Shown here: in pieces, positions 1 through 64,000 of the stretch | Position numbering within the stretch: position 1 is the stretch's first letter | Layout of the letters: each line of letters starts with the position of its first letter | Origin: a virus | DNA length: 64,000 bases | Direction: 5' to 3' (one strand) | Virus record (IMG/VR): IMGVR_UViG_3300020048_000015 | Span: 1-64,000 of that record | Program-made: the position numbers and the translations under genes | The notes under the pieces: generated by a model | Told to the model about the DNA's origin: nothing | The model's database searches: none | The model's input: only the letters and a program-made list of their open reading frames with translations

Positions 1-19
1 AAAATAAATACAATATTAA

Positions 20-82
20 ATGAAGATTGAAGATATATGTAAAAAATATGGTATAAATACTGATAATTCAATAGATGCTTAG
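20..82 (+). pseudogene. Collapsed remnant of the LRR-family head (MKIEDICKKYGINTDNSIDA*)
   Basis: Matches the start of 3871..4320 (MKIEEICEYYGI...DGSID) with NYTIN deleted and an early TAG. Confidence 0.6.
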
Positions 83-576
83 AATGAAAAAATAGAAAAT
101 ATATAAATGAAGTATATTAAATTATTTAAGTAGTTCTTTATCGCAAACAAGGAATCTTTGGTCATTCCTATTTTAGCATCTTCTATGAATACGAACCTTT
201 CAAGTTTTCTCAAATCTAAGTCATCAACGGCTACCCAAGTTGATACATCTTTATTGTTATTAAGCCATTGTGTTATCTCTTCCATTCTAATTCTTGTGAG
301 GTCATTTGGAGACTTTATTTCACTGGATTTATCTGGTGTATATCCAATAGGAGATTTTATCAATCCTTGTCTTCTATAAAAACTTTGCATTTCAGATAGG
401 TTTATCCACAGCTTCCAATCAGAAGATACTACAATCTCACAGTCGGTTTCCGATATTATATCGTTTATATTCTTCACCGCATCTTTATTGAAGTCTTGAA
501 GTTCCGGATTTCCTGTTACCCAACATACCGGATCCAATCTCATTACTCCCTGATGATCAAGAAATAGTATCTTCAT
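79..576 (-). CDS. HAD-superfamily protein, Swiss-Army-knife RNA-repair-like (HAD_SAK_2 type)
   Basis: ILFLDHQGV, IVVSSDWK and WVAVDDLDL motifs. Confidence 0.75.
   Translation of the reverse strand: MKILFLDHQGVMRLDPVCWVTGNPELQDFNKDAVKNINDIISETDCEIVVSSDWKLWINLSEMQSFYRRQGLIKSPIGYTPDKSSEIKSPNDLTRIRMEEITQWLNNNKDVSTWVAVDDLDLRKLERFVFIEDAKIGMTKDSLFAIKNYLNNLIYFIYIFSIFSF
107..133 (+). pseudogene. Isolated N-terminal tag remnant MKYIKLFK*
   Basis: 8-codon ORF matching the MKYLKLFE motif, with AATATATA just upstream. Confidence 0.4.
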
Positions 577-3025
577 ATACAGGCTCGTATTTCTTCTGAA
601 TGAATCCTCCAGTCCATTCTACCAGTTCTTCAATAGTAGGAAGTGTATAAGCTAATTCACCTGGTGATTTAGTAAGGAATCCTTCAGATACTTTAACAAT
701 CGGTTGTTCACCTAATCTAAGGCCATTGTAGTATTCTTCTGTTATACCTTTAAACTCTTCAATAGGAGTTATAGTTCTTTCTTCTTTGACAAACTTCATA
801 TCCGATATAGGGTATATGTTGTTTAATCTTCTAGATGTAAGCATACCTTCTGCGAATATGTTTAAGTGTCTATTAGTTACAACATTGTATATCTCAGCAA
901 ACTCACCTTCTTCTTTACCTACTATCGTAACTAAATCACCTTTATCATTGAATGTTTTGGTTCCTATCGGAGTATGTTCATTAGGTATTGCATAAGTAAA
1001 CTGTCCTTTATCTAAGTTAAATATTCTATGTCCACCATCGTGTTCAAGATATCCCGATATACCTAATTTAGATCCATCACTGAATAGTATATTGACAGAT
1101 GGTGTCTTCACCATTTCCATTATCCATAATGGTTTAGCGGAATCAAATTGACCATCGTCAAAGTTCCATACTAAAAGATTATCTTCATAAGATATATCTT
1201 CTATGTTTTTCTTAGTTCCATTAAACATTGTTATCTTAGTTCCCTTAACAAAACAAGGTAAAATAAAGTAAAGATTAGTTCCATATCCTGTGCCTATTGC
1301 ATTGGTTGCATATGTTCTTACATATATGTATGCGTATGGATTTGGTATTGCGTAGGTCTGTGTAAATGTACCTACCGCAGTTCCTGTACCAGCTACTTTG
1401 TTATCTAATATGGTAGGATCCGGACTTGTACTCCATACGATACCTCTTTCAAGTATTGCTGATCCACCATCGCTTGTGATTGTTCCAGTGACTGTTGCAC
1501 TACTATTACTAACACTTCCATAACTATCAGAAGTAACCGTAGGTTCTGTCGCAACAAACCCTAATCTAAAGTCTAAAGGACCTATTGAACCAATCGCATA
1601 TTGCCCAGTTGTTGTCAATACTGATATTGTTATAGTATCATTTCCGGTAAGTGTAGGCGATGTTTTCAAAAAGTAAACACCAGCACCTGCTTTATATTGT
1701 TCACCTGTATTAAATATACTTATACTTGATATAGGAATATTTGTTGCTGATCCATTAATAGCAGTTACTTCTGTATGATTTATATTTGGATTAACACTTA
1801 AAGGATTGACATTCCATACTAAATCCACTATCCATGTAAAAGCATCACTCCTAAGAGAATATGTTATACCAGTTATTATACCAGGTGTTGCTGCTGTAAC
1901 ATCAATTGTTTTAGTTTTAGAACTTACACCTGATGTATTTTTAACATAAAGTGTAACATCATATGAACCACCATTTATAAATGCAACTTCTAAATTAGTA
2001 GTACCACCATATACTGGAGGTAATGAACCAATTGAGTTACCAATAATCAAACTAGGACGTTGTGCTTCATAAGAAACTAAAGACCAATCACCGGATTGAG
2101 AAGCATCATAACTACTATTAGATTGTTCATTTCCACTTATAGACCATGTGGTATCTGCTGGTTGATATCCATAACTTAGATTATCAAAGATAACAGATTG
2201 AGTTCCACCTACAGAATCAAATAATTGAACTGCTTTGAAATCAACCACAGGAATAGGAAGATTTATATCTAATCTATAAGTTTCTAGCTCATAGTTTATA
2301 AAGTAATTTCCATATGGTGATGCAGTAACATTATTAAAAGGAATTACTTGATTTCCTAATTCTATCCAACCATCATCTAACGGTTTAAAAGAAACACTAA
2401 CTGTTTTACCATTTAAGTAATCATTTACCCCAAAAGTTCCTATTCTTACACCTTCAAAAGGGGTTTCATTTATATAATCTAATCTAGTAGGTACTATAGT
2501 TTCATTATATACACCAGTATCTGATACAAAAATTGAATATGTATATCCATAATCTTCAGAGTAAAGAGAATATGTTCCTTCTAAAACATCAACATAGTCT
2601 TCATTAAGTAAAGAAATATACCCATCTGTAAAAGTCATCTGACCAAGATTTTGAGTTACTCCACCAAAGTCTAGAAATGTATCATTTATCGGTGTGTATG
2701 TTACATCTACTGTTTTATTATTTAAGTTTTGACTTTCTATTTCAATAGAAGATGGACTAAAAGAAATAACTTTATACTCTAAGTCATATCCTGAAATATA
2801 AATCCAGTTTATGTATTCTATAACCCTAATACTTCCACCACCAGCAGCTGGAGAAGTAGATGTATTATTAGATATACCTTCATATATACTAAATCTTTTA
2901 TTCCATTCTTTTCTAGCTAAATCTCTTTGAAGATTTATTTGGTCTAACTTAGATTGCTCTTCATTTATTCTTTGTGACCTTTCTAATTCTATTTTTTTAA
3001 GTATTTCTTCAATTGACTTTCCCAT
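557..3025 (-). CDS. Large virion/adhesin-like protein with an FnIII-like domain and a C-terminal Hint (Hedgehog/BIL-like) domain
   Basis: Beta-rich Thr/Ser/Gly body; ATVTGTITSDGGSAILERGIVWST...YVRTYATNAIGTGYG; Hint runs from P-CFVKGTKI (Cys591) to YNVVTNRHLNIFAEGMLTS. Confidence 0.75.
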   Translation of the reverse strand: MGKSIEEILKKIELERSQRINEEQSKLDQINLQRDLARKEWNKRFSIYEGISNNTSTSPAAGGGSIRVIEYINWIYISGYDLEYKVISFSPSSIEIESQNLNNKTVDVTYTPINDTFLDFGGVTQNLGQMTFTDGYISLLNEDYVDVLEGTYSLYSEDYGYTYSIFVSDTGVYNETIVPTRLDYINETPFEGVRIGTFGVNDYLNGKTVSVSFKPLDDGWIELGNQVIPFNNVTASPYGNYFINYELETYRLDINLPIPVVDFKAVQLFDSVGGTQSVIFDNLSYGYQPADTTWSISGNEQSNSSYDASQSGDWSLVSYEAQRPSLIIGNSIGSLPPVYGGTTNLEVAFINGGSYDVTLYVKNTSGVSSKTKTIDVTAATPGIITGITYSLRSDAFTWIVDLVWNVNPLSVNPNINHTEVTAINGSATNIPISSISIFNTGEQYKAGAGVYFLKTSPTLTGNDTITISVLTTTGQYAIGSIGPLDFRLGFVATEPTVTSDSYGSVSNSSATVTGTITSDGGSAILERGIVWSTSPDPTILDNKVAGTGTAVGTFTQTYAIPNPYAYIYVRTYATNAIGTGYGTNLYFILPCFVKGTKITMFNGTKKNIEDISYEDNLLVWNFDDGQFDSAKPLWIMEMVKTPSVNILFSDGSKLGISGYLEHDGGHRIFNLDKGQFTYAIPNEHTPIGTKTFNDKGDLVTIVGKEEGEFAEIYNVVTNRHLNIFAEGMLTSRRLNNIYPISDMKFVKEERTITPIEEFKGITEEYYNGLRLGEQPIVKVSEGFLTKSPGELAYTLPTIEELVEWTGGFIQKKYEPVYEDTIS

Positions 3026-3162
3026 AAGATATATTTTTTTTATCCGCTATGCTATGATTATATATATAATATTCCAATCGTCACATTTGTATAAAAGAAA
3101 ATTTAATCTAAACAGAAAAAATAAATTAAATAGTTTATTAGATTAAACAAAATAGAAATCCA

Positions 3163-3185
3163 GGATAATAATAGTATTATTATCC
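3163..3185. repeat. Inverted repeat GGATAATAATA-G-TATTATTATCC in the divergent intergenic region
   Basis: Perfect 11-bp arms. Confidence 0.7.
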
Positions 3186-3422
3186 CTCTTTATTTTTAAT
3201 CAAAAAAAATTTATTAAGATATCTTTTAAAAAAATATCCTTTTAATATACTTATTAAATTGCCATAATAAGAATCTTTAATCGTCATTTAATATTTAATA
3301 TTGATACTTCAGATCTATATATGAGGCTTATCTATGCCTATAAAATAGGACTTAATCATGCTCGGAGATTTACTAATCAATTTAACATATTATATATATC
3401 TTATCCAAAAACTCACTTTTAG

Positions 3423-3881
3423 ATGAATAATAACGAAAATATAAAAGATATTTGTAAAGAATATGGTATAATAAACTATACTATAAATGATGATTTGACT
3501 ATTGATGTAAATGGCAATGTTTATCTTAGTAGAATTGGATTAACAAAACTACCACTTAAATTTAATAAAGTAATTGGTTATTTTTATTGTTCTTATAATC
3601 AATTAACCAGTTTAGATGGTTGTCCTAAAGAAGTTGGTGGGGATTTTGATTGTTCTTCAAATAATTTAACAAGTTTAGAGGGTAGTCCTAAAGAAGTTGG
3701 TGGTTATTTTTCTTGTTCAAGAAATAATTTAACAAGTTTAGAGGGTAGTCCTAAAGAAGTTGGTGGTTATTTTAATTGTCATCTTAATCCATTACCACAA
3801 GAAGTAATTTATAATCCAAAAGAAGAAATTAAACGTTTGAATAGAGAAAAGAAACTAAATATACTATTAAATGAAGATTGA
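3423..3881 (+). CDS. 21-aa-repeat LRR-like protein, type A tail (3 repeats)
   Basis: Head ICKEYGIINYTINDD; repeats LTSLEGxPKEVGGxFxC; ends REKKLNILL. Confidence 0.9.
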   Translation: MNNNENIKDICKEYGIINYTINDDLTIDVNGNVYLSRIGLTKLPLKFNKVIGYFYCSYNQLTSLDGCPKEVGGDFDCSSNNLTSLEGSPKEVGGYFSCSRNNLTSLEGSPKEVGGYFNCHLNPLPQEVIYNPKEEIKRLNREKKLNILLNED

Positions 3882-4320
3882 AGAAATTTGTGAATATTAT
3901 GGTATACAAAACTATACAATTAATGATGATGGTTCAATTGATGTAGATGGAAATGTCAATTTAGCATATAAAGGTTTAACTATTATTCCATTGAAATTTA
4001 ATAAAGTGACTGGTTATTTCTCTTGTTCTGTTAATAAATTAACATCATTAGAAGGTTGCCCTATTTGGGTTGGTGGTAGTTTTCATTGCTATGCCAATAA
4101 ACTTGTTAATTTAATAGGTTGTCCAAGTTATGTTGGTGCTATGTTTAATTGTAATGACAATTACTTAACTACTTTAGAAGGTTGCCCATCTTATGTTGGT
4201 GGTTATTTCTACTGTCTACAAAACCCACCACTTCCAAAAGAAATAATGGATAATCCAAAAGCAGAAATATTAAGATTACAAAGAGAAGCAAAATTAAATA
4301 CCTTATTAAACTCGTTTTAA
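3871..4320 (+). CDS. LRR-like protein, type A (3 repeats)
   Basis: Same architecture; ends REAKLNTLL; overlaps the previous stop. Confidence 0.9.
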   Translation: MKIEEICEYYGIQNYTINDDGSIDVDGNVNLAYKGLTIIPLKFNKVTGYFSCSVNKLTSLEGCPIWVGGSFHCYANKLVNLIGCPSYVGAMFNCNDNYLTTLEGCPSYVGGYFYCLQNPPLPKEIMDNPKAEILRLQREAKLNTLLNSF

Positions 4321-4388
4321 GACACTTTTATTTTAATATTATACTAACCTATATAAAACTAATTAAAACTCATTAAATAGCCAAAAGA

Positions 4389-5030
4389 ATGATAAATATA
4401 AAAGAAATTTGTAGAAAATATGGTATAACAAATTATACAATTAATCTGGATGGTTCAATTGATGTAGTTGGTAATGTTTATTTAATACACGATGGATTAA
4501 CAGAAATACCACTAAAATTTAATAAAGTTTCTGGTGATTTTTCTTGTTCCAGAAATAAATTAACAAATCTAGAAGGCTGTCCTAATTATGTGGGTGATAC
4601 ATTTTATTGTGGTTATAATAACTTAACATCATTATATGGTTGTCCGAATTATGTAGGAGATGCATTTTATTGTGGTTATAATAACTTAACCTGTTTAATA
4701 GGCAGTCCTAATTATGTGGGTGATACATTTTATTGTGGTTATAATAACTTAACATCATTATATGGTTGTCCGAATTATGTAGGAGATGCATTTTATTGTG
4801 GTTATAATAACTTAACCTGTTTAATAGGCAGTCCTAATTATGTGGGTGATACATTTTATTGTGGTTATAATAACTTAACATCATTATATGGTTGTCCATC
4901 TCATATAGGTGGGAAATTTTATTGCTATGGTAATCCACTACCAGAAGAAATAAGGGATAATCCTATGGCAGAAATAAAGAGATTGAATAGAGAATCAAAA
5001 CTAAATCTACTATTAAATGAATATTTATAA
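4389..5030 (+). CDS. LRR-like protein, type A (6 repeats)
   Basis: Same architecture; contains exact 126-bp internal duplications. Confidence 0.9.
   Translation: MINIKEICRKYGITNYTINLDGSIDVVGNVYLIHDGLTEIPLKFNKVSGDFSCSRNKLTNLEGCPNYVGDTFYCGYNNLTSLYGCPNYVGDAFYCGYNNLTCLIGSPNYVGDTFYCGYNNLTSLYGCPNYVGDAFYCGYNNLTCLIGSPNYVGDTFYCGYNNLTSLYGCPSHIGGKFYCYGNPLPEEIRDNPMAEIKRLNRESKLNLLLNEYL
4581..4897 (+). repeat. Exact tandem repeat, 126-bp unit x2.5
   Basis: Units start at 4581, 4707 and 4833. Confidence 0.9.
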
Positions 5031-5469
5031 AATTTGTGAATATTATGGTATACAAAACTATACAATTAATCCGGATGGTTCCATTGATGTAAATGGTAAT
5101 GTTTGGTTGTTTAATAAAAATTTAACCAAACTACCACTTAAATTTAATAAGGTTTCCTGTAATTTTAGTTGTTCCGATAATAAAAATAACTTAACATCTT
5201 TAGATGGATGTCCGAATTATGTAGGTGGTAATTTTTATTGTTCTAATAATAAATTAACATCATTATATGGTTGTCCTAATTATGTTGGTGGTAATTTTTA
5301 TTGTCATAATAATGAAATAACCAGTTTAGATGGTTGTCCAAAAGAGATTGGTGGTAATTTTCATTGCTATAGTAATCCACTACCACAAGAAATAATGGAT
5401 AATCCAAAAGCAGAATTATTAAGATTAAACAGAGAAAATAAATTAAATATACTATTAGATGAATATTAA
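5017..5469 (+). CDS. LRR-like protein, type A (3 repeats)
   Basis: Same architecture; ends RENKLNILLDEY. Confidence 0.9.
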   Translation: MNIYKICEYYGIQNYTINPDGSIDVNGNVWLFNKNLTKLPLKFNKVSCNFSCSDNKNNLTSLDGCPNYVGGNFYCSNNKLTSLYGCPNYVGGNFYCHNNEITSLDGCPKEIGGNFHCYSNPLPQEIMDNPKAELLRLNRENKLNILLDEY

Positions 5470-5842
5470 AGAAATTTGTAAACTCTATAATATAGAAAAC
5501 TATAAAATTAATCCAGATGAATCTATTGATGTTGATGGTAATGTTATTTTATTTAATAGAAGATTAACCAAACTACCATTAAAATTTAATAAAGTAACTG
5601 GTGATTTTTCTTGCACTTCTAATCTATTAACAAATCTAGAAGGATGTCCGAATTATGTAGGTGGTAATTTTGGTTGTGTAGCTAATAATATAACCAGTTT
5701 AGAAGGATGTCCGAATTATGTAGGTGGTAATTTTAATTGTCATCTTAATCAATTACCAGAAGAAATAAGGAATAATCCTAAAGCAGAAATTTTAAGATTA
5801 CAAAGAGAATCAAAATTAAATATACTATTAGATGAATATTAA
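5459..5842 (+). CDS. LRR-like protein, type A (2 repeats)
   Basis: Same architecture; ends RESKLNILLDEY. Confidence 0.9.
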   Translation: MNIKEICKLYNIENYKINPDESIDVDGNVILFNRRLTKLPLKFNKVTGDFSCTSNLLTNLEGCPNYVGGNFGCVANNITSLEGCPNYVGGNFNCHLNQLPEEIRNNPKAEILRLQRESKLNILLDEY

Positions 5843-6235
5843 AGTAATTTGTAAACTCTATAATATAGTAAACTATACTATAAATCATGATGGATCCATT
5901 GATGTAGATGGTGATGTTAATTTATATAATAAAAGATTAACGAAAATTCCAATTAAATTTAATAAAGTAACTGGTTATTTTACTTGCTGTGATAATGAAA
6001 TAACATCATTAGAAGGATGTCCTAATTATGTTGGTGATAATTTTTCTTGTGTAGCTAATAAATTAGTTGTTATAGTAACAATCTAACCAGTTTAGAAGGT
6101 AGTCCAAATTATATAGGTGGATATTTTTTTTGTAGTGGAAATCCATTACCTAAAGAAATAATTGATAATCCTAAAGCAGAGTTATTAAGATTACAAAGAG
6201 AATCAAAACTAAATAGTTTATTAGATGAATATTGA
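5832..6235 (+). pseudogene. Frameshifted LRR-like gene, type A
   Basis: Frame breaks near 6066 after ANKL; another frame continues CYSNNLTSLEGSP...RESKLNSLLDEY* to 6235. Confidence 0.8.
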
Positions 6236-6587
6236 TGAAATTTGTAATGAATATGGTATAACAAATTATACAATTAATCCAGATGGATCTATTGATGTAA
6301 ATGGTAATGTTACTTTAAGATCAAATAGTTTAGAAAAAATAACCTATAATTCAATAGTTATACTAATAGGGGAAAATGATGATGGACTATCTATTGACCT
6401 AAATGAAATATCTAAAATAGATACAATCTATAAAGAAAACTTAAATGTAGTAGACTCAACTCTCTATCACTCCGGTTATAAAAATGGTCAAATTGATGCA
6501 GATAATAAAAAATACTTATGGAAAAAAGTAACCCAGGAAAATGGTGAAATAATTTATCTAAACAAATTTAAAACTTTATATGAATAA
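6225..6587 (+). CDS. Chimera: LRR-family head fused to an unrelated C-terminal domain
   Basis: First ~39 aa are the LRR head; the tail DSTLYHSGYKNGQID resembles 33421..33720. Confidence 0.7.
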   Translation: MNIDEICNEYGITNYTINPDGSIDVNGNVTLRSNSLEKITYNSIVILIGENDDGLSIDLNEISKIDTIYKENLNVVDSTLYHSGYKNGQIDADNKKYLWKKVTQENGEIIYLNKFKTLYE

Positions 6588-6827
6588 ATCATATAAATAT
6601 TATGGGCTATGAATAAATCAAAAACTTATGGAAATATTAGAACAAGAATCTAAAAATTCCGATTACGAAAAAGATTATTTTTAGAGGAAATCGAATCTTT
6701 AACTTTAGAATTAATCAAACGAAAAAGAAAACTTTAAAAGAATTTAATTCTGTTTAAAGAATTTTTGTGAAATTAAATTTTCTGATCTTTTTTAAACAAT
6801 TTAATCATTAAAATCAACAAAATTTCC

Positions 6828-6942
6828 GAAAAAACAGACATTTGGAAAAAACAGACATTTAGAAAAAACAGACATTTAGAAAAAACAGACATTTAGAAAA
6901 AACAGACATTTGGAAAAAACAGACATTTAGAAAAAACAGACA
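6828..6942 (+). repeat. Tandem array of 17-bp GAAAAAACAGACATTT(A/G), 6 full copies plus 1 partial
   Basis: Units at 6828, 6845, 6862, 6879, 6896, 6913, 6930; no spacers. Confidence 0.95.
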
Positions 6943-6943
6943 T

Positions 6944-7151
6944 ATGAATAAAATTGAAAATATAACCAATGTTCCTAATCAATTAGAGCCCGTATTAGCA
7001 CTAATAAACCACGTTGGAGAATTAGGATTATCTGAATGGTATGAAGTTGTTTATTATTACTTTGATAAATGGTATTCATATAGTTGGTAGTAAAACATTT
7101 GAAGATGGGGAGCAAGTCATTCGGTGGAAGTATTGTAAGGATTGTTTGTAA
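6944..7151 (+). pseudogene. Probable frameshifted small gene directly after the repeat array
   Basis: 48-aa ORF stops at 7090; another frame continues GSKTFEDGEQVIRWKYCKDCL*. Confidence 0.5.
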
Positions 7152-7178
7152 TGATTGCTGAAATCACAAATATATAAA

Positions 7179-7436
7179 ATGAGAAAATTAAAGAGAAGTC
7201 ATAAAAACTTAATGGTATTAGAAGCAGGTTATATCTATTGTAAAAGACATAACTTAAATTATGAAACATTTATTGATGATGTTTTTATGAAGGATGAATT
7301 TCACAGTGAAGAAGAAAGTGAATTTGATAAAATTTGTAAGGACTTACGATGTTATAAATATTTGGATTCATATAAGTTAATTGAAATAACAGATGATGAA
7401 TACGAAATGTGTATTGATGTGTTCGATAAAAATTAA
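7179..7436 (+). CDS. Hypothetical protein
   Basis: ORF track 7155..7436; first ATG at 7179. Confidence 0.6.
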   Translation: MRKLKRSHKNLMVLEAGYIYCKRHNLNYETFIDDVFMKDEFHSEEESEFDKICKDLRCYKYLDSYKLIEITDDEYEMCIDVFDKN

Positions 7437-7783
7437 CATAAAACATAATGAAAAGTAATTGAAAAGGGGCTTGATATTCTTATTGGCAAGAAAATAAATG
7501 TTTATACTTATCATTTACCAATTGCAACAATAACTATACAATATAATTTGGAAAAATACCATATTAACAGAAACAAATATTAGAATAATATCTAATATTA
7601 ATGTAAAAGATCTTTATTATAATAAAGAAAATATATATGTGTATGCTGATATTACAATGGAAGATTTTGATGTTAAGTTACCAATTGGTTTTCCTATTGT
7701 TGTATGTAATTCTGGGAAGAATTTTTCCATTGATTTACCTGATAGTTATTTCATTAATTTAAATTAAAACAAACAAAAAATAT

Positions 7784-7981
7784 ATGAATCATATAACAGT
7801 AATAAGAAACGAGAATGATATAGATAATATTATACTTAGTGAAGAACACAAATCAAACTTTAGAAAAATGTTTGTGAATTTCAGACAGATTGCTTATTGT
7901 GTAGAAAGTGGAGATATTGTTGCTGTAATAGATAAAGATGGTTATTTACAGGTGAATATACCTGGATATGAAAGTATATAA
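7784..7981 (+). CDS. Hypothetical protein
   Basis: ORF, coupled to the next gene. Confidence 0.6.
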   Translation: MNHITVIRNENDIDNIILSEEHKSNFRKMFVNFRQIAYCVESGDIVAVIDKDGYLQVNIPGYESI

Positions 7982-8357
7982 AAAAGAAAGTGTAAGAAAT
8001 ATGGATAGTTTAAAAAAGTTGTTTGATGAATTTCCAGGAATGAAAGAGGTAATGGAAAAATTGGGTCATTTAGAAATAGAATTTGTGGATGAAGAAACAT
8101 TTACTAATACGAATGGTGAGATATTAGATCTTCATTTTGAGGAATCTTTAAAATTAGCGTTTGACAATAAGAAAAAGATTGATATTAATTTAGTTTCAAA
8201 TGAGATTATTAGGCTTAATAAGATGAAAAATGAAATTGAGATAAAGTTATCTAATGAGAAGTTTTTGAAAAATGCAAAGGAAGAGATAGTAGTTAGGGAG
8301 AAAGTTAAATTAGAAGATGTTTTGTTTAAATTAAAAAAATTAAAAGAATTAATTTAA
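7968..8357 (+). CDS. Hypothetical protein, coiled-coil C-terminus
   Basis: ORF in an operon-like run. Confidence 0.65.
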   Translation: MKVYKKESVRNMDSLKKLFDEFPGMKEVMEKLGHLEIEFVDEETFTNTNGEILDLHFEESLKLAFDNKKKIDINLVSNEIIRLNKMKNEIEIKLSNEKFLKNAKEEIVVREKVKLEDVLFKLKKLKELI

Positions 8358-8363
8358 AATAGT

Positions 8364-8618
8364 ATGATAGAGATGAAAACTTTTAAAGATTTCGCATCAG
8401 ATACGGATGAGGGGAAACTGTTATTAGCAGCATTGGCTGTATTAACATCAATAGAACAAAAGGATATTCAGATGCGTAAGTGGGGTGGAATGGTGAATCC
8501 AGATGAAGCTTTTAAAAGAGTTGTTGAGTTGGCAAATAAAATCTTTTATGAAGAGGAGTGGATGGCTGAGGAAATTATAAGTAATAGGGATGATAAAATA
8601 TCAAAAATTATTGATTAG
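8364..8618 (+). CDS. Hypothetical protein with C-terminal tag
   Basis: Ends RDDKISKIID. Confidence 0.7.
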   Translation: MIEMKTFKDFASDTDEGKLLLAALAVLTSIEQKDIQMRKWGGMVNPDEAFKRVVELANKIFYEEEWMAEEIISNRDDKISKIID

Positions 8619-8623
8619 TAGAT

Positions 8624-9256
8624 ATGGTAGATAAGTATTTAGATAGATTAGTTATTCCTGAAGATTTCCTTAGTTATGGTTATTGTGCATTGAATGATGA
8701 TATGGGTGGTAGAATTATTGAAGATGTCATTGAGATATCTTTTAATAGTTTATATAAAGATTTATTGATATATTTTTATGATAATGGTGTATTGGATAGG
8801 TTTATTCCTGATAGTTTTAAAGTATCTGATGATATTATAAGTAAGTTGAGGGTATCAGTTGATAGGTTTTGGATTTATTCAATATGGGGTAGAGAGTTGC
8901 GAAATGTTGTGTATATCTTGTTTGATTTATTCAATCAATATATGAGGATGTATTATAAGGATGTATGTGATTATACATCTGATTGGCTTTATATTGATGT
9001 TGATATTATATTTATTAAAAAATGTGATATGGATATTAATAAGATGATGAATGATGTATCATTTTTAGGATATAATGTTGAATATAGACCATTTGTATAT
9101 TTTGAATCAAGGAAGAAGTATGTTGTGGTTGATAAGGATATGATAATAAAAGATAAGGGATTTGGTGATAAGTATAGTAAGAGTAGAGAAGATATAGTTA
9201 GTAATATTATTAGGTGTTGTATTAGGGAAAAGAAATTAGGAAAAATATTAGGATAA
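8624..9256 (+). CDS. Hypothetical protein with C-terminal tag
   Basis: Ends REKKLGKILG. Confidence 0.7.
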   Translation: MVDKYLDRLVIPEDFLSYGYCALNDDMGGRIIEDVIEISFNSLYKDLLIYFYDNGVLDRFIPDSFKVSDDIISKLRVSVDRFWIYSIWGRELRNVVYILFDLFNQYMRMYYKDVCDYTSDWLYIDVDIIFIKKCDMDINKMMNDVSFLGYNVEYRPFVYFESRKKYVVVDKDMIIKDKGFGDKYSKSREDIVSNIIRCCIREKKLGKILG

Positions 9257-9268
9257 GCAATTAAAAAT

Positions 9269-9613
9269 ATGGAAAAATACAAAAAAGGAACAAAGGTTAT
9301 CCTAAAAAATAACCGTGGATTTGAAAATCAAATGGATAGAAACAAATATAATAACATGGAAGTTACTATGGAATGGGTTCGTTTGAATGATGATGGAACA
9401 CTTGATATATTCTTCATTGAAGAAGATGATGGTCGTTATGAATGGTCATTAGATGATATTGTAATTAATATTAAAAGACAGGTAGAATATTTTCATTGTG
9501 AATTAGAAAGAATTAATGAGGGTTTACAAAATAGAAATATTGATGCAGATTCTGTAATTTCTATAACAGACAATGGAGTTTGGGTATCTGTTTGGTATAG
9601 GGTTAATGTATAG
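9269..9613 (+). CDS. Hypothetical protein followed by an out-of-frame C-terminal tag
   Basis: RRKKLGEILG* is encoded at 9612-9644 in another frame. Confidence 0.65.
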   Translation: MEKYKKGTKVILKNNRGFENQMDRNKYNNMEVTMEWVRLNDDGTLDIFFIEEDDGRYEWSLDDIVINIKRQVEYFHCELERINEGLQNRNIDADSVISITDNGVWVSVWYRVNV

Positions 9614-9640
9614 GAGAAAGAAATTAGGGGAAATATTAGG

Positions 9641-9667
9641 ATAAGCAAAATATTTTGCTTATCTTTG
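9641..9667 (+). promoter_or_regulatory. Hairpin ATAAGCAAAATATTTTGCTTAT overlapping a Bacteroidota-type -7 box TATCTTTG
   Basis: Palindrome at 9641-9662; TATCTTTG at 9660-9667, upstream of 9700. Confidence 0.55.
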
Positions 9668-9699
9668 TTTTTATTTAATTATTAAAATATTGAAAGTAT

Positions 9700-9975
9700 A
9701 TGAAAAAGTATTTAGTAGTATTATCAATTGATGTTGCTGATGAGGGTAATGTTGGGTTAATAACAATTCTAACACAGAAAGAGTTAGATGAAACGAAATC
9801 AATAAATACAGGTTTTGGTAATATTGATGGTAGGTGTATAAAATTTAACAAATCCAATGCTTTAGAAATTACAAATGAAGAAATAAAAGTGTTGAAAAAA
9901 TTTGGATTAACTGATTTAGAGTTTGGTTACTGTTCTTTATCGGAAGATGAAGATTATGAGGATGAAGAAGAATAA
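9700..9975 (+). CDS. Hypothetical protein, acidic tail
   Basis: ORF. Confidence 0.65.
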   Translation: MKKYLVVLSIDVADEGNVGLITILTQKELDETKSINTGFGNIDGRCIKFNKSNALEITNEEIKVLKKFGLTDLEFGYCSLSEDEDYEDEEE

Positions 9976-9985
9976 AAAACTATAT

Positions 9986-10369
9986 ATGGAACGTGTTATT
10001 TATTTACATCAAAAGAACATCAAGCAAGTTTCTTTGGAATGCAGACCGCAAGAAGAATTTGGTTTTGATTATGAAACCTATGATGATTATACTGAGCTTG
10101 GTGATCAGTTAAAAACTGATGTTGGTCTTGTGAACATTGTTGAATTAATTGATAAGTTAAAAGAGATGCAGTTACTTGGTTCTACACATGTTGCTTGTGA
10201 TTTCCATTGTCATCATGTTGAGTTGGACTTATATGGTGTTGAGTATCGTTTGGCTGATGATGTTGAGATTGAGGCATATCACAGTTTAAATAAGGCTAGA
10301 GCAGAGGAAATAAAGCAGTATGAGATTAAAATGTTGGAAGATAAACTTAAAAAACTTAAAGGTGAATGA
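9986..10369 (+). CDS. Hypothetical protein
   Basis: ORF 9923..10369; likely start MERVI at 9986. Confidence 0.65.
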   Translation: MERVIYLHQKNIKQVSLECRPQEEFGFDYETYDDYTELGDQLKTDVGLVNIVELIDKLKEMQLLGSTHVACDFHCHHVELDLYGVEYRLADDVEIEAYHSLNKARAEEIKQYEIKMLEDKLKKLKGE

Positions 10370-10495
10370 GAAAGATAGATGGTATAGTATTACTTATAAT
10401 AATATTTTTAATTACTTGTGAGTTGTTTAATGGTTATGACTGGCAGTATTGGGTAATAGCGATTTTAATGGGTATATATTCAAAAGAAAATAGAA

Positions 10496-10807
10496 ATGGG
10501 ATATAAATTAACCTTTAAATGTCAGATTAACAAGAGGAGTAAAGATAAAAAATGTAGGAGTTATATCATTTACTTTTTGAATGGCATTGAGATATTAAAA
10601 CAAAAGTTACCATTTGATACTGATTATGAGTTGGGTTGGCAGCATCAGACTGGTATAGAAAATGTCTATTTATTTAATGGTAAGATATATCAAAATAGGT
10701 ATAAGGATGATAAATTAAGATTTGTATCATTTCCTATATCAAAGAGTAAATTAAGTGTTCTTGGGTTTCCTAATGATTTTAAATTAGATTTAGAAAATGG
10801 AATTTGA
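10496..10807 (+). CDS. Hypothetical protein
   Basis: ORF. Confidence 0.6.
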   Translation: MGYKLTFKCQINKRSKDKKCRSYIIYFLNGIEILKQKLPFDTDYELGWQHQTGIENVYLFNGKIYQNRYKDDKLRFVSFPISKSKLSVLGFPNDFKLDLENGI

Positions 10808-11147
10808 AGATATGTTCAACTGTAAACCATCTGAACCAATCAGAATGGATAAAGCAGATTTTGTAGAAAAAACAAAATCTTTATTGGAAAGTCTGTACGA
10901 AATTTATTCTAAGGGATGGGTGCGTAGAGTATTAACAACCGATGAATATCAAGGTGAAACTGTTTGTGAGAACTGCAAGGGCTGTGGGGTATTCATTGAA
11001 AATGGGGAAGAGAAGGATTGTTATATAGATTATGAAATGGGCGATTGTTATCATCGGTTTTGTGATTATGAGCAGGTCGGGATGGACTTGGAATTAAAGT
11101 TGGATAATATTATTGATTTATTAGTAGTTAACGAAGTGATATGTTAA
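10797..11147 (+). CDS. Hypothetical protein with Cys motifs (possible Zn finger)
   Basis: CENCKGC...CYH..C. Confidence 0.6.
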   Translation: MEFEDMFNCKPSEPIRMDKADFVEKTKSLLESLYEIYSKGWVRRVLTTDEYQGETVCENCKGCGVFIENGEEKDCYIDYEMGDCYHRFCDYEQVGMDLELKLDNIIDLLVVNEVIC

Positions 11148-11896
11148 GAAATTTTCTAAGAAATATTAGAATCAATATGATTTGTAGGAAATATAATATA
11201 AGAAATTATGTTATAAATAAAGATGGTTCTATTGATGTATATGGTGGTGTTGATTTATCAAATAGAAATTTAGATAGACTGCCATTAAAATTCAATAAGG
11301 TTAGTAACTATTTTTATTGCAAGAATAATAACTTAACAACTTTAGAAGGTTGTCCTATTTGGGTTGGTAATAGTTTTAATTGCTATGATAATAAACTTGT
11401 TAATTTAACAGGTTGTCCAAGTTATGTAGGTGATGATTTTTGTTGTTCTAATAATTACTTAACCAATTTAATAGGAAGTCCAAAAAAAGTTGGTTTGAGT
11501 TTTTTTTGTTATAGTAATAAATTAACCAGCTTAGAAGGCGCACCTAATTATGTAGGTTGTCATTTTTATTGTTTTGATAATCAATTAAGTAATTTAATTG
11601 GTTCACCTAATTATGTAGGTTTTGAATTTGATTGTTCAAGTAATAATTTAACCAGTTTAGAAGGCTGTCCTAAAGAAATAGGTGATTTTAGTTATTATAA
11701 TAATTTAATAAGGGGAATAATAGGTTTATTTAATAACATTAAAATATATTTAGATTATCAAGAAACATATAATTTCCTTAGAAAAGATTCTAAAATTGTT
11801 AAGCATAGATTAGATGAAGCCATAAAAGATTATAATGAATATTATGATGATTGTGTTGAATTACCAGAAAAAATATATGGGTATGTTTATATTTAG
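11141..11896 (+). CDS. LRR-like protein, type B tail (6 repeats), N-terminal FLRNIRINMI
   Basis: Same head and repeats; tail YLDYQETYNFLRKDSKIVKH...LPEKIYGYVYI. Confidence 0.9.
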   Translation: MLRNFLRNIRINMICRKYNIRNYVINKDGSIDVYGGVDLSNRNLDRLPLKFNKVSNYFYCKNNNLTTLEGCPIWVGNSFNCYDNKLVNLTGCPSYVGDDFCCSNNYLTNLIGSPKKVGLSFFCYSNKLTSLEGAPNYVGCHFYCFDNQLSNLIGSPNYVGFEFDCSSNNLTSLEGCPKEIGDFSYYNNLIRGIIGLFNNIKIYLDYQETYNFLRKDSKIVKHRLDEAIKDYNEYYDDCVELPEKIYGYVYI

Positions 11897-12593
11897 ATAT
11901 GTAATTAATTTTCTAAGAAATATAAGAATAAATAGGATTTGTAGAAAATATGGTATAACTAATTATACAATAAATCCTGATGGTTCAATTGATGTAGATA
12001 ACAATGTTTCTATATCATATAGAAAATTATATAGATTACCATTAAAATTCAATAAGATTAGTGGTTGGTTTGATTGTTCTTATAACAAATTAACAAATTT
12101 AGATGGTTTCCCTAATTATGTTGGTGATTGGTGTGATTGTACCCATAATGAATTGACAAGTTTAGAGGGTGCGCCTAAAGAAATTGGTGGAAATTTTAGA
12201 TGTTATCTTAACAATTTAACAGATTTAAAAGGTTGTCCAAAAGTTATTAATGGATATTTTGATTGTTCTAATAATAAATTAACAAGTTTAGTAGGATGTC
12301 CGAATTATCTTGATGGTGGTTTTTCTTGTGGTGATAATAATTTAACAAGTTTAGAAGGGTGTCCAAGTGATGTTGGTGGTGTTTTTTTACATTCTTATAA
12401 TCCAATTTCACCAATAATAGATTTATTTGATGATATTAAAATATATTTAGAATATCAAGAAACATATAATTTCCTTAGAAAAGATTCTAAAATTGTTAAA
12501 CATCTTTTAGATGAAGCTTTAAGAGATTATAATGAATATTATAATAAAAATATAAGATTACCAAAATCATTTTATCGTTATGTTTATATTTAA
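11883..12593 (+). CDS. LRR-like protein, type B (5 repeats), N-terminal FLRNIRINRI
   Basis: ORF 11835..12593; likely start 11883; type B tail. Confidence 0.9.
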   Translation: MFIFRYVINFLRNIRINRICRKYGITNYTINPDGSIDVDNNVSISYRKLYRLPLKFNKISGWFDCSYNKLTNLDGFPNYVGDWCDCTHNELTSLEGAPKEIGGNFRCYLNNLTDLKGCPKVINGYFDCSNNKLTSLVGCPNYLDGGFSCGDNNLTSLEGCPSDVGGVFLHSYNPISPIIDLFDDIKIYLEYQETYNFLRKDSKIVKHLLDEALRDYNEYYNKNIRLPKSFYRYVYI

Positions 12594-12628
12594 AAAAATC
12601 TAATAAAATTATTTTATTAGATTTTTTT
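12592..12628. terminator. Bidirectional terminator-like inverted repeat between convergent genes
   Basis: 18-bp perfect arms with A/T tails. Confidence 0.7.
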
Positions 12629-12634
12629 CTATTT

Positions 12635-13363
12635 TTAAACAAAAGTTTTTAGTAATTCTAAGGCTTCTTCTCTATTTAAATCTTTTCCATATTTTTTATA
12701 AAAATTCTTAATAACAGTTCCTATTTCTTTTTCAGGAACACCTAAATCTTTTAGATCATTTCCTGTTATAATAGGTTCTTTTTTATAAGATTTAGGTAAT
12801 AGATTATTAAAGAATGTTTCTATATATTTAATAAAACCTGGATTATTTAGGGCTTCATTCCAATCTTTTATAATTTCATCATTTATAAAATTAAGTACTT
12901 TTTCTTTTAAATCATCATTATCTATTTCACGATTACCCTTTAATATATCATTTAATTTTCTAAAGTGTAGATTATTAGGTAGTGCATTTTTAAGATTACC
13001 CATATCGGTCAAACAAGGTATATAAATACTTACCCCAACAGACCAATCATTTATATGCATTCTTATTTGTGGATATTTATCAAGTCCAAGTCCTATATTT
13101 TTGAATGGATACCAAGATAAAGTATTATCAGGTTTTAAGATTTCGTTAAGACTTTTTAGTTTTTTTAATTTAAATCTATTAATAAATTCATTTGTTAACT
13201 TTGATACAACTTCTACTTTTTCTTTAGTTGTATATTTACTAACCAACCCAGTTACAATAGTTTTGAATAGATCAGTATTATTATTTAATAATAAATCTAT
13301 TATATTTTCTATTTCATCAATTTTTGATTCATTAAATAATTGATAATTTATTATATATTTCAT
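12635..13363 (-). CDS. N-tagged hypothetical protein; C-terminus resembles the tail of CCA-adding enzymes
   Basis: MKYIINYQLFNES; PIITGNDLKDLGVPEKEIG. Confidence 0.65.
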   Translation of the reverse strand: MKYIINYQLFNESKIDEIENIIDLLLNNNTDLFKTIVTGLVSKYTTKEKVEVVSKLTNEFINRFKLKKLKSLNEILKPDNTLSWYPFKNIGLGLDKYPQIRMHINDWSVGVSIYIPCLTDMGNLKNALPNNLHFRKLNDILKGNREIDNDDLKEKVLNFINDEIIKDWNEALNNPGFIKYIETFFNNLLPKSYKKEPIITGNDLKDLGVPEKEIGTVIKNFYKKYGKDLNREEALELLKTFV

Positions 13364-13364
13364 A

Positions 13365-13814
13365 TTATTCTTCTAATTTTTTTCTTTTTAAGATATAATG
13401 ATAACAAATATGGAAACCTATCAGATTAAGGAATATATAACCAAATATATTATATATGAATATAAAACCATAATAGTAACCAAAGATAAAAGATGATATG
13501 ACAGATAAATAAATACCCATTACATGAATGAAATTAGCGAAATGCCATATATCTGTTGTAAACACAAATATAGTTTGGAATAGATATTTAATATATTTAT
13601 TCTTATAATTATGTTTTCTAACCCAAGTATCATCTTTACAACCATAAAAACTATCTATTGGATATTTATTGAATATAGATTTTTTCCAATGTGGTTCATC
13701 AGAAACAATATCCGCAATTGCTTTACCTAAGAATACAAATATTACGGAAATATAGAATAATATTATTGCTACTATCATAATAAAAAATTTTTTAATTTTG
13801 GTTATAAGTATCAA
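13365..13814 (-). CDS. Membrane protein
   Basis: Hydrophobic segments; FTTDIWHFA motif. Confidence 0.7.
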   Translation of the reverse strand: MILITKIKKFFIMIVAIILFYISVIFVFLGKAIADIVSDEPHWKKSIFNKYPIDSFYGCKDDTWVRKHNYKNKYIKYLFQTIFVFTTDIWHFANFIHVMGIYLSVISSFIFGYYYGFIFIYNIFGYIFLNLIGFHICYHYILKRKKLEE

Positions 13815-14217
13815 TTGAATAATTGAATAATTCTTTATATATCTTTGGTGTTGATTTTTTATCCAGATCTAAAATTCTTGCACTTATTGTTTTCCTTTTA
13901 TTCTTTATCGCTTTATACAATCGATGATTACCATCTAATATAGATTTATATCTACCATTAACCTTTACTATTATAATTGGATATTTTAGATCGGCACTTT
14001 CAATACGCTCTTCTCTATTATTATAATCAGCATCAATAAGTATATCGGATATATCAGAAACTTTAATTCTTTTTGATTCAACTTCTGTTTTATCTAAGTG
14101 TTTAATAACTTGTGTTATTGTTACTTTCCGACCATCTGATTCCCACGATGTTTTCTTCCACGATTCTTTCTTACCTTCTTGAAGAGAGAAATCTTTAAAT
14201 CTTATAATGTTGTTCAT
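13792..14217 (-). CDS. ParB/Srx-like domain protein (N-tag-like start)
   Basis: ADLKYPIII...ILDGNHRLYKA. Confidence 0.75.
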   Translation of the reverse strand: MNNIIRFKDFSLQEGKKESWKKTSWESDGRKVTITQVIKHLDKTEVESKRIKVSDISDILIDADYNNREERIESADLKYPIIIVKVNGRYKSILDGNHRLYKAIKNKRKTISARILDLDKKSTPKIYKELFNYSIDTYNQN

Positions 14218-14223
14218 ATATTA

Positions 14224-14424
14224 TTACCATAATTTAATTAATTTACCTAATCCAAAACCGATTAGACCACCACCAACTATTGTTATAATAAGTGCTAAAG
14301 TAAAAGGTAGATTACAAACTTTCCAAAGATTGAATAGAATACCTACACTAAATGCCATCATTAATAGGATTGGAACTATTTTTGTCCAAATAAATGCCAA
14401 TATTCTTAAAATATTATCTTTCAT
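14224..14424 (-). CDS. Small two-TM membrane protein
   Basis: Two hydrophobic helices; TTTAATATATA upstream on the minus strand. Confidence 0.6.
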   Translation of the reverse strand: MKDNILRILAFIWTKIVPILLMMAFSVGILFNLWKVCNLPFTLALIITIVGGGLIGFGLGKLIKLW

Positions 14425-14465
14425 ATTAAACTTAATTATTTTTCTTTATATATTAAATACTTTAT

Positions 14466-14648
14466 ATGACAATTAAATTTCTTAATAAGAATATGTTTAG
14501 ATATATAAATAGGATCTTAACCAAACTACCACTTAAATCCAATAAAGTTTATGGTCATTTTTATTGTTTTGGTAATAATTTAAATACTTTAATAGGTTGC
14601 CCGAATGAAGTTATTCATTTAAAAAATTATTATTTTTTAAATGAATGA
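14466..14648 (+). pseudogene. Multiply deleted LRR-family remnant
   Basis: Stitched pieces FRY-INRI / LTKLPLKSNKV / FYCFGNNL / TLIGCP; the 5' part mirrors the 11883 start. Confidence 0.65.
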
Positions 14649-14711
14649 ACTTTTTTTAAAGTTACATTGTTGATTAGTTAGTAAAGCTATTTTAAAATTA
14701 AAAACATATAT

Positions 14712-15113
14712 ATGGAAAAGGTTAAACAAGAAATGAAATTTACAGTAAGTGATTTATTTATAGATTGTTATAAACTAATTAATGTCATTAACATAAATGA
14801 TAAAATTAGTTTATTGAGTAAAAGGGAATTATTATTGCTACTTATATTAGTAAGTGATACACATGACACAGAAAATAATATAGTATTTGATAATGTCAAA
14901 AATTATGAACTTGAACTAAAAACAGTATTGGAACTTTGGGATAGTAATAGTACAACTGACACCGATCTAATCTATCTTAGTGAAGTAACTGGTGATGCAT
15001 CAATTGATGTTTCAGTTCTTGTTGATAAAAATGATGGTATTCTACCAAAACCTTTAAGTGCAACAGAAGCACTTGTTTTAAGTAGAGAGATAAAAATTAA
15101 TGGTTTAATTTAA
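14712..15113 (+). CDS. Hypothetical protein with C-terminal tag
   Basis: Ends REIKINGLI. Confidence 0.7.
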   Translation: MEKVKQEMKFTVSDLFIDCYKLINVININDKISLLSKRELLLLLILVSDTHDTENNIVFDNVKNYELELKTVLELWDSNSTTDTDLIYLSEVTGDASIDVSVLVDKNDGILPKPLSATEALVLSREIKINGLI

Positions 15114-15127
15114 AAAATTCTAAAAAT

Positions 15128-16291
15128 ATGGAAATGTTAGAAATGAATAAAGATAATTGTAAATCTAAAGGTAATTACAAACCAGTTGATAAATTGGTCG
15201 AATTTATTTATGCAAAAGGTAATATAAACTTTATTACCAATATTGGATATATTGATGCAGGACAATTAACCGGTTTGGGTTTAGATGGTGTTAAACTAAA
15301 ACTAACTATATTTGATGATGGCACAGCTAACTTTGATGAAGTAATTGAAAATGGTGTTGAAAAAACTACATTCGAACAAAGAAGTAGACTATTGGAAACA
15401 TTTTCTGAAAAAACTATATCAAGTTTCAGAAATAGAATGGTCATAAATGAATTAGATTTCATTTCTGATGAAATTGATGGTAAAACTATGCCATTATATC
15501 TTGCTGTTGATTATGTTAAACCAATTGATAAATTAGCAGGACTATTTGATGATGATTCTTTAGAAATAAATGATGAACAATCTAATAAAATTGATATGTT
15601 GTTGTCATTATTTGATGATGATGATGTTGAAGATGAAACATTGGAAAACATTGAAGTTGAAGATGAAAAAGTTATTGATGTTGAACAAGTAGTTGAATCT
15701 AAATCTTATCTTGAAGATCAGTTTATTAAAATGAAACAGGATAAGATTGATGAATTATCTAAGCAATTAGATAATAAAAATAAAGATGTAGCAAAGTTTC
15801 AGCTTGAACTAAAATCTTGTGAGAAAAAGATTAATGATGCTAATGATGATATTAAACTATTGGAAGATAGATTGGATTCACTAAAACCAGATGTTGAATT
15901 TAATGGTTATTACTTTTTTGTTTCCGAAAGAACCAATGAAAAAATTGAACTACCACAAGATATTTATGACCTAATCAATAATAAAGTTTCTAAAGTAAAA
16001 GGAATTAATTCCGATGCTTTTATGAAATTATTTGAAAATGGTGAATATGTAATTAAAATTGGTGTTGATGCTATTGAAGAATATAAAGACTATACAAATC
16101 TAAGTGATGAAGTTGCTAAATCTTTAAAATCAATTGGTATTAAGTTGGATGACAATGAAAATCTTGTATATATTGGTGATATGGTTTGGGGAGAAATTGT
16201 AAACAAAATGATTAAAAAAGGATTCAAACAAAATCCTGAATTTGATAAAAATTGCGGATCAAATTCTTATAAACTAAAAGGCGAACAATAA
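15128..16291 (+). CDS. Acidic coiled-coil hypothetical protein
   Basis: 387-aa ORF with a central heptad-rich segment. Confidence 0.75.
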   Translation: MEMLEMNKDNCKSKGNYKPVDKLVEFIYAKGNINFITNIGYIDAGQLTGLGLDGVKLKLTIFDDGTANFDEVIENGVEKTTFEQRSRLLETFSEKTISSFRNRMVINELDFISDEIDGKTMPLYLAVDYVKPIDKLAGLFDDDSLEINDEQSNKIDMLLSLFDDDDVEDETLENIEVEDEKVIDVEQVVESKSYLEDQFIKMKQDKIDELSKQLDNKNKDVAKFQLELKSCEKKINDANDDIKLLEDRLDSLKPDVEFNGYYFFVSERTNEKIELPQDIYDLINNKVSKVKGINSDAFMKLFENGEYVIKIGVDAIEEYKDYTNLSDEVAKSLKSIGIKLDDNENLVYIGDMVWGEIVNKMIKKGFKQNPEFDKNCGSNSYKLKGEQ

Positions 16292-16310
16292 ACTAAAAAA
16301 TAAATATAAA

Positions 16311-17015
16311 ATGGAATTGGAACATTATAATGATTTTAAGAAATTTACTAATACAGAAGTAAAAGGTTTAACCCCATATATTCTTGAAGAAAGAGAAATG
16401 CGGGCTACACAAATGGATGTCTTCTCAAGACTTCTAAGAGATAGAATTATATGGGCTTCCGGTCCAGTAAATCAACATATGTCTGATATAATTCAAGCAC
16501 AGCTATTATATCTAGATTCAGTTGAAAAAAAGGACATAACACTTTATATCAATTCACCAGGTGGATCGGTGTTATGTGGTCTTGGAATAGTTGATGTAAT
16601 GAATTATATAAAATCTGATGTAGCAACTATCAATATTGGTATGTGTGCTTCAATGGGATCAGTATTGCTTTCATCAGGAACAAAAGGCAAAAGAGCATCT
16701 TTGGTGTTTTCTAAAGTAATGACACATATGGTATCAAGTCAATATGGTGGTAATATACAAGATACAACAATATCACATTTAGAATCACATAAATATAATT
16801 TTATGTTATTTAAAATGTTGGCTAAAAATTGTGGTAAAACATTCCAAGAAATGTTAGAATCATCAAGGAGAGATAAATGGTTTAATTCTAAAGAAGCACT
16901 TGATTTCGGATTGATTGATGAAGTTATTCTAACAGATAAAACAACACCGATTAATGATTTGATGATTGGATTTGAAGATTATTATAAGAGTGAAGTTATA
17001 AATACACCAATATAA
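16311..17015 (+). CDS. clpP: ATP-dependent Clp protease proteolytic subunit
   Basis: DVFSRLLRDRII, YINSPGGSV, GMCASMGS (catalytic Ser), VMTH. Confidence 0.95.
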   Translation: MELEHYNDFKKFTNTEVKGLTPYILEEREMRATQMDVFSRLLRDRIIWASGPVNQHMSDIIQAQLLYLDSVEKKDITLYINSPGGSVLCGLGIVDVMNYIKSDVATINIGMCASMGSVLLSSGTKGKRASLVFSKVMTHMVSSQYGGNIQDTTISHLESHKYNFMLFKMLAKNCGKTFQEMLESSRRDKWFNSKEALDFGLIDEVILTDKTTPINDLMIGFEDYYKSEVINTPI

Positions 17016-17069
17016 TCATTAGCATTTTATGTGCTGTATGGAATTATACTTTAATTTTATTAAGAAAAG

Positions 17070-17597
17070 ATGGATGTAATTAATGAAATAGATTTATATG
17101 AAGGCACAAACTTCAAGTATAGTCATAAATATTGTCATTTTACAAGATTAAATGATTTATATAAAGTAGGATCAAAACAAAACCAAAATAGTATAGATGC
17201 TATTTTTTCAGATGCAGTATTGAACAATGAAAAAAATTGGTACTGCATTCATTCGACACATAAATTAAATTACCCAGATAATTTCTATGATTTTTATAAT
17301 AAAATTAATAATATTGATGCTATAAGTATTCACAATTATTATTGTGAATACTTAATAACTGATGATAAACTATTAGAAAAAATAAAAACAATTGATGGTA
17401 TATTCACTTTAAATTTATATGAAACAAATAGTAATTTTTATAATCTAAATAAAACAAAAGCAATTGTTTATAAAATAGATAATAACATATTAGTTTTGAA
17501 GATAAATGAGTTTTTAGAATATAATAAAAATCATATAAGTTATATTTCTCTAATTAGAGAACTTAAATTAAAAAAACTATTCCAAGATGGAGAATAA
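17070..17597 (+). CDS. Hypothetical protein with C-terminal tag
   Basis: Ends SLIRELKLKKLF. Confidence 0.7.
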   Translation: MDVINEIDLYEGTNFKYSHKYCHFTRLNDLYKVGSKQNQNSIDAIFSDAVLNNEKNWYCIHSTHKLNYPDNFYDFYNKINNIDAISIHNYYCEYLITDDKLLEKIKTIDGIFTLNLYETNSNFYNLNKTKAIVYKIDNNILVLKINEFLEYNKNHISYISLIRELKLKKLFQDGE

Positions 17598-18867
17598 AAT
17601 AAAAGTTATAGAGTTATTTGCCGGTGTTGGTGGATTTAGAATAGGATTAGAAGGTTGGAATAATAAATCAGCATCATCAAATTACAAAGAAAAATTTGAA
17701 AGCCCATATAAAATAATATGGAGTAATCAATATGAACCATCAACCAAATTGCAACATGCTTCAATAGTTTATGAAAATAGTTTTGGAAAAGATGGACATC
17801 TTAATCAAGATATTTCTACTGTTGAAATTTCACAAATTCCAGACCACGATTTATTAGTAGGTGGCTTTCCTTGTCAAGATTATTCTGTTGCAACAACACT
17901 TAAAAATTCAAAAGGATTATTAGGGAAAAAAGGAGTTTTATGGTGGTCAATACATAAAATATTAAGTGAAAAAGAAAATAAAACAAAATATCTTTTTCTT
18001 GAAAATGTTGATAGACTATTAATCTCCCCATCTAAACAAAAAGGAAGAGACTTTTCAATTATATTGAAAAGTCTTAATGATTTAGGTTATGTCGTTGAAT
18101 GGAGAGTAGTAAATGCTTCTGAATATGGAATGCCACAAAGAAGAAAAAGAATTTTCATTTTGGCTTATTTGAAAGATACTACAATTTATAATCAAATAAA
18201 AGAAAAAAAAGATTGGCTATTAACAGATGGAACATTAGCAAATGCTTTTCCTATTAAATCTGAAAATATTTCAGATGCAACTGAATTTATATTAAAAGGT
18301 GATATAGTTGAAATTTCTGAAAACTTTAATAAAAATGGTAAAAAAGGAATGTTTGAAAATACAGGAATTATGGTTGATGGTGTTGTAACAACAATAAAAA
18401 CCAATCCAGATTATAAAGGAATGTATACTACATTAAAAGATATAATACAAAATGGTGATGTAGCTGATGAATTTTATATAAAAGGTGAAGAATTAAATAA
18501 ATGGATATACCTAAAAGGTCCTAAAAAAGAAATGCGAAAAAATGCACAAGGCTTTGAATATAATTATAGCGAAGGTGGTATGATTTTTCCAGATTCATTA
18601 GACAAACCTTCAAGAACAATTATAACAGGAGAAGGTGGAAAATCAGCATCAAGATTTAAACATGTTATAAAAGTTGACAAAGGTCATCGTAGATTATTAC
18701 CGATTGAATTGGAAAGATTAAATATGTTTCCTGATGAACACACAAAATTTGAAGGCTTTTCTGATACAAAACGAGCTTTTTTTATGGGAAATGCTTTAGT
18801 TGTTGGAGTAATTGAAAGGATTGGAATTGCACTTAATCAAAAAATTAATATGATTCCTCAGTCTTAA
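17587..18867 (+). CDS. DNA (cytosine-5)-methyltransferase, M.Sau3AI-like
   Basis: ELFAGVGGF, GGFPCQDYSVA, ENVDRLL.SP..Q.GRDF, QRRKRIF; family resemblance recalled from memory. Confidence 0.9.
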   Translation: MENKIKVIELFAGVGGFRIGLEGWNNKSASSNYKEKFESPYKIIWSNQYEPSTKLQHASIVYENSFGKDGHLNQDISTVEISQIPDHDLLVGGFPCQDYSVATTLKNSKGLLGKKGVLWWSIHKILSEKENKTKYLFLENVDRLLISPSKQKGRDFSIILKSLNDLGYVVEWRVVNASEYGMPQRRKRIFILAYLKDTTIYNQIKEKKDWLLTDGTLANAFPIKSENISDATEFILKGDIVEISENFNKNGKKGMFENTGIMVDGVVTTIKTNPDYKGMYTTLKDIIQNGDVADEFYIKGEELNKWIYLKGPKKEMRKNAQGFEYNYSEGGMIFPDSLDKPSRTIITGEGGKSASRFKHVIKVDKGHRRLLPIELERLNMFPDEHTKFEGFSDTKRAFFMGNALVVGVIERIGIALNQKINMIPQS

Positions 18868-18943
18868 TAAAAAAATTTTTAGAAAATTAAAAAAACAGTT
18901 TAAATAATTAATATATAATAAAAACATCAAAATAAATAACACT

Positions 18944-19606
18944 ATGGTTTTTACACAATTGATAAGAAAGAACATCAATAAAATTGATTATGATTTAAAG
19001 CAATTATTTGAAACAGTTAAAATTTCGGATAGAGCTTATGGAAATCAATTTTATTATGAAATAAAATCAAATTCCACTTTCTATAATCTAAGTAACTGCT
19101 TTGAATACAAAAAAGCAGAAGCTAAGGTGAAAATTCTTAAACAAGATTTGACACCGGATTTAATTACATGGTCTTATTCTACAAATCCAATAGATGAATC
19201 TGCTGATTGGATTGAAAGAACTTCACACATTGATAATATAGCTTTAGATATTTATAATATCGTTGCTAAAAAGATGATGGTTAAAGAATATTTTGGTACA
19301 TTAGAACCATTTTATAATTCTATAAATGAATCTAATCAATCAGTTGAAAAAGCCGAAACCATTGAAGATACTTTATCTAATATTGTAAAAGATTTAGGAA
19401 TTGGTGTTCAGAGTGTTGAAAAAACTATATTAGAACAGATTGAGATGTTTTCTGCTCCTGATCAAGTTATAAGAATACATACAAATAAATATATATCTTT
19501 ATCTGATATGTTTAGATTAGAAACTGTACTAAACAATAAACCTGGTGTAAACTTTACACTTATAAGAGAAAAATATATTGATGTTAACGTATCACCAAAT
19601 TATTAA
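18944..19606 (+). CDS. Hypothetical protein (late-motif upstream)
   Basis: ORF; TTAATATATA upstream. Confidence 0.7.
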   Translation: MVFTQLIRKNINKIDYDLKQLFETVKISDRAYGNQFYYEIKSNSTFYNLSNCFEYKKAEAKVKILKQDLTPDLITWSYSTNPIDESADWIERTSHIDNIALDIYNIVAKKMMVKEYFGTLEPFYNSINESNQSVEKAETIEDTLSNIVKDLGIGVQSVEKTILEQIEMFSAPDQVIRIHTNKYISLSDMFRLETVLNNKPGVNFTLIREKYIDVNVSPNY

Positions 19607-19641
19607 AAAAAAGTCAAGTTTTTAAAACTTGACTTTTTTTT
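19605..19641. terminator. Bidirectional terminator-like inverted repeat
   Basis: AAAAAAAAGTCAAGTTTT-T-AAAACTTGACTTTTTTTT between convergent genes. Confidence 0.75.
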
Positions 19642-19933
19642 AAGACTGAATCATTTGATCATCTTTAGGTTCTTCCGCCTTTGTTTCATTAGGCTTCTCA
19701 CCACTAATAATTTTTCGAACACCCAACAATGTTGTTCCAATACCAACCAATATAATTGATTGTGTAATGATGTCAATACTGTTAGTGAAGAACATTTTGT
19801 CAAGACAACCCATTAAGAAACATAATGTTCCAACTAATGATACTATAACACCAACAAATCCGGAACCACTTGTTTTTCCAGAATTGTTAGAAAATAGTTC
19901 AGCCCAAGAAAATTTAGACATGTTTACTTTCAT
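19640..19933 (-). CDS. Two-TM membrane protein (holin-like)
   Basis: Two TM helices, charged C-terminus, late motif upstream. Confidence 0.55.
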   Translation of the reverse strand: MKVNMSKFSWAELFSNNSGKTSGSGFVGVIVSLVGTLCFLMGCLDKMFFTNSIDIITQSIILVGIGTTLLGVRKIISGEKPNETKAEEPKDDQMIQS

Positions 19934-19960
19934 ATAAATATTTTATTTTATATATTAATT

Positions 19961-20524
19961 ATGGATATCAAAAAAATCTGCAAAAATTATAATATTTTTA
20001 ATTATACAATAAATCCAGATGGATCTATTGACGTGTATGGTAATGTTAAATTAACACATAGTTTAGAAAAAATACCATTGAAATTCAATAAAGTTACAGG
20101 TGATTTTTATTGCTCTAATAATAACTTAACATCTTTGGATGGATGTCCTAACTATGTTGGTGGTGATTTTTTTTGTGCCAGAAATAGATTAACATCTTTG
20201 GATGGATGTCCTAACTATGTTGGTGGTGATTTTTTTTGTGATAGTAATAAACTATCAAACTTAGAAGGTTCTCCAAAAGAGGTTGGTGGTAATTTTTGGT
20301 GTCTATATAATCAATTAACCCGCTTAATAGGTTGTCCAAATTATGTAGGTGGTAATTTTTATTGTAATGATAATCAATTAACCAGCTTAATAGGTTGTCC
20401 AAATTATGTTGGTGGTCGTTTTTCTTGTCTTAATAATCCATTACCACAAGAAATATTAGATAATCCTAAAGCTGAAATAATACGTTTGATAAGAAATGAT
20501 AAGATAAATTATATCTTAGATTAA
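19961..20524 (+). CDS. LRR-like protein, type A (5 repeats)
   Basis: Same architecture; ends RNDKINYILD. Confidence 0.9.
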   Translation: MDIKKICKNYNIFNYTINPDGSIDVYGNVKLTHSLEKIPLKFNKVTGDFYCSNNNLTSLDGCPNYVGGDFFCARNRLTSLDGCPNYVGGDFFCDSNKLSNLEGSPKEVGGNFWCLYNQLTRLIGCPNYVGGNFYCNDNQLTSLIGCPNYVGGRFSCLNNPLPQEILDNPKAEIIRLIRNDKINYILD

Positions 20525-20585
20525 GTAACTTTATAATACAAAACTATGTTGTGATCAATATCACTAAATAAACTTAAAAAAAAAT

Positions 20586-21233
20586 ATGAAAATAACAAAT
20601 ATAGAATTAATAAACAAGTTAAATAAACTTGGATTCAATAGTGAATATAATATACATGAAGTTATAAGATTTTTTAGAACAAAAGAGTTGTCATTTTCTG
20701 TTGATTATAGTTATCTTGGTAATTGGGAATTTTATATAGTAAATAATAAAACAGGATATTCATTTTATTCACCAGAAGTTTCCGACCCTGATTTATGCGA
20801 ATATCTAATGATTGAATATTTAACTGAATATTTTGAAAAGATAACCGACCCAAATTATGATTGGACTGAAACTCTTACAGAAGAACAAAAAGAATCTATT
20901 CAACGTGGTCTTGATGACTTAAAAGAAGGTAGAGTTGTATCCCACGAAGAAGTTATGAAACAAGAGAAAGAAGAATATATAATTTGTAGTGCTATTTGGT
21001 ATAAAGAATTAGAACTAAAAAGACCTGAAGTTCTTGAACCAAGAGGATTTAGACCATATAATGTTCATGTTGGGATTGTTTTTGGTGGCTTTCGACATAT
21101 GAATTGTATGTATCAAATGGTTGCTATAACAGGTCTACGTGATTGTGAAGCAGGTGAAAGTATACAAGGATTCTTAACTTCAAAAAACAGATTTGTTGAT
21201 AGGAAAGAAGCAGCAAAAATTGCAAATAATTAA
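20586..21233 (+). CDS. Mosaic protein with an internal addiction-module antitoxin-like segment
   Basis: LTEEQKESIQRGLDDLKEGRVVSHEEVMK between two unrelated domains. Confidence 0.6.
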   Translation: MKITNIELINKLNKLGFNSEYNIHEVIRFFRTKELSFSVDYSYLGNWEFYIVNNKTGYSFYSPEVSDPDLCEYLMIEYLTEYFEKITDPNYDWTETLTEEQKESIQRGLDDLKEGRVVSHEEVMKQEKEEYIICSAIWYKELELKRPEVLEPRGFRPYNVHVGIVFGGFRHMNCMYQMVAITGLRDCEAGESIQGFLTSKNRFVDRKEAAKIANN

Positions 21234-21269
21234 AGATAGAATAAAGACATTTATTAACAAACTATAAGA

Positions 21270-22259
21270 ATGGATAAAAATATAAAATATAAAATAGTTT
21301 CAATGTTTTCCGGTAGTGGTGGTCTTGATTTAGGATTTTTGGAAACAAATAGAGTAGATGTTTTATTAGCAAATGATTTCAACAAATATGCTTGTGAATC
21401 ATACAAAAATAATATTGGTAATCATATAATTTGTGGTGATATTAAAGAATTAACACAGTTACCAAAAGCAGATATTTTGATTGGTGGTCCACCTTGTCAA
21501 GCGTTTTCAACTGCCAATCCAAATAGATCATTTGATGACCAACGTAATTGGCTATTCAAGGAATATTCAAGAGTTTTAACAGAAGTAAATCCTGATATTT
21601 TTGTGATGGAAAATGTTTCAGGAATGATAACACTAGAAAAAGGAGCAGTCCTTAAAATTATATTAAAAGAATTTTCTGATAAAGGTTATAATGTTCAATA
21701 TAAAATTTTAAATGCTAAAAATTATGGTTCACCACAAAGTAGGAAAAGAACAATAATTGTAGGAGCTAAGATTTCAATAGATTCCAAATTTATCTATCCT
21801 GAATCAATTATTAACCCACCAGTATTTGGTAAATATGTTACTGTTGGTGATGTTTTACTTAATAACCCACTTAATTCACAAAGTAATAATCACAATTTTT
21901 CTAAATTATCTGAACTAAACTTTAAAAGAATAAAGTATATACCACAAGGTGGCTCTATGAAAGATTGCCCAGTAGAATTACAAAATAATTCTGACTTGAA
22001 AAGAGCAATGAAAAGGCTAAATTTAAATGATGTAAGTCCAACAATTGTCCATAATAATATGGATCACTACTATCACCCAACTGAAAGCAGACGTATTACA
22101 ATTAGGGAAATGGCTCGAATTCAAGGTTATCCAGATGATTATATCTTTTATGGACCAAAAAGTGAACAATCAAGACAGGTAGCAAATAGTGTTCCTATTC
22201 CATTAGGATTCAATATAGCAAAAAGCGTAATAAGTTATTTAGATGAATCAACAAATTAA
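21270..22259 (+). CDS. DNA (cytosine-5)-methyltransferase
   Basis: MFSGSGG, GGPPCQ, ENV, QSRKR, YRQVANSVP-like motif X. Confidence 0.92.
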   Translation: MDKNIKYKIVSMFSGSGGLDLGFLETNRVDVLLANDFNKYACESYKNNIGNHIICGDIKELTQLPKADILIGGPPCQAFSTANPNRSFDDQRNWLFKEYSRVLTEVNPDIFVMENVSGMITLEKGAVLKIILKEFSDKGYNVQYKILNAKNYGSPQSRKRTIIVGAKISIDSKFIYPESIINPPVFGKYVTVGDVLLNNPLNSQSNNHNFSKLSELNFKRIKYIPQGGSMKDCPVELQNNSDLKRAMKRLNLNDVSPTIVHNNMDHYYHPTESRRITIREMARIQGYPDDYIFYGPKSEQSRQVANSVPIPLGFNIAKSVISYLDESTN

Positions 22260-22403
22260 TAAAATATTTTTTAAACAATATAACATTGATTAATAGTTCA
22301 GGTAAAAAACTCGAATTAAAATCAGAGTAACTTTATAAAAAACTATTGGAATATTTTTTTATTCCAAAAGTTTTTTTTATATTTGTAAAAATTATAAGAC
22401 AAT

Positions 22404-23132
22404 ATGGATACACCATTTTATTTATTTGGATCAGAAGATTCAACAGATTATGATATATTAGTATCAATTGATGATATACCACAAAACATAGATGCTGCAC
22501 ATAACATATGTAAGCATTATAACAAAACTTTATCAGAAATATTCACTGATAAGGTTTTAAATTGTAACTTAGCCACATTTAAAGATGGTGAGATAACAAA
22601 TGTATTCAAAGGAACATGCGATGAATTAAACAATGTTCTATTCTATACATATAAAAACCATAAGCAATATTATCCCAACCCAATCTTAAAACCTATTGAA
22701 AGGGATTTAAATGAAAAAGTTTTAAGGGCAGCAAGATTTATACTAACAATCTTTTCAAGAACTGAACTTAGACCTGAAATAAAACCAGCATTAAGAGGAA
22801 ATTTAATTGATAAATTAGCTGTTCTTAAAAAGATTGATTTTGTTAAAATGACTGATTTTCCAAACAAAAAAGAAAACAAAGTTGATCTATACAAATCATT
22901 GGCTTTTCAGTTTGGACAAGTGTTTTCATTGATTGATGGCTTTGAAATGGATTCTTATGCTAAATCCGGAATAATTAAAAACTATCCTGATTTGAAAAAC
23001 CATCTTAAAAGACACTTTCTATCTGATACAGATTTAAACACCCTAAACAAATACTTATCAAGATTTATTGAGTATATAGAAACAAACTTATCAAGCCTAA
23101 GATTAAACGAACAAACAGATAAAAATGAATAA
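22404..23132 (+). CDS. Nucleotidyltransferase-like protein
   Basis: FGS..STDYDILV (GS-DxD signature); TATATTTG at 22378-22385 upstream. Confidence 0.6.
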   Translation: MDTPFYLFGSEDSTDYDILVSIDDIPQNIDAAHNICKHYNKTLSEIFTDKVLNCNLATFKDGEITNVFKGTCDELNNVLFYTYKNHKQYYPNPILKPIERDLNEKVLRAARFILTIFSRTELRPEIKPALRGNLIDKLAVLKKIDFVKMTDFPNKKENKVDLYKSLAFQFGQVFSLIDGFEMDSYAKSGIIKNYPDLKNHLKRHFLSDTDLNTLNKYLSRFIEYIETNLSSLRLNEQTDKNE

Positions 23133-23856
23133 ACAAGAATTAATAGATGTCTATCAAGACACACTTAATAAGATTAAAAAAATACCAATTCCATACAGTA
23201 AAAAGTATAAGTTAGATACTAACTTAGAAATTATGAGTGGTGGAAAAAAAGCGAATGTATTAGTTGAACCAATTGATACAGTTTCTGCTATCATCAAATA
23301 TTCAAAAAGTGGTAAGGTTGCTGTTTTAAATATGGCATCTTCTAAAAGAAAAGGTGGTGGTGTAATTAATGGAAGTAGAGCGCAAGAAGAATCATTATTC
23401 AGATGTTCTAACTTAGTCCATATACCTGATAATTATTATCCATTAAATTACAATGATTATATTTTAACAGAAGATAGTCATTTCATAAAGGATTTTAATT
23501 ATAATGATATGACACCAATTAAATGTGATGTAATATCAGTTGCTGCAATAAACTTAAACAATAATCACATTGATATAAAAGAAAAATATAATATTGATTA
23601 TGATGACTTGATGACAACAAAAATATATAATATGTTAATTGCTTGTAAAAACTGCAATACTATTATATTAGGTGCTTGGGGATGTGGTGTTTTTAATAAT
23701 GATCCAAAAGTTGTTTCTAAACTGTTTAAACAAACAATTGAAAAGTATAACTTGGATAGTTTATATGATAACATAATATTTGCTGTTATAAACGACCACA
23801 ATTCAGTGGACAACAATTTTAAAATATTCAAAGATGAATTTACTAGAAGCATATAG
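23125..23856 (+). CDS. Microbial-type PARG (TIGR02452/DUF2263 macrodomain)
   Basis: VLNMAS..RKGGG...GSRAQEESLFRCS; ILGAWGCGVFNND. Confidence 0.9.
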   Translation: MNKQELIDVYQDTLNKIKKIPIPYSKKYKLDTNLEIMSGGKKANVLVEPIDTVSAIIKYSKSGKVAVLNMASSKRKGGGVINGSRAQEESLFRCSNLVHIPDNYYPLNYNDYILTEDSHFIKDFNYNDMTPIKCDVISVAAINLNNNHIDIKEKYNIDYDDLMTTKIYNMLIACKNCNTIILGAWGCGVFNNDPKVVSKLFKQTIEKYNLDSLYDNIIFAVINDHNSVDNNFKIFKDEFTRSI

Positions 23857-24331
23857 AAAACATATTAAAACAAAAGATTGTCCAAATAATACAGATGTAT
23901 CATTTTCTAAACATTATGAGAAATTTGATTACATCAAATCAAATATCACTGTTGGTAATCTTTTTCTATATGAAAAAGTAGCTTATAGAAATGACGCTTA
24001 TACTATATCATATCCAAGATTAGCTATTCACATAAATCATTTAATTTGTGACCAAGCATTGGAAATTGAATATTATAATATTAGAAGATTAAATGAAAAT
24101 AATATTTATGAAACAAGACAAATAGATAATGTTGATTATAAATATCCAATTGCTGATTTACAATCTATGATTGATTCAACCATATTATGGTATGATAATT
24201 TATTAATATATGGTGTTTGGGATCATAAACCTAATTATAAAGAATTGAAAATTGCTTATGAAAAAACCTGGTGGTATCACAGAAGCATTGAAGAACTAAG
24301 AGATTTAACAATCAATAGACTTTTAAAATGA
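23834..24331 (+). CDS. Hypothetical protein with C-terminal tag
   Basis: Ends SIEELRDLTINRLLK. Confidence 0.7.
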   Translation: MNLLEAYRKHIKTKDCPNNTDVSFSKHYEKFDYIKSNITVGNLFLYEKVAYRNDAYTISYPRLAIHINHLICDQALEIEYYNIRRLNENNIYETRQIDNVDYKYPIADLQSMIDSTILWYDNLLIYGVWDHKPNYKELKIAYEKTWWYHRSIEELRDLTINRLLK

Positions 24332-25425
24332 CATTTATGGATTATAATAAAATATTTAAAAATGCTTTTAATGCCCAGATAAATGGGGATTATAAAAAAT
24401 CAGAATTACTTTATAACAAATTATTGAAAAATGATCCACATAAAAACATAAAAGCCAACATATATTATAATTTAGGCTTACTTATGATGAATATGGGAAA
24501 TTATAAAAAAGCTGTAAGTTATTTTGATGATTCAAATAGATTGATACAAAATAAACAAAATGATTGGAATAAATCATTATCACTCCTAAACTTAGGAAAG
24601 TGGTATGAAGGTATGTCTTTATATAATAACAGATATGCTAATGATAATTCTGTTAATATTACTTCTGTTAGATTCCCAAAATTACCAATTGAATTTATTG
24701 AAGATGCTAATAAAGCTTTAGATAAAAACTTGCTCGTGTTGAATGAACAGGGATTTGGTGATCAATTATTATTTTCAATTGTGCTTGAAAAACTATCAAA
24801 GATAGTTAAAAGTGCTACTATTCAGGTGTCAGAAGATACATTTGACTTATTTAGTAATATCTACAATTTTGATAATATTAAATTTGTAATATTTGAATCA
24901 ATATCATTAGAAGATGTAAATAAACACGATATGTATATTGGATTAGGAACAGTATTTTCTTCTTTATATGAACTTAATACTTCATCATTCAATGAAAATT
25001 TTTATAAAACACCAAATAGCAAAAAAATAGGTGTTTGTTGGGCAGCCAATAAAAAATCACCAAGTGCATCAAAGAGATCAATTGATCCAAAAATATTAAA
25101 GCAAATTGATTATGAATTAGTATCACTCCAATATGGATGTGGCGAAGAAATTGGCGTTGAAAATTACACACCAAAAAACCTATACGAATCCTGGAAAAGA
25201 ATGGATGGTTTAGATGCAGTAATAACGGTTGATAGTGTTATGGCACATATATCCGGTTTAAAAGGAATTCCAACATTATTAGTGATTAATAATAATTTTA
25301 TGGACTGGAGATGGAAATATAGAGATGTAAATGAAACTAATTATAGTATGTTTTATCCTATGGTAGAAATTGTGGATTCAAAAGAAAATTTAAATGATAT
25401 TTTAAATGAACTTTTGGAAAACTAA
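24328..25425 (+). CDS. TPR-repeat glycosyltransferase (GT9-like)
   Basis: TPR N-terminus; EQGFGDQL, IGVCWA, VSLQYG, DAVITVDSVMAHISG. Confidence 0.85.
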   Translation: MTFMDYNKIFKNAFNAQINGDYKKSELLYNKLLKNDPHKNIKANIYYNLGLLMMNMGNYKKAVSYFDDSNRLIQNKQNDWNKSLSLLNLGKWYEGMSLYNNRYANDNSVNITSVRFPKLPIEFIEDANKALDKNLLVLNEQGFGDQLLFSIVLEKLSKIVKSATIQVSEDTFDLFSNIYNFDNIKFVIFESISLEDVNKHDMYIGLGTVFSSLYELNTSSFNENFYKTPNSKKIGVCWAANKKSPSASKRSIDPKILKQIDYELVSLQYGCGEEIGVENYTPKNLYESWKRMDGLDAVITVDSVMAHISGLKGIPTLLVINNNFMDWRWKYRDVNETNYSMFYPMVEIVDSKENLNDILNELLEN

Positions 25426-25481
25426 TTTATATTAAAATTAGTTTATATCATGATCTTGCACCTTTTAAATCAAACAAATTT

Positions 25482-25862
25482 ATGGCATACATTTTAATCG
25501 CAATTTACATAATTGGAATATTCATTTCTTCATTGGTTAGAACATATTTAATTTCATATGCTAGACAAGCAAATTTTAGTGACATTTATACTAAATGGGG
25601 TAGATATCTTATGGATTTTGATTATTCATCAAATTTAATTTGGCCGTTAAATTTTTCTTGGTTTATCATATATAATATATTAAATATACCAAATATTATT
25701 CTTTCAAAGATGTTCAAAAATATTAAAAAAAGTGCCGCTGAAAAAGCAGAATTGTTAAATAAAGTTGTTGTTATGAAGTATCAATATGAATGTAGAGGCG
25801 AAGTTATATCAACAAACCAAGCAATAAGATTAATTAAATTAGAAGAAATTCAAAATAAATAA
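25482..25862 (+). CDS. Membrane protein with C-terminal tag-like end
   Basis: N-terminal TM; ends RLIKLEEIQ. Confidence 0.65.
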   Translation: MAYILIAIYIIGIFISSLVRTYLISYARQANFSDIYTKWGRYLMDFDYSSNLIWPLNFSWFIIYNILNIPNIILSKMFKNIKKSAAEKAELLNKVVVMKYQYECRGEVISTNQAIRLIKLEEIQNK

Positions 25863-25867
25863 TAAAT

Positions 25868-26173
25868 ATGAGATCATACAAAGAATTAAAAAGTTTATCA
25901 GACTCACAACAAGCATTTATAGATCATGTTACTAACAACTATTCTGATTTAATATCAGAAATAGGAACAGATTTTGGCGATATAATTGTTATGTTAAATT
26001 GTAAATTGATAAATCATTCAATATATTCTAAATTAGAACCACTTATAGATAAACACAAACTAAGTTTTGGTCTATCATATTATAGTGGTGATAATAGATT
26101 AATGCTTAGACATTTTAAAATTGGACCTATTAATTTTTCATTTAGTGAATTATGGGGTGATAATGAATATTAA
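25868..26173 (+). CDS. Hypothetical protein
   Basis: ORF. Confidence 0.6.
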   Translation: MRSYKELKSLSDSQQAFIDHVTNNYSDLISEIGTDFGDIIVMLNCKLINHSIYSKLEPLIDKHKLSFGLSYYSGDNRLMLRHFKIGPINFSFSELWGDNEY

Positions 26174-26534
26174 TATGAAAACTAACACACACATAACGGA
26201 GATTGAAGACAACACAGTAAAGTTTACCATGCAGATGGCTTTGGAATCAGGGTGTAGATATAGTCATTGGCTCACATCCGAAATCCGCAGATCCCCAAGC
26301 GGAGAAATTTTAGAAATAACTAATATTAAGGGAGTAAATCTAAAAGTTGGAGAAGATTATATTATAGACAAAGGCTTTTCAACTTCTGGAACTGTTGTAT
26401 TAGTTAGGATATTAGGCAGGGTTTTTGGAATTGTTGGTAATGGAAGAGGTTATACTTGGGAAACATCGTTGTATAGACTAACACCAACAGTGGAAAATAA
26501 CAGAGAAAATCTAATAAGTAAATTATTGGACTAA
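26163..26534 (+). CDS. Hypothetical protein with C-terminal tag
   Basis: ORF 26121..26534; ends RENLISKLLD. Confidence 0.65.
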   Translation: MNINMKTNTHITEIEDNTVKFTMQMALESGCRYSHWLTSEIRRSPSGEILEITNIKGVNLKVGEDYIIDKGFSTSGTVVLVRILGRVFGIVGNGRGYTWETSLYRLTPTVENNRENLISKLLD

Positions 26535-26537
26535 AGT

Positions 26538-26568
26538 TTTGTTTTTATAAATATTATACTTATCTTTG
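26538..26568 (+). promoter_or_regulatory. Bacteroidota sigma-A-type promoter
   Basis: TTTG (26538-41), 19 nt, TATCTTTG (26561-68). Confidence 0.75.
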
Positions 26569-26591
26569 TATTCAACCTTAAAACAAATACT

Positions 26592-27173
26592 ATGAAACTA
26601 TACAGACTTTCCGTAGAACAATTCATCAATAATGAATTTTATGAAAGATATAAAGAAAGATTCAATTCATTTGAAGAAGGTGAATTGTTTGTAAAAGAAT
26701 ATCTAAAAGAAAATAGTAACATAAATACAAAAAAGAAAAAGATAACAAATGAATCATTTGATGTAACATTTGATTTCAATGATGCAAGAGGATTTGTTTC
26801 AAAACATAGACTTAGATTGTATCCATTTGAACTAAAAACAGAAACCAAAACAGATACATTAGAACCAAAACTGAAGGAAGTAAAATCTAAGAAAGAAGTC
26901 AAGGAAGTTAAGCCTAAAAAAGAAATTCTTCCTAAGAAGGAACTTAAGGAAGCTAATATGTTATACACATATAAAAGACTTGGTATTACATTTAATTCTG
27001 ATGATGTTGATTTATCTAAAATAAAACCAATGGATTTGTTTGCAATTGCAAAAAATCTATTTAATAGTGATGGACTTAAAATGGAAAATCGCTTAATTTC
27101 AGAAGAACTAAATAAAATAAACAAAACAACAATTATTATTAAAAAACAAAAAGATAAAATTATAGCAATTTAA
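26592..27173 (+). CDS. Hypothetical protein with a KE-rich linker
   Basis: ORF behind a host-type promoter. Confidence 0.7.
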   Translation: MKLYRLSVEQFINNEFYERYKERFNSFEEGELFVKEYLKENSNINTKKKKITNESFDVTFDFNDARGFVSKHRLRLYPFELKTETKTDTLEPKLKEVKSKKEVKEVKPKKEILPKKELKEANMLYTYKRLGITFNSDDVDLSKIKPMDLFAIAKNLFNSDGLKMENRLISEELNKINKTTIIIKKQKDKIIAI

Positions 27174-27180
27174 CATAAAT

Positions 27181-28116
27181 ATGGAAAATCTTTCTGATGA
27201 AGAATATTCAAATATTGAAGAATTAATATATTCTGGAAATGTTGATAATACATTGATAGCCTTATATATGGCTAAAAATTTTCTTAATAAAAAAGATTTT
27301 GCTTATTTTATTTATGATCATTCTTATAGCATTAGAAAATATTTAGGATTTTCTGTTTATGGTGGAAAAACTAATCAGCAGAAAATAGTTGAAGAAAATC
27401 CTGATATACCTGAATTAAATTTATTTTGTTCTTATGCAGAAGTGAATGATGAAAATATAAGATTGATGTTGTATCATTCAAGTTTACATAAATACAAATA
27501 TAATTTTAAAAATAAGAAAATTTGGGGGAATTATCATCATGTTAATATAGCATATTCAGATAGTTTTATGAATCATTTTTCAAAAAATTATCATAAGTTT
27601 AATAGAAGTGATATACTTTCAATGACAAATTTTTGTCATTTATATCAAATTATTGACATATATGAATCTTGTAAATTGGCTGACATATTACATGAATCTG
27701 ATTACTATTGGTTATTTGATAAATGTAAATTGTTTTCCGGAAGAGATAGAGATAAACCAAATGATATATTCTTCAATAATATAATCAATACAATGATTAC
27801 TAAAAATTATTCAGAATCTACAAATTGGTTGAAATTTCATACATTTTTTACTGAAAGTAAATACATTGGAGAAGATGAATTATTTGAATATCTTAAATAT
27901 TCATCTATTAAAAGAAAGACTTTAAATAAAGTAAAAAACTATTTCTTTAATAGAGAGATTTCATTATCTGAAGTATATAATCGTAGTAGTGCAAAAAAAT
28001 CCAGAAGAACAATTTGGATGGAAATAATAAAAGATAATCCAAATAGAATTCCAAAGTTTGGTAAATCTAAACGTTTAGGTTTGATTGGAAATTCTTTTAT
28101 TTTTCAGGATTGTTAA
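27181..28116 (+). CDS. Hypothetical protein
   Basis: 311-aa ORF; N-terminal helix shared with 31098..31550. Confidence 0.7.
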   Translation: MENLSDEEYSNIEELIYSGNVDNTLIALYMAKNFLNKKDFAYFIYDHSYSIRKYLGFSVYGGKTNQQKIVEENPDIPELNLFCSYAEVNDENIRLMLYHSSLHKYKYNFKNKKIWGNYHHVNIAYSDSFMNHFSKNYHKFNRSDILSMTNFCHLYQIIDIYESCKLADILHESDYYWLFDKCKLFSGRDRDKPNDIFFNNIINTMITKNYSESTNWLKFHTFFTESKYIGEDELFEYLKYSSIKRKTLNKVKNYFFNREISLSEVYNRSSAKKSRRTIWMEIIKDNPNRIPKFGKSKRLGLIGNSFIFQDC

Positions 28117-28318
28117 TCTTCTTTTTCTTTTTAGGTGGTGTTATTTTAAAATTAACAACTTTCTTTTTATTTATCATAGGCAATCCATCTTCATCATTAT
28201 CAATTTCTTTTATAATGGTTTTTTTATTTTTAAATCTACCCATATAAATAACATCACCAACTTCAACTGGTATAGTTATTTTTTCAACTAATTCCTCAAA
28301 CGATAATATATATTTCAT
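28097..28318 (-). CDS. Small N-tagged protein
   Basis: MKYILSFEELVE; TTAATATATA upstream. Confidence 0.7.
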   Translation of the reverse strand: MKYILSFEELVEKITIPVEVGDVIYMGRFKNKKTIIKEIDNDEDGLPMINKKKVVNFKITPPKKKKKINNPEK

Positions 28319-28347
28319 ACTGTATATATTAATATAATTAAATAGAA

Positions 28348-28500
28348 ATGTATAGAGAAATTTGTGATAATTGTGGAAAGAAAAATTCTTTGTGTAAATG
28401 CTATCAAAGTGAAATTTATAAAATAATTAGATATATAGCTATATTTTTATTTATATTTATGGTTTGTTTATTTATTTTTATATCAATAAAGGCATTATAG
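28348..28500 (+). CDS. 50-aa Cys-rich protein with C-terminal TM (not in ORF track)
   Basis: MYREICDNCGKKNSLCKC...IAIFLFIFMVCLFIFISI. Confidence 0.45.
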   Translation: MYREICDNCGKKNSLCKCYQSEIYKIIRYIAIFLFIFMVCLFIFISIKAL

Positions 28501-28517
28501 AAAAAAAAAAAAATTAT

Positions 28518-28805
28518 ATGAAAAAAATATTTGAAAAAATAAGACAATATAAGCACCAACTTATATCATTTTTAATGGTTCGTGCTTTTCTACTTAGCAG
28601 TAAGAAAAGACAACAATACCTAATAATGAAAAATGCATCAATGTATGTTGGTCTACAAAACTTGGCTAAGAAATATGATAATATTGGAGATACAAGATCA
28701 TCAATGTTTATTAGTTCTGAATCATATGAATACTTAGGTAATTTTTGTCTATACTGTAAAGCAAAAGGTTTAGATTATAAAAAGACATTGGAAATGTATA
28801 TGTAA
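28518..28805 (+). CDS. Hypothetical protein
   Basis: ORF 28464..28805; likely start MKKIFE. Confidence 0.6.
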   Translation: MKKIFEKIRQYKHQLISFLMVRAFLLSSKKRQQYLIMKNASMYVGLQNLAKKYDNIGDTRSSMFISSESYEYLGNFCLYCKAKGLDYKKTLEMYM

Positions 28806-28951
28806 AAATAATAATGAAATTTAACTAAACAAAGATATAGTTTTCTAATATATATTCTAGCTGTTCAATAACTTATGTCGAATATCAATATGATGTTTTT
28901 GAGATTTATAAAGAATCTAAGATATAGGTATAAAATTAAAAAAGAATACAA

Positions 28952-29725
28952 ATGAAAACATTTAATCAAAATCCCAGTGCTTGGGTCGTGTCATCTATTG
29001 ACAAAGGAAGAAAATCTATTAAAAGTGGAAAAGTTTATTTAAAAGACAAAGAAGAATTTGAAATAGAATTATTCAATCCACTACAAGTATCTGTGCTAGC
29101 AGATATCAAATTAAACGGTTCATCCATATCTGAAAATGGATTGGTTATTAAACCAGGACAAAGAGTTTATTTAGATTGTTTTATCGAAGATAGAAAGAAA
29201 TTCATATTTAATACATATGAAGTTGAGAATTCAAATGAAGTAATTAATGCAATTGCACAAAACGGATTCTTAGAAGTAAATTTCTATAAAGAAGAAAGAA
29301 TTGTATTGAGAAAGAACTTTTCAAGAAGTAAAAATACTTTCTTTCCTAATCAATCAGGATTGGGGAATATGTATTCTTCCACTTCTTATAGTATTGATTC
29401 TTCTTACAGTAACTTAAAAGGATCTCTAACAACTACTAATTTATCAAATACAATTGAAACAGGAACAGTTGAAAAGGGTGGTAACTCAAACCAACAATTT
29501 ACATATGTTAATATGAATTTTGAAAAATATGTTGTTTCAACAACAATATTACAACTATTACCAGAAAGTAGAAAACCAATTGAAGCAAAAGATTTGAAGA
29601 AGTTCAAAGAAGAATCAATAAGTATAATTGATATGATTGCAAAATTAGGTGACTTATATTCAAATGGTTTATTAACAGATGAAGAATTTTCTAAAAAAAA
29701 GTCAGAACTATTATCTAAAATTTAA
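28952..29725 (+). CDS. Hypothetical protein with C-terminal SHOCT-like domain
   Basis: IAKLGDLYSNGLLTDEEFSKKKSELL. Confidence 0.75.
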   Translation: MKTFNQNPSAWVVSSIDKGRKSIKSGKVYLKDKEEFEIELFNPLQVSVLADIKLNGSSISENGLVIKPGQRVYLDCFIEDRKKFIFNTYEVENSNEVINAIAQNGFLEVNFYKEERIVLRKNFSRSKNTFFPNQSGLGNMYSSTSYSIDSSYSNLKGSLTTTNLSNTIETGTVEKGGNSNQQFTYVNMNFEKYVVSTTILQLLPESRKPIEAKDLKKFKEESISIIDMIAKLGDLYSNGLLTDEEFSKKKSELLSKI

Positions 29726-29818
29726 AATATTTTAAAAAAGAACAGCTAAAAAAAAGAAGGATTATATTATGTAATCTTTCTTTTTTTATGTATATTTACA
29801 TAGAAAAAAATTCTTACT

Positions 29819-30241
29819 ATGATAAACAAAAATCAATTGGATAATATCATTAAATTTTCTTTTTTAATGATATTGAATGAAAAATTACCATTACCAAGTT
29901 ATATTATTGAAAAATGGGATTCATTTATTTCAGTCAATACAGACAAGTGTTTTTATGATGTCAAAAAACTAAAGAGTTGTTTTTATTTCTTCTTAGAAGT
30001 TGAGTTAAATGATAAAGCCAAATCAATTTTATCATTAATATATGATATCACTACATTATATAAAAATGTCCCTGATGATATTATTCTGGATGATATAATT
30101 GAAGTTTATAAAAAATACATTGATATAAATGAAGTTGCTGATTATGAAAATAGACATATACACACAGTAATAAATAATTATATTGATAAATTTATAAAAA
30201 GAAATATTAGGGAATATAATTTATTACTTTTGGATATTTAA
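29819..30241 (+). CDS. Hypothetical protein with tag-like C-terminus
   Basis: Ends IREYNLLLLDI. Confidence 0.65.
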   Translation: MINKNQLDNIIKFSFLMILNEKLPLPSYIIEKWDSFISVNTDKCFYDVKKLKSCFYFFLEVELNDKAKSILSLIYDITTLYKNVPDDIILDDIIEVYKKYIDINEVADYENRHIHTVINNYIDKFIKRNIREYNLLLLDI

Positions 30242-30247
30242 TATATA
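30237..30247 (+). promoter_or_regulatory. Putative late promoter TTTAATATATA (representative)
   Basis: Same motif at 30786, 36423, 41565, 51020, 56369, 58340 and 61952, each upstream of an N-tagged gene. Confidence 0.65.
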
Positions 30248-30251
30248 ATAT

Positions 30252-30782
30252 ATGAAATATTTAAAGTATTATAAATTGTTTGAATCGGTAGAAAATGTAA
30301 AAATATATGATAATATAGATGATATTAATGATTATGACTATTATCAAATACCATTTTCTTGGTTTAAAGAACACAAAGAATTTGGCGATGATTATAAAGT
30401 ATATCTATTTGATAATTTTATATATGATTACATAACTGACAATGATATATCAATTGAATTAGAAAATGATATTAGTGATGTTGATTTATCTAAAGGTTGG
30501 GAATCAATTACATCACATTCTAAAAATAATGAAAGCAATATACACACTAAAAGAATTGCTAAAATAGTAGAAGGTTTATTAAATAATAAACCACTTATAC
30601 CTATATCATTTTGGATATCAGAAATTGCTTATCAATATGATTGTTATAATTTCATAGAAGATGGGAATCATAGATTAAGAGCATTACAATATCTAAAATA
30701 TTCACACTTCCCAGCTTATGTTTATGGAAGCCACGAAAAATTTGTAATTGATGAATTGAAAAATGAACCTAATATTATTTGA
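30252..30782 (+). CDS. N-tagged ParB-like domain protein
   Basis: MKYLKYYKLFES; IEDGNHRLRAL. Confidence 0.75.
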   Translation: MKYLKYYKLFESVENVKIYDNIDDINDYDYYQIPFSWFKEHKEFGDDYKVYLFDNFIYDYITDNDISIELENDISDVDLSKGWESITSHSKNNESNIHTKRIAKIVEGLLNNKPLIPISFWISEIAYQYDCYNFIEDGNHRLRALQYLKYSHFPAYVYGSHEKFVIDELKNEPNII

Positions 30783-30811
30783 AAATTTAATATATAAATA
30801 AAAAGATAAAT

Positions 30812-31108
30812 ATGAAACACTTAATATTATTTGAAAATTTTGAAGAATCAAGTGAAATAACAATAACAAGGGTATATGCTGATGAAAGAAGACCTTTTAA
30901 TCACACAGATGACCCAAAATATGATGTTTATTATTGTAAAACAATAAATGGTGAAGTTTTTGAATTGGATGGGACTTTAAAACCATATTATACTGGAAGG
31001 ACAACAGAATATGAATTCGAACCAGGTGAATGTTCTGACCAAGACTATTTTGATGAAAATTGGGAAGAAATAGAAAAAGAAATACTCCATAAACTTTATG
31101 AAAATTAA
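30812..31108 (+). CDS. N-tagged hypothetical protein
   Basis: MKHLILFENFEE. Confidence 0.75.
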   Translation: MKHLILFENFEESSEITITRVYADERRPFNHTDDPKYDVYYCKTINGEVFELDGTLKPYYTGRTTEYEFEPGECSDQDYFDENWEEIEKEILHKLYEN

Positions 31109-31550
31109 AAAATTCGAAAACTTCAACTACAAAGATAAAATATTTGATTTATTAAAATCAAATGACATTAATAATACATTAACTGCAATTGAAATTGCAA
31201 AAGGTTTAAATATATTAAAAGATGTATTACAATTTATTTTAAATGATACTGTTGAATACATTAAAGCTGATGAAGAAGAAGATTTTGACGAATGTACATT
31301 ATATATAGATAAATTAAATATTATAAAATTTGAATATATAGAAGATAGTGATGAATATAAAATTTATATTGTTTCACATACGTCAAGTCTGTATTTTAGT
31401 GTAGATATGGATTACTATAACCATCTTTTATTGCCCATCCGCAAAATTCGCTTCCGCCATATTAAATTGTGCATTGAAGATAGATATGGAATAAAGGTAA
31501 AAATAGTTGAAATTGAAAATAGACACACTAAAATAGATTCAAATTGGTAA
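31098..31550 (+). CDS. N-tagged hypothetical protein
   Basis: MKIKKFENF. Confidence 0.7.
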   Translation: MKIKKFENFNYKDKIFDLLKSNDINNTLTAIEIAKGLNILKDVLQFILNDTVEYIKADEEEDFDECTLYIDKLNIIKFEYIEDSDEYKIYIVSHTSSLYFSVDMDYYNHLLLPIRKIRFRHIKLCIEDRYGIKVKIVEIENRHTKIDSNW

Positions 31551-31556
31551 AATAAA

Positions 31557-32036
31557 ATGAAACCTAATGATATAACATATAAATTTGGAGCTATATTATT
31601 AGCACTAATAACACCAATAATATTAATACTAGTTGAAGGTTATAATATTAGCATATCTGCATATTGGACAACTAATATGCAGCCTTTATTTATTTTCACT
31701 AATGCAGTAACTTCTTATTATTTATTTTCTTCACCTAAATGGAGAATCCCATCATCACTACTCTTACTATTAACTGCATTTTCCGTTGAAGAGTATCAAG
31801 TTATACATAACATATTAGCAATATCATTCTTTATTATATCTTGGGTTTGTATCTTAATTGATAAAAGATATAGATTTTATGCAATACCTTATCTATTATC
31901 ATTATATTGGTATAATGGGGTAAATGATATGCTTATAACTGAAATAATAGCTGTTTATGTTTTATGTTTATATCATTCTACAGAACTAATTCATTTTAAA
32001 TGGTTAGATTATAAAAGAAAAACAAGACTTAAATAA
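31557..32036 (+). CDS. Multi-TM membrane protein
   Basis: Several hydrophobic helices; SISAYW motif. Confidence 0.75.
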   Translation: MKPNDITYKFGAILLALITPIILILVEGYNISISAYWTTNMQPLFIFTNAVTSYYLFSSPKWRIPSSLLLLLTAFSVEEYQVIHNILAISFFIISWVCILIDKRYRFYAIPYLLSLYWYNGVNDMLITEIIAVYVLCLYHSTELIHFKWLDYKRKTRLK

Positions 32037-32292
32037 ACTTAATTACCTTTAAATGTAATTCACCAGTTCCTTTTATTATTCTATGATAAACACCTTTTGG
32101 AATGAATATATCACTATTTATATTAATTGGTAATTCATTATCAATTTGAAATAACCAATCAGATTCATAAATTGAAACTATTAATCTATCTTCCCTATCA
32201 CGATGCCAGAGCAAAAGATTTTCTGGTGTATCTTCACTAAAAGTTCTAATAAAAGCATCATTTACTTTTTCTTCTTTAAATGGTAGTATCAT
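32029..32292 (-). CDS. Small cupin-like phage protein
   Basis: WHRDREDR...IFIPKGVYHRIIKG. Confidence 0.75.
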   Translation of the reverse strand: MILPFKEEKVNDAFIRTFSEDTPENLLLWHRDREDRLIVSIYESDWLFQIDNELPININSDIFIPKGVYHRIIKGTGELHLKVIKFI

Positions 32293-32297
32293 ATATT

Positions 32298-32747
32298 TTA
32301 AATATTATTTTTCCAAATAGGCATCACATCTACATTTGAAGGAACTTTATAATCTTTTGAATATATTTGAATTTCCGGAATAATGTATTCGGATTTAATA
32401 GAATGTTTAGTTCTACTTTTTAAATTTTCTATACAAGCATTTGGATTATTTTCAAACCATATTTCTTCCAAAATATAGTCTTTATGTTCGTATAATTTAT
32501 TTATTAATTTATTATAAAACCCATTAAATTTCAAATACTCTTCAAAATATGGGGAAGTTAAAATTATATCTGAACCAGCATTTAAAAGACTATCAATTTT
32601 ATCAAATGATGCAATATCATCTAATATTTCATATTGGTTATCAATATTCATAATTTTAGCAAGATGGCTTTTTCCTGATCCAGGAAGTCCATGAATCCAA
32701 ATAAAATGTTTATCAGAAAAGTCTTCAAAAAGTCTTAAATATTTCAT
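32298..32747 (-). CDS. N-tagged P-loop kinase-like protein
   Basis: MKYLRLFEDF; Walker A GLPGSGKS. Confidence 0.75.
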   Translation of the reverse strand: MKYLRLFEDFSDKHFIWIHGLPGSGKSHLAKIMNIDNQYEILDDIASFDKIDSLLNAGSDIILTSPYFEEYLKFNGFYNKLINKLYEHKDYILEEIWFENNPNACIENLKSRTKHSIKSEYIIPEIQIYSKDYKVPSNVDVMPIWKNNI

Positions 32748-32789
32748 TATTTTATTTTTCTGTGTATTTTTTTATTATAAATTTATTAA

Positions 32790-33368
32790 TCACCAATATC
32801 CAGGATATGTCTTTCCGGAAAATAAGTGACCAAATTTAGTTAGTCTACATGACCAATATGAAGCAGTGAGCTTATCAGATGGTTTCCATGACCTATCACA
32901 TTTGTGCCTTGCTGAAAATGCCTTTCTTGCTTTAGGATTACTTATTTTAGCAGTTAACCCACCTTTAACATCACCAAAGTTAACACATTTTATATTGCCT
33001 GTTTTTGGATTCTTTACGTAGACTTTATATTTCTTTGGCCCGGAACTACGCATTGGATGGTTTAAGTCAACTTCTTTTCCTTTATATTCAGCTTCATTTA
33101 ATTCATAAATATTTTCTAATGGTAAATCTAATGGAACTAATTCACCCTCAAATAAATCAAATTTACCAATATCACTTGATTCATATAATTCTTTATCCAA
33201 CTCACACAAATTTATTTTACCCAATTCAAATAATTCCCTACCTTCTTTTATAATATCAAAAAATGCTTTGGATCCAGGTCTATAAACATTTTCAGTTATT
33301 GGTTTATCATTTTGGAGATGATATTTAATAGATTCAGAATATTCATTAAAAAATTGTATATATTTCAT
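32790..33368 (-). CDS. N-tagged conserved phage protein
   Basis: Start MKYIQFFNEY; AEYKGKEVDLNHP...VNFGD...ARHKC...SYWSC. Confidence 0.75.
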   Translation of the reverse strand: MKYIQFFNEYSESIKYHLQNDKPITENVYRPGSKAFFDIIKEGRELFELGKINLCELDKELYESSDIGKFDLFEGELVPLDLPLENIYELNEAEYKGKEVDLNHPMRSSGPKKYKVYVKNPKTGNIKCVNFGDVKGGLTAKISNPKARKAFSARHKCDRSWKPSDKLTASYWSCRLTKFGHLFSGKTYPGYW

Positions 33369-33373
33369 AAATA

Positions 33374-33419
33374 AAAAAAGAGATTTCATTTATATATTAA
33401 TAAATGAAATCTCTTTTTT
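33374..33419 (-). terminator. 19-bp-arm hairpin whose loop carries the late-promoter motif
   Basis: Arms 33374-33392 and 33401-33419; TTAATATATA on the minus strand at 33391-33400. Confidence 0.65.
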
Positions 33420-33420
33420 A

Positions 33421-33720
33421 CTACAAATCAACATAAATATAAATGATTTTACCTTTATCATTTATAAACCTTTTATACTTTATTTTACCATTCATATAAT
33501 CAACTTGACCCTTTTTATAAGCTTCTTGATATATAGAATCAATATTTACTGGTTTATTATCTACAATGGTATTCTTAATTGAATTATAATCAAAAATATA
33601 TAAACCAACCACACCTATTATAACACCAATTAAACTAAAATATGTTGGTTTTATATCACCAGCCAAAGCATTTATAAAAAATGATATAGTAGATATTAAA
33701 ATTATAAAAATAAAAATCAT
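33421..33720 (-). CDS. Membrane protein
   Basis: Two TM helices, then YQEAYKKGQVDY. Confidence 0.7.
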   Translation of the reverse strand: MIFIFIILISTISFFINALAGDIKPTYFSLIGVIIGVVGLYIFDYNSIKNTIVDNKPVNIDSIYQEAYKKGQVDYMNGKIKYKRFINDKGKIIYIYVDL

Positions 33721-33722
33721 AT

Positions 33723-34151
33723 CTATTTAATTGCAAATTTAGATTTTATCTGATCAAGTGAATGAACAATCTGACTCATTATTTGGTCTTCAAATTCTTG
33801 TCTGATTATTTCAACCTTACCATCATACATTTTTATCAAACGTTCCCAATTTCTATCAGAAACAACAACATCATAATGATATACGTGATTCGTTATACTA
33901 AGCTTGTGGTTTTGAATAACCACAAACAAATCAAGTGTATCATTTTTAATATACCTTTTACCAGAAACAGGTGCTATAAGAAATTCAGAATCCGGATGTG
34001 TAATCATTGATCTTGTGATAGACATACAAATCTTCTGTGTCCTTGAAATTTCAACTTCTTCAAGGGATGAATTTCTTTGATTTAAATTTCGGTATTTAAC
34101 ATATAGTCTTTTAGACCATCTTTTAAAGAAAGATTTTATTCTTTTAAACAT
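33723..34151 (-). CDS. Hypothetical protein
   Basis: ORF 33723..34235; likely start MFKRIK. Confidence 0.65.
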   Translation of the reverse strand: MFKRIKSFFKRWSKRLYVKYRNLNQRNSSLEEVEISRTQKICMSITRSMITHPDSEFLIAPVSGKRYIKNDTLDLFVVIQNHKLSITNHVYHYDVVVSDRNWERLIKMYDGKVEIIRQEFEDQIMSQIVHSLDQIKSKFAIK

Positions 34152-34305
34152 ATTAATTTTTAAATTTTTGGGTAAAATTATTTTATATCTTCTTTTAATA
34201 TTTGTTGACAGTATGAAATAAATCTTTACGTTCAATTGGAACGTTTTTATCCCATTTTATATGTGCTTTTATAGCAATATCCAATGCTTCTGTAATAGAA
34301 AAAAA

Positions 34306-34620
34306 TTAATATGTGTCCACTTTATATAGTTTTACATTTTTCATTTCTTCTGACAATATATAATTAATTTCTCCGACAATATTAGATTTTGGATCCTTGC
34401 CACCAGAACGTAATTTTATAGAATCATCAAATGTTACATAAACACCTATTTTATTCCCAGAATCATGTCCACTTTCATCCTCTACTATTACACAATCTTT
34501 ACCATAGTGAAATTTTAAAGCATTCACAGCATCTAAAACTTCATCTATACTATTGCCTATTAGTTCATATTTACTTTGTAAGTAATTTTCAAATAAATTA
34601 ATGTGTTTTAACTTTTTCAT
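34306..34620 (-). CDS. N-tagged hypothetical protein
   Basis: MKKLKHINLFENY. Confidence 0.7.
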   Translation of the reverse strand: MKKLKHINLFENYLQSKYELIGNSIDEVLDAVNALKFHYGKDCVIVEDESGHDSGNKIGVYVTFDDSIKLRSGGKDPKSNIVGEINYILSEEMKNVKLYKVDTY

Positions 34621-34657
34621 AATATGTTTATTTAAATTTTAGGGTAAAATTTTAATA

Positions 34658-35338
34658 CTAAGCAAAAAGCATATATTCAGCAGTTTCTTTCCAAGATGCA
34701 GGGAAAGCTTTGATGATTTTAGAAACCATAATCAAAGTTCTGATATTAAGATTTGCGCTATCTTTATTTTCAGAAAGAAAAGACAAAGCATCTTTTTTGA
34801 TTTTCATATCAAAATCAGGCAGAATCTTTTCAAGAACAAATTTCATTCTATCAATTTTTTCGTCACCACTCATCGTAAGATCAACAGTCAAACTTCTTGA
34901 CAAAATAGCTGCATCAATTTTATTTTTACTTTTGTTGGAAATAAAAATGATACGACCAGTAAAGTCAAACTGTTGTGGGTATTGATCACTTTTAGTCATT
35001 TTTGCCATCCAAGAAATAGTTCTTTTTTCATAAGAATCCAATGCTGACTTAAGAATGTTAAGTGCAACCTTATCTTCCAAGATGGAATCACAGTCATCAA
35101 ATATAATCAATTTACCATTGTTTTCATATAGAGTGTTATACAAACCACGAGCAGTTGAATACCCTTTGAAGAAGATATAATCATCTGATGTCATATCATT
35201 GTCTTCAATTGTGCTTGTAACTGATTGTGTTTTACCCATTCCTGGATCACCAGTAACCAAAAGAGATGGTGTAAGGTTAGCAACAACCATTGTAGTCAAG
35301 TTATTAAGAATGTCAAATTTTTGATTGATATTAAACAT
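34658..35338 (-). CDS. AAA-family ATPase
   Basis: GDPGMGKT, IIFDDCD, IIFISN. Confidence 0.85.
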   Translation of the reverse strand: MFNINQKFDILNNLTTMVVANLTPSLLVTGDPGMGKTQSVTSTIEDNDMTSDDYIFFKGYSTARGLYNTLYENNGKLIIFDDCDSILEDKVALNILKSALDSYEKRTISWMAKMTKSDQYPQQFDFTGRIIFISNKSKNKIDAAILSRSLTVDLTMSGDEKIDRMKFVLEKILPDFDMKIKKDALSFLSENKDSANLNIRTLIMVSKIIKAFPASWKETAEYMLFA

Positions 35339-35365
35339 AGTGTTTAGTTTTTAGTGGTGATTGAT

Positions 35366-35497
35366 TTGTTGATACAAAGATAAGAACTATATTTCATAAA
35401 AACAAATTTATTTTTGAATATATTAAAAATAAAATATAGTTCTTATCCCTTGTTGTTGATACAAAGATAAGAACTATATTTCATAAAAACAAATTTA
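35366..35497 (-). promoter_or_regulatory. Duplicated 45-bp Bacteroidota-type promoter
   Basis: Identical copies at 35366-35410 and 35453-35497; minus strand reads TTTG-N20-TATCTTTG. Confidence 0.75.
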
Positions 35498-35530
35498 TAG
35501 TCATTTTTTAATAAAATTAATACTAACAGA

Positions 35531-36322
35531 CTAATTATAGTCTACCCAATTTTCAAAGGCATTCATAAAATATGACATATCAAAATCCTTTAATTCTTCC
35601 TGACAATTTTTAAAAACACCGGATTTACAGAAATAATTTAATGACTTTGTTATATTAATAGCATCTTCAACATTCATATGTTGTGATAAGCCTAATGTTT
35701 TGTTGTTTAATTTATCGTTTAACTCATTTCTCAACAAATTTATTTTAACTTCATATTCACTTACAACTTCCTTACTAAAGAATAAATCTTTCATAATAAA
35801 AATCAATTCGTTATTAATTAATCTAAAATTAAATTTCTTATTAATCATATCAAGTGAATAAAGAAATCCCCTTATTATATGCCCTAATCTTTTCTTTTTT
35901 AATTCATCAGATGCTTTTGATAAGTGTTTTAAATCTCTTTTAGCCAATCCTAAATAACTTCTTATTACAGTATATGTAATAAAACTATCTTTATAAGATG
36001 ATAACCATTCTAAATTTGTATCAATCAATGAATCAGATTGAATAACTTCAAAATTTATAGTTGAATCACCATTTATAGTATTTCTTATAAAAGTGTGCAA
36101 AGAAACAAAATTATGATCAACACCATCTTCTTTATATTGTAATTGGTGATTACTTACAATAGCTGATGTCAATTCGTTTTCTGATGTTGCATAGATATAA
36201 AGAAAATCTTTATCAGACTTTTCATTGTTTGTACCATACATATGACTACCAACCAATACTTTAGCAATGGTCGCTCTTTTTAACTTATCAAATAAGTCCT
36301 TATCATCAAAATGTATATTCAT
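35531..36322 (-). CDS. Nucleotidyltransferase (RlaP/Nuc-transf-like)
   Basis: LVGSHMYGTNNEKSDKDF; RSYLGLA. Confidence 0.8.
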   Translation of the reverse strand: MNIHFDDKDLFDKLKRATIAKVLVGSHMYGTNNEKSDKDFLYIYATSENELTSAIVSNHQLQYKEDGVDHNFVSLHTFIRNTINGDSTINFEVIQSDSLIDTNLEWLSSYKDSFITYTVIRSYLGLAKRDLKHLSKASDELKKKRLGHIIRGFLYSLDMINKKFNFRLINNELIFIMKDLFFSKEVVSEYEVKINLLRNELNDKLNNKTLGLSQHMNVEDAINITKSLNYFCKSGVFKNCQEELKDFDMSYFMNAFENWVDYN

Positions 36323-36453
36323 AATATTATTTTATTTGCCTTATTGAATGTTTGTGTATTTTTTAAAATACTTTTTTAAAAAAATAATCTTTATCTTATA
36401 TATCAAAAAATAAAATATTTTTTTTAATATATAATAAAAAAAGAATATTTATT

Positions 36454-36759
36454 ATGAAATTTATTAGAACCTTTGAAAGTTACGAACTTAATTCCACTTG
36501 TCCATCAAGAGAAGAAATGATTTCTCACCTATATGTATGTGGTTACAACGAATCTGAGTGTGGTGAAATGTCTATGGATGAGCTTGAAATGCACTATAAT
36601 AAAGAGGTTGGTGGAATGACATATGAAGCTAGAAAAAATAAAAAAGTAGCGAAAAAAGCAAGACCAGATTTTTTAGACTTAGATAAAGATGGTAACAAAA
36701 AAGAATCTATGAAAAAAGCAAGCAAAGATTCAAAAGAAGTCCAGGGGAGAAAAAAATAA
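36454..36759 (+). CDS. N-tagged protein with PDFLDLDKDG motif
   Basis: MKFIRTFESY; KKARPDFLDLDKDGNKKESMKKA. Confidence 0.75.
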   Translation: MKFIRTFESYELNSTCPSREEMISHLYVCGYNESECGEMSMDELEMHYNKEVGGMTYEARKNKKVAKKARPDFLDLDKDGNKKESMKKASKDSKEVQGRKK

Positions 36760-36790
36760 GACTTTAATTTATATATAAAAATAAAAAAAT

Positions 36791-37228
36791 ATGAGAAAAT
36801 TTAAATATATTAAATCATTTTTGGAATCAAGCCGAAGAACAGATATAGGTCGCCAAATCGAGCCTTCAACATTTAATGACATATATGATAGTCTTAAAGG
36901 TGAAGCATATTTTAAATTTGAAAATTATGAAACTTGGTCAACAGCATATCAAGATGATATAATTGAAGATGATGCAACTAATAGAATATTAGATAAATTA
37001 ACACCATCTGAGACATTTAATTCGTATGAAGAATGGAAAAATTCAAAGTGGTATAAACTAACAGAATTTCCGTTTTCCGAAAAAGATTGGACAATGGCTA
37101 GTGTAGATGACCAGAAACCTATAAAGTGGCAATCAACTGGTCATAAGTTACAAGCAGAGTTAATTTTTAATAGTTATTTAAAAAAATTCGGAAAATTTAT
37201 AGTTGTAGATTTAACTGATAAGGTATAA
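36791..37228 (+). CDS. N-tagged hypothetical protein
   Basis: MRKFKYIKSFLES. Confidence 0.7.
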   Translation: MRKFKYIKSFLESSRRTDIGRQIEPSTFNDIYDSLKGEAYFKFENYETWSTAYQDDIIEDDATNRILDKLTPSETFNSYEEWKNSKWYKLTEFPFSEKDWTMASVDDQKPIKWQSTGHKLQAELIFNSYLKKFGKFIVVDLTDKV

Positions 37229-37231
37229 TTC

Positions 37232-37481
37232 TAAAGCTGATGATAAAAAAAATCAATCTCAAGCGCAAGGTAAACTAAGCGATGGTCAAAAAAAACTTCC
37301 ACCTGCTTTACAAAAAGCTATTATGGTTAATAAAAAATAAGATTCGTCAGAAAGGAATTTTTTAATGTTGATCAAAGTATACACCATCTAGAAACCACAC
37401 CTTTACGTTCTGATAAGAATTCAAAGTCATATAAGTCTGATAAAGAAAATCTTTATCAGACTTTTCATTGTTTGTACCATA
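37232..37481. other. Non-coding patchwork of gene fragments
   Basis: Orphan tail KLSDGQKKLPPALQKAI; a deleted copy of 38455-38537; an exact 42-bp copy of 36197-36238. Confidence 0.75.
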
Positions 37482-37506
37482 TATTATTAATTTAATTTAT
37501 TAAATA

Positions 37507-37767
37507 TTACTTACTTTCTTTTATAAAAAAAATACCTTCTTTAAATCCTAAACTGGACTTTTCGTGGAATTCATATGTTTCAGGAAATTCATCAGAACGC
37601 ATTGGTCTTGTTAGATACCAAATTTCAGTTTCTTTCCAAGTTATATTTACCAATTTTTTACCTTTAGGCAATTCAAATGTTGCTGTTCCACCAAAATTCT
37701 TAACACGATCATTTTCATTACATGACATAAAAACAGTTAAGAGTAATAAAATAAATAATCTTTTCAT
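37507..37767 (-). CDS. Putative lipoprotein
   Basis: Signal ...VFMS-C; KNFGGT...KLVNITWK..IWYLTRPM. Confidence 0.75.
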   Translation of the reverse strand: MKRLFILLLLTVFMSCNENDRVKNFGGTATFELPKGKKLVNITWKETEIWYLTRPMRSDEFPETYEFHEKSSLGFKEGIFFIKESK

Positions 37768-37774
37768 ATTTTTT

Positions 37775-38044
37775 TTAGTTTTTTATAAAACAAGAAAACC
37801 TACCATTTACGTAGTCTTTGAACCATTTTTCTAAACTTGAAATTTTTTTCAAAAAATTTTCAAGTTTTTCTAAATCAAAGTTCAATTCAATATCATCCAA
37901 TAAAGCGTTAAAATAAGCTCTATCACTTAGAGAAAGTTTTTCTTCTTTAGAAGTTGATTTTATCAAAAAATCAATCTTTGATTGATTTTTTTTAAAAAAT
38001 TTAGTTCGTTCTTCAATTGAACGACAAGATATAGTTTTTTTCAT
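37775..38044 (-). CDS. Hypothetical protein
   Basis: ORF. Confidence 0.6.
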   Translation of the reverse strand: MKKTISCRSIEERTKFFKKNQSKIDFLIKSTSKEEKLSLSDRAYFNALLDDIELNFDLEKLENFLKKISSLEKWFKDYVNGRFSCFIKN

Positions 38045-38056
38045 TTATTAAATTTT

Positions 38057-38338
38057 TTAATATTCATCACAAAATCTATCACCATCAAGTTCTTCAAATA
38101 AGTTCTTGGCATTTTCGCATAAAACTTCAATAACTTCTTCATTTTCAGATAAAAATAGTTCAATATCACTATTTTCAGATTCAGTAAAATCAGATTTGTT
38201 CCAATCTATATCACCACAGTGAACGAATTTACCTTTAGATGCACCGGATTCTACCAATGAAAAATCCATAGCATTTGCTATAAATTCTACAAACAATGTT
38301 TCAACAGTATTTTTTATGGAAAATTTTGCAGTTATCAT
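38057..38338 (-). CDS. Acidic hypothetical protein
   Basis: ORF behind the 37-bp element. Confidence 0.65.
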   Translation of the reverse strand: MITAKFSIKNTVETLFVEFIANAMDFSLVESGASKGKFVHCGDIDWNKSDFTESENSDIELFLSENEEVIEVLCENAKNLFEELDGDRFCDEY

Positions 38339-38364
38339 AGTTATAGTTGGTTTAGATAAGTTAT

Positions 38365-38401
38365 ATATGTATAACCAATATTATTGGCAGAAAGTTCAAA
38401 A
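38365..38401 (-). promoter_or_regulatory. 37-bp repeated promoter/operator element, copy 1
   Basis: ATATGTATAACCAATATTATTGGCAGAAAGTTCAAAA on +. Confidence 0.7.
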
Positions 38402-38406
38402 AACTA

Positions 38407-38694
38407 TTATAATTTTGTATATAATCCGGTCACACTTGTGAAAACTTCTTGTAATTGATCAAAGTATACACCTTCTACCAAACGTTTTGTAGAAATCACC
38501 CCTTTACGTTCTGATAAGAATTCAAGGTCATATAAATCATTACAATTTAGAGTAATTTTCAACCATTTTGCACCAACAACATTTCTCCTTAGAGTCATTC
38601 TAAGCCAATTTTCGTGTTTTACAAATGTATGACTTCCTGTCATTGCGATAAATTTATTACCACCCAATTGCTGCAATATAGTTTGTGCTATCAT
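38407..38694 (-). CDS. Conserved phage hypothetical protein
   Basis: MIAQTILQQLGGNKFIAMTG...DLYDLEF. Confidence 0.75.
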   Translation of the reverse strand: MIAQTILQQLGGNKFIAMTGSHTFVKHENWLRMTLRRNVVGAKWLKITLNCNDLYDLEFLSERKGVISTKRLVEGVYFDQLQEVFTSVTGLYTKL

Positions 38695-38710
38695 TTTTTT
38701 ATGATTTTAT

Positions 38711-38747
38711 ATATGTATAACCAATCTTATTGGCAGAAAGTTCAAAA
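38711..38747 (-). promoter_or_regulatory. 37-bp element, copy 2
   Basis: 1 mismatch to copy 1. Confidence 0.7.
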
Positions 38748-38754
38748 AAAAAAA

Positions 38755-39201
38755 TTAATAACCATCATTATAATTTAAATCATATGTAATGTAATTCCAC
38801 ATATTTTCTTTAATATAAATTTCAACTTTTCCCTTAAAAGTTTTTTCAAGATTAGCTTTTAATTCATTTACTAAATGTCCACCACGTCCAATAAAAATAC
38901 CTGGTCGGTTCAAAACCATTGTAACATTTACAACATCGCCTTCTTTTAAAGCTGATACAAAAATAATATCTTTACAAGAAACACCACCTAATTTTTTTGA
39001 ATAAAATGTAGCAACATCATATGACGCTTTTATATTCAAAGAATTATATTCATTATCAGGAAACAAATTATCCAACTTAGATAAATCCTCCAATAATTCT
39101 TCTGTAACAGAAGGTAAAAAATTTAATTCTTTTGACTTATTTAAATAAAGCGAAAGTCTTTCTTTTAAAGACCGAACAAAATTATAATCCTGCTTATTCA
39201 T
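38755..39201 (-). CDS. KH type-II domain protein resembling the ribosomal protein S3 N-domain
   Basis: RPGIFIGRGGHLVNELK...KVEIYIKE (GxxG loop). Confidence 0.75.
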   Translation of the reverse strand: MNKQDYNFVRSLKERLSLYLNKSKELNFLPSVTEELLEDLSKLDNLFPDNEYNSLNIKASYDVATFYSKKLGGVSCKDIIFVSALKEGDVVNVTMVLNRPGIFIGRGGHLVNELKANLEKTFKGKVEIYIKENMWNYITYDLNYNDGY

Positions 39202-39222
39202 TTTTATCTATTTATTTTATGA

Positions 39223-39384
39223 TTAATTATATTTTGCTTTTCTATTGTAAGTTTTTGAACTTTTATGGACTTTATTAACAGAAGCGAATCCATGTGGATT
39301 CTTTTCAAGATAAACTTCTCTTGCACCACTTCCGCAAGCATCAACTAATATTTGTGTTTTAGACTTCTTATTGAAAGTTTTCAT
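39223..39384 (-). CDS. 53-aa basic protein (not in ORF track)
   Basis: MKTFNKKS...HGFASVNKVHKSSKTYNRKAKYN; directly behind element copy 3. Confidence 0.6.
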   Translation of the reverse strand: MKTFNKKSKTQILVDACGSGAREVYLEKNPHGFASVNKVHKSSKTYNRKAKYN

Positions 39385-39408
39385 AGTATTTGTATGTTTG
39401 AATGTTAT

Positions 39409-39445
39409 ATAGGTATAACCAATCTTGTTGGCTGAAAGTTCAAAA
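39409..39445 (-). promoter_or_regulatory. 37-bp element, copy 3
   Basis: 3 mismatches to copy 2. Confidence 0.7.
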
Positions 39446-39478
39446 GAAGAATAGAATTTTTAAAAATTCTATTCTTCT
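39445..39478. terminator. 34-bp perfect palindrome at a gene end
   Basis: AGAAGAATAGAATTTTT/AAAAATTCTATTCTTCT. Confidence 0.65.
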
Positions 39479-39690
39479 AATAAATTTTCTATTTTATAAT
39501 CTCGCCAATCTTCTAATGACATAAAATTATATTTTGGAATTCCCATACAGCAATCACCAAAGTAAACCCAACAATAAAAGTAGTTATTATCATATAAGTT
39601 ATTAACATAGATTTCAACATCATATGTTTTGCCAACTATTATTGGATAATTTGCAGCATCTCTACAAATTAATTTAAGTTTTACTATCAT
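39469..39690 (-). CDS. Small C-tagged protein
   Basis: Ends SLEDWRDYKIENLLEE. Confidence 0.7.
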   Translation of the reverse strand: MIVKLKLICRDAANYPIIVGKTYDVEIYVNNLYDNNYFYCWVYFGDCCMGIPKYNFMSLEDWRDYKIENLLEE

Positions 39691-39714
39691 TCATTATATA
39701 TCATTTTTCTACCA

Positions 39715-40236
39715 TTACATCTCAATAAAACCAAATGAATCATCAAGTTTTCCAGACATCATATTATCTAAATACTCCCACATACTTGCAGAAACACGAT
39801 CTGGTTGATAAATAGCATTTCTAAATTCCTTGTATTCCTTTTTATACATATCTTTCAGTCCACCATGTTCAACATTTGCAATTCTATCTGCCAATTTTAT
39901 TACAATAGCATCTTGATTCTGTGCTAATTTAGGATATGTCTTAGACTTTCTTTCCTTTCTATTACGTCCTAACTCATCAGTTACACAATAAACCATTTCT
40001 GCAACTTCATTACCAAAATGTTTTTCAATTTTACCATAACTTAATGCGCCATCTTCAATTGTATCATGTAGATAACCTGCTACAATATATTTTCCACCAA
40101 AACCAAATCTTTTTAAGACTGAAATAACATCATCAAGGTGTTTTTCATACGGGAAAATTTCATCATATACTTGATTTCCGTGTGCTCTTATTGCTACCAA
40201 TCTGGATTCTCGAATGTTTTTTTCTGTGTAAATCAT
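39715..40236 (-). CDS. HD-domain hydrolase, RelA/SpoT (Mesh1/SAH)-like
   Basis: AHGNQ..PYEKH, GYLHDTIED, IKLADRIAN. Confidence 0.85.
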   Translation of the reverse strand: MIYTEKNIRESRLVAIRAHGNQVYDEIFPYEKHLDDVISVLKRFGFGGKYIVAGYLHDTIEDGALSYGKIEKHFGNEVAEMVYCVTDELGRNRKERKSKTYPKLAQNQDAIVIKLADRIANVEHGGLKDMYKKEYKEFRNAIYQPDRVSASMWEYLDNMMSGKLDDSFGFIEM

Positions 40237-40251
40237 AATTTTTGATTTTAA

Positions 40252-40446
40252 TTATTCTAAAATTTTTTTAATTCTATTTTCCCGATATTCTTCTATTGTT
40301 TCAAAATAAAATTCCATAATAGATTTTGATATTTTCGTTATATATGAATCTTCAAGATATACATTATAATTACCATTTGTATCTTCTACAAAAATATATT
40401 CACTTCCAATAAAAAATGGATTCTTTTTACCTATCATCCTCATCAA
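40252..40446 (-). CDS. Small C-tagged protein
   Basis: Ends TIEEYRENRIKKILE. Confidence 0.65.
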   Translation of the reverse strand: MMRMIGKKNPFFIGSEYIFVEDTNGNYNVYLEDSYITKISKSIMEFYFETIEEYRENRIKKILE

Positions 40447-40669
40447 ATAATCTATCTATTTTTTCATTTCTATAAGATTCTAAATCTACAAAGAATTTTT
40501 TATCAATACTATGTCCACCAATAATATAAATATTATTTATAATATGTTCAATATTATATACACCACCAATCTTATATTTTTTAAGTTGGAATATAAAATT
40601 TGGAATACATGTGGCAGGATAGATTTTTTTGCAATACTCTTCAATATCAACAACACAAACAACCATCAT
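40427..40669 (-). CDS. Small C-tagged protein
   Basis: Ends DLESYRNEKIDRLF. Confidence 0.65.
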   Translation of the reverse strand: MMVVCVVDIEEYCKKIYPATCIPNFIFQLKKYKIGGVYNIEHIINNIYIIGGHSIDKKFFVDLESYRNEKIDRLFDEDDR

Positions 40670-40959
40670 ATAATATTAAACTCTATTATTTTTTTATTTG
40701 CCTTTAGTGCGCCAATAACATCAAGACATTCATTATATCCAACCAACCAAAATCTATATTCATATAGATTTTTTGTTGATTTTATAACATCCTTTACAGA
40801 TTCCATTGATATTCTATTACCTTCAACAATTTCTAAAGACTTATTTAATATATTTAATTTATCTTTTGTAGATAAAGCATCTATAACTTTAAGACCATCA
40901 CCCAATGTTGAATTGTTTGTTAACAAAGATATCAATCTATTTTGTTCATCTTTTGACAT
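40666..40959 (-). CDS. Hypothetical protein
   Basis: ORF starting MSKDEQNR. Confidence 0.65.
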   Translation of the reverse strand: MSKDEQNRLISLLTNNSTLGDGLKVIDALSTKDKLNILNKSLEIVEGNRISMESVKDVIKSTKNLYEYRFWLVGYNECLDVIGALKANKKIIEFNII

Positions 40960-40970
40960 ATTAGATAGTT

Positions 40971-41240
40971 TTATATTCCTAATTTTGTTAATTGTAATTC
41001 TCTATGTTCTTCTAAATTAATTATTCTTTCCCAGAGACCGGAATGAACAAAATGCAGTGTCCCATCTTCTAAGTTAGTTATACTACCTGTTATACTACCT
41101 GTTTTAACACCAAACCCATCATTTAGACTATCAATTCTGTATCTATCCCCAGGTTTGAAATGATAATCATAAGAACCACCTTGTTTACCATATTTAGCTG
41201 TATAAGTAGATTTAAAATAAACTATATCTCCTATTTTCAT
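40971..41240 (-). CDS. Small C-tagged protein flanked by 26-bp direct repeats
   Basis: Start MKIGD; ends NLEEHRELQLTKLGI. Confidence 0.7.
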   Translation of the reverse strand: MKIGDIVYFKSTYTAKYGKQGGSYDYHFKPGDRYRIDSLNDGFGVKTGSITGSITNLEDGTLHFVHSGLWERIINLEEHRELQLTKLGI

Positions 41241-41548
41241 TCTATTTTGTTTATCTTTTGACATATGATTTCATTAATTTTAAAAGAATAATCTTGTAAT
41301 TTATTTATTTTATTAATTATTATATGTAATTTTTTTAAATTACAATCATCATTATATAGTTCAACAAAACTATCTCTTATTTTGTTCCATTTTTTAGAAT
41401 AATCTTTTTTATACCCATTATATAATTCAGAAAAATTTTCATTAAGCAATAATTCTAACTTAGATTCCCTATCCAAAACATCAAAATTTTCCATATTATT
41501 TATTAAAATATTTATATAATCAAAATATCCTTTTATATATTCATCCAC
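41237..41548 (-). CDS. Hypothetical protein with an internal tag-like motif
   Basis: RESKLELLL. Confidence 0.6.
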   Translation of the reverse strand: MDEYIKGYFDYINILINNMENFDVLDRESKLELLLNENFSELYNGYKKDYSKKWNKIRDSFVELYNDDCNLKKLHIIINKINKLQDYSFKINEIICQKINKIE

Positions 41549-41597
41549 TTTATTAGTTTTGTTTTTTAATATATATATCTAAAATATAAAATATACT

Positions 41598-41837
41598 ATG
41601 AAATATTTGAAATCATTTGAAAATTATTCAATGAATACTGAACAACAAGAAGAAAAGAATCCACATCACATAACACCAAAAGAAGTTCCTGGTAGACAAA
41701 GACCACCAAGAGTCCAAGAGGAAGAAGAAAATAATCCACATCACACAACACCAGAAGAAACCCCAAGTAGACAAACTTCTGAAATTGATATGGATGATAT
41801 GGATGATATGGATGTCCCAAGTTATGGTTACTATTAA
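41598..41837 (+). CDS. N-tagged low-complexity protein
   Basis: MKYLKSFENY; NPHHxTPxE x2; DMD repeats. Confidence 0.75.
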   Translation: MKYLKSFENYSMNTEQQEEKNPHHITPKEVPGRQRPPRVQEEEENNPHHTTPEETPSRQTSEIDMDDMDDMDVPSYGYY

Positions 41838-41879
41838 TAAATTAAAAATGTCATAATATATTATGACATTTTTAATTTA
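41838..41879. terminator. 42-bp perfect palindrome between convergent genes
   Basis: TAAATTAAAAATGTCATAATA/TATTATGACATTTTTAATTTA. Confidence 0.75.
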
Positions 41880-42348
41880 ATAAAGAATCAATTTTAATGT
41901 TCCGAATAGTAGATTTGAATGATGAATTAGTATTCAAAAAACCATTTAAAATTATATTCTTTATAAAAAAACCATAATATAATAACTTTGTATCATATAT
42001 AGTATTATGTTCAATTTTTAGAAATAAATTTGGTTTTAATCTAATGATATAATAATCTTCATCAGTTTCTTTATAAAATACTTGTTCATACTCATACCCA
42101 ATATTATTAGGACTTGGTATAAATCCAATTTTTTTAAAAAAATCCACTACATATTCATATCTTGCATATTTATCAAACATCTTAGTTTCAGTATCATAAA
42201 GAAAAAACCTTGACTGAAATACATCAAACTCTTCAATTCCACCAATATAATATCCATCTTCATTAATAAAAATGAATTTTATATTATCTTCTAATATTGC
42301 TAAATTTTCACATTCATCAATTAATGTTTGTGGTATTTTTGATTCCAT
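41872..42348 (-). CDS. C-tagged hypothetical protein
   Basis: Ends IRNIKIDSLLN. Confidence 0.7.
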   Translation of the reverse strand: MESKIPQTLIDECENLAILEDNIKFIFINEDGYYIGGIEEFDVFQSRFFLYDTETKMFDKYARYEYVVDFFKKIGFIPSPNNIGYEYEQVFYKETDEDYYIIRLKPNLFLKIEHNTIYDTKLLYYGFFIKNIILNGFLNTNSSFKSTIRNIKIDSLLN

Positions 42349-42533
42349 CTATTATTTGTGTTATTTTTATAATTCACCATTTACCTATATCATAAAATCG
42401 ACCTTTGCTATACCAGTTTATGCATAAATTATCATCTAATATTTTATATTTTTAACGACATTTCATCTAATATTTTATAGATTCTACCATATGTTAAACA
42501 ATCTAAAACAAGGAATATACATATCTCTTTCAT
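42340..42533 (-). pseudogene. Decayed small C-tagged gene
   Basis: MKEICIF...LTYGRIY; frameshift at a duplicated KILD(E/D); ends FYDIGKW*IIKITQIID with TGA at the tag Arg position. Confidence 0.45.
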
Positions 42534-42585
42534 AAAACTATATATTTTATTTTATATATAGTTTATATAAAAATAAAATATTTTA

Positions 42586-43671
42586 ATGATTAATGGATAT
42601 AAAGATTATATTATTGAACAATTAAAAAAGGAAATAATAATATTATCAAATCAGATAAATGAATCAGACCAAAAGGAGTCGCTTTTGATAAGAAAATTAA
42701 CAGATTTAGTTAATTTTGTATTAGAAAAAGGAAATAATATAGGGATGCCTATATTAAAAGCATTTTGGGATGTTATTAAATGGAATAAATATATATCACT
42801 TACCCTATTTTCATTATTAATGTTTAAATTTGGTTTAACTGCTGAAGAAATATACAATAGCTTTGGTGAAAAAAGAGAAATAAAAGAACTTATAAATAAA
42901 GCTGACCAAAGTAATATAGGAGATGATCAAGTAAAACTAAGTGTTGAAGATTCTAAAATAAAAGATGACGAAATACTAAAAATAAATGACTTTATTGATA
43001 AGGCTAAGGATAAAGCACAAGCTCAAGATGATGTAGATGATATAGATTATCATAAAGGTGATTTAATAGACTTTATGAAGGCTGTTGCATTTAGAGAATC
43101 AAGTTGGGATCCAGGCGTTGTAAATAGCTGTGGGTTTATGGGATTATACCAAATGGGTAATGATGCTTTAAGTGATATGGGAATGGTTAAACAAGTTAAT
43201 ACTAAGAAATTCATATGGTCTAAACATGGTGCTTATAAAATATTTCCAATTGAAGATCAAAATAAAGCTATGATAAAACTAATGCGATTAAATAAAAAAA
43301 GACTTCAAAAACATATTGAAAAATATGTTGGCAGGACAATAAGTTGTGTTGTTGATGGAAATGAGTTAAATATACCGATTACCGAATCTGGACTATTAGC
43401 AGGCGCACATTTATTGGGCTCTGGTAATGTTATGAAATTTTTAAATTCTAATGGGAAAATAATACCAAAAGATGGCAATGCTTCTTCTTTACATAGAACA
43501 CCAATAACAGAATATATCAATAAATTTTCACATTATGATATGACACAATTAAATTATATGTCCTTAGAAGATATAGAAGATATAGAAATAATACCAGGAT
43601 TTAAAAAAGGATCTAAATTTAGGTCTTGGGTTAAATTAGACACCAATCAAAAATCACCAAATAAACCTTAA
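42586..43671 (+). CDS. Lytic transglycosylase/lysozyme-like protein (Flavobacteria-type)
   Basis: AVAFRESS (catalytic Glu), MGLYQMG, ITESGLLAGAHLLG. Confidence 0.75.
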   Translation: MINGYKDYIIEQLKKEIIILSNQINESDQKESLLIRKLTDLVNFVLEKGNNIGMPILKAFWDVIKWNKYISLTLFSLLMFKFGLTAEEIYNSFGEKREIKELINKADQSNIGDDQVKLSVEDSKIKDDEILKINDFIDKAKDKAQAQDDVDDIDYHKGDLIDFMKAVAFRESSWDPGVVNSCGFMGLYQMGNDALSDMGMVKQVNTKKFIWSKHGAYKIFPIEDQNKAMIKLMRLNKKRLQKHIEKYVGRTISCVVDGNELNIPITESGLLAGAHLLGSGNVMKFLNSNGKIIPKDGNASSLHRTPITEYINKFSHYDMTQLNYMSLEDIEDIEIIPGFKKGSKFRSWVKLDTNQKSPNKP

Positions 43672-43766
43672 AATAAAAAATCTATTAGCTAATAAACTAA
43701 TAGATTTCTTATTAAGTAAAGACATATTTATTTATATATATACTTAAAATTAGGAAAATTTTAGAT

Positions 43767-44525
43767 ATGAACATTAAACACAAAGTAATACAAGATTATC
43801 AATTTACAACAAATGATAAAAAAATAGTTATTCTAAAAATAGGAACAATTTTAGAAAACTATACTTATTCCAACAAGTCAACATTAGAAAACATAAAAAT
43901 GGATAAGGATATCATTGACAAAAACACATCTTTCTTTAAACAAATTGATTGGAAGGAAGAATTGAATTCTTTTATTAAAACAAACAAAATACCACAACCA
44001 GCAGTATTAACAAAAAAATTAGTTCCTTTTATTGAAGAAATGTTTATATTAAATAATATAAAATCAGATAATAATATTGACTTTGAAAAAGAACTAAAAT
44101 TTAAAGATAAAGAATTAACTGATACTAAAAATAAATTGGTAGTTTTAGAAACACAAATTAATGAAAAAATGCTTATATTAAATAATATAAAATCAGATAA
44201 GAATATTGACTTTGAAAAAGAACTAAAATCTAAAGATAAAGAATTAACTGATACTAAAAATAAATTGGTAGTTTTAGAAACACAAATTAATGAAAAAAAG
44301 AATTTATTCTATGATCAAGAATTGACTGAAAAGGAAAATAGATTATCAATTAAAGAAAGTATCTTAAATTCTTTTGAAAAAGAACTATTGGAAAAGCAGA
44401 AAAATATTTCAGAATTTAAAGATAAATTATTAATTAGGATAGTTGAACTGAAAAATATGGGATATTTAGATGGGAATATAAATGGTAAATCTTATACCCT
44501 AACAAATTTTATCAAAGGGATATAA
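43767..44525 (+). CDS. Coiled-coil protein with a 43-aa tandem duplication
   Basis: 129-bp near-exact repeat at 44040-44297. Confidence 0.75.
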   Translation: MNIKHKVIQDYQFTTNDKKIVILKIGTILENYTYSNKSTLENIKMDKDIIDKNTSFFKQIDWKEELNSFIKTNKIPQPAVLTKKLVPFIEEMFILNNIKSDNNIDFEKELKFKDKELTDTKNKLVVLETQINEKMLILNNIKSDKNIDFEKELKSKDKELTDTKNKLVVLETQINEKKNLFYDQELTEKENRLSIKESILNSFEKELLEKQKNISEFKDKLLIRIVELKNMGYLDGNINGKSYTLTNFIKGI

Positions 44526-44834
44526 TTTATCCCTTAGATTAATTAGTCTAAAAAGCTTATCCAATTTATATTCAGAATATTCTACAAAATTAAATTTCAA
44601 ATATTTAATAAAATTAAAATCTTCAACACGCTTATTACAAACATCAATATGAGTAGAAATAAAATTATATCTAATCATATCCTTTTCAATATCTAAATTA
44701 GATAAAATATTATTAAATTTAATTATTTTATTTTTTAATTCACCCAAAATAGAATCAACATCATGGCTTTTATTAACCATGATGTTGATTTGTGTATCAA
44801 TATGTTTTAATGATATACTATACTTACTTTTCAT
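44499..44834 (-). CDS. Hypothetical protein
   Basis: ORF coupled to the topoisomerase A gene. Confidence 0.55.
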   Translation of the reverse strand: MKSKYSISLKHIDTQINIMVNKSHDVDSILGELKNKIIKFNNILSNLDIEKDMIRYNFISTHIDVCNKRVEDFNFIKYLKFNFVEYSEYKLDKLFRLINLRDKLYPFDKIC

Positions 44835-46180
44835 TTCATTTTTTTCTTTAAATCACTTAAATCATCAATATACATTTTCTTTGGTTCAATCTTAGAAAAC
44901 TCTTCTATTTCAGTCTTCTTATCTTTATAATCACCTTTTAACTTTTCAAAAAGCTCTTTTGTTAATGACCATAATGGCATTCTTAATAAATAATCAAAGC
45001 TATCATCAACCTTTTCTAAACCCAAATTTTCTATATCTTTTATTATATCTTCTTTAGATCTATTTTTAATTTCCAATTTTCCATCCAATATAGCTTTTAT
45101 GAATTTGCCTTTGTTTGATAGAATTTTTAATTCCCTATTTAGCTTATCTAAAATGAACTCTTTTCGCTTAACATAAAAAGTTAATCTAAAGTTCACAAAA
45201 TATTCAATTATTTCTTTACTATTTTCAAATATTTTTAATTCACCAAATTCATCAAGCGTTGTAAAAATTTCAGTTGATGTTTCTTCCAACTTCAATAACT
45301 TAATTAATTTTTCTTCATCTAATTGCGCCAAAGTTTCCCTATTAAATTTGATTAAATAATTTACAGAATCTTTACAATTATCATCATAAGAAACAATTAC
45401 CTTATCATCAACCAATCCATCCAAAACAACTTCATACTTTTCATATGTCATTGATGGTGGCAATTCATCAATTCTAGCAGTAGATGTATTTACAATTTTT
45501 ACTATACCTCTTATAAACCATCTTTTATGATTATCTTTATCTTGTGTGTATGTACCATTGAAAAAATTACTATGTGGTGATACATCAACTATTTTTTTAC
45601 CTTTCAATAATTGTTCACAAGCATTTATAATATCAATAGGATTTCTATTTAAAATATTAGAAGCAAATCCAACTGCAATACCAGATGAACCATTAATAAG
45701 AATAGTCGGTATTATAGGCAGAAAATATTCAGGTTCAATACCAACACCTTCTTCTTGCTTATAATCCAATAATTCAAAATCTTTATAAAGCAACCTAAAG
45801 TTATTATTCAATTTAGTTCCAATGTAGCGAGGCGCTCCTGCCGTGGTACACCTGATCGATCCGAATTGACCATGTTCTTCTAATAATGACATATTATTTT
45901 TAAATGATTGCGCCATATTAATAATAGCAGATTCTAATGAACTTGAACCATGATGATAATAAGCTTGTGATGCTACACTACCAGCTAATTGAAAAACCTT
46001 TAATGGCTTTTCATTTCCAGTTCGCCATATATCATTACATATGAAAATTATTTTTCTTTGAACTGGTTTAAACCCATCAATACAAGATCCAATCGCTCTA
46101 CTTTCAATAGTATAAAGTGCGAAGTCTTTGTATTCCTGTGATAAGAAATCACTAATTGTCTTTTCATTAATTTTATCCAT
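44831..46180 (-). CDS. Type IIA DNA topoisomerase, A (T4 gp52/GyrA-like) subunit
   Basis: DGFKPVQRKI, YHHGSSSL, catalytic PRY, NGSSGIAVGF. Confidence 0.95.
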   Translation of the reverse strand: MDKINEKTISDFLSQEYKDFALYTIESRAIGSCIDGFKPVQRKIIFICNDIWRTGNEKPLKVFQLAGSVASQAYYHHGSSSLESAIINMAQSFKNNMSLLEEHGQFGSIRCTTAGAPRYIGTKLNNNFRLLYKDFELLDYKQEEGVGIEPEYFLPIIPTILINGSSGIAVGFASNILNRNPIDIINACEQLLKGKKIVDVSPHSNFFNGTYTQDKDNHKRWFIRGIVKIVNTSTARIDELPPSMTYEKYEVVLDGLVDDKVIVSYDDNCKDSVNYLIKFNRETLAQLDEEKLIKLLKLEETSTEIFTTLDEFGELKIFENSKEIIEYFVNFRLTFYVKRKEFILDKLNRELKILSNKGKFIKAILDGKLEIKNRSKEDIIKDIENLGLEKVDDSFDYLLRMPLWSLTKELFEKLKGDYKDKKTEIEEFSKIEPKKMYIDDLSDLKKKMK

Positions 46181-46279
46181 ATATTTATTTCTATATTAAG
46201 TATTAATTTTGTTTATTTTTTTTCAAAACATAAGATGCCATAATTCTATATATAGAAAAAATATATCTAATTTTATAAA

Positions 46280-48028
46280 ATGAAAAAAATAGAAGATAAA
46301 TATAAAGTATTAAGTCACATTGATCATATATTACTTAGACCACAAACATACTTAGGATCAAATAAACCACACACATCTATCAAATGGGTTTGTGTTGATG
46401 AAAAGATGCTTAAAAAGGAAATAACATACACACCATCATTTCTTAAAATATTTGATGAGATCATAACGAATTGTTGCGATGAAAATAAAAGAAATCCTGA
46501 TACATTAAATATAATAAAAGTAAATGTAGATAAAGATAATGGAATAATATCAATATATGATAATGGTGGCATTCCTATATTATTACACAAAGAACATAAT
46601 AAATATGTCCCAGAAGTTATTTTTGGAACATTGATGTCAGGATCAAACTATGATGATAATGATGAAAGAACAGGCGCTGGTGTAAATGGTTATGGTTCTA
46701 AATTAACTAATGTATTTTCAAAAGAGTTTGTTGTATCTTCTTGTGATGGCAAAAATAGCTTCTATCAAGTTTTTTCAAATAATATGAGGGATAGAAATGA
46801 ACCTAAAATTAAAAAGAATAAAACAAATCATACTGAAATAAAATACAAACCGGACTTTGAAAAATTTGGATTGGATGATATAAACGAAGAACATTATTTA
46901 TTAATATACAAAAGAGTTATTGATATTGCTGGTTGTAATCCATCAATTAAAGTTTTCTTCAATAATATAGAAATCAAAATTAAATCCTTTGAAGACTATG
47001 TTAAATATTATGAAACAGAATATTATATTGAATCAAATCAAGATAAGAGTTGGAATATAGCTATATCACATTCTAACGAAGGATTTCAACAAGTTAGTTT
47101 TGTAAACACAACTGAAACATATGATGGGGGAACCCATGTTGATTATATTTTAAATCAAATACTAACACAACTAAGAGAATTTTTTCAAAAGAAGCATAAA
47201 GTTGATGTAAAGCCATCTGAATTAAAAAACCATATTGCTATATACTTAGATGTAACTGTTGTAAATCCAATGTTTTCTTCACAAACTAAAGAAAAATTAA
47301 TAACAGAAGTTAAGGATTTTGGACACATTCATCAAATATCTGAAAAATTAATAAAATGGATATTAAAATCTGAAATAGTTAATTCAATATTAGACTGGAT
47401 TCAAAGAAAAAAAGAAGCTGATGAAAATAAATTAACAAGAGAATTAAATAAAAACATATCTAAAATTAAAGTAGATAAATTGATTGATGCAAAAGGAAAG
47501 ACAAGGAATCTATGTTCCTTAGCAATATTTGAAGGGGATTGTCTATCAGAAGATACTTTTATTAGAATTTTAAGGGATGGTGAATTTTTTGATATCCATA
47601 TAAAAGATACCAAAGTTGGTGATTTGGTCATAACACATAATAATAGTTTTTCTGATATTTATGCTATTTCAAAAAAAATTAAAGAAAAAGCAACAATAAA
47701 GCTAAAAGGACTTGATGATATTATATGTAGCCACGAACATAAATGGTTTGTATATGATTACATTAAAAATCAATTTTATTTCGAAGAAACTAAAAATCTA
47801 AAAAAAGATAAACATAAATTAGTTAAAAACTATTTAGCATTTACTGATGATTTACATAGGATAAATAAAATTGATAATAACATCATAGATATATTTATTG
47901 ATACCATAGAAGCTAATCCAGAACATAAATTTGCAGTATATGATAATTCAGATAATAAATTTAAAATGATAGAAACAAAAAACTTAAATAAAGACATACA
48001 TTTTTTAGTAAACACCTTCAAATTATAA
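46280..48028 (+). CDS. Type IIA topoisomerase B subunit, N-part (GHKL ATPase) fused to N-intein
   Basis: HILLRPQTYLGS, FDEIITN, GAGVNGYG; FEGD followed by intein CLSEDT at 47540. Confidence 0.93.
   Translation: MKKIEDKYKVLSHIDHILLRPQTYLGSNKPHTSIKWVCVDEKMLKKEITYTPSFLKIFDEIITNCCDENKRNPDTLNIIKVNVDKDNGIISIYDNGGIPILLHKEHNKYVPEVIFGTLMSGSNYDDNDERTGAGVNGYGSKLTNVFSKEFVVSSCDGKNSFYQVFSNNMRDRNEPKIKKNKTNHTEIKYKPDFEKFGLDDINEEHYLLIYKRVIDIAGCNPSIKVFFNNIEIKIKSFEDYVKYYETEYYIESNQDKSWNIAISHSNEGFQQVSFVNTTETYDGGTHVDYILNQILTQLREFFQKKHKVDVKPSELKNHIAIYLDVTVVNPMFSSQTKEKLITEVKDFGHIHQISEKLIKWILKSEIVNSILDWIQRKKEADENKLTRELNKNISKIKVDKLIDAKGKTRNLCSLAIFEGDCLSEDTFIRILRDGEFFDIHIKDTKVGDLVITHNNSFSDIYAISKKIKEKATIKLKGLDDIICSHEHKWFVYDYIKNQFYFEETKNLKKDKHKLVKNYLAFTDDLHRINKIDNNIIDIFIDTIEANPEHKFAVYDNSDNKFKMIETKNLNKDIHFLVNTFKL
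47540..48025 (+). mobile_element. Split intein, N-fragment (162 aa)
   Basis: Block A CLSEDTFI...VGD.V; block B CSHEHKW. Confidence 0.88.
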
Positions 48029-48029
48029 C

Positions 48030-48227
48030 ATCACCTTCGAAACAGACTTTTGGGTTAATCCAAACAATAAAGAAATTACTGCAAGTGAAGCATATCTTAA
48101 ACAAGAATTAAAATTAAATACAGCTAAAGAAAAAGGTTTTTTTATTTTGGAAATTTGGTCAGATGAAGATAACAAAGTAGATAAAGTATTAAATTTTATA
48201 AAAAATAATATAAATAAAAATGGTTGA
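48030..48227 (+). pseudogene. Remnant of a Vsr/DUF559-like homing endonuclease between the intein halves
   Basis: No start codon; FWVNP...TASEAYLKQELKLNTAKEKGFFILEIWSDE...KVLNFI*. Confidence 0.65.
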
Positions 48228-48351
48228 AAGTTTTTTAGAACTAATAGAAATTAATGATATCTTATTAGAAGATGAATATTTAAATATGGTTGATATATCA
48301 GTAAATGTAGAACAAAGCTTTTTATTATCAAATGGATTAATTTCCCACAAT
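48220..48351 (+). mobile_element. Split intein, C-fragment (44 aa)
   Basis: MVDISV..EQSFLLSNGLISHN followed by Ser+1. Confidence 0.9.
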
Positions 48352-48933
48352 TCAGCAATTTCATCATATCGGAAATATAGAAATAATGAAACACAAGGTG
48401 CTTTTGCATTAAGAGGAAAATTTATAAATGCATCAGAAGCAACTACACAGAAATTAATGGGAAACAATGAAGTTATTAATTTAATGGCAGCAATTGGATT
48501 AAAATTAGGACAGAAAGAATTATCAAATTTAAGATATGGTAAAATAATATTTTATTGTGATAGTGATCATGATGGTAGTTCAATTGTAGCACTCTTAATA
48601 AATTTTATGTATAAATATTGGCCTGAACTTTTTGATAAAGAAATGATTTTTAAAGCTGAAACACCAATTGTAGTGGTTAAAAATATTAAAAACAAAAAGA
48701 AAACATCATTCTATAAACAAGATGATTATAATAAATGGCTAGTTCAAATAAAACCAAAAGAATGGGAAATAGAATATAAAAAGGGATTGGCAGCATTACT
48801 TGATGATGAATATGCAGAGATAATAAATAATCCAATATTAACAAAAATAAAATCAGATGAAACATCTAAAACCCAACTAAATGTTTGGTTTGGAAAAGAA
48901 TCTGAATTGAGAAAAAATGAAATGTTGAAATGA
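48220..48933 (+). CDS. C-intein fused to topoisomerase B C-part (TOPRIM)
   Basis: After HN: SAISS...ALRGKFIN...YCDSDHDGSSI...YKKGLA. Confidence 0.93.
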   Translation: MVESFLELIEINDILLEDEYLNMVDISVNVEQSFLLSNGLISHNSAISSYRKYRNNETQGAFALRGKFINASEATTQKLMGNNEVINLMAAIGLKLGQKELSNLRYGKIIFYCDSDHDGSSIVALLINFMYKYWPELFDKEMIFKAETPIVVVKNIKNKKKTSFYKQDDYNKWLVQIKPKEWEIEYKKGLAALLDDEYAEIINNPILTKIKSDETSKTQLNVWFGKESELRKNEMLK

Positions 48934-49325
48934 CAAAACAATATCTATACAACCGATTATACGATACAGCTTTTATATACAATGACTATACATACAATTA
49001 TTTAGACAATAAAAAAATTCATATGCTTATAGATTCATATGGAAAGGGTGAACTAAATATAGATATTTACGAATTTAAAGATACAAATTTTGATTTTAAT
49101 AGTATAATTTTTATCATAATAAATCACGAAAATATACGAAAAATGCTTAGTGTTAAATTCAACAATTTTAAACAAACCTTTAATTTCAATCAAGTAAATG
49201 AACCATCAACCATATCATTGAATTTTTCTATAAATTCAATAGAAATTGAACAGGATTCAAATGATATAGACACAGAACTACCAATTATAATTAGAAACTT
49301 AAAATTGAATAATATTATAGATTAA
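48930..49325 (+). CDS. C-tagged hypothetical protein
   Basis: Ends IRNLKLNNIID. Confidence 0.7.
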   Translation: MTKQYLYNRLYDTAFIYNDYTYNYLDNKKIHMLIDSYGKGELNIDIYEFKDTNFDFNSIIFIIINHENIRKMLSVKFNNFKQTFNFNQVNEPSTISLNFSINSIEIEQDSNDIDTELPIIIRNLKLNNIID

Positions 49326-49327
49326 AA

Positions 49328-49357
49328 AGAATAAGCACCAAATTTGGTGCTTATTCT
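49328..49357. terminator. 30-bp perfect palindrome between convergent genes
   Basis: AGAATAAGCACCAAATTTGGTGCTTATTCT. Confidence 0.75.
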
Positions 49358-49878
49358 AATAACATATATAACTTTATTTCCCTTTCTAATGAAGAAATAT
49401 AATCTCTTATATATTCTTCTTTAACCAAGTAATAATCTTCATTATATGGCCAACTATGTCTTATTTTAAGGCATTCACTTTTAAAATGACTATATATACT
49501 TTTAAATAAAGTATGACAGTCATAATCATTCATAAAATTAATTAAATTTTTAATATAATCAAATTCAGAATTTATTATTAAATCAAACATATCCTTATCT
49601 TTTAAGATAGATAAATATTGATCAATTATTAAAGACAAATCTTCTTTACAAATCACACCAGTTATTTTCGGACTGCCAAAATAAAAATATATCTTATTCT
49701 TAAGAAGATATTTTAACAATTTAATCAAATTAGTTTTAGCCCTTAAATCTATTATAACCCAAACATCACCATCTATAATTTCCAATAATCTTATATTAAC
49801 CTTATTGAAATAATAAATCATATTGTTCGATATCTTCCAATTTGGATCTGTATTCGGCAGGAAAGTGTTTAAGTCCAT
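49351..49878 (-). CDS. C-tagged hypothetical protein
   Basis: Ends SLEREIKLYMLLE. Confidence 0.7.
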   Translation of the reverse strand: MDLNTFLPNTDPNWKISNNMIYYFNKVNIRLLEIIDGDVWVIIDLRAKTNLIKLLKYLLKNKIYFYFGSPKITGVICKEDLSLIIDQYLSILKDKDMFDLIINSEFDYIKNLINFMNDYDCHTLFKSIYSHFKSECLKIRHSWPYNEDYYLVKEEYIRDYISSLEREIKLYMLLE

Positions 49879-50203
49879 TCTTTTCTAAATTTCTTTTAAA
49901 TAATCTTTTATCATTAACCCTTGTATCTACACCATAAAAATCAGACCACCTTATTCGACTTTTAAATTTTCCTTTTTTCCCCCATTTATTTTTAGACTTA
50001 GTAGCAAAATGTGTAGTGAAATTTGTTTTAAAGAAAAAAGCATCTGATGTTCCTATTTTATCAAACCAATATGGATTATCCATAGGTATGTCATTTATAT
50101 CTCTGAATCTATAAAATGAATAGCTATATATAGACACTTTTAATCTTTTAATAACAATCTTTTCTTCACTATATCTTCTGATAGACCGTTTCATTGACTT
50201 CAT
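49802..50203 (-). CDS. Basic hypothetical protein
   Basis: ORF; 3' end overlaps the next gene by 77 nt. Confidence 0.55.
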   Translation of the reverse strand: MKSMKRSIRRYSEEKIVIKRLKVSIYSYSFYRFRDINDIPMDNPYWFDKIGTSDAFFFKTNFTTHFATKSKNKWGKKGKFKSRIRWSDFYGVDTRVNDKRLFKRNLEKNGLKHFPAEYRSKLEDIEQYDLLFQ

Positions 50204-50988
50204 ACTATCTTATTTAATACTTCGTTTAATTCACCTTTTGATATAGACCTTGGACCAACTGTTAAATCAACCCACTTAATATTATTTAATCTTTCTATTA
50301 CATTTAGAATAATATTTTTATCATCCAATATAATAAAATAATGTGATTGTTCAGATTTATCAGTATCTATAAATGCTTTTCCAGCATAAACACCAACCCT
50401 TCTAACTGACAAATCTGCTAAATTCTTATCCTTTGTATACTTAAACCCACTTTCTTTAGTGGAAACAATTTTATCACGTTTAATATCTTTCTTTTTCCAA
50501 ATTTGAAAAACACACTTTACATCATAATCATCACCATCTAATAAAAATGATTTTTCATCCAATATTTCTTCATACTCTAAATGATAATATTCTGGAATTT
50601 TATTTTTAACACTTGGTTTAGCAAAACTTAATGGTAAAATAAATGCTATAACATCAGCAAATTCTGAACACCTTTTTATAAATTTCATAGCCAATGAACC
50701 TTGCTTACCAAAAGGTGGATTAGATATAACTAAAATTTCACTACTGACGAAATTTAATTTTGTATAATCCCATTTAAGGAAATCTTCTTTTATAACATTA
50801 TCAATATGCGGTAAAATATCTATACCAATTTTATTTTGGTGTTCTATATTTAGATAGAAAGCCCCATCACCACAACAGGGATCTATAACAAGCTTATAAT
50901 CATCTAATTTAATTTTATTAATTAGATTTTTTGCCAAACTATGTTTTGTATAAAATTTATCTAAATCTGATTTTAATATTCGTTTCAT
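50200..50988 (-). CDS. Amino (N6-adenine/N4-cytosine) DNA methyltransferase
   Basis: IDPCCGDGAF (motif I), ISNPPFG (motif IV). Confidence 0.88.
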   Translation of the reverse strand: MKRILKSDLDKFYTKHSLAKNLINKIKLDDYKLVIDPCCGDGAFYLNIEHQNKIGIDILPHIDNVIKEDFLKWDYTKLNFVSSEILVISNPPFGKQGSLAMKFIKRCSEFADVIAFILPLSFAKPSVKNKIPEYYHLEYEEILDEKSFLLDGDDYDVKCVFQIWKKKDIKRDKIVSTKESGFKYTKDKNLADLSVRRVGVYAGKAFIDTDKSEQSHYFIILDDKNIILNVIERLNNIKWVDLTVGPRSISKGELNEVLNKIV

Positions 50989-51069
50989 ATTATATTTATA
51001 AAATAATAGTCCTTAGTTTTTTAATATATACATTAAAATATATAAACAATCAAATATATTAAAAAGTTC

Positions 51070-52077
51070 ATGAAATACATAAAAACATTTGAAGCATTAA
51101 AACCATCAACATTTAAAAAATATGTTAGTGAATGGAAATCTAATGAGTTAATACAAAATAGATATGAACCCTTATTTAAAGAATTAGGCAGTAAATATGA
51201 ACATGATAAAAAATATTATAGAATATATATACCACTTAATAAAATAATAAAACCATTTGAATTCATATCAAACACACATAGGGAAATATCAAAATTTTTA
51301 GAAGAAAATGATTGTATTATTTTGGATTATATAAATGGTGTTGCTAAATATAAAAGTGCTAAAAATAATTCTTCTATTGCAAAACTATTAAACAAGTTTG
51401 GTGAAAAAGAATTATTAAAAGACTTCATATCAGATGAAAGTAGAAAAGCTATGATAAATCCATCAAATGATATGATGATTGTATTATGCAGACATCCTTA
51501 TGATGTTGTTGGATCTGATACAGATAGAAATTGGACTAACTGTATGACACTAACACAAAAAGGTAGAAATATAAGAGTTGATAAACTTTCAACAGAATAT
51601 ATTTTATTAAAACAAAAGCTACAATTAGAAAGTGATGATAGTGATGAATATAATAGAATATTAAAGAAGATTGAAAATTTAGAACAAGACATAGAATTTA
51701 GAAAAACCCCAGGTGCTAATGTTGCATATTTAATAAATGATGTTAGATTCGGAACATTAAGTGCTTACTTAATTAAAAAGGATGATAAAAATATAGAAAA
51801 TCCATTAGCTTCAATAAGCATAAAACCATATATATCAACTAAATATATATGGAACACACCAAATATAGTTAGATTTATAAATAATCCAAATCAATTTGAT
51901 AATGAACCTTATGACGATGATGATTTAAAATATGATGATTATATGTTATTAGCAGATAATAAAATGTATGGGATGAACAATTTAAGTTTTAAGAGTAGTT
52001 TAAATGATTTATTGGATATGATAAATAATGATAAAGATAAGAATAAGTATATGTTGCACTCAAGATTATACATATAA
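51070..52077 (+). CDS. N-tagged hypothetical protein
   Basis: MKYIKTFEA; RHPYDV...WTNCM. Confidence 0.75.
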   Translation: MKYIKTFEALKPSTFKKYVSEWKSNELIQNRYEPLFKELGSKYEHDKKYYRIYIPLNKIIKPFEFISNTHREISKFLEENDCIILDYINGVAKYKSAKNNSSIAKLLNKFGEKELLKDFISDESRKAMINPSNDMMIVLCRHPYDVVGSDTDRNWTNCMTLTQKGRNIRVDKLSTEYILLKQKLQLESDDSDEYNRILKKIENLEQDIEFRKTPGANVAYLINDVRFGTLSAYLIKKDDKNIENPLASISIKPYISTKYIWNTPNIVRFINNPNQFDNEPYDDDDLKYDDYMLLADNKMYGMNNLSFKSSLNDLLDMINNDKDKNKYMLHSRLYI

Positions 52078-52113
52078 AAAAAAAGACCAAAATTTAATTT
52101 TGGTCTTTTTTTT
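52077..52113. terminator. Bidirectional terminator-like inverted repeat
   Basis: A8-GACCAAAATT...AATTTTGGTC-T8. Confidence 0.7.
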
Positions 52114-52681
52114 ATAATATTTGTTTAAGCATAAGATCACTAAAATCTTTAGGTTGGTATTTTTTAATATCATCTGACATCATTCTAAACACCATTTGCC
52201 CCATTTCTTCATTTCTACGAACACCTCTGCCATGTAAATTAACGAAATTATCAAAACCCATTTCAGTCATAGAATTTAAGGCGAAAATATTTGCTTCTTC
52301 TTCTAATTTTTTATAACCAATTATAAACTTATCAAAATCATTATTTACAACCGTATCATAATAATGTTCAGTTAGTCTACCTTCTCTATGTTGATCACAA
52401 TGTTTTGATTCGTGCAAAGCTAAGAATAATTTAAATATCCAAGGTGCTCCTTGTATTCTTGAATTTATTAAAACTCTATCAGTTCCAATAAAAACACCCA
52501 TTATTGGCTTTGTTGTATTAAATGGAAAATAGTTTAGTTTAATATCTTTTCTATTTATATTCCACCAATTTTCTATTGATTCTAATGGCTTACTTGTTTC
52601 TGCTATTTCCATTAGAAAGTTATTAATACTCATTTCCCCAGGAATGTTTTGATAATTTTCAAATAATTTTAAATGTTTCAT
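52112..52681 (-). CDS. N-tagged protein with a zincin-like HExxH motif
   Basis: MKHLKLFENY; ALHESKH...EEEAN. Confidence 0.65.
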   Translation of the reverse strand: MKHLKLFENYQNIPGEMSINNFLMEIAETSKPLESIENWWNINRKDIKLNYFPFNTTKPIMGVFIGTDRVLINSRIQGAPWIFKLFLALHESKHCDQHREGRLTEHYYDTVVNNDFDKFIIGYKKLEEEANIFALNSMTEMGFDNFVNLHGRGVRRNEEMGQMVFRMMSDDIKKYQPKDFSDLMLKQIL

Positions 52682-52701
52682 ATGTAAGTTTTTTTTTGTA
52701 A

Positions 52702-53871
52702 TTAATTACTAATTATTTTTATATGTGGATTTTCTAATATTATCTTTTTAAATATTGAATAATTAATAGCACATTGTATTCTTAATTGACCCTTACTATC
52801 TTTTTTAAATCTTAATTTAATTGGATAATCTTGTGTTATTAATGAAAATTCACTTCTATAATCTTCCCAACTTTTTTGTACATTACCAATAACTTTCAAC
52901 TTATAATTTAATAATTCATTATACATATTATTCAACATATCAAATGCTTCTGAACCTTCTGATAAATCAGGTAGATAAGATTTCCAAATATCTAAATCAA
53001 TATAAATAATATATTCTTCAATTACGTTTCCTATTCCATCATGAAATCCAATCGCAAGTATAAATCCTTTAACTTTATCATCATATATTCTTTGTAATGA
53101 ACCATCTATAAATTCCAAACCAGATATTCGTTTGAAATCACCCATGTCTATGGATCCACCTTTTCTAATACATTTTATATTCCAATATAAATCTCTTTTT
53201 AGTTTATTATCTACTAAACTAAAATCAACATCTAAACCATTTTCATTAATGACTGATATATATTCAGCTCCATTAAAATATTTAATATCAGCAGGAAATC
53301 TTTTATTTAAAAACCTTTTATCTAATGACCCATAAGCATCCCATTTATCAGGATTTGGCATACTATTAAGTTTATTTAATTTTATCAAATTTGATTCATA
53401 AACAAACCCATGATTTTGTCTTGCTCTTTGACTGTCATTAGAATTTCTAATAAATACAAAAAGATATATTTCCGAACCATTATCATTTAACTTTGAATCT
53501 TCAATTAAATAACCATTAAAATTATGTTTATTATTTTCTAATTCACCAATTTTTAATAATTCCGGTGCATCAAAATAATCTTTGTTTTTTATATCTTTAG
53601 ATGAAATTCTTATATCCCACCTTTTTTTATATTCAATTTGTTCTTCTTCAATATCATCTGATGCATTACTAAATGGTCTATTTTTAGTTGGTTCTAAGGT
53701 AACAAACATACAAAGTGCATATTCATCAAAATTATATGTTTCCATCCAATTTCTAATAATAGATTCATCATATATTGAACTTTCCAATAGACTTTTAATT
53801 CTAAATCTTCTTTGGAAAATATATAATTTTTTTTCTAAAATGAATTCAGAAAATTTATTAACTTTTAACAT
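52702..53871 (-). CDS. N-tagged protein, possible PD-(D/E)XK nuclease
   Basis: MLKVNKFSEFILE; QNHGFVYE...WDA...NIK. Confidence 0.55.
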   Translation of the reverse strand: MLKVNKFSEFILEKKLYIFQRRFRIKSLLESSIYDESIIRNWMETYNFDEYALCMFVTLEPTKNRPFSNASDDIEEEQIEYKKRWDIRISSKDIKNKDYFDAPELLKIGELENNKHNFNGYLIEDSKLNDNGSEIYLFVFIRNSNDSQRARQNHGFVYESNLIKLNKLNSMPNPDKWDAYGSLDKRFLNKRFPADIKYFNGAEYISVINENGLDVDFSLVDNKLKRDLYWNIKCIRKGGSIDMGDFKRISGLEFIDGSLQRIYDDKVKGFILAIGFHDGIGNVIEEYIIYIDLDIWKSYLPDLSEGSEAFDMLNNMYNELLNYKLKVIGNVQKSWEDYRSEFSLITQDYPIKLRFKKDSKGQLRIQCAINYSIFKKIILENPHIKIISN

Positions 53872-53975
53872 ATTCAACATTATTTTTTAAATATAAGTAT
53901 ATATAAAATCTATCAAATCTATTTTTTAAACATACATAATATATTATCATATAATTAGAAAATAATCTAAAAAAT

Positions 53976-54950
53976 ATGATAGTTGATCTTATTATAGATG
54001 GAAATTTTCTTTTAAATCGCTTAACATTTACACTACATAAAAATAATCTTTTATTTGGTGCTTTACACAAAAGTTTAGAAATGTCAATTGCTAATTACAG
54101 AAAATGGTATCCATTTGCTAATATTTATTTAGTTTCCGATTCTAAAGAAAAATCATGGAGAAAAAAATTAAACAATAATTACAAAGCACAAAGAAAAAAA
54201 GACAGTAACATTGATTGGGGATTTGTATTTAAAACATACAATGAATTTAAAGACCAAATAAAATCAAAAGGTGTTAGAGTATTAGAATCCCCATCAATAG
54301 AAGGCGATGATTGGATTTCATTCTTAGTTGAAAAATCAAATTCTGAAAAAAAATCCACATTCATTGTTAGTAATGATTATGATATAAAACAATTAATAAA
54401 TTATTCATTAGACCCACTTACAATAAATATAATGTCTAATGAAATGTATAATAAACAAAAGTTATTCTTACCAAAGAATTATCAATTATTCTTAAATTCA
54501 TTGAATAAATTAGATAATAATGATATTTTTAATCTAAATGATAACCACGAATTTATGTATCTTATGAAAACATTTACAGAAAAATATGAAGTAAATGAAA
54601 TTGATTCAATTGAATCTTTGTTTATAAAGCTTGTTGCAGGTGATTCATCAGATAATATACAATCTGCTTGGTCAGTAACTAAAAATGGCCGCAGAAGAGG
54701 AATAGCAGACAAAGGGGCTAAGAATATATTTGATGAATATGTTACAAGTTATGGTGATCCAAGTATAGAAGACCCAGACTTAACAGAAAACATTGCTGAT
54801 ATAATATGTGAAAAGAAAAAAGTACCTAAATCTTCTATTCCAGACATTCAGAAAAATTTAAAAGATAATATGAAACTTATATTATTGAAAACTTATAATA
54901 TGCCAATTGAAATAACACAAAAAATGATTGAGATATATGATTCAATTTGA
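53976..54950 (+). CDS. 5'-3' exonuclease / T4 RNase H-like flap nuclease
   Basis: IIDGNFLL, EGDDWI, SNDYDIKQL, GDSSDNI. Confidence 0.88.
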   Translation: MIVDLIIDGNFLLNRLTFTLHKNNLLFGALHKSLEMSIANYRKWYPFANIYLVSDSKEKSWRKKLNNNYKAQRKKDSNIDWGFVFKTYNEFKDQIKSKGVRVLESPSIEGDDWISFLVEKSNSEKKSTFIVSNDYDIKQLINYSLDPLTINIMSNEMYNKQKLFLPKNYQLFLNSLNKLDNNDIFNLNDNHEFMYLMKTFTEKYEVNEIDSIESLFIKLVAGDSSDNIQSAWSVTKNGRRRGIADKGAKNIFDEYVTSYGDPSIEDPDLTENIADIICEKKKVPKSSIPDIQKNLKDNMKLILLKTYNMPIEITQKMIEIYDSI

Positions 54951-55434
54951 TGATGATGAAAAAACGATAGAACTATATGGATATATTAAAAGAAATTTGA
55001 ATGGTTTTTACAATTATGATTTTATGGAAAAATTTAATTATAATATAACAGACGACTTCAAAAATGAAATATTTATTTATATTTATATAGTAGCAAAAAA
55101 TATAAATTATTCTCGTGGAATGGACCCAATAAAGTTTCTTCTTGAAAATAAGAATGTGAATTTTCTAAATTTTCTAAGAGAATTTGATTCAACTTTTAAA
55201 GAACATCTATTAATAAACAATAAAAGATCTAAAATTTTAGGAAAAGTATATAATTATACTACAAATAAAATTGAATATGAATTGGAAGATGGTAATTTTA
55301 TACCAGAAGATTTACAATTAAAAACAAAATTTAAAGTAGAATTCAATTGTAATGTATTTCCAAAAGAATATAGAAAGATTATTTATAAACAAGAAAATAG
55401 AGAAGAACAACTAAAAAATATCTTAGATGAGTAA
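54937..55434 (+). CDS. C-tagged hypothetical protein
   Basis: Ends REEQLKNILDE. Confidence 0.7.
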   Translation: MIQFDDDEKTIELYGYIKRNLNGFYNYDFMEKFNYNITDDFKNEIFIYIYIVAKNINYSRGMDPIKFLLENKNVNFLNFLREFDSTFKEHLLINNKRSKILGKVYNYTTNKIEYELEDGNFIPEDLQLKTKFKVEFNCNVFPKEYRKIIYKQENREEQLKNILDE

Positions 55435-55825
55435 AAACATATTAGAAATATCAAAAATTATGTTTAAAGATAGACATAAATGGAATACTGTTACAGATAA
55501 AGAAAAACAATTGTCTTTCTTTATCTACAACAGATATTTTTCAAAGAGATATCATTCATTAGCCCAACTATTAAATAGTAAAGAAATGGACTATGCTTTA
55601 GGTATGGATTTGATATATCATTATTTAAAAGACAAGCCTTATCCAAATTGGTTTTGGAGCAAGTCTGATAAAACTAAGGATAAAAATAAACTTTTCACGG
55701 AAAAAGATTATAAAAAATTAATGGAAGTATTTTCAATTAAGATGGATGAAGTTGAAATTTTAATAGAATATTATCCTGATATTGTTAAAGAAGAATTAGA
55801 TTATATAAACAAAGCAAATAAATAA
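55427..55825 (+). CDS. Hypothetical protein, possibly a T4 gp62-like clamp-loader small subunit
   Basis: FIYNRYFS...WFWSK pattern and replication-gene context; weak. Confidence 0.4.
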   Translation: MSKNILEISKIMFKDRHKWNTVTDKEKQLSFFIYNRYFSKRYHSLAQLLNSKEMDYALGMDLIYHYLKDKPYPNWFWSKSDKTKDKNKLFTEKDYKKLMEVFSIKMDEVEILIEYYPDIVKEELDYINKANK

Positions 55826-55827
55826 TT

Positions 55828-56364
55828 ATGATTATAGAAAAAGCAAAAAAATGGTTCACCATTAAAGTACAAAATAACAGAGAAAAAAGTATATCCGAAA
55901 AATTAAAATTAGATATGCTAAGAAATTACGATGAATACATCCAATTCCTTATTCCAACAAAAGGAATAGCTTCTGTTAAAAATGGTAAAAAAATAATAAA
56001 GGAACAAATATTATACCCAGGCTATCTGTTTGTAGAAACAAATTCAATTGATAAAGTTGAACATTTAGTTAAAGGAACAACTGGTGCAACAAATGTTTTA
56101 AAAGACAGTAATGGTAAACCGACACCAATGAAAGATTCTGAAATAGAACGAATACTTGGTGAAAAAGAAGTTATCAAAGCTATGATTGAATCATCTTTTA
56201 TAAAAGGTGAAAAAGTTGAAATAATAAATGGTCCATTTACAAGTTTTATTGGTGTTGTTGAGTCAGTTGATAATGAAAAAAATAAAATAAAAGTAGAAGT
56301 TCCTATCTTTGGTAGAAACACAGTTGTTGATTTAACCACAAATGATATAAATAAATGCAATTAG
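55828..56364 (+). CDS. nusG: Transcription elongation factor NusG
   Basis: NGN domain WFTIKV...YPGYLFVE; KOW domain GEKVEIINGPF...IFGR. Confidence 0.93.
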   Translation: MIIEKAKKWFTIKVQNNREKSISEKLKLDMLRNYDEYIQFLIPTKGIASVKNGKKIIKEQILYPGYLFVETNSIDKVEHLVKGTTGATNVLKDSNGKPTPMKDSEIERILGEKEVIKAMIESSFIKGEKVEIINGPFTSFIGVVESVDNEKNKIKVEVPIFGRNTVVDLTTNDINKCN

Positions 56365-56382
56365 AATTTTTATATATAATAT

Positions 56383-57120
56383 ATGAAAATTAAAAAATAC
56401 AAAGATTATATATCAGGTGGATTAGCTGATAAAATGAATATTAGCGATATCGCTAAAAAACATAATATACCCACAAAGGATTTAAATAAACAATTAGCTA
56501 AAGGAATAAAAGTTGAAATGGAACATACAAATGATCCAAAGCAGGCAGAAGAAATTGCTTTGGACCATTTGTATGAATTTCCTGATTACTATGATAGATT
56601 GGAAAAAATAGAAGAAAACTTAATAAATGAACAATTAGATTTTAATATAATACCAACTAAATACACAGATATAAAAATATCTTCATTATTTATTATTAAT
56701 AAACAAGATACTATTTATAGATTTATAACAGACAAAGATAATTCATATGATGTATATTTTTCCTTAACATTAGAAAATAATCAACTATTATCTAATAATA
56801 TTGAACTATATAAATACACAAAATCATATATACCAACTATTTATTTTTCATTGACTAAAAGAGGATTGGATCCAAATAATTTTGATAAACTCACAAACAA
56901 TGATGAATTATTTGAAGTTATGGGAAAAGTTATGTTTCTAATAATTGAATATATTAATAAACATAACTATACAGTATATTCCATTGGAGAAGTTGATTCT
57001 AAAAAATATAAATTATATTCATATTATTTATCCAATATAAATTGGCTATCCTTATTAGAAGGAACATCAAAAAATTATAACAATAAAAAATGCTACTATT
57101 TAATAAATGAAAACAGGTGA
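56383..57120 (+). CDS. N-tagged protein with a DUF5661-like domain
   Basis: GIKVEMEHTND...EIALDHL.E.PDYY. Confidence 0.7.
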   Translation: MKIKKYKDYISGGLADKMNISDIAKKHNIPTKDLNKQLAKGIKVEMEHTNDPKQAEEIALDHLYEFPDYYDRLEKIEENLINEQLDFNIIPTKYTDIKISSLFIINKQDTIYRFITDKDNSYDVYFSLTLENNQLLSNNIELYKYTKSYIPTIYFSLTKRGLDPNNFDKLTNNDELFEVMGKVMFLIIEYINKHNYTVYSIGEVDSKKYKLYSYYLSNINWLSLLEGTSKNYNNKKCYYLINENR

Positions 57121-57346
57121 TAGAATTAAAATAATATATGTTTGTGCGCCATTTATTAATTATGATTTTTTGGGAAAAGAATCAACTATAACAGTAACAG
57201 AATCTGGTCTAATATATTTGGATGATTTTGACATATTTATAAGTCAACGACTTATAAAATTAATTGATGATGAACAAGAAGAAATTGAAAATAATGTTTT
57301 CATACCAACAATTGAAGCAATGACTGAAATAAAAAAGACTGATTAA
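57107..57346 (+). CDS. Hypothetical protein
   Basis: ORF. Confidence 0.6.
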   Translation: MKTGDRIKIIYVCAPFINYDFLGKESTITVTESGLIYLDDFDIFISQRLIKLIDDEQEEIENNVFIPTIEAMTEIKKTD

Positions 57347-57367
57347 TTTAATTAATCAGTCTTTTTT
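57331..57367. terminator. Bidirectional terminator-like inverted repeat
   Basis: AAAAAAGACTGATTAATT-T-AATTAATCAGTCTTTTTT. Confidence 0.75.
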
Positions 57368-57371
57368 ATTT

Positions 57372-58289
57372 TTACAAAAAATCTTTTCTATACTTAAATA
57401 ATGATATATCTTTTTGTTTACATTCCAATTCAATATCAACATCAAGACCACACATATCAAATTTTTCGTGCAGAAAATCAGCATGTGCTGCTAATTTTGA
57501 TGTGCCATCTTCATATAGTTTTCTTGAAGAAGAATGATGACACAATGGCTTTATATCTTTCCAAGTTGATGCGCCTAACATAAGTGTATCAGACCAAGAT
57601 ATATTATCAGTATGACATTGATAATGTAAACTATCAACAATTATAGGTATGCCAATTTTCTTATATATCATATTATGTAACATATTAACTGAAAATTGAT
57701 TTACACTATCATCATTTTCAACAGTTAATCTTTTTTTAGTTGATTCTGATAAATATTGAAAGTTATTACAAAATTTATCAGCAGCATCTTGTAATGTTGG
57801 CTTTGTAGTTCCTATATGTATATTTATAGAATAATATGGATTCATATCTAATCCCATATAATCCAATATTTCTGAATGTTTGTTTAATTCACTAATTGTA
57901 TTTTCAACAACTCTATCATTTTCAGAAGCCAAAACATTAAATTGACCAGGATGGAAACCAATTCTTATATTATTTGATTTAACTAACTTTCCAATTTTAA
58001 TTAAAACACTTTCTATTTTTTTAAAATTTGGTAGGTCAGTAAAGTTAAAATGACTCATCCAAGGAAAAAGATCTGATGATAATCTATATATATGGATATT
58101 ATTTCTAACATTCCATTCTAATATTTTTAGAACATCAGTTAGATTTAACAGTGCTAATTCGGAAGCATAAGATATTCCTTTGCTATCAAATGTCTTTTTA
58201 ATCATACCACGATTAACAGTAATTTGGTCTTTTTTAGATAAGTTTTTATTTAAACTTAAATTAATACAACAATAACCTATATTTTTCAT
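57372..58289 (-). CDS. uvsE: UV DNA damage endonuclease
   Basis: IGYCCIN, YRLSSDLFPW, GFHPGQF, LTVENDD, HHSSS, HADF; TATCTTTG upstream at 58308-58315. Confidence 0.92.
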   Translation of the reverse strand: MKNIGYCCINLSLNKNLSKKDQITVNRGMIKKTFDSKGISYASELALLNLTDVLKILEWNVRNNIHIYRLSSDLFPWMSHFNFTDLPNFKKIESVLIKIGKLVKSNNIRIGFHPGQFNVLASENDRVVENTISELNKHSEILDYMGLDMNPYYSINIHIGTTKPTLQDAADKFCNNFQYLSESTKKRLTVENDDSVNQFSVNMLHNMIYKKIGIPIIVDSLHYQCHTDNISWSDTLMLGASTWKDIKPLCHHSSSRKLYEDGTSKLAAHADFLHEKFDMCGLDVDIELECKQKDISLFKYRKDFL

Positions 58290-58356
58290 ATTTTTTTGTT
58301 TTATAATCAAAGATAAAAAAAAATTTCCAAATAAAAAAATTAATATATAGAATTAT

Positions 58357-58875
58357 ATGAAATATTTAAAATTATTCGAAAACTTTAATAAATCAGAGAT
58401 TGATGAAATTTGTAATGAATATGATATAAAAAATTATATTATAAATCCGGATGGAAGCATAGATGTAGATGGTAGTGTTGATTTAGCATACAAAAGACTA
58501 TCGGAACTTCCACTTAAATTTAATACAGTTAGTGGTGGTTTTAATTGTTCTAATAATAACTTAACTACATTAGAAGGTGCTCCTAATTATGTTGGGAAAA
58601 ACTTACTATGCCAAAATAATAACTTAACAAGTTTAGATGGGTTTCCAAATGTTGTAGGTGGTGAATCTTGGATACTATATAATCCTATACATGAAATCAC
58701 ACGTTTATTTGGCTATACTAAAATATATTTAGAATATCAAGAAACATATAATTTTGTCAGAAAGGATTCTAAAGTAGTTAAATATTTATTTGAAGAAGCA
58801 TTAAATGATTATAATGAATACTACAATAAAGAAGTTAAATTACCAGAAGAAATATACAGATATACTTATATCTAA
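58357..58875 (+). CDS. N-tagged LRR-like protein, type B (2 repeats)
   Basis: MKYLKLFENF + head + repeats + type B tail. Confidence 0.9.
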   Translation: MKYLKLFENFNKSEIDEICNEYDIKNYIINPDGSIDVDGSVDLAYKRLSELPLKFNTVSGGFNCSNNNLTTLEGAPNYVGKNLLCQNNNLTSLDGFPNVVGGESWILYNPIHEITRLFGYTKIYLEYQETYNFVRKDSKVVKYLFEEALNDYNEYYNKEVKLPEEIYRYTYI

Positions 58876-58893
58876 ATAAAAATAATAATTTAA

Positions 58894-59451
58894 ATGAAAA
58901 ACGATAAGATATATAAATATCATGAATATCTAAAAGAAAATCTATTAGATTCACCAGAAACCTATGTGGAATCAGCATTAAGAAAATTAGAAAATAGAAT
59001 AAAATCTATGTTTGATGTTGATGAGAAAGGTGATGATGTTAAAAAATATGGCGTAAAATCAGATATAAACAGAAAAGAAAAAGGTGAATTATCATTTAGT
59101 GACTTAGGTTTAAATTTAGAAAGTTTAGAACTATCCAAATATTCTAAAACACAAGATAATTTAAAACTTAAATTTTCTGATGAACAGTTCCTATATGATA
59201 TAACATTTTCAATTGATTTAAAAGATGCAGTTCCAAAAGATAAAGAAAGTGATTTTTCTGAATCAGATATTAAAAAATGTCAAATTAAATTTAAAAAATA
59301 TTCAACTGATGACTTTCAATTAGTAGCAGGACCTTTAACTAAAACAGATGGTTTAGATAAAATAGATGAAGAATATTTAGTAAATATAAAGATTGAACTT
59401 GATGAAACATCAGGTGATGAAGAAGATGAATTTAAAATAGAAACAGAATGA
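58894..59451 (+). CDS. Hypothetical protein (N-tag-like start)
   Basis: IYKYHEYLKEN. Confidence 0.7.
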   Translation: MKNDKIYKYHEYLKENLLDSPETYVESALRKLENRIKSMFDVDEKGDDVKKYGVKSDINRKEKGELSFSDLGLNLESLELSKYSKTQDNLKLKFSDEQFLYDITFSIDLKDAVPKDKESDFSESDIKKCQIKFKKYSTDDFQLVAGPLTKTDGLDKIDEEYLVNIKIELDETSGDEEDEFKIETE

Positions 59452-60032
59452 AATATTTAAAATTATTTGAAAATTTTAATCAATCAGAAATTGATTATAT
59501 TTGTAGAAAATATAACATTCAAAAATATACAATAAATCTTGATGGATCTATTGATGTAGATGGTCATGTTAATTTATACAAAAAACAATTAACTGATATC
59601 CCCCTTAAATTTAATAAAGTTTCTGGTTTTTTTGATTGTTCTGGTAACAACTTAACAAATTTAATTGGGTGTCCAAATTATGTTGGTGATTTTTTTAATT
59701 GTGCAAATAATCAATTAACAAGTTTAATAGGCTGCCCAACAGAAATTTGGCAAGGTTTTGATTTTGGATTCAATAAATTGACCAATTTAGAAGGTGTTGC
59801 TAAAATTATTAATAAACATACATGGTATAGTGATAATCCAATAACACCAATAATAGATTTATTTGGATATGATGTTAAAAAATATTTAGAATATCAAGAA
59901 ACATATAATTTTTTAAGAAAGGATTGTAAGATTGTTAAACACTTATTAATAGAAGCATTGGAAGATTTCAATACAGAATATAAAGATAATGTTGAACTAC
60001 CAGAAGAAATAGAAGGATATACTTATATATGA
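59448..60032 (+). CDS. N-tagged LRR-like protein, type B (3 repeats)
   Basis: MKYLKLFENF + head + repeats + type B tail. Confidence 0.9.
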   Translation: MKYLKLFENFNQSEIDYICRKYNIQKYTINLDGSIDVDGHVNLYKKQLTDIPLKFNKVSGFFDCSGNNLTNLIGCPNYVGDFFNCANNQLTSLIGCPTEIWQGFDFGFNKLTNLEGVAKIINKHTWYSDNPITPIIDLFGYDVKKYLEYQETYNFLRKDCKIVKHLLIEALEDFNTEYKDNVELPEEIEGYTYI

Positions 60033-60736
60033 AACACTTAAAACTATTTGAAAACTTTAATAAATCTGAAATTGATGATATTTGTAAAAAATATGGAATA
60101 AGAAACTATATAATAAATCCTGATGGGTCTATTGATGTTGATGGTGATATTAATTTAGTTAATATAAATCTAATTAAATTACCACTTAAATTTAATATAG
60201 TTTCTGGGGAGTTTGATTGTCGTGGTAACAAATTAACTTCTTTAGAAGGTTGCCCTAAAGAAGTTGGTGGTGATTTTTCTTGTTATGCTAATCAATTAAC
60301 TAGTTTAGAAGGTTGCCCTAAAGAAGTTGGAGGTTATTTTGATTGTGCAAATAATCAATTAACCAGTTTAATAGGTTGCCCTAAAGAAGTTGGTGGTTAT
60401 TTTAGTTGCACTACTAATCAATTGACATCTTTAGAAGGTGGTCCAAGTAAAGTTGGTGGAAGTTTTTATTGTCAGCGTAATAAATTAATCAGTTTAGATG
60501 GACATCCAGAAGAAATTGGTAGTTCTCGTTGGTATTATAATAATCCAATTTCACCAATAATAGATTTATTTGATGATATTAAAATTTATTTAGAATATCA
60601 AGAAACATATAAATTTTTAAGAAAAGATTGTAAAATTGTTAAACACCTTTTAGATGATGCTTTAAAAGATTATAATGAATATTATAATAAAAATGTAGAA
60701 TTACCAAAAAAAATTAAAGGATTTTGGTTAACATAG
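60029..60736 (+). CDS. N-tagged LRR-like protein, type B (5 repeats)
   Basis: MKHLKLFENF + head + repeats + type B tail. Confidence 0.9.
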   Translation: MKHLKLFENFNKSEIDDICKKYGIRNYIINPDGSIDVDGDINLVNINLIKLPLKFNIVSGEFDCRGNKLTSLEGCPKEVGGDFSCYANQLTSLEGCPKEVGGYFDCANNQLTSLIGCPKEVGGYFSCTTNQLTSLEGGPSKVGGSFYCQRNKLISLDGHPEEIGSSRWYYNNPISPIIDLFDDIKIYLEYQETYKFLRKDCKIVKHLLDDALKDYNEYYNKNVELPKKIKGFWLT

Positions 60737-60776
60737 AACTATATACTTATATTTAAAAAAAAATAATAAAACTAAA

Positions 60777-61166
60777 ATGAAACACATTAAAAAATTTACA
60801 AATTTTATAAATGAAGACTTGGATCCAAATTGGAAATCATCTGATGAATTTGATACATCAATGACAAATGATACAGAAGAAGATGATGATATTATTGATG
60901 ATTTTAAAGATGAAGAATTAATTGATGATTTTGAAGATGATTATTATAATCACAAAGAAAATGATTTCGTATATGACTACGAAAAAAGAAAAAAACAACA
61001 TCAAGATTTTGATGATAATTATAGCTCACCTGATCTTGATTATGTAGATTTATATGGTGATGATGATTTTGATGATTACAATGATGATTTAGGATTTGGA
61101 TATGAAGAATTTCAAGATGACCCTGCTATAAATAGCAGAAAAGATAAACCAAACAAAAACTTTTAA
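60777..61166 (+). CDS. N-tagged, highly acidic low-complexity protein
   Basis: MKHIKKFTNFINE; Asp-rich. Confidence 0.75.
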   Translation: MKHIKKFTNFINEDLDPNWKSSDEFDTSMTNDTEEDDDIIDDFKDEELIDDFEDDYYNHKENDFVYDYEKRKKQHQDFDDNYSSPDLDYVDLYGDDDFDDYNDDLGFGYEEFQDDPAINSRKDKPNKNF

Positions 61167-61194
61167 TTATTTTTTCATAAAATAAATAAAACCA

Positions 61195-61710
61195 ATGAAT
61201 AAATTTAATATTGTAACTAATCTACAAATAAACTATAAGTTTAAAACAAGTAGCCACTTTATTGTTAATTTAGGATTAGCAATAACTAAACAAGATAAAG
61301 GTGGTAGAAAACTTAATGATTCTGATGAGTTTGCTTATTATTATAATTTAACATATGATTCAATTGCCCATTCACAAGGAAATATAGGCAATATAAATTT
61401 TTATTTAGATCTTAAAATTAAAGATAATACTATTATATTTTTCTATGAAAAAGAAAAATATACATATAAATATGATGAAATAATGATATTAGAAAATGGT
61501 ATTGATTTTTATTTAGGACACTTGATTAAATTGACCGAAATTGCACATAATGATAAGATTGAATTGAAAATTGAACCTAAATCAATTACTAAAAAAGAAG
61601 AACAAATGATAATAAACCTTTTAAATAAAGGCAAATTATCATTTGAAGAAATTGCAGATGTTGTTGAAGTTGATTTAGAATATATTACTAAACTTTCAAA
61701 GACTTTATAG
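61195..61710 (+). CDS. Hypothetical protein with a C-terminal HTH-like segment
   Basis: LSFEEIADVVEVDLEYI. Confidence 0.65.
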   Translation: MNKFNIVTNLQINYKFKTSSHFIVNLGLAITKQDKGGRKLNDSDEFAYYYNLTYDSIAHSQGNIGNINFYLDLKIKDNTIIFFYEKEKYTYKYDEIMILENGIDFYLGHLIKLTEIAHNDKIELKIEPKSITKKEEQMIINLLNKGKLSFEEIADVVEVDLEYITKLSKTL

Positions 61711-61935
61711 GAAAGCAGATAGTAATGAAAAAATATATATTTTTTCGTATTCTTCCAAATCATCATAATCAAATTCTACATCCAAATCACCAATAAAGTT
61801 ATGTAATATAATAGAATTATCTTCTTTTACATATTCAATTGAATGAATATATAGAAATCCTAAATCTATTTCTACATATAATTCATTCAATCCAATACCC
61901 AAGATTTTTATTATATTTATAAGTTCTTCTTTCAT
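61705..61935 (-). CDS. Hypothetical protein
   Basis: ORF. Confidence 0.6.
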   Translation of the reverse strand: MKEELINIIKILGIGLNELYVEIDLGFLYIHSIEYVKEDNSIILHNFIGDLDVEFDYDDLEEYEKIYIFSLLSAFL

Positions 61936-61983
61936 ATATCTATATATTTAGATTAATATATAATAAAAATATTTATAGCTAAA

Positions 61984-62976
61984 ATGATTTTAAAATACAA
62001 AGATTATCTATTAGAATCTTTATTATTAGAAAGTGAATTAATTCTATCTGATGATTTCATTGATTTATTAAAATCAATGAAATCTAGTAAAATAAGAGAT
62101 TTTCTACTAATAAATTTAAGTAAAAATGATAAGCAATTAAGTTTATTTACAAATGATCTTAATTTAAAATATAATTATTTAGATATATCAAAAACAAATA
62201 ATGATGAAGTAACATTCACATTAGATAAAAAAGCAAAGGAAATAACTGGTGATATATGGGATTCAAATAGAAATCCAATTAAAATAGGAAGAGTTATAAA
62301 TTCTATAATAAAATCTAATGATCTTAATATTTCACCAAAAGAAATTGAAGATTTCATAAATCTATATAAATCATCCATTGATAAGAAAAATAATCAATTT
62401 TACTATTTTGATATAGTAAAAGGCGAAGATATTAAAGCATACTATAAAAAAGAAAACTACAAAGAAGTAAAAGGTGAAACAAATTTGATAAAATCTTGTA
62501 TGAATGAAATGGATAGCAATATATTCAATATGTATTCAAATAATCCAGATGTATGTAGCTTAGTTATATTATATAGTGATGATGATAGAGATATAATAAA
62601 AGGTCGTGCATTACTATGGAAGACCACATCAAGAGAAATGGTTTTAGATAGAATCTATACACATTATGATTCTGATATTAAACTATTTCAAGAATATGCT
62701 GAACAAAATAATTGGTTTTATAAAGAAACACCAAAAGGAACTATTAGATTTATATTAAATGGTGATTTAAAAACTAAAATTTTCCAAGTAGAAGTAGAAG
62801 GTAGTTATAACTATTATCCATATCTCGACACATTTAAATATTATAATGGCGCTTATAGATTTCTAACCAATAGAGAACCTAGAGCAAGTGATTATGAAAA
62901 TGAAGAGGAATTTCTTGATGAAGAATGGATTTGCTTAGATAGTGATGAGGGTGAATTTTCTGAAGTTTATATTTAA
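61984..62976 (+). CDS. N-tagged hypothetical protein
   Basis: MILKYKDYLLES; KIGRVIN...SCM...GRALLW...DRIY. Confidence 0.75.
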   Translation: MILKYKDYLLESLLLESELILSDDFIDLLKSMKSSKIRDFLLINLSKNDKQLSLFTNDLNLKYNYLDISKTNNDEVTFTLDKKAKEITGDIWDSNRNPIKIGRVINSIIKSNDLNISPKEIEDFINLYKSSIDKKNNQFYYFDIVKGEDIKAYYKKENYKEVKGETNLIKSCMNEMDSNIFNMYSNNPDVCSLVILYSDDDRDIIKGRALLWKTTSREMVLDRIYTHYDSDIKLFQEYAEQNNWFYKETPKGTIRFILNGDLKTKIFQVEVEGSYNYYPYLDTFKYYNGAYRFLTNREPRASDYENEEEFLDEEWICLDSDEGEFSEVYI

Positions 62977-63091
62977 ACTTTATCATTTAAAATTATATAA
63001 AAGTATATTGATTAATTAAAAATCTGACAATATGTCAGATTTTTAATTTGGTATAAAAATTGAAATTAATTAATTAAAAAAAAAACTTAAT

Positions 63092-63664
63092 ATGAGCAAA
63101 AGTAACAAAATTATTGGAATTGATCTTGGGTCATATAATTCGGCTGTTTCTATTTATGATGGAAACGAAGTTAAAATACTACCAAATTCGGAAGGTAGTC
63201 TAACCACTCCTTCTTATGTAGCATTCACCAAAGATGGAATTAAAGTAGGTGAAGCAGCAAAAAGACAAGCGGCTACAAATCCAGAAAAAACTATCTTTAA
63301 TATTAAACGATTAATGGGTAAAACATTTGATGAAGTAAAAAATATCAAAAGACCATATAAAATCGTAAATGCTGATGGTAGAGCTGCTATCCAAATTGAT
63401 GATAGAGTATATACACCCGAAGAAATATCCGCAATTATTATTCAGAAAATGAAAAAAACTGCTGAAGAATATTTGGGACAAGATGTTGAAAGAGCAATCA
63501 TTACAGTTCCTGCACACTTTAATTCAGAAGAAAGACAAGCTACTAAAATCGCTGGTGAAATCGCTGGTCTTAAAGTAGAACGTGTTATAGCAGAACCAAC
63601 AGCAGCTATTTTAAATGTAGATTCAAAATCTGAAAAGGTATATGCAGTCTATGATTTTGGTGGT
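63092..63664 (+). CDS. dnaK: Hsp70/DnaK, exon 1
   Basis: [30 protein letters not shown]; then TAA and intron core. Confidence 0.93.
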
Positions 63665-63976
63665 TAATTTTAGCCTCCAGTTTAAAAAAACCCATTAAAT
63701 TGCTGGAAAGTCTTTAGAGTCAACAATACTACAACGTAATTTGTAAAAATAAGCGTGAATGTTAAAAAATTGTTGAATTAGATAATCAGCAGCCAAGTGA
63801 CCATTAAAGTGGTTAAAGGTTCAACGACTACGAAAAGTAATCTAAGTCTTAAATGATATGATGAAATTCGCAAGAACAGTGGGAATGTTTCAACCACTAA
63901 GAAACATTAAGATATAGTCTGGGCTTATATGAAAGTATAAGAAGTTAAGATAAAGAGCTTAACGATAACAAAACCG
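63665..63976 (+). mobile_element. Group I intron (IA-like, 312 nt, no ORF)
   Basis: P AAATTGCTGGAAA 63697; Q AATCAGCAG 63784; R GTTCAACGACTA 63819; S AAGATATAGTC 63909; P3 CCCATT/AGTGGG; P7 GACTA/TAGTC; P9 GAAA loop; terminal G. Confidence 0.9.
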
Positions 63977-64000
63977 CAAACAATGGATCTATCAATTGTT
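63977..64000 (+). CDS. dnaK: DnaK exon 2 (runs off the window)
   Basis: In frame: QTMDLSIV, aligning to the Hsp70 GTFDVSIL motif. Confidence 0.75.

What the first reader, a model, noticed from the sequence alone, without database searches (positions are those of the whole stretch)
3423..6587. Diversifying repertoire of 21-residue LRR-like proteins (15 loci in 64 kb)
Seen: 11 intact paralogs (3423, 3871, 4389, 5017, 5459, 11141, 11883, 19961, 58357, 59448, 60029), plus a frameshifted copy, a chimera and two remnants. They share a constant head (IC..YGI.NYTIN.DGSIDV.GNV...LPLKFNKV), 2 to 6 copies of LTSLxGCPxxVGGxFxCxxN, and one of two constant tails. The x positions in xFxCxxN differ from repeat to repeat while the scaffold is fixed. 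Genes in the main array are joined by near-identical overlapping junctions (CTATTAGATGAATATT). Established: in LRRs the xLxLxxN strand forms the concave binding face. Inference: a phage-encoded, accordion-like library of variable binders, conceptually like lamprey VLRs, possibly anti-defence or host-factor binders.
Basis: partly seen in the sequence, partly recalled or inferred. Interest (0 to 1): 0.88.

Follow-up and report, generated by a model that had tools for sequence, protein, structure and literature searches.

The report
Expanded phage leucine-rich-repeat binder family
A very large bacteriophage carries dozens of small leucine-rich-repeat genes with fixed ends and fast-changing binding-face residues, so it looks like an inherited library of binding proteins, but what they bind is unknown.

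Summary
The window is the first 64 kb of a 183-kb fragment of a huge phage. It holds 11 intact paralogs, one frameshifted copy, one chimera and at least one remnant. The whole record has 27 N-caps.

The proteins are true LRR solenoids (AlphaFold pLDDT 94). Their 21-residue repeat has a cysteine in the core, as in Listeria InlJ (profile E 5e-21), and the fold matches IpaH, SspH and YopM LRR domains. They have no signal peptide or membrane segment.

Variation concentrates at repeat positions 14, 16, 18 and 19, the outward-facing residues of the concave strand. N, Y, D and S fill 68% of these positions. In 26 independent gene pairs, the amino-acid-changing bases of these codons diverge about twice as fast as interleaved four-fold synonymous sites. 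Codon-model omega ranges from 0.6 to 2.2, so positive selection is likely but not proven.

A related strain has orthologs with one repeat fewer, with replaced repeat blocks between conserved caps, and 14 array genes instead of 7. Copy number per phage runs from 2 to at least 117. No reverse transcriptase was found, so this is germline recombination rather than programmed hypermutation.

The family has thousands of members, almost all viral and all unannotated. Function is inferred, not shown. The same scan noted this family in other windows and genomes.

The parts
3423..3881 (+). Type A LRR paralog, 152 aa, 3 full repeats, C-terminal helix tag
3871..4320 (+). Type A paralog, 149 aa, 3 repeats. 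Its ortholog in a related strain (P0141, 128 aa) lacks one whole repeat.
4389..5030 (+). Type A paralog, 213 aa, 6 repeats, including a 126-bp unit repeated 2.6 times at 99% identity. A second assembly has 2 repeats fewer. The related-strain ortholog (P0162) keeps the caps (83/87 identical) but has different repeats.
5017..5469 (+). Type A paralog, 150 aa, 3 repeats. AlphaFold model has pLDDT 93.7. Ortholog P0121 is 140/150 identical.
5459..5842 (+). Type A paralog, 127 aa, 2 repeats. Ortholog P0130 is 118/127 identical, with no change inside the repeats. The second assembly has 63 bp less.
5832..6232 (+). Frameshifted copy: N-cap and one repeat in ORF 5832-6086, tail in another frame at 6062-6232
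6225..6587 (+). Chimera: 45-residue family N-cap followed by unrelated sequence
11141..11896 (+). Type B-tail paralog, 251 aa, 5-6 repeats. The second assembly has 63 bp more.
11835..12593 (+). Type B-tail paralog (likely start 11877-11883), 5 repeats
14484..14642 (+). Remnant matching residues 26-77 of the family
19961..20524 (+). Isolated type A paralog, 187 aa, 5 repeats
58357..58875 (+). Type B paralog, 172 aa, with N-leader MKYLKLFENF and the upstream motif TTAATATATAGA
59448..60032 (+). Type B paralog, 194 aa, with N-leader
60029..60736 (+). Type B paralog, 235 aa, 5 repeats. AlphaFold model has pLDDT 94.5 with a three-helix C-cap.
5452..5467 (+). Example of the overlapping stop/start junction word. 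It also occurs at 3416, 3864, 5010, 5825 and 6218.

Best explanation
These genes form a germline multigene family of small, acidic, probably cytoplasmic phage LRR proteins. Each protein is a rigid solenoid with a conserved N-cap, 2 to 6 copies of a 21-residue repeat, and a constant tail. The repeat has Phe, Cys and Asn in the core, an InlJ-like cysteine ladder. Four outward-pointing residues per repeat on the concave beta-sheet are free to change. They are drawn mainly from N, Y, D, S, G and H, so each paralog presents a different polar and aromatic surface on the same scaffold. New variants arise by ordinary recombination: unequal crossing-over between 63-bp repeats, unequal crossing-over between tandem genes joined by a conserved overlapping junction, and exchange of repeat blocks between conserved caps. 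Point substitutions at the concave positions are then fixed at or above the neutral rate. The constant ends carry short tags that unrelated proteins of the same phage also carry: a C-terminal helix R-x-x-K-L/I-x-x-L-L on type A, and an N-terminal MKYLKLFENF leader on type B. The most likely function is a repertoire of specific binders for host (or rival) macromolecules during infection, docked through the tags to a common partner or compartment. Shown here: the fold class, the location of variation, the mode of evolution, the expansion and the tag sharing. Inferred: that the concave face binds ligands, that the ligands differ between paralogs, and that they are host factors.
For: Fold. The profile of 48 homologs hits InlJ 3bz5 at E 5e-21, with the family Cys aligned to the InlJ ladder Cys, and SspH2 at 2e-16. 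AlphaFold models score pLDDT 94.5 and 93.7. All structural neighbours are LRR domains: IpaH1.4 Z 11.1, SspH1 9.4, InlJ 9.3, YopM 9.0.

Variation. Entropy exceeds 3 bits only at positions 14, 16, 18 and 19. In 794 units from 204 genes, N, Y, D and S make up 68% of these positions, while K is 1%, E 2% and L 1.3%. Adjacent repeats are nearly independent at these positions (19-25% identity versus 14-18% expected). The convex positions 9 and 10 are homogenised within a protein (36-52% versus 12-16% expected).

Rate. Hypervariable-codon positions 1 and 2 diverge at 2.3 and 1.8 times the rate of four-fold sites inside the same repeats. 22 of 26 pairs show this (p 5e-4), and the bootstrap intervals exclude 1. 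MG94 omega is 1.24 and class-frequency GY omega is 2.24.

Recombination. Orthologs in a related strain differ by a whole repeat, or by replaced repeats between conserved caps, and that strain has 14 array genes against 7 here.

Expansion. N-cap counts are 27, at least 117, 2, 16 and 11 in five records. There are 7,066 cluster representatives, almost all viral.

Intracellular indications. There is no hydrophobic segment (maximum Kyte-Doolittle 1.25), pI is mostly 4.3-6, and each repeat has about 2 cysteines.

Tags. The C-terminal tag occurs in 15 of 246 genes against 0.6 expected. The N-leader is on 29 ORFs, 13 of them not LRR proteins.
Against: No ligand, expression time or location is known. 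No RNA run holds the locus. GY94 with shared codon frequencies gives omega 0.62-0.93 at the hypervariable sites, significantly below 1 in two of three settings. Four-fold sites vary from p 0.14 to 0.49, so the fastest synonymous sites match the hypervariable rate, and the data allow omega of about 1. One ortholog pair (5459 versus P0130) changed only in the caps and not in the repeats. Fusion partners gave no functional clue. PADLOC and NCBIfam gave nothing beyond local InlJ similarity. The repeat-count differences between the two assemblies of this phage may be assembly artefacts.
Confidence: 0.55

Rival explanations
1. The proteins are virion-borne host-recognition or adhesion modules. Small LRR adhesins would dock on the particle through the conserved caps or tags and bind varied cell-surface glycans or proteins, widening or switching host range.
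For: N/Y/D/S-rich faces are typical of carbohydrate binders. The main array sits beside an 822-aa fibre-like gene with PKD and Hint matches. LRR or beta-helix domains are proposed host-recognition parts of the Goslar tail-associated fibres (PMC13742148). Type B genes carry an N-leader containing L-F-E, which resembles the T4 prohead protease site and capsid-targeting sequence (my own knowledge, untested). The N-domain of one fusion matches a PHROG 'head protein' family weakly (E 0.0025).
Against: The proteins are only 127-250 aa and have no recognisable fibre, baseplate or trimerisation domain. Two cysteines per repeat and the lack of any export signal fit a cytoplasmic protein better. The leader also heads a small P-loop enzyme, which is unlikely to be a virion part. 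In the related strain the fibre-like gene next to the array is absent, yet the array is larger.
Confidence: 0.2
2. The expansion is a neutral or selfish by-product. The repeats and genes multiply because the DNA is recombinogenic, and the concave positions vary only because they are unconstrained. The proteins would have one generic role, or none.
For: GY94 omega at hypervariable sites is 0.62-0.93. The array contains a frameshifted copy, a chimera and remnants. One nearly complete relative has only 2 copies.
Against: The hypervariable alphabet is far from the neutral expectation: K+E+L+I+V is 8.7% against about 36% expected from codon frequencies. Caps and scaffold are under strong purifying selection (omega 0.02-0.25). 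Nearly all copies are intact reading frames. Hypervariable substitution outruns interleaved synonymous sites.
Confidence: 0.15
3. The variation comes from programmed hypermutation by a diversity-generating retroelement or a similar targeted mechanism acting on AAT-type codons.
For: Hypervariable codons are 62% A at position 2 and 86% pyrimidine at position 3. Ser is AGT in 50% of cases there against 25% elsewhere, and Leu is CTT in 42% against 7%. Positions 1 and 2 change fast while position 3 does not. This is the pattern adenine mutagenesis would leave.
Against: No reverse transcriptase (PF00078) was found in this record or in five related records, including genomes that are 98% and 97% complete, while the control genomes did score. 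Repeats also differ at synonymous scaffold sites, so no template-to-variable-region identity exists. Dozens to more than 100 targets per genome is unlike any known retroelement system.
Confidence: 0.03

Closest known systems
Listeria internalin J (InlJ, PDB 3bz5), the cysteine-ladder LRR
   Same: Both have a 21-residue repeat with Cys replacing the second core Leu of LxxLxLxxN. The profile match is E 5e-21, with the cysteines aligned. Structural Z is 9.3.
   Different: InlJ is a large secreted, wall-anchored adhesin with 15 repeats and MucBP domains. These proteins are 127-250 aa, have no signal peptide and have their own caps. They score 19-55 bits against a 1700-bit NCBIfam cut-off.
IpaH / SspH / SlrP / YopM bacterial type III effector LRR domains
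   Same: Both have short 20-22-residue repeats and a curved solenoid of similar size, with substrates bound on the concave face. These are the best structural matches (IpaH1.4 Z 11.1). The logic of a constant docking part joined to a variable LRR is also shared.
   Different: There is no NEL ubiquitin-ligase domain and no secretion signal. The P-x-x-V-G-G loop and Cys core are distinct. The genes are encoded by phages, not bacteria.
Lamprey variable lymphocyte receptors
   Same: Both have constant caps flanking a variable number of LRR modules, with diversity concentrated on concave-strand residues and new combinations made by exchange of repeat blocks.
   Different: VLR diversity is made somatically in each lymphocyte from one incomplete gene plus cassettes, and uses 24-residue repeats with disulfide-knotted caps. 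Here diversity is inherited as many complete genes, and changes on an evolutionary time scale. VLRs appear only low in the structure lists.
Repeat-protein expansions and genomic accordions of large eukaryotic viruses (CroV FNIP/FGxxFN LRR family, PMC9525666; poxvirus ankyrin and kelch families, from my own knowledge)
   Same: Both show lineage-specific tandem amplification of small repeat-protein genes in very large viral genomes, presumed to bind host factors.
   Different: The host is bacterial, the LRR class is different, and no link to ubiquitin machinery is possible.
Shortened, cysteine-substituted LRRs of dsDNA viruses (Matsushima et al. 2021, Arch Virol 166:43, cited in PMC10945359; contents recalled from memory)
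   Same: Both are viral LRRs with short units in which core hydrophobic residues are often replaced by Cys.
   Different: I could not read that paper, so I cannot say whether this phage family, its caps or its expansion were covered.

Membership tests
Leucine-rich repeat superfamily | Tandem 20-30-residue units with the conserved segment LxxLxLxxN/CxL | tested here: met
   85 units in the record fit L-x-x-L-x-G-x-P-x-x-V-G-G-x-F-x-C-x-x-N-x. F15, C17, N20, L1 and L4 are nearly invariant.
Leucine-rich repeat superfamily | Curved solenoid with a parallel beta-sheet on the concave side | tested here: met
   This rests on predicted models only. pLDDT is 94.5 and 93.7, with a short strand at positions 15-16 of every unit. 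All top PDB neighbours are LRR domains.
Pfam LRR_4 (PF12799) | Score at or above the gathering threshold of 27 bits | tested here: not met
   The window proteins score 16-18 bits. About a third of the listed homologs carry a precomputed PF12799 hit.
Class 1 internalin InlJ (NCBIfam NF033187) | Full-length match above 1700 bits; signal peptide and LPXTG anchor | tested here: not met
   Scores are 19-55 bits and cover the repeat region only. No hydrophobic N-terminus is present.
IpaH/SspH NEL effectors | C-terminal novel E3 ligase domain after the LRR | tested here: not met
   The tails are a 20-residue helix (type A) or a 3-helix cap of about 65 residues (type B). Pfam and NCBIfam give no NEL match.
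Variable lymphocyte receptors | Somatic assembly of one germline gene from flanking cassettes; LRRNT and LRRCT disulfide caps | tested here: not met
   The genome has many complete genes with their own starts and stops. LRRNT matches are at chance level (E 0.06-0.8). Somatic assembly itself cannot be tested in a phage metagenome.
Diversity-generating retroelement target | Reverse transcriptase plus a template repeat that differs from the variable region only at adenines | tested here: not met
   No PF00078 match in this record or in 5 related records, while controls scored. Units also differ at all bases.
Known anti-phage defence or counter-defence families | Match to a PADLOC model | tested here: not met
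   No hit at E 0.01 for four members. PADLOC holds defence proteins, not anti-defence proteins, so this says little.

The most novel reading that the evidence does not exclude
Huge phages may carry an inherited adaptor library. In this reading, each LRR paralog recognises a different host protein (for example a defence-system component) with its hypervariable concave face. Its short constant tag (C-terminal RxxKLxxLL helix or N-terminal MKYLKLFENF leader) plugs it into one shared phage or host machine, such as the capsid interior for co-injection, a protease or another hub. This would be a bacterial-virus counterpart of the F-box/LRR and ankyrin/PRANC substrate-receptor families of eukaryotic viruses. 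The repertoire would expand to more than 100 genes where host diversity demands it.
Probability: 0.25. Interest if true: 0.88.

Novelty: new variant of a known kind. Interest (0 to 1): 0.68.

Why it matters
Phages are thought to economise on genes. Yet one nearly complete 597-kb phage carries at least 117 copies of this family, and this record carries 27. If the paralogs bind different host targets, huge phages carry large inherited repertoires of recognition proteins that evolve by the same rules as immune receptors: a fixed scaffold, a variable concave face and exchange of repeat blocks. That would help explain what very large phage genomes are for. It would also give a natural, compact (127-250 aa), disulfide-free binder scaffold with a minimal N/Y/D/S paratope alphabet. 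Finally, it would open the shared N- and C-terminal tags to study as phage protein-sorting signals. The family has thousands of members and no annotation, so any function assigned would name a large block of viral dark matter.

Tried and rejected
1. Sequencing runs. No RNA holder was listed for the locus. Logan contigs of the two best DNA holders break inside every LRR array. They therefore cannot tell whether the 63-bp and 126-bp differences between the IMG/VR record and ENA contig k141_234028 are real or come from assembly collapse.
2. Nei-Gojobori counts on pairs of single units binned by pS gave inflated ratios. Binning on a noisy denominator is biased, and AT-biased synonymous sites saturate low. 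I discarded this analysis.
3. An IQ-TREE partitioned codon model on 83 units of 21 codons was over-parameterised (tree length 135) and reported no omega. I discarded it.
4. The sigma-70 promoter scan found fewer sites than shuffles, so it is uninformative.
5. Domain searches of the N-terminal 310 aa of the 568-aa fusion, the C-terminal extension of the 409-aa member and ten long homologs gave nothing above threshold in Pfam or PHROGs.
6. T4 prohead protease (PF03420) was not found, but the controls also did not score, so this carries no information.
7. DNA of the best related contig (31,828 bp) could not be fetched. The metagenome scan returned only relatives at 72% identity or less. True ortholog dN/dS at low divergence was therefore not possible.
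8. Literature searches for huge phage, megaphage or jumbo phage together with leucine-rich repeat found no description of this family.
9. I did not use complex prediction, because I had no partner to name.
Full report
**1. What the window is**

The window is bases 1-64,000 of a 182,728-bp IMG/VR virus record with about 25% G+C. Its topoisomerase II medium subunit is 67-69% identical to those of 635-642 kb uncultured phages and about 36% identical to T4-type gp52 proteins. An ENA contig of 353,919 bp carries the same sequence. The record is therefore a fragment of a huge phage.

**2.

- The frameshifted copy is 5832-6086 plus 6062-6232. The chimera is 6225-6587. One remnant lies at 14484-14642.
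- The head (I-C-x-x-Y-x-I-x-N-Y-T-I-N-x-D-G-S-I-D-V ... L-P-L-K-F-N-K-V) is conserved in all copies.
- The junction word lies at each gene boundary of the main array. The stop of one gene overlaps the start of the next.
- The whole record has 27 N-caps.

**3. What the proteins are**

- Pfam gives only sub-threshold LRR_4 hits, and PHROGs gives two families of unknown function.
- A profile of 48 homologs matches the Listeria InlJ LRR region at E 5e-21, SspH2 at 2e-16 and several IpaH proteins. The family's Cys aligns with the InlJ ladder Cys.
- AlphaFold models of a type B member (pLDDT 94.5) and a type A member (pLDDT 93.7) show an N-terminal helix followed by a regular solenoid with a short strand at F15-x16 of each unit.
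- The tail is either a three-helix cap (type B) or one 20-residue helix (type A).
- All structural neighbours are LRR domains: IpaH1.4 Z 11.1, InlC2 10.2, SspH1 9.4, InlJ 9.3, YopM 9.0.
- In LRR terms, F15, C17 and N20 are the L4, L6 and N9 of LxxLxLxxN. Positions 14, 16, 18 and 19 are therefore the outward-facing residues of the concave strand. This follows from established LRR structure and is consistent with the models.
- The proteins have no hydrophobic segment, are acidic and carry about two cysteines per repeat. This fits a cytoplasmic location but does not prove it.

**4. Where the variation is**

- In the record's 62 internal units, entropy exceeds 3 bits only at positions 14, 16, 18 and 19.
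- I collected 204 distinct family genes (794 units) from this record and 62 related IMG/VR loci.
- At the four positions N, Y, D and S make up 68%, while K, E, L, I and V together make up 8.7%. Codon frequencies alone would predict about 36% for those five.
- 77% of genes have a net negative hypervariable face, and only 4% a net positive one.
- The same hypervariable position in adjacent repeats is identical only slightly more often than composition predicts. The convex positions 9 and 10 are strongly homogenised within a protein. Repeats within a gene are therefore related, yet their concave residues have diverged.

**5. Selection**

I treat this result as model-dependent. All rate figures below come from independent gene pairs drawn from the 204-gene set.

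| Method | Result at hypervariable positions |
|---|---|
| Pairwise ML, 15-42 pairs, GY94 with shared F3x4 frequencies | omega 0.62-0.93; scaffold core 0.02, other repeat positions 0.25, caps 0.14 |
| MG94 with genomic base frequencies | omega 1.24 (2dlnL 6.9 against omega = 1) |
| GY94 with class-specific codon frequencies | omega 2.24 (2dlnL 14.5 against omega = 1) |

The last two models fit far better than the first.

A model-free check uses four-fold sites of scaffold codons lying within the same 63-bp units:

- These four-fold sites differ at p 0.27 (d 0.35).
- Position 1 of hypervariable codons differs at p 0.48 (d 0.82).
- Position 2 runs at 1.8-2.1 times the four-fold rate, and position 3 at 0.8-1.0 times.
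- 22 of 26 pairs show the excess (p 5e-4).
- Bootstrap intervals are 1.74-2.82 for position 1 and 1.61-2.40 for position 2.
- Because the compared sites are interleaved, block recombination cannot produce this difference.

The main caveat is that four-fold sites are heterogeneous (p 0.14 to 0.49). The fastest of them match the hypervariable rate. I conclude that omega is at least about 1 and probably above it.

Codon usage at these positions points the same way. Ser is AGT 50% of the time against 25% elsewhere, and Leu is CTT 42% against 7%. These codons look recently derived from N-A-T neighbours.

**6. How new variants arise**

No reverse transcriptase is present in this record or in five related records, two of them 97-98% complete. 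A diversity-generating retroelement is therefore rejected.

A related strain (31.8-kb contig from another sample) supplies orthologs:

| Window gene | Ortholog | Comparison |
|---|---|---|
| 5017 | P0121 | 140/150 identical; two adjacent repeats have become identical in the relative |
| 3871 | P0141 | exactly one 21-residue repeat missing in the relative |
| 4389 | P0162 | caps 83/87 identical; internal repeats replaced; 6 repeats versus 3 |
| 5459 | P0130 | nine changes, all in the caps |

The relative's array has 14 genes where the window has 7. Recombination within and between paralogs is the main generator of new forms.

The two assemblies of this phage are identical over 15.5 kb except for five indels. 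Three are whole-repeat changes in LRR genes. Contigs from the source runs break in the arrays, so I cannot say whether these differences are real.

**7. Breadth of the family**

- N-cap counts per record are 27 here, at least 117 in a 597-kb phage (98% complete), 2 in a 476-kb phage (97% complete), and 16 and 11 in two fragments.
- The N-cap profile finds 7,066 cluster representatives at E 1e-3 or better, and 3,183 at E 1e-10 or better.
- Atlas clusters are about 100% viral.
- No source gives any member a name other than 'hypothetical protein'.
- A cultured carrier of the same repeat exists: Vibrio phage VB_VaC_SRILMA, with eight units and different caps.
- I found no paper describing the family.
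- The same scan noted the family before in three other windows of this genome and in other genomes.

**8. Tags**

- Type A tails end in R-x-x-K-L/I-x-x-L-L. This motif lies in the last 16 residues of 15 of 246 genes against 0.6 expected, and 9 of the 15 are not LRR proteins.
- Type B genes start with MKYLKLFENF, as do 13 unrelated ORFs.
- Ten leader ORFs are preceded by TTAATATATAGA-like motifs.
- The leader contains L-F-E, which resembles the T4 prohead protease site and capsid-targeting sequence. That is my recollection and was not tested.
- These shared tags suggest that the LRR bodies are delivered to, or docked on, something common.

**9. Verdict**

This is a real, very large, unannotated phage LRR family. 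It has a fixed scaffold, a fast-evolving concave face and recombinational gain, loss and exchange of repeats and genes. The reading as a binder repertoire is the best fit but remains inferred.

Noticed in passing
window 557-3025 (-) and 79-576 (-): An 822-aa protein with weak PKD and C-terminal Hint matches sits beside a 165-aa HAD-like gene. This two-gene block is absent from the syntenic position in the related 31.8-kb contig, where the LRR array begins directly after the 132-aa gene.
   Followed up: partly
window 58357, 59448, 60029, 30252, 32298, 36454, 41598, 51070, 52112 and 20 more in the record: The N-terminal leader MKYLKLFENF (and variants) heads 29 ORFs, 13 of them unrelated to LRR proteins, including a small P-loop protein. 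It contains L-F-E.
   Followed up: partly
window 8364-8618, 8624-9256, 14712-15113, 17070-17597, 39469-39690, 41872-42348, 48930-49325, 49351-49878: The C-terminal motif R-x-x-K-L/I-x-x-L/I-L/I is shared by type A LRR tails and nine unrelated proteins. 15 of the 17 occurrences in the proteome are at a C-terminus.
   Followed up: yes
window 58341 and record positions 99089, 102980, 127778, 143369, 143407, 171521, 173782, 164090: The motif TTAATATATA(G/T)A lies 13-82 nt upstream of ORF starts in 16 of 17 occurrences, and 10 of those are leader ORFs. It is a possible phage promoter, but the temporal class could not be assigned.
   Followed up: partly
window 6828-6943: A 17-bp tandem repeat (6.8 copies, 96% matches) lies in an intergenic region. 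The other assembly has 68 bp (4 copies) fewer. A separate 191-bp indel lies after 3295.
   Followed up: no
window 17587-18867 and 21270-22259: Two C-5 cytosine DNA methyltransferase genes (Pfam E 1e-61 and 3e-75) flank the isolated LRR gene at 19961.
   Followed up: no
window 44831-46180 (-), 46280-48028 (+), 48220-48933 (+): T4-type topoisomerase II subunits are present. The large subunit appears split over two ORFs, and another first-stage note proposes a split intein. I did not check this.
   Followed up: no
window 44029-44298: A 129-bp tandem duplication (2.1 copies, 96% identical) lies inside ORF 43767-44525.
   Followed up: no
record 126032-127738 (-), 170036-171478 (-), window 51070-52077: A domain of about 330 aa and unknown function (starts MKYIKSYIGFNEALKPSQF) is fused in front of the LRR module in two genes. 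One of these carries a type B tail and the other a type A tail. A gene in the window with a similar start (MKYIKTFEALKPSTF) has no LRR module.
   Followed up: partly
IMG/VR record of 596,785 bp (loci L018, L030, L032, L033, L035, L038-L040): At least 117 family genes are present, most packed between about 100 and 180 kb. A few have in-frame TAA or TAG stops and are probably pseudogenes.
   Followed up: partly

Follow-up and report, generated by a model that had tools for sequence, protein, structure and literature searches.

Why do about one in five genes in a stretch of a huge-phage genome end in the same short peptide? The window analyzed here, 64,000 nt corresponding to positions 1–64,000 of IMG/VR record IMGVR_UViG_3300020048_000015, comes from an AT-rich huge phage that is kin to the published Mahaphages of Bacteroidetes. 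The whole record spans 182.7 kb with 254 ORFs, which formed the basis of our enrichment count, and record coordinates are cited as G000. An initial annotation of the window had quoted 22 C-termini carrying a common tag, and all 22 are present in the sequence (Table 1). We defined a strict motif, R[EDN]xK[LI]xx[LI][LIF], and took the last 16 residues of each protein as its tail. Across the 254 ORFs we observed 14 tail matches and 2 internal matches in 52,422 internal positions, an enrichment of about 145-fold per position. The comparison with a shuffled null that the annotation had proposed came out in its favor, as shuffling the last 30 residues of each protein yielded a mean of 0.02 tail matches and a maximum of 1 (300 shuffles); a looser motif gave 22 tail matches where 0.33 were expected. 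Six further records showed tail/internal matches of 24/2, 13/1, 9/0, 7/3, 16/4 and 99/about 22, the last being LR756502.1, a published Mahaphage relative of 642 kb in which the tag lies on 99 of 978 ORFs (~1 in 10). All tagged ORFs of our record but two fall within its first 55 kb, with only two in the other 118 kb, and they are grouped with replication and early-type genes, away from structural genes.

Table 1 Tagged genes of the window and candidate reader genes. Positions are those of the window, or of the whole record where marked G000; the initial annotation had quoted the low coordinates of genes, not tag positions.
Feature	Position	Strand	C-terminal end	Remarks
LRR-like type A paralogue	3423..3881	+	REKKLNILLNED	
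LRR-like type A paralogue	3871..4320	+	REAKLNTLLNSF	
LRR-like type A paralogue	4389..5030	+	RESKLNLLLNEYL	
LRR-like type A paralogue	5017..5469	+	RENKLNILLDEY	AlphaFold pLDDT 92.8, terminal helix 130-149
LRR-like type A paralogue	5459..5842	+	RESKLNILLDEY	
84-aa orphan	8364..8618	+	RDDKISKIID	without Pfam or PHROG family
210-aa orphan	8624..9256	+	REKKLGKILG	Mahaphage orthologue (41% identity) ends RNRKLDDILC
133-aa protein	14712..15113	+	REIKINGLI	conserved neighbor of the 387-aa protein at 15128-16291
Phage ClpP, candidate reader component	16311..17015	+		PF00574, E 1.4e-53; tagged genes on both sides
175-aa orphan	17070..17597	+	RELKLKKLFQDGE	directly 3' of ClpP
LRR-like type A paralogue	19961..20524	+	RNDKINYILD	
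165-aa protein	23834..24331	+	RDLTINRLLK	Mahaphage orthologue (40% identity) ends RDMQINRLLR
126-aa ORF	25482..25862	+	RLIKLEEIQNK	weak, doubtful member
123-aa orphan (137 aa from TTG at 26121)	26163..26534	+	RENLISKLLD	first ATG at 26163
140-aa ORF	29819..30241	+	REYNLLLLDI	variant, weak member
73-aa orphan	39469..39690	-	RDYKIENLLEE	identical protein on 12 metagenome contigs
63-aa orphan	40252..40443	-	RENRIKKILE	
80-aa orphan	40427..40669	-	RNEKIDRLFDEDDR	
97-aa protein	40971..41264	-	RELQLTKLGI	Gly-Ile variant
158-aa protein	41872..42348	-	RNIKIDSLLN	Mahaphage orthologue ends RDIKIESIL
131-aa orphan	48930..49325	+	RNLKLNNIID	
175-aa protein	49351..49878	-	REIKLYMLLE	AlphaFold pLDDT 90.4, alpha/beta fold, terminal helix 155-174
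165-aa orphan	54937..55434	+	REEQLKNILDE	
Phage Hsp70/DnaK, N-terminal part	63092..63667	+		remainder at G000 63983-65248; rival candidate reader
ClpC-type unfoldase, 700 aa	G000 137112-139214			outside the window
Second ClpP	G000 155678-156346			outside the window

The tag is strictly C-terminal. In LR756502.1, 55 of 121 motif matches place the opening Arg at exactly 10 residues from the C-terminal end, and across 157 motif matches 88% start 9–15 residues from the C-terminus, with a peak at 10. The consensus spans ~14 residues, h-x-x-h-R-[D/E/N]-x-K-[L/I]-x-x-[I/L]-[L/I/F/G]-x-COOH, in which the conserved Arg, the Lys and the hydrophobic residues at −4, −1, +4, +7 and +8 share one face of a helix that stops at the free carboxyl end or one residue short of it. 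Position +9 is D (26%), N (17%), E (17%) or K (12%), and a Gly-hydrophobe end (the LGI subset, about 13% of tags) is the only one that is hydrophobic. The genes at 25482 (RLIKLEEIQ) and 29819 fit this pattern weakly. Upstream, 138 tags from several genomes prefer K/I/L at −4, S at −3 and I/L at −1; the prefix (S/T/D)LE(E/D)x, first described as frequent, occurs in about six genes and is not a general rule.

We next consider the proteins that carry the tag, which had been described as otherwise unrelated. This holds for 16 of the 22, which show no mutual BLASTP similarity at E<1e-3; the other six are LRR-like paralogues. No Pfam family was common to 74 carriers from other phages, and no Pfam or PHROG family was found to cover the tag itself. 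AlphaFold models of two carriers with unrelated folds (5017..5469 and 49351..49878) both close in a confident 20-residue helix. The statement that no recognizable enzyme is tagged is correct within the window, and an HNH endonuclease carries the tag in another phage. Some families exist with and without it: LRR paralogues of type A have the tag and those of type B another cap, and the 387-aa protein family (15128-16291) is untagged here, while homologues of 622 aa and 763 aa have the tag. By this comparison the tag comes and goes as a module, and its constant spacing from the stop codon could in part have been inherited with the module rather than selected.

Selection had been proposed to act on the peptide, and the codons agree. 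The conserved Arg is encoded by AGA 16, AGG 3, CGA 1, CGG 2 and CGT 1 times, the Leu/Ile positions use eight codons, and codon choice at conserved tag positions matches genome-wide usage, so that conservation lies at the peptide level. Among 70 homologue pairs the tag Arg is kept in 69%, compared with 32% for body Arg (25–40% identity). The last 11 residues as a whole are 37% identical between homologues, not above the bodies (43%), and since no tag Arg is aligned in about 30% of homologue pairs, the constraint is moderate. In the family of the 49351-49878 protein, whose homologues in G004, G002 and G012 are 25–32% identical, only eight columns are invariant, and Leu(−2) and Arg(0) are among them.

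Among the phages compared, the tag is confined to one Mahaphage-related huge-phage lineage with predicted Bacteroidetes hosts, where roughly 10–20% of genes carry it and the carriers are small, fast-evolving, non-structural proteins. Related or comparable phages have it on 0/313 (PTm1, 30% GC), 0/391 (G007) and 2/336 proteins (G012, 27% GC), and even tag-poor G012 keeps it on its member of the 49351-49878 family.

These features suggest a portable C-terminal recognition helix, a handle for one shared candidate partner, and we put the chances of this reading at about even. The original proposal of an amphipathic docking, sorting or degron signal is retained with respect to peptide-level selection, largely unrelated bodies, fixed C-terminal distance and modularity; its appeal to ClpP and DnaK as hints to the reader is not, as neither ClpP nor Hsp70 tracks the tag on its own. 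G007 (94% complete) has an Hsp70 and a ClpP-like gene (with an in-frame TAG in its reading frame) yet 0/391 tags, and G012 has three ClpP genes yet 2/336. No paper describing the tag was found in the literature, in line with the initial annotation, which knew of no functional description; the tag resembles an address or degradation label that has yet to be described.

A Clp-type AAA+ machinery, either a phage ClpC lacking its N-domain together with ClpP or the host equivalent, is our first, though tentative, candidate for the partner. The 700-aa ClpC-type protein has the domains AAA + AAA_lid_9 + UVR + AAA_2 + ClpB_D2-small, that is, a double AAA+ with a UVR M-domain, and the Clp_N domain is missing from it (G000 137112-139214). 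In the PDB it is matched best by residues 148-795 of B. subtilis ClpC (3j3s, E 1e-209), and its VGF loop aligns with the ClpP-docking loop (P-loop) of ClpC. The phage thus encodes, as judged by homology, a ClpP-competent ClpC-type unfoldase. This type was found in tag-rich G000, G004, G003, G008, G009, G022 and LR756502.1, including each of the three tag-rich genomes with a completeness of 90% or more, with all positives forming one clade and hence not independent; it was not found in tag-free or tag-poor G007, G012, PTm1 and Lak-A2. In ten other records, each complete or with a completeness of 90% or more, no such gene was found. Five of these have few or no tags (G007, G012, PTm1, Lak-A2, scored by a DNA-pattern proxy, and phi38:1, first 40 kb only), four (G006, G010, G015 and G016) have only the one pattern match that selected them, and the tenth, G011 (249 kb, CheckV 90%), has 9–14 tags, with neither a ClpC-type gene nor Hsp70 found. 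G005 (47% complete, 16 tags) is also without a ClpC-type gene. The phage ClpC type appears to track the tag better than ClpP or Hsp70 does, with G011 the one exception; because the ClpC-positive genomes are close relatives (ClpC 56–69% identical), this co-occurrence may only mirror shared ancestry. What is new here is that tag-rich genomes, G011 excepted, combine ClpP with an N-domain-less ClpC type predicted to dock onto it.

Under the recognition-helix reading, huge phages of this lineage would attach the helix to many accessory proteins, and a shared partner would recognize these different proteins by it. If the Clp machinery is that partner, the tag would serve as a common degron or docking handle, setting the time at which early proteins are removed or remodeled. 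A more specific version, which we regard as speculative and rather doubtful, makes the tag the address of a phage-private proteolysis circuit run by the phage ClpC–ClpP. The domain with which cellular ClpC binds adaptors and phospho-arginine would have been lost from the phage ClpC, which would instead read this genetically encoded C-terminal helix and would pass about 10% of the phage proteome, early host-takeover and anti-defense proteins, to the phage ClpP. If true, huge phages whose infection cycles are long would carry their own timer for early proteins. Counting against a ClpC reader, tags end mostly in D/E/N/K rather than in the non-polar LAA type of known Clp degrons.

The same amphipathic helix with one conserved face could instead be a self-association module of the sort that SHOCT has been proposed to be, by which carriers form pairs or bundles, homotypic or mixed. 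Such contacts would lend multivalency to small binders such as the LRR proteins or bring carriers together in one assembly. With two helices packed antiparallel, Arg(0) might be within reach of the carboxylate at the partner's C-terminus or of acidic +9, and a fixed 10-residue length would then follow. The long terminal helix of the AlphaFold models fits self-association, and the window has a true SHOCT tail on another protein (28952-29725), which implies that short C-terminal oligomerization modules are used here. The SHOCT HMM matches no tagged protein, however (no match at E<0.1 among 20 window proteins or at E<0.01 among the 74 carriers from other phages, with the HMM library that detects the true tail). 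Arg and Lys in the middle of the hydrophobic face would be unusual for a bundle core, and cross-pairing among 20–100 different proteins per cell would be indiscriminate. We consider self-association rather doubtful.

It is improbable that the tag marks clients of a phage Hsp70 system (DnaK with J-domain proteins), recruiting chaperones to poorly folding orphans. Hsp70 is present in G000, G004, G003, G008, G009, G013, G022 and LR756502.1, a full-length DnaJ and a short J-protein in G004, G005 and LR756502.1, and an HPD-containing J-like protein in G000; the Leu/Ile core of the tag, with Lys/Arg beside it, also bears a loose likeness to peptides reported to bind DnaK. Against this, G007 combines Hsp70 with an absence of tags and G011 has tags with no Hsp70 found, and Hsp70 binds extended peptides anywhere, leaving the helix, fixed C-terminal distance and acidic end unexplained.

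Alternatively, the tag may have no shared function and be a favorable helix C-cap, inherited in expanded families or converged on in an AT-rich proteome full of Lys, Ile, Leu, Asn and Asp. The Gly-hydrophobe ends are classic Schellman-type helix caps, part of the carriers are paralogues, and the 49351-49878 family is tagged even in tag-poor G012. Such convergence is hard to reconcile with the composition-matched shuffles or with the near-absence of tags in equally AT-rich PTm1 and G012; moreover, capping needs neither an invariant Arg nor a Lys three residues on, and the folds of the bodies differ. We judge this unlikely.

A virion-loading signal would be the C-terminal equivalent of the T4 capsid-targeting sequence, bringing proteins into the prohead so that they are injected along with the DNA. 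It would suit huge phages, which package many proteins, and carriers that are small accessory proteins of a kind useful immediately on entry. It is nonetheless quite unlikely: a T4-CTS-like N-terminal leader, MK[YH]LKLFENF, is already on 30 other ORFs and never accompanies the C-terminal tag, tagged genes sit among replication and early-type genes rather than structural ones, and the residues ahead of the tag show no conserved cleavage site. Finally, the 3' ends of genes might hold a signal in the DNA itself (promoter, terminator or recombination site) that is translated by chance. This would account for the closely packed arrays in which a tag is followed at once by the next gene, but is scarcely credible given five Arg codons from both codon families, eight Leu/Ile codons, free x positions, a motif always in frame at the ORF end, and 0 matches to the reversed DNA pattern in 23 records, compared with 1–15 forward; in Lak-A2 the reversed pattern gave 1 match.

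Several known systems resemble the proposed handle in part. PTS1 (SKL-COOH, read by the PEX5 TPR domain) is likewise a C-terminal address on many unrelated proteins with one receptor, for which distance to the carboxylate matters; unlike the tag it is eukaryotic, three residues long and bound extended. A TPR receptor of PTS1/EEVD type was considered and rejected, the single TPR protein of the window (24328-25425) having no homologue in five other tag-bearing records, all incomplete. So was a MoxR reader: no AAA_3 match above cut-off was found in G000, G004, G005, G008, G009, G011, G022 and LR756502.1, and weak matches in G008 and G022 fall within ClpC D2. Clamp-binding peptides (T4 gp43/gp33/gp55 tails, PIP boxes) share the extreme C-terminal position, h-x-x-h-h spacing and several proteins on one hub, whereas the tag lacks an aromatic pair and is carried by orphans instead of replication or transcription proteins; the DNA polymerase of this phage (G000 139888-141813) ends in MDIFGGNGF, which is T4-type and unlike the tag. 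Other acidic-aromatic tails, DDFFSDFS and DDDFFDF, occur on proteins other than DNA polymerase. The T4 capsid targeting sequence (IPI-III, Alt) is likewise a ~10-residue peptide on otherwise unrelated phage proteins, read by one phage structure, but is N-terminal and cleaved after L/I-x-E; the tag is C-terminal, has no conserved site of this kind before it and does not overlap with the N-terminal leader.

SHOCT and the Clp tails are further parallels. SHOCT (PF09851) is also short, almost only C-terminal on many unrelated proteins, and a helix ending K-x-x-L-L, whereas the tag is about half as long and belongs to one phage lineage; the register from K to LL is +4/+5 in the tag and +3/+4 in what we take to be the SHOCT consensus. 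Clp degrons and docking tails (ssrA, MuA-type C-motif 2, the SspB C-terminal ClpX-binding peptide) are likewise short, extreme C-terminal and portable, and the extreme C-terminal placement of ssrA-like and ClpX C-motif degrons recurs here and in LR756502.1. While ssrA is added by tmRNA, the tag is genetically encoded on 10–20% of genes; it is helical, with an invariant Arg-x-x-Lys and a usually acidic or polar end in place of LAA, non-polar terminal residues being limited to the LGI subset. Known Clp tails are read by an AAA+ unfoldase, and this phage encodes both a ClpC type predicted to dock onto ClpP and ClpP itself.

The short C-terminal peptide R-x-x-K-[IL]-x-x-[IL]-L, hereafter the tag, is a real, strongly non-random and portable helix, defined at the peptide level and typical of a Mahaphage-related lineage. 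All C-termini quoted for it in the initial annotation, which had described about 22 such genes from unrelated families, were present in ORFs. The whole record (G000) has 254 ORFs; in their products, R-[EDN]-x-K-[LI]-x-x-[LI]-[LIF], the strict form of the motif, was found 14 times within the final 16 residues and at two of 52,422 internal positions. Permuting the last 30 residues of each protein gave a mean of 0.02 tail matches, bearing out the proposed enrichment. A looser pattern identified 22–23 carriers in G000, all but two of them in the initial 55 kb, where they lie among small genes that share a direction. The claim that the carriers' bodies are unrelated held for 16 proteins, which share no mutual BLASTP similarity, and failed for six, which are LRR-like paralogues.

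Pfam and PHROG searches of the carriers returned no family, and a word-indexed search with a 73-aa carrier retrieved only itself. A profile of 14 tails matched one of 1.84 billion proteins, a eukaryote-like, repetitive protein in which the matches were internal; because the motif is too short, HMM searching at database scale is uninformative. The tagged cluster was identical among strain variants from five metagenomes and thus yielded no microdiversity signal. One window ORF also holds an internal motif copy, DRESKLELLLNE, close to its N-terminus, perhaps the remnant of an upstream tagged gene that lost its stop codon and became fused to this ORF.

Pooling 138 tags from several genomes gave the consensus [K/I/L](−4)-S(−3)-x-[I/L](−1)-R(0)-[D/E/N]-x-K(+3)-[L/I](+4)-x-x-[I/L](+7)-[L/I/F/G](+8)-x-COOH, in which, by our own geometric reasoning, a helical wheel would place R, K and every hydrophobic position on the same face. 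About half of motif matches place the Arg at precisely 10 residues from the C-terminus; in LR756502.1, a published 642-kb relative chosen without any motif pattern, this distance was found in 55 of 121 matches, and distances of 9–15 residues in 99. A classic helix cap, Gly-Ile/Leu, closes about 13% of tags. Two carriers modelled with AlphaFold differ in fold, one being an LRR solenoid (pLDDT 92.8) and the other an alpha/beta protein (pLDDT 90.4); each chain closes with a confidently predicted 20-residue helix, and the tag makes up the latter half of that helix. Foldseek comparison of the 175-aa alpha/beta model with the PDB gave no significant match.

The tag Arg is encoded by AGA, AGG, CGA, CGG and CGT in genome-like proportions, eight codons are in use at the Leu/Ile positions, and the x positions vary freely. 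Written as a DNA pattern, the tag matched 1–15 times per tag-bearing record, and the reverse of that pattern had no match in 23 records. This codon variety and the reversed-pattern control place selection on the peptide, as had been proposed. A recognisable tag is usually kept in homologues at 25–40% identity, and its Arg was retained in 69% of 70 homologue pairs, compared with 32% for body Arg. Tail identity between homologues was not above body identity; only the class-level conservation of key residues was higher. The tag also behaves as a module: among the LRR-like paralogues, type A carries it and type B another cap, and a 387-aa protein lacks it while its 622-aa and 763-aa homologues end in it. 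This 387-aa protein, with an acidic linker, a coiled coil and no Pfam family, adjoins tagged genes in G000, LR756502.1 and a further record, G004. Separately, a 480-aa LRR-family protein ends ...NNPKAELKRLNI, a type A cap that stops just before the tag; its sequence reads as if the tag had been lost by a stop codon.

Coordinates of features discussed in the text (window and G000 unless another record is named)
Feature	Location	Remark
387-aa protein	15128-16291	
Microbial PARG-like macro-domain protein	23125-23856	First of three genes with overlapping ends (23125-25425)
Tagged 165-aa protein	23834-24331	Middle of the three
TPR protein	24328-25425	Last of the three
257-aa protein with SHOCT domain	28952-29725	
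Leader ORFs	window 30252-60736; G000 65284-181721	30 ORFs
ORF with internal motif copy	41237-41548 (-)	
330-aa family member	61984-62976	
Hsp70/DnaK, two ORFs	window 63092-63667; G000 63983-65248	
ClpC-type unfoldase, 700 aa	G000 137112-139214 (L186:7112-9211)	Outside window
480-aa LRR-family protein	G000 170036-171478 (-)	
Conserved ~220-aa J-like protein	G000 181073-181717; G004 171670-172335; LR756502.1 541712-542383	Degenerate J-domain-like LYRxIVKxTHPDK in C-terminal half

The IMG/VR virus record whose first 64 kb form the window spans 182.7 kb at 25% GC and is 84% complete (CheckV); a 354-kb contig also encodes one of its proteins. Its DNA polymerase shares 63–64% identity with those of two 'uncultured phage' genomes, LR745206.1 (635 kb) and LR756502.1, and 39% with that of Tenacibaculum phage PTm1. 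Genomes above 634 kb belong to the Mahaphage clade, with predicted Bacteroidetes hosts (Al-Shayeb et al. 2020, PMC7162821). An Rfam search of the window gave no match.

Scanning IMG/VR with a motif pattern yielded 103 stretches, of which many had 3–7 tagged ORFs inside a few kb, and the five tag-bearing records looked up were all fragments of genomes estimated at ~210 to 730 kb. Tagged ORFs numbered 24/244 in G004, 13/81, 9/75, 7/121 and 16/363 in the records G001, G002, G003 and G005, and 99/978 in LR756502.1, where 42 of the 99 fell in two adjacent 20-kb bins spanning the record ends. The 249-kb record G011 was intermediate (9–14/258). Counts were 2/336 in the complete 289-kb record G012, 0/391 in the 364-kb G007 and 0/313 in PTm1; the first 40 kb of Cellulophaga phage phi38:1 contained no tags, Lak-A2 had no valid match to the pattern, and no tag-bearing cultured phage was found. 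This distribution, with tag-rich relatives set against tag-poor controls and outgroups, marks the tag as particular to one lineage rather than general among AT-rich phages.

The initial annotation had proposed one shared hub for the tag. The likeliest reading, at about even odds, is that a common partner recognises the tag as a handle. The best candidate so far, itself improbable, is a phage ClpC–ClpP pair whose ClpC lacks the N-domain. The proteostasis genes of G000 form what we regard as a complete set, with two copies of ClpP, a split DnaK, a J-like protein and a ClpC-type unfoldase. The 700-aa unfoldase aligns end to end with residues 148–795 of B. subtilis ClpC and includes a UVR M-domain; its ClpP-docking loop carries the tripeptide VGF, and ~35 residues with an Asp run stand in place of Clp_N. 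This acidic N-terminal stretch is conserved in the phage type (consensus ...IKMALxDDDDDxDxF...). The best 120 of 8,000 scored matches were 693–729 aa long, 68–75% identical and all metagenomic; among GenBank phages, the type occurs only in LR756502.1 and LR745206.1.

Among records at least 90% complete, the ClpC type was present in 3/3 tag-rich genomes and found in 0/10 other complete or near-complete records, comprising five with few or no tags, four known only by the single pattern match that selected them, and G011, which does have tags. As the positives form one clade, this co-occurrence is a lead, not proof. Hsp70 alone does not predict the tag, since tag-free G007 has Hsp70, together with a ClpP-like gene whose reading frame contains a TAG; nor does ClpP alone, since tag-poor G012 has three ClpP genes. 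The 330-aa family also occurs in tag-free phi38:1 and was ruled out as a co-occurring reader, as were the TPR protein, without a homologue in five other tag-bearing records, all incomplete, the clamp, because the G000 DNA polymerase ends MDIFGGNGF, unlike the tag, and MoxR/vWA, which is absent.

Several of these genes have features of their own. The 330-aa family occupies 7–15 places per Mahaphage genome, with seven copies in G005 and a single copy in the Cellulophaga podoviruses phi38:1 and Calle_1. Hsp70/DnaK, a single ORF of 628–633 aa in G004 and LR756502.1, forms in G000 two ORFs that part at HMM positions 195/199; the gap between them measures 315 nt, and its window portion matched no Rfam intron family. 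The J-like protein is accompanied in related genomes by a canonical DnaJ and a short zinc-finger J-protein.

Much of the gene content of huge phages is made up of small orphans that defy annotation. One peptide on a tenth of the proteome would place ~100 orphan genes per genome in one functional class, and a 15-residue peptide offers a direct experimental handle, as pull-down bait or as a tag to be added or removed. Were the reader the phage ClpC–ClpP, a genetically encoded degron system acting across the proteome would have been found in a virus for the first time; were it something else, the tag would still be bait for a central hub of huge-phage infection. Its presence in published genomes such as LR756502.1 makes the claim checkable by anyone. 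That the motif had no published description was upheld: full-text literature searches gave no account of it, the survey of jumbo phages by Iyer et al. 2021 does not describe it, and the word 'C-terminal' does not occur in the Mahaphage paper (PMC7162821).

Other short terminal modules occur in G000. The leader MK[YH]LKLFENF, or a close variant, begins 30 ORFs and never shares one with the tag in G000 (0/30). TAATATA/ATATATA lies at most 60 nt upstream of 15–17 of these 30, compared with about 25% of other genes, and they are possibly a separate promoter class; for the late promoter TATAAATA, tagged genes were no different from other genes. The tagged gene array also encodes a 257-aa protein with a genuine SHOCT domain at its end (PF09851, E = 1.7 × 10−7), a short C-terminal module different from the tag.

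Follow-up and report, generated by a model that had tools for sequence, protein, structure and literature searches.

Split inteins in phages are best known from fractured genes, in which the two halves of an enzyme are encoded by separate open reading frames at a single locus. The survey of marine-phage examples lists eight enzyme types, and topoisomerase is absent from its text (Dassa et al. 2009, PMC2677866). The large subunit of phage topoisomerase II is itself known in divided form: in T4-type phages a MobA element accompanies the break, and its endonuclease is often pseudogenised or lost, with the split persisting (10.1101/2022.08.31.505936). Bacteria and archaea commonly carry inteins in GyrA and GyrB (PMC4760082). 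Given the latter inteins and the mobA split of the T4 large subunit, a type IIA topoisomerase is a less unusual host than the sequence-only reading of the present locus had supposed. For a split intein in a phage topoisomerase, our literature search returned a single sentence, in the accessible part of a preprint, stating for MGS5 that the phage large subunit is broken by intein domains that surround a Vsr-type endonuclease.

The locus described here lies in a 64,000-nucleotide stretch of DNA from a huge uncultured phage (the window; IMG/VR record IMGVR_UViG_3300020048_000015). It is very probably a fractured topoisomerase II large-subunit gene whose halves are joined by split-intein trans-splicing and whose intervening endonuclease gene has decayed. 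The two halves are separate reading frames on one strand, in their original order and at a single locus, and we conclude that this is a new case in the known fractured-gene class. Its features, in window coordinates, are:

44831..46180, minus strand: partner gene, topoisomerase II A-type (gp52-like) subunit, uninterrupted and divergent (Pfam DNA_topoisoIV, 4.3e-93)
46280..48028, plus strand: ORF1, 582 aa; residues 1-420 end in AIFEGD, residues 421-582 are the 162-aa tail CLSEDT...NTFKL, followed by TAA
46280..47539, plus strand: N-extein, N-terminal part of the topoisomerase II large subunit (GHKL ATPase and transducer, with TOPRIM as far as FEGD)
47540..48028, plus strand: N-intein, 162 aa plus TAA, with Cys1, block A (CLSEDT) and block B (SHEH, intein residues 64-67)
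47690..47821, plus strand: block-B module, copy 1, the catalytic SxxH copy (intein residues ~52-95, hhalign query range)
47882..48010, plus strand: block-B module, copy 2, NPEHKF...HFLV (intein residues ~115-157, hhalign template range)
48012..48227, plus strand: start-less remnant of a free-standing Vsr-like (EDxHD-type) homing endonuclease gene, third frame, stop to stop, 71 aa
48029..48219, plus strand: spacer between the halves, 191 nt, 23% GC, similar to the remainder of the window
48220..48933, plus strand: ORF2, 237 aa, with its own ATG, 44 aa ending in LISHN, then SAISSYRKY
48220..48351, plus strand: 44-aa C-intein led by the ORF2 ATG, containing blocks F (MVDISV) and G (SNGLISHN)
48352..48933, plus strand: C-extein, beginning at Ser+1 (SAISS), with the remaining part of TOPRIM, which contains DSDHDG, followed by TOPRIM_C

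The arrangement of ORF1 (FEGD, then the CLSEDT tail) and of ORF2 (ATG, C-intein, SAISS) is as it was first read from the letters. The ORF1 stop codon occupies 48026-48028, the ORF2 ATG begins at 48220, and the halves do not share a frame. ORF1 matches Pfam DNA_gyraseB above the cut-off (8.6e-24), with weak matches to HATPase_c (below cut-off) and to Intein_splicing. ORF2 exceeds the cut-offs for both Toprim (2.4e-07) and TOPRIM_C (4.5e-08), and matches PHROG 543, DNA topoisomerase II large subunit, at 1.8e-57. These matches, the return of EGD/SA upon joining and the DSDHDG of ORF2 identify the B-type (gp39-like) subunit of a type IIA topoisomerase. The N-extein is 38-69% identical to the N-terminal parts of contiguous homologues, the match stopping exactly at EGD, and both exteins are full-length and intact when set against homologues.

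By its Cys1, block B, terminal His-Asn, insertion site and fold, the inserted element is a class 1 Hint-domain intein. Cys421 directly follows FEGD and is invariant in 21 of 21 diverse homologues and in all 15 loci that carry the split; Ser484 and His487 of block B are invariant among the 21 homologues, as is the N-intein tail (NYLAF..NTF) in the homologue alignment. Block B falls within the expected range, about 60-75 residues into the intein. In the window it is of the form SxxH, with Ser replacing the usual Thr, and distant relatives have either TxxH or SxxH; the substitution is a conservative variant. The (S/T)xxH motif of module copy 1 is retained in 15/15 loci, distant ones included. In the C-intein, all of the paired relatives retain D, F, L, N, G, S, H and N. 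The C-terminal His-Asn and the nucleophile that follows read LISHN/SAISS in the window and SHN/S, with Ser+1, in each of the 14 loci having a C-half, the contig of the fifteenth (L059) ending ahead of it. Mean column identity in alignment A1 is 75%, tail included, and the residues of the splicing chemistry (Cys1, (S/T)xxH, block-F Asp, terminal His-Asn and Ser+1) are kept down to ~30% identity.

Structural modelling points to the same assignment. The chain modelled with AF2 (pLDDT 90.3, pTM 0.83, from an alignment of only 13 rows) is that of a relative, L005, with its halves joined through its stop codon in place of the two chains of the window, to which it is 59% identical in the N-intein and 73% in the C-intein. 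The L005 halves are predicted to form together a complete Hint domain. VIA-align superimposes this model on the Ssp DnaB mini-intein (1mi8) with Z 18.8 and an rmsd of 1.6 Å over 128 residues; the Prp8, Npu DnaE and gp41-1 inteins score Z 18.0-18.8 (Npu DnaE 18.3). Matches with Z≥8 number 85 chains, and all 50 of the entries listed are inteins or other Hint-domain structures.

The N-intein owes its unusual length to the tandem duplication of a 43-aa block-B module, the duplicate being contained in a C-terminal extension of ~62 aa for which we found no characterised counterpart. The two copies match one another in hhalign with a probability of 96.8% (E 2.6e-10). In the distant relatives L001, L063 and L077 the His of copy 2 is replaced, implying that this copy is probably structural and not catalytic. 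The duplicate sits exactly at the usual insertion point of endonuclease domains. A different origin for the tail, as a degenerate copy of the C-intein that serves as a natural 'cage', was raised because MAFFT aligned it to the C-intein in alignment A4; it was rejected, with a probability of 0.2% in the profile comparison, the tail being the block-B duplicate instead. The extension could keep the N-half soluble, pre-folded or auto-inhibited, or could widen the surface that captures the C-half. That it is a functional addition, and that natural split inteins of a structurally new class, with control of assembly built in, are thereby represented here, is a speculative and rather doubtful proposal; were it correct, many diverged and possibly orthogonal variants of such a split intein would be at hand.

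How general is this arrangement? Some 65 related phage loci carry the gene uninterrupted, and there the extein matches abut at EGD/SA with zero residues gained or lost (the site reads GIFEGDSAAG in L002 and EGDAA in L003). Relative to these alleles the insertion is precise, in frame and at a conserved host site. The same split is found in 15 related loci from IMG/VR and GenBank, for which gene context is covered, and in at least 141 protein clusters (90% identity) that span the full 162-aa N-intein, on contigs of up to 770 kb. The N-intein measures 161-169 aa and the C-intein 43-47 aa in the 15 loci. Among 120 listed clusters, 113 are full-length N-halves of 571-586 aa, and 12 clusters of C-halves, with lengths of 209-241 aa and 237-241 aa in all but one, share large contigs with N-halves; contigs bearing both halves range from 33 to 770 kb. 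A search for related loci with the ORF2 protein alone returned no relatives, and alignment A1 was needed as the query. The recurrence of the split and the exactness of the intein-less alleles are far beyond chance and, with the conserved splicing residues, uphold the proposal that the TOPRIM EGD/SA site holds a naturally split intein. The split is conserved, and amino-acid comparison suggests that its halves are under selection (synonymous sites are saturated at 53-63% amino-acid identity). Large, conserved and widespread but barely described, the family belongs to huge (>350 kb) phages.

The 191-nt gap holds, as had been proposed, a start-less C-terminal piece of an endonuclease that overlaps the start of ORF2. 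No ATG, GTG or TTG start in its frame yields 30 aa or more, and its TGA (48225-48227) overlaps the ORF2 ATG. The piece corresponds to the last ~66 residues of a free-standing endonuclease of 434-439 aa that is intact in L006, L008, L009 and L010 (coordinates 5281-6600 in L006 and 5297-6601 in L008). It shares 52% identity with residues 374-439 of the 439-aa L006 frame (E 7.7e-16), matches L006, L008 and L009 in tblastn at 1e-17 to 9e-16, and matches a 437-aa protein in HMMER at 1.9e-10. In alignment A2 the remnant begins past the FYDF..IIEYNGxxFHP core, and the catalytic Asp, Asn and His positions are missing, so that the window copy is a dead remnant and not a functional endonuclease.

The description of this endonuclease as Vsr-like draws its support from the intact relatives and not from the 71-aa stub. 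Neither the remnant nor the intact proteins gave a Pfam match above threshold (L006 reached DUF559 sub-threshold, at E 0.1, and the remnant matched no family), the PDB sequence search returned one irrelevant weak match, and the remnant matches PHROG 3339, 'homing endonuclease', at E 0.0088. The AF2 model of the C-terminal nuclease domain of L006 (pLDDT 88) superimposes on I-Bth0305I (3r3p_A) with Z 9.7 and an rmsd of 2.7 Å over 93 of 97 residues at 22% identity, followed by 3hrl (Z 9.0) and Vsr itself (1cw0, Z 8.8; 1vsr, Z 8.3), values that are just moderately above background; Foldseek probabilities are 0.96-0.97. The N-terminal module of the intact endonucleases is shared with a second endonuclease type, and in L001 and L062-L065 frames of other types occupy the place between the halves. 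Among the relatives the gap forms a series, from 1359-1365 nt with the endonuclease intact, through 315 nt (93 codons) and the 191 nt of the window (71 codons), to 24 nt, where seven codons (NFIKENI, then a stop) are left.

On the reading that we favour, each ORF is translated on its own, probably from a shared transcript. A scan of the locus found no terminator-like sites between them; a Shine-Dalgarno-like site is absent before ORF2 and also before ORF1, and is hence uninformative, as is the sigma-70 promoter scan in DNA of 25% GC, where sites were rarer than in shuffled controls. The first product would comprise the ATPase and transducer up to EGD plus the 162-aa N-intein, and the second the 44-aa C-intein plus SA and the rest of TOPRIM and TOPRIM_C. 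The intein halves would assemble as a single Hint domain, which would perform class 1 protein trans-splicing: an N-S acyl shift at Cys1, acyl transfer to Ser+1, and cyclisation of the terminal Asn with help from the penultimate His. Asp420 would thereby be joined to Ser, remaking the EGDSA catalytic motif in a subunit of ~613 aa that could then pair with the neighbouring A-type subunit. The free-standing Vsr-like (EDxHD-type) endonuclease gene may have created or spread the arrangement, acting on a presumed target. In the window phage it would have been deleted from the 5' side, leaving its last ~66-71 codons, probably because the 3' end forms the translation-initiation region of the C-half.

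Could the halves instead merely associate, the intein pieces serving as non-covalent docking domains with no peptide bond made? There is precedent, since the separate gp39 and gp60 chains of T4 make a working topoisomerase II and bear conserved terminal extensions supplied by the mobA element (10.1101/2022.08.31.505936); C- and N-terminal extensions of this kind occur in T4 gp39/gp60 or Aeh1 NrdA. The extra conserved 62-aa module of the N-intein, which should be dispensable for splicing, would also fit. Docking alone, however, would not preserve every residue of the chemistry down to ~30% identity, and with the break inside the EGDSA motif ~200 residues would occupy the active site if the halves were left unspliced. 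We consider docking without splicing improbable.

Less likely still, indeed very unlikely, is that the locus is a decaying pseudogene, or a contiguous intein-containing gene broken by an assembly or sequencing artefact. In its favour, the endonuclease between the halves is plainly degraded, and the record is a metagenomic assembly at an estimated 84% completeness. Yet both the stop after ..NTFKL and the C-half led by an ATG are found repeatedly, in the 15 loci and in at least 141 clusters whose amino acids are strongly conserved, and the exteins of the window are intact. Moreover, an identical N-half is recorded on three contigs and an identical C-half on four, the longest of 353,919 bp, which makes an error peculiar to one assembly unlikely. 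A search for longer contiguous proteins containing the C-intein found none, which is weak evidence in the same direction.

TAG recoding occurs in some large phages. That stop-codon read-through or recoding joins the halves into a cis-splicing precursor is scarcely credible, for while the L005 halves share one frame, apart by a single TAG and eight codons, and TAG ends the N-half in 8 of the 15 loci, the window N-half ends in TAA, its frames differ with several stops in the gap, and more than 1 kb of coding sequence in another frame separates the halves wherever the endonuclease gene is intact.

Trans-splicing of this kind would add a phage type IIA topoisomerase to the short list of fractured genes that depend on a split intein, with the break placed inside EGDSA itself. 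That the enzyme is essential was an assumption of the sequence-only reading. T4 topoisomerase mutants have a DNA-delay phenotype and are not lethal. To judge from the series between an intact endonuclease and a seven-codon scar, the split intein of a gene once fractured evidently persists after the loss of the selfish endonuclease behind it. Many diverged pairs in the family (30-75% identity), with a Ser+1 junction and an unusually large N-fragment, are on offer to protein engineers. There is also a caution for annotators: the current names of the present halves are 'DNA topoisomerase-2', 'ATP-binding protein' or 'hypothetical protein', and the split is unmentioned.

Comparison with known systems places the family among several partial parallels. 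The cyanobacterial DnaE inteins (Ssp, Npu) are likewise natural split class 1 inteins with the canonical split site and a C-intein of ~36-44 aa, but the genes for their halves are widely separated and lack an endonuclease remnant, and their N-inteins of 102-123 aa have no duplicated module. The DnaE split intein has Cys at +1, where the topoisomerase family has Ser. The bacterial and archaeal GyrB cis-inteins, such as that of Ssp GyrB, also interrupt a type IIA topoisomerase in its B-type subunit; they are contiguous, cellular and often equipped with an internal endonuclease domain, whereas the present intein is split and belongs to a phage. The Ssp GyrB intein presumably lies at the same site, EGD/SAGG.

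The intact endonucleases of the relatives resemble I-Bth0305I (PMC3239194; PDB 3R3P) in having an N-terminal DNA-binding region followed by a C-terminal nuclease, with D...N-x4-H spacings of 13 and 5 residues compared with 12 and 5. They differ from it in their N-terminal module, and the window copy lacks the whole catalytic core. The T4 39/mobA/60 arrangement (10.1101/2022.08.31.505936) is like the present one in that the large subunit is split within TOPRIM by a homing-endonuclease element. In contrast, the T4 element has no intein and leaves separate chains, with element-encoded terminal extensions and a 50-nt translational bypass, and its split point lies ~30 residues downstream of EGDSA, the gp60-like PHROG 7229 aligning from ORF2 residue 76. 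The MGS5 case concerns a single sequence, from a Campylobacter-phage-like clade in which the bypass cassette is present as well; the accessible passage names no insertion site, does not call the intein split and describes no family.

The closest parallels remain the gp41-1, NrdJ-1 and IMPDH-1 genes, whose N-inteins are of roughly 88-105 aa. These marine-phage fractured genes (Dassa et al. 2009, PMC2677866) share with the present locus its phage context and the overlap of frames at the junction of endonuclease and C-half. Compared with them, the locus described here has a 162-aa N-intein with a duplicated block-B module, a topoisomerase host and a dead endonuclease stub, and it belongs to a topoisomerase family of huge (>350 kb) phages in which the full decay series can be followed.

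The large-subunit gene of topoisomerase II in this uncultured huge phage is divided between two reading frames, ORF1 (N-extein and N-intein) and ORF2 (C-intein and C-extein), with a remnant of a third gene between them:

44831..46180, divergent to ORF1: A-type partner subunit, uninterrupted
46280..48028: ORF1, 582 aa; GHKL/transducer part of the topoisomerase to ...AIFEGD, then CLSEDT... (162 residues) and a TAA stop
48029-48219: gap between ORF1 and ORF2, 191 nt
48012..48227, third frame: stub, 71 codons stop-to-stop; no usable start codon was found, and its TGA overlaps the ORF2 ATG
48220..48933: ORF2, 237 aa; own ATG, 44 residues ending ...SNGLISHN, then SAISSYRKY..., with Toprim and TOPRIM_C domains

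We conclude that the split intein at EGD/SA (the slash marks the junction) is real, and that splicing is predicted by sequence and model. The sequence-only reading had described this layout correctly (FEGD plus a 162-residue N-intein, a 44-residue C-intein behind the ATG of ORF2, a 191-nt gap), and its interpretation as a split intein enclosing an endonuclease fossil is supported by comparison and modelling; splicing itself we infer. Among relatives the site occurs both empty and occupied. Uncultured phages of 462-642 kb are the closest relatives in GenBank; in LR745206 and LR756504 the gene is single and contiguous, reading GIFEGDSAAG and GIFEGDAALKG, respectively. An alignment of diverse N-halves, used as query, provided 80 IMG/VR loci for comparison, and in 65 of them neither intein half has a match. 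For 64 of the empty loci, the match to the window's N-extein stops one base ahead of the start of the C-extein match, implying that the 206 additional residues were inserted cleanly and in frame between Asp and Ser of EGDSA in TOPRIM. The 65th, L018, has EGDSA without an intein there and is interrupted at a second site further downstream.

Invariant positions among 21 diverse N-halves are Cys1, the Ser and His of block B (SHEH) and much of the tail; in the C-intein, the D, F, L, N, G, S, H and N positions do not vary in eight paired relatives. The structure was modelled on the read-through chain of the related locus L005, whose halves lie in one frame with one TAG and eight codons between them, from an alignment of paired and unpaired halves inspected by eye. 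The model (mean pLDDT 90.3, pTM 0.83) is disordered in the linker only. Foldseek matches it to inteins with probability 1.00, and VIA-align superposes it on the Ssp DnaB mini-intein with Z 18.8 and rmsd 1.6 Å over 128 residues, and on the Prp8, Npu DnaE and gp41-1 inteins with Z 18.0-18.8. The canonical Hint core accounts for ∼130-140 of the ∼200 ordered residues; the remainder is extra. Residues 52-95 and 115-157 of the N-intein are tandem copies of one module (49% identity over 43 columns; hhalign probability 96.8%, E 2.6e-10). Copy 1 of this block-B module has the canonical spacing from Cys1, and its (S/T)xxH is preserved in all loci. The His of copy 2 is missing from the distant subfamily (L001, L063, L077), so that this residue is not family-wide; copy 1 is thus the likely catalytic block B. 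Copy 2 is a conserved additional β-module at the position where an endonuclease is usually inserted or the intein split. The idea that the N-intein tail is a C-intein look-alike was rejected, the profile comparison not being significant.

The fractured layout is common to 15 loci (LR756500, L005-L010, L059, L062-L065, L076-L078), with N-inteins of 161-169 aa followed by a stop codon, C-inteins of 43-47 aa behind their own ATG, and 24, 204, 315 or 1098-1413 nt from half to half. The SHN/S end is present in all 14 loci with a C-half, the L059 contig ending before it. The N-intein alone, searched against 5.8 billion proteins, yielded 141 or more clusters. Each of the 120 listed covers 98-100% of its 162 residues at 52-63% identity, and 113 have N-halves of 571-586 aa, the other seven being shorter or partial. 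These clusters occur on contigs of up to 770 kb, and 12 C-half clusters (209-241 aa, 11 of them 237-241 aa) are found on the same large contigs. A search for a longer protein with a C-intein of the window's type found none, which is weak evidence. The window's own N-half and C-half have been recorded on 3 and 4 contigs, respectively, of up to 353,919 bp, which makes an artefact of a single assembly unlikely. NCBI lists one N-half (protein P0093) as an 'ATP-binding protein' from a Candidatus Muirbacterium halophilum MAG; its 68,887-bp contig probably comes from a phage and was placed in a bacterial bin, or it may point to the host.

ORF1 and ORF2 would be co-transcribed, no terminator-like site having been found between them, and translated separately; the intein halves would then associate, and class-1 trans-splicing would join Asp420 to Ser, restoring EGDSA in a product of ∼613 aa that would assemble with the A-type subunit. 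Two points speak against the main rival, in which the halves dock non-covalently without ligation as do T4 gp39 and gp60: all residues required for the chemistry stay conserved down to ∼30% identity, and the break falls within the EGDSA catalytic motif. In the distant subfamily (L001, L059, L063, L064, L076-L078), Leu or Met takes the place of Asp ahead of the intein, and the spliced product would read EGLSA or EGMSA against the near-universal EGDSA.

The stub aligns with the C-termini of the free-standing 434-439-aa ORFs occupying the gap in L006, L008, L009 and L010 (tblastn E 1e-17 to 9e-16, 52-64% identity). Against the whole 182,728-base record, the intact L006 protein has a single match, at the stub (query residues 374-439 of 439, E 7.7e-16). 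An exhaustive HMMER search gave 19 matches at E ≤ 0.001, among them full-length proteins (422-439 aa) and some ten fragments of 43-113 aa. Aligned with intact endonucleases, the stub begins directly after the conserved FYDF...IIEYNGxxFHP core, and so has neither the catalytic residues nor a start codon. Neither it nor its intact relatives match Pfam above threshold, beyond a faint DUF559 match. The model of the L006 nuclease domain (pLDDT 88) is closest to the I-Bth0305I catalytic domain (3r3p; Z 9.7, rmsd 2.7 Å, 93 of 97 residues), followed by a DUF559-type protein (3hrl, Z 9.0) and E. coli Vsr (1cw0 and 1vsr, Z 8.8 and 8.3). The fossil had been called Vsr-like, and this homology and modelling agree with the label; the type they point to is that of the EDxHD ('Vsr-like') homing endonucleases described in Dassa 2009 and Taylor 2011.

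Loss of the endonuclease gene is graded: the whole gene is kept in L006, L008, L009 and L010, 93 codons of start-less nuclease core in L007, 71 codons in the window and seven (NFIKENI*) in L005. Every remnant retains the 3' end adjoining or overlapping the C-half ATG, and with it a common AAATTTTATAAAA... stretch 5' of this ATG, retained, we infer, for C-half initiation. An A/T-rich AATTTTATAAA motif precedes both ORF1 (46235-46279) and ORF2 (48175-48219), neither interval containing a Shine-Dalgarno-like site; in L005-L009 and L062, too, this stretch lies 5' of the C-half ATG. It may act as an initiation or promoter element common to both, or just reflect coding constraint at the endonuclease C-terminus (..NFIKNNI). 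Other ORFs lie between the halves in L001 and L062-L065. In that of L001 (LR756500.1, 3158-4279) the N-terminal ∼216 residues are shared with the Vsr-type endonuclease (38% identity, E 5e-31); its C-terminal domain is another one, HNH-like by eye and without a Pfam match. The neighbouring A-type subunit gene (L001:5012-5551) also has an intein, after YHHGD/C.

Further inteins occur in relatives and elsewhere in the record. L005 (IMGVR_UViG_3300020576_007232, 4701-6460) has two split inteins in one large-subunit gene, at EGD/SA and at the TOPRIM DxD motif (LYTDAD/CLEENT... and ...ILSHN/CDGNAIS), each pair separated by a stop and a few codons only; its large subunit would thus be assembled from three polypeptides. 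L018 (IMGVR_UViG_3300033069_001351, 3495-6847), intein-less at EGD/SA, is fractured at FYVDAD/C... and ...LSHN/CDGNS around an intact free-standing ORF (5262-6338, 358 aa) with a classical Vsr-like motif (EFFGDYWH), and its sequence points to a second, independent split-intein site in the large subunit. Outside the window, the same phage record (G000:C1:139888-141813; L085:1111-3036) also encodes a contiguous (cis) mini-intein, within an ORF of 641 aa whose first part is a family-B DNA polymerase segment (Pfam DNA_pol_B, residues 22-125; Intein_splicing, 131-275).

The layout is that of the 'fractured gene' of Dassa et al. 2009 (PMC2677866), as the sequence-only reading recognised; their text covers eight host enzyme types and does not mention topoisomerase or gyrase. 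GyrA, GyrB, Top6B and TopA inteins are common in cells (PMC4760082). A preprint devotes one sentence to a phage topoisomerase II large subunit with intein domains flanking a Vsr-type endonuclease. We found no account in the literature of the present family, its prevalence, its long N-intein or the decay series. In T4 the large subunit is split by the mobA element without an intein, ∼30 residues downstream of the window's split (10.1101/2022.08.31.505936). What sets the present family apart is its duplicated N-intein module, its TOPRIM host site, its abundance in huge phages and its graded loss of the endonuclease.

Follow-up and report, generated by a model that had tools for sequence, protein, structure and literature searches.

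Two mutually exclusive terminal tags on one leucine-rich-repeat gene family of a huge uncultured T4-like phage

The LRR genes of the window and their ends

The window, a stretch of 64,000 nucleotides, belongs to a 183-kb contig fragment of a huge uncultured T4-like phage in which about 30 copies of one small leucine-rich-repeat (LRR) gene are found. The analysis covered this contig (254 genes, taken as simple longest-ORF calls) and a relative, LR756502.1 (642 kb, 959 genes); the host may, on the weak grounds of the low GC content and of lipoprotein-like signal peptides, belong to the Bacteroidetes. All the window genes described below lie on the plus strand.

Three LRR genes of the kind called type B and one non-LRR gene form a co-directional cluster at 58357-60736. 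Specifically, the first LRR gene (58357..58875) codes for 172 residues that comprise a leader, an N-cap, two repeats, and a B tail; it is followed by the non-LRR gene (58894..59451, 185 residues, no family match), by an LRR gene for 194 residues with a leader (59448..60032), whose stop overlaps the next start (ATGA), and by an LRR gene for 235 residues (60029..60736), whose leader reads MKHLKLFENF and whose product is folded in the AlphaFold2 model. As noted before from the letters alone, the three LRR genes all begin with MK(Y/H)LKLFENF. At the first of them, the leader MKYLKLFENF is encoded at 58357..58386 (+) by one of the 24 copies of a 30-nt 5' cassette, and a promoter-like motif, TTAATATATA, located at 58340..58349 (+), ends 7 nt before the ATG. 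The 24 cassette sites, counted at up to 4 mismatches in the 183-kb contig, all lie at gene starts, including 10 on non-LRR genes.

Two more type B genes lie far upstream and carry no leader: the operon-internal gene 11141 (11141..11896), which starts with MLRNFLRNIRINMIC, and gene 11883 (11883..12593; ..NFLRNIRINRIC), whose first bases lie within the end of 11141. All five type B genes (11141, 11883, 58357, 59448, and 60029) had been credited with a tail different from that of type A, and this proves correct; none of them reaches the C-tag threshold, and the B tail that they share is a helical segment of about 60 residues (..YLEYQETYNFLRKD..GYTYI). Across the 183-kb contig, 18 genes have a B tail and 14 of these carry the leader; among the others, gene 126032 has a 330-aa N-domain that itself begins with a leader-like MKYIKSYIGF gene 182347 is cut by the contig end, and the remaining two, 11141 and 11883, have no leader.

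Type A genes end differently. Five intact ones form a tandem array at 3423..5842 (3423-3881, 3871-4320, 4389-5030, 5017-5469, and 5459-5842), which is followed by a frameshifted gene in two pieces (5832..6235, as 5832-6086 and 6062-6235), and an isolated one lies at 19961..20524. The observation that all six intact genes end with the C-tag and lack a leader holds: each terminates in ...R(L/I)xR(E/N)xK(L/I)Nx(L/I)L, and the type A proteins scored reach about 20-23 bits on the C-tag profile. Their starts enter the N-cap helix directly (MNIKEIC...), with in-frame stops or few codons upstream, and at 5017/5459 and 5459/5832 an 11-nt overlap joins the ..DEY stop of one gene with the MNIK start of the next. 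No A-tail gene in the 183-kb contig carries the short leader directly on the N-cap.

Both types share one scaffold, consisting of the N-cap and of 21-residue cysteine-ladder LRRs in 0-7 copies per protein. The tandem repeats are of the LxxLxLxxN type, and the AlphaFold2 models of 60029 and 5017 place one short strand pair in each. The model of 60029 (mean pLDDT 94.5) has an N-cap helix at residues 12-21 and tail helices at 175-179, 184-194, and 205-219, and its leader residues 1-8 fall below pLDDT 50, in agreement with a leader that is predicted to be a flexible, disordered 10-residue peptide, MK[YH][LI]KLFENF. The model of 5017 (mean pLDDT 93.8) has a C-terminal helix at residues 130-149; the C-tag, (I/L)R(D/E/N)xK(L/I)xx(L/I)(L/G), is described as an amphipathic helix that in type A follows a short cap.

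The Pfam LRR_4 match to these proteins lies below its cut-off, and a precomputed PF12799 match is present on some metagenomic homologues. When the type B model of 60029 was compared with the PDB by Foldseek, all matches were generic LRR ones; the best, to the LRR domains of IpaH1.4, IpaH3, and YopM, are weak (E about 0.01, TM 0.4-0.45), and the B tail returned no match. The likeness to IpaH, SspH, and YopM lies in the predicted solenoid and in the repeats of about 21 residues; the phage proteins differ from them in having neither an E3 ligase domain nor a cell-wall anchor. They are small proteins of 120-250 residues in which every repeat contains a Cys; the N-cap is their own, the end-modules are phage-specific, and they presumably function as binders. 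Against Pfam and PHROGs, nothing above the cut-off was obtained for the B tail, for the 330-aa N-domain, for the additional C-domain that 65284 has, or for several of the cargo proteins that bear the leader; the best matches were weak methyltransferase and DUF5872 hints.

Exclusivity of the leader and the C-tag

Neither end-module is confined to the LRR genes. Leader scores above 8 bits are found for 37 of the 254 genes of the 183-kb contig and for 109 of the 959 of LR756502.1. A C-terminal C-tag score of at least 8 bits is reached by 23 of the 254 contig proteins vs 8 of 51,480 other windows, and 135 proteins of LR756502.1 exceed 12 bits; in about 50 proteins of this relative the C-tag motif also occurs internally.

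The sequence-only reading had counted three alternative tags on the scaffold, the third being the FLRNIRINxI start of 11141 and 11883, seen as a C-tag moved to the N-terminus. Two tags, not three, are found. Some resemblance exists: the C-tag profile gives the two copies 8.7 and 10.0 bits, and a score of 8 bits is attained by only about 1.6 in 10,000 internal windows. Nevertheless, a six-frame search of the whole contig confines FLRNIRINxI to this single tandem pair, the metagenomic matches P0013, P0021, and P0110 being the same genes; its scores lie under those of 19 of the 23 true tags, which reach 14 bits or more, and the N-cap helix I-x-x-I, present in most paralogs, accounts for part of them. 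Moreover, it sits at the wrong protein end for a C-tag; 23 of the 31 contig matches of 8 bits or more are C-terminal. A reading with three addresses is therefore largely refuted, and we give it hardly any weight. An out-of-frame or decayed leader was also considered and set aside, the DNA alignment being ambiguous in AT-rich sequence, for which reason only lineage-specificity is claimed: FLRNIRIN is the divergent N-terminus of one tandem pair in a non-late operon, with no recognisable leader, and not a tag.

The two remaining tags exclude each other, both in the LRR family and proteome-wide, as the idea of one address per paralog would have it. LR756502.1 has just one LRR gene, the N-domain fusion, so that exclusivity within the family was examined on metagenomic homologues. 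This genome and the metagenomes together gave 198 distinct family members. The C-tag is present on 30 of them, a single one of which carries the leader too (P0197, the sole doubly tagged member, which lies on a 928-bp mosaic contig); of the 168 members free of the C-tag, at least 133 have the leader and about 12 have neither (Fisher p = 2e-14, a value that treats the members as unrelated). Over all the proteins of LR756502.1, the leader is present on 166 and the C-tag on 177, with 3 proteins carrying both vs 30.6 expected.

The same core is found behind either kind of end. Cross-class core DNA identity has a median of 73% and rises to 80% over 290-333 nt, which equals the identity within class (about 75%), and together with natural end-swaps this upholds the description of a modular scaffold, namely one conserved core with alternative, almost mutually exclusive end-modules. 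The near-identity reported for the tails of 11883 and 60029 is likewise real, although its coordinates were off by one base in register: the motif-anchored stretch 60540..60693 (+) is 93.5% identical over 154 nt to 12397-12550, the tail of 11883, vs merely 71% for the N-cap DNA of the two genes. Of the 120 tail pairs compared, with a median identity of 73%, this one ranks first, and the second reaches 85.7%.

Natural swaps occur at both ends. P0186 has N-cap DNA about 95% identical to that of 60029, lacks the 30-nt leader, and continues into an A tail with the C-tag. Its upstream residues were considered as a decayed leader, and the DNA alignment shows that the leader-coding stretch is either missing or supplanted by the last part of the gene upstream. 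Similarly, the N-domain of 126032, about 300 residues long, recurs nearly unchanged in 170036, and the tails of the two differ: the former has the B tail, and the latter has an A tail that is cut at RLNI, just ahead of the tag core, and is followed by a terminator hairpin. An N-cap tree (50 columns), aimed at counting independent tag changes, does not separate the classes and gives support for the pair 126032 and 170036 only.

Codon use bears on whether the tags matter as peptides or as nucleic acid. The shared ends could be translation-initiation regions, promoters inside upstream genes, or recombination sites, with the peptides as by-products; the 183-kb contig lends this some colour, its leader being nearly fixed in DNA and rich in the rare codons TAC and AAC (TAC 50% vs 11% in gene bodies), and the type A C-tag lying directly upstream of the next gene's start. 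Since the 30-nt cassette is nearly identical in DNA across many genes of the contig and uses rare codons, recent copying explains part of this local pattern. In LR756502.1, conversely, codon use in both leader and C-tag is near genome usage, so that selection acts on the peptide: synonymous codons vary about as they do in the genome, the residues are conserved, and those that do change are exchanged for similar ones (F/Y, L/I, K/R, D/E/N). A nucleic-acid role for the shared ends is on this evidence very improbable.

Promoter-like motif and gene neighbourhood of the two classes

The classes differ also in their promoter-like motif and in their gene neighbourhood. In LR756502.1, the core AATATATA lies within 45 nt upstream of 56 of the 109 leader genes, none of the 159 C-tag genes, and 141 of the 691 others, and the reverse-complement control gives 12% of leader, 3% of C-tag, and 4% of other genes; on the contig of the window the corresponding counts are 19/37, 1/22, and 26/195. 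Of nine LRR transcription units that bear the leader, eight have the motif no more than 62 nt from the first gene. No TAATATATA occurs within 3 kb upstream of the type A array, and no late-type motif within 3 kb upstream of the 11141/11883 operon; gene 19961 has no motif of its own, and the only one nearby is on the opposite strand. Over the whole genome the 9-mer shows no excess, with 33 sites on one strand and 30 on the other vs 26 expected per strand, and a Bacteroidetes-type TAnnTTTG promoter motif shows no difference between the classes. As for the neighbourhood, leader and C-tag genes are adjacent 14 times in LR756502.1 vs 36 expected, and 69% of its C-tag genes are operon-internal.

A new observation is that the leader genes lie behind a promoter-like core common to the portal, protease-like, and capsid genes of the relative. 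In the head module of LR756502.1 three genes are adjacent, with a gp20-type portal (PF07230, 196 bits) and a gp23-type capsid protein (PF07068, 99.5 bits) both above the cut-off and a prohead protease domain (PF03420) at 20-23 bits, below its cut-off of 27; AATATATA is found upstream of the portal gene, the protease-domain ORF, and the capsid gene. The protease/scaffold-like ORF of LR756502.1 has 699 residues. This sharing suggests that the motif may act as a late promoter. Few motif-bearing genes are annotated; among the large ones of LR756502.1, PHROGs point to a baseplate hub, a peptidase, and a homing-endonuclease-like protein, and 7 of 10 have no match. On the contig fragment itself no prohead protease, NCLDV capsid, or head module was found, only weak gp23-like pieces, and a block at 104-124 kb that was considered as a structural module turned out to be a sugar-modification operon.

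The explanation that we favour, and regard as probable, is that the LRR genes are a single phage-specific family of small cysteine-ladder proteins that falls into two expression-and-address classes on one scaffold, both modules being proteome-wide and mutually exclusive in this T4-like huge-phage clade. The first class (type B) would be defined by a late-type 5' cassette, that is TTAATATATA and the 10-residue leader, to which the LRR genes add the helical cap ending in GYTYI. The second (type A) would be leaderless, with a C-terminal amphipathic helix as its tag, in tightly packed operons devoid of the late-type motif.

Descent could mimic part of this arrangement, if A and B were two subfamilies that inherited their ends and were multiplied by tandem duplication, with end motifs that have no routing role. 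Where neighbours overlap, duplication carries along the tail of one gene together with the start of the next, and stop/start overlaps occur in the B array (ATGA) as well as in the A array (11 nt). Tag and tail do travel together via tandem duplication of such junctions, and counts within a genome are therefore not independent events; in addition, the 30-nt cassette is almost identical in DNA across the contig copies and the N-cap tree gives no number of independent changes. However, descent alone is at odds with the presence of the two motifs on dozens of unrelated proteins, where they avoid each other, with A-vs-B cores that are no more different than B-vs-B ones, with the end-swapped P0186 and 170036 vs 126032, which are still single-tagged, and with a promoter-like motif that differs between the classes; we judge it improbable.

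Possible destinations of the tagged proteins

The favoured two-class reading suggests that one binder may go to two destinations, for which the sequence-only reading proposed the capsid, followed by injection, and an intracellular hub. In our reading, proteins of the first class would be made together with the head genes, their leader would dock them into the assembling prohead as the T4 capsid targeting sequence (CTS) does, a gp21-like protease would cut the leader off after Glu, and the LRR binders would then be injected ready-made. Proteins of the second class would be made earlier inside the cell, where the C-terminal helix would dock to a partner. The course proposed for the first class, from synthesis with the head genes to injection, is plausible, at somewhat less than an even chance.

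In T4, a capsid targeting sequence of roughly 10 residues is carried by otherwise diverse internal proteins (PMC3012670; doi 10.1101/2021.01.19.427310). The phage leader is likewise an N-terminal MK peptide of about 10 residues with aromatics and Glu on unrelated accessory proteins, the cargo genes vary while the peptide and the promoter region ahead of it stay conserved, and the lineage has T4-type portal and capsid genes. The likeness is nevertheless one of kind and not of sequence, as the leader profile gives the T4 CTS MKTYQEFIAE -15.0 bits, a value at the 33rd percentile of all N-termini. Furthermore, the phage leader is present on 11-17% of all genes vs a handful for the T4 CTS, its cargo includes an expanded LRR family, and a second and exclusive C-terminal tag class exists.

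SPN3US and phiKZ offer a parallel among large phages that package many proteins with their DNA and process them by a T4-related prohead protease. This protease cuts after Glu; to our knowledge, the propeptides are long and protein-specific, not one short common leader, and neither an LRR family nor an alternative C-tag has been reported for these phages. N-terminal propeptides are removed from their head and ejection proteins by the prohead protease (PMC5694885, PMC7411985, PMC10052503), and roughly 50 head proteins are reported for the giant phage SPN3US (PMC7411985). Leaders on 11-17% of genes would imply more than 100 packaged protein species, far above that SPN3US count, and this speaks against capsid loading. 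Also to be weighed against it are the sub-cut-off protease match of LR756502.1, the contig of the window having no head module, and the occurrence of [L/I/V]-x-Glu in no more than 56-76% of leaders.

The leader might be a late-protein signal of another kind, such as a chaperone or protease handle, a docking peptide for other late assembly, or a determinant of N-terminal stability. Its disorder, the selection on the peptide, and the link to the late-type motif would suit a late-protein signal of whatever kind, a count of more than 100 tagged proteins in one genome is high for a capsid, and the T4 CTS has no match to the leader profile; a ClpB-type AAA+ ATPase is encoded at contig positions 137112-139211. 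Capsid loading is favoured instead by a lineage with a T4-type portal, a protease-like ORF, and a gp23-type capsid protein, by T4 as the one known case of a peptide of about 10 N-terminal residues common to diverse accessory proteins, and by the enrichment of Glu in an [L/I/V]-x-E context, mostly at leader position 8 or 11: [LIV]xE occurs within residues 3-16 of 76% of the leaders here and 56% of those in LR756502.1, vs 22-28% of non-leader proteins. A late signal unrelated to the capsid is on balance unlikely, if more likely than an account by descent alone. For the C-tag, the closest parallels are the ssrA tag, the SspB tail for ClpX, and encapsulin cargo-loading peptides, in which a short C-terminal peptide on unrelated proteins serves as an address for one reader, as the phage C-tag would.

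A broader, tentative extension of the two-class reading, which we hold with less conviction than the capsid course itself, is a two-address proteome. In such a proteome, more than one tenth of the genes would bear a capsid-loading late cassette, a similar number of small proteins from other, probably earlier operons would have a C-terminal helix that docks to a different reader, and the LRR family would be kept deliberately in both channels, with selection removing one tag when the other is gained. If so, the LRR genes would be a portable binder library with switchable delivery. The one-tag rule on a single scaffold represents a clean natural experiment, and, as the same core exists with either address, a tag swap should redirect the binder. 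The late-type promoter-like motif, the leader profile, and the C-tag profile are, moreover, practical markers that assign unannotated genes of huge phages to two functional classes. Lastly, if the leader class is packaged and injected, dozens of pre-made specific binders would be delivered with the DNA, and the counter-defence idea put forward for the internal proteins of T4 would recur here on a far larger scale and in more modular form.

Ends of the LRR paralogs

The 182,728-bp IMG/VR virus contig (25% GC) that contributes its initial 64 kb as the window is a piece of a huge phage genome; a 353,919-bp contig encodes a protein identical to the product of 60029 (genes are named by their start coordinate), and the published 642-kb genome LR756502.1, with 65-72% DNA identity to the contig in common genes, is a relative at moderate distance. 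The LRR family comprises about 30 members contig-wide. The type A genes (3423, 3871, 4389, 5017, 5459, and 19961, plus the frameshifted 5832/6062) begin at the helix of the N-cap, the shared N-terminal region, and close with NPLPxE..R(L/I)xR(E/N)xK(L/I)Nx(L/I)L, which holds the R..K(L/I) C-tag. As the sequence-only reading had stated, the six intact type A genes have the C-tag and no leader. Type B genes carry a 60-residue tail (..YLEYQETYNFLRKD..GYTYI), which in the window is combined with the MK(Y/H)LKLFENF leader of about 10 residues in 58357, 59448, and 60029, also as read previously, and with the start (..)NFLRNIRINxIC in 11141 and 11883. Contig-wide, 14 of the 18 B-tail genes bear the leader; in no A-tail gene is the N-cap joined directly to this short leader. 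The near-identical tail DNA of 11883 and 60029, genes with differing N-termini, was confirmed: the tails share 93.5% identity over 154 nt, the top value of 120 tail pairs (median 73%), versus 71% for the N-cap DNA, which points to a recent gene conversion confined to the tail.

To the same reading, FLRNIRINxI looked like a C-tag moved to the N-terminus and counted as a third address, and this had to be abandoned. A contig search confines FLRNIRIN to the tandem pair 11141 and 11883. Its C-tag profile scores there are 8.7 and 10.0 bits, whereas 19 of the 23 true tags reach at least 14 bits, and part of the FLRNIRIN score is borrowed from the N-cap helix. FLRNIRIN is treated here as a putative lineage-specific N-terminus within a non-late operon.

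Several relics and fusions accompany the family. LRR remnants lie in the window at 6225-6587 (+), with an N-cap joined to an unrelated 80-residue end, and at 14466-14648 (+), a 60-residue fragment with one repeat. A 409-residue paralog at contig 65284-66513 (-) combines leader, LRR core, and B-like tail with a further domain, about 190 residues long, that gave no family match, and it shows that domains beyond the tail can be appended. The only LRR gene of the relative (LR756502.1 96696-98024, +) is an N-domain fusion terminating in ..DSYTYEGMKYLRNFKNF, which looks like the B-tail end (GYTYI) continuing, by read-through, into the leader that once began a downstream paralog now lost.

Tag exclusivity and natural swaps

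Neighbouring LRR genes overlap, by ATGA in the B arrays and by 11 nt (DEY-stop over MNIK) in the A array. Tandem duplication hence copies a tail along with the start of the next gene, and within-genome counts are not independent; the comparison was therefore widened in four ways. Searches with one B and one A query at E 1e-5 or better returned 6,900 and 1,493 database proteins, respectively, and exclusivity was scored on 198 distinct family members whose N-cap could be recognised. The C-tag occurs in 30 of them, just one of which (P0197) has a true leader; this protein, encoded on a 928-bp contig, is mosaic, its N half (62-68% identity) and C half (86-88%) matching different lineages. Among the 168 C-tag-free members, at least 133 have the leader and about 12 have neither end. 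Simple profiles mark 166 of the 959 LR756502.1 proteins as leader-positive and 177 as C-tag-positive, with 3 carrying both versus 30.6 expected, and give 5 marginal both-tag cases versus 7.7 expected on the contig. The C-termini of six leader-bearing metagenomic LRR homologues of 300-400 residues (P0006, P0053, P0071, P0098, P0103, and P0119) read ..DL(x)D(x)GF or ..LGDVGL and resemble the ..KLxxLGI C-tag form of LR756502.1 minus the R..K part; if these ends are a C-tag signal, all six would be double-tagged.

Natural swaps and the common core complete the comparison. The P0186 gene, about 5 kb left of the window on a longer contig, matches the N-cap DNA of 60029 at about 95% identity from the codon after the leader onwards, has no leader itself, and ends in an A tail with the C-tag. 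Genes 126032 and 170036 share a near-identical N-domain of about 300 residues starting MKYIKSYIGF and differ in their tails, one being B and the other A, ending at RLNI just short of the tag core and followed by a terminator hairpin. N-cap and repeat DNA has a median cross-class identity of 73% (up to 80% over 290-333 nt), no different from the 75% or so found within classes, and the N-cap tree does not separate A from B. Homologue counts, exclusivity on unrelated proteins, swaps, and equal core identity together show that one scaffold with alternative ends is real; the modular-ends proposal stands in this respect, but without its third tag.

A DUF5872-like and a methyltransferase-like gene, neither of them an LRR gene (contig 99102-99350 and 90211-90891, -), start with the leader followed by the opening residues of the N-cap helix of the LRR family (..NQFEIDDI.., ..DQSEIDRF..). 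Both seem to have acquired an LRR gene's 5' end by recombination, together with the upstream TTAATATATA motif in the case of 99102.

Regulatory context and peptide signals

The promoter-like core motif AATATATA (fuller form TTAATATATA), counted up to 45 nt upstream of gene starts, precedes 56/109 leader genes, 0/159 C-tag genes, and 141/691 other genes in LR756502.1 (reverse-complement control: 12%, 3%, and 4%), and 19/37, 1/22, and 26/195, respectively, on the contig. It also lies upstream of the LR756502.1 portal, protease-domain ORF, capsid genes, and baseplate hub. In 8/9 LRR transcription units with a leader, the motif is within 62 nt of the first gene; none was found there for the A array, 19961, or 11141/11883. 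C-tag genes of LR756502.1 have a median length of 109 residues, are clustered and 69% operon-internal, and adjoin leader genes 14 times versus 36 expected. Motif and context thus indicate that the two classes are regulated differently.

AlphaFold2 modelled 60029 (35 aligned homologues) with a mean pLDDT of 94.5, residues 1-8 being below 50, with no secondary structure ahead of the N-cap helix (12-21) and with a three-helix tail; an AlphaFold2 model of the type A protein 5017 (mean pLDDT 93.8) ends in a 20-residue helix. A fold search with the LRR model retrieved generic short-repeat LRR domains only. In LR756502.1, codon usage within leader and C-tag is near genome-wide usage while the residues are conserved, so both are peptide signals. 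On the contig, the leader DNA is a 30-nt cassette with 24 copies at up to 4 mismatches, every one at a gene start and 10 on non-LRR genes, and its unusual codons (TAC, AAC) indicate recent copying. At contig ~131690-131730 (-), a cassette remnant, ATGAAATACATAAAACTATTTGAAAACTTT, abuts a TTTAATATATA motif followed by the gene start MNIRTFKGF..; the remnant resembles a fossil leader left behind when a newer start arose downstream. The C-tag is not strictly C-terminal, since it is also internal in about 50 LR756502.1 proteins; an 85-residue ORF at window 41237-41494 (-) even begins with a strong match to the C-tag motif (MENFDVLDRESKLELLLNE.., 18.1 bits).

Capsid loading as a candidate role of the leader

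Leader-class proteins may be late proteins loaded into proheads in the manner of T4 internal proteins, whose capsid targeting sequence of about 10 residues is the sole conserved part among diverse cargo (PMC3012670; doi 10.1101/2021.01.19.427310). This reading is tentative, and we place it somewhat short of an even chance. It is favoured by the floppy leader, by an [LIV]xE within residues 3-16 of 56-76% of leaders (the Glu is usually residue 8 or 11), and by the T4-type head module of the lineage: in LR756502.1, a gp20-type portal (PF07230, 196 bits), a 699-residue protease-domain ORF, and a capsid protein of the gp23 type (PF07068, 99.5 bits) are encoded side by side. No head module was found on the 182,728-bp contig. 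Against the capsid-loading reading, the T4 targeting sequence scores -15 bits on the phage leader profile, the prohead-protease match of the 699-residue ORF (PF03420, 20-23 bits) is below the cut-off of 27, and more than 100 tagged proteins per genome would be a very large number. Leader-bearing LRR genes 139252 and 142711 flank an intein-containing piece of a family B DNA polymerase (contig 139888-141810, +) and a ClpB-type double AAA+ ATPase (137112-139211, +).

The LRR proteins thus combine one core with two exclusive peptide ends and two regulatory contexts. No paper on the leader, the C-tag, or the LRR expansion of these phages was found in the literature; new here is that a single binder family is divided between two classes, that these differ in their promoter motif, that the tags exclude each other across the proteome, and that ends have been swapped in nature.
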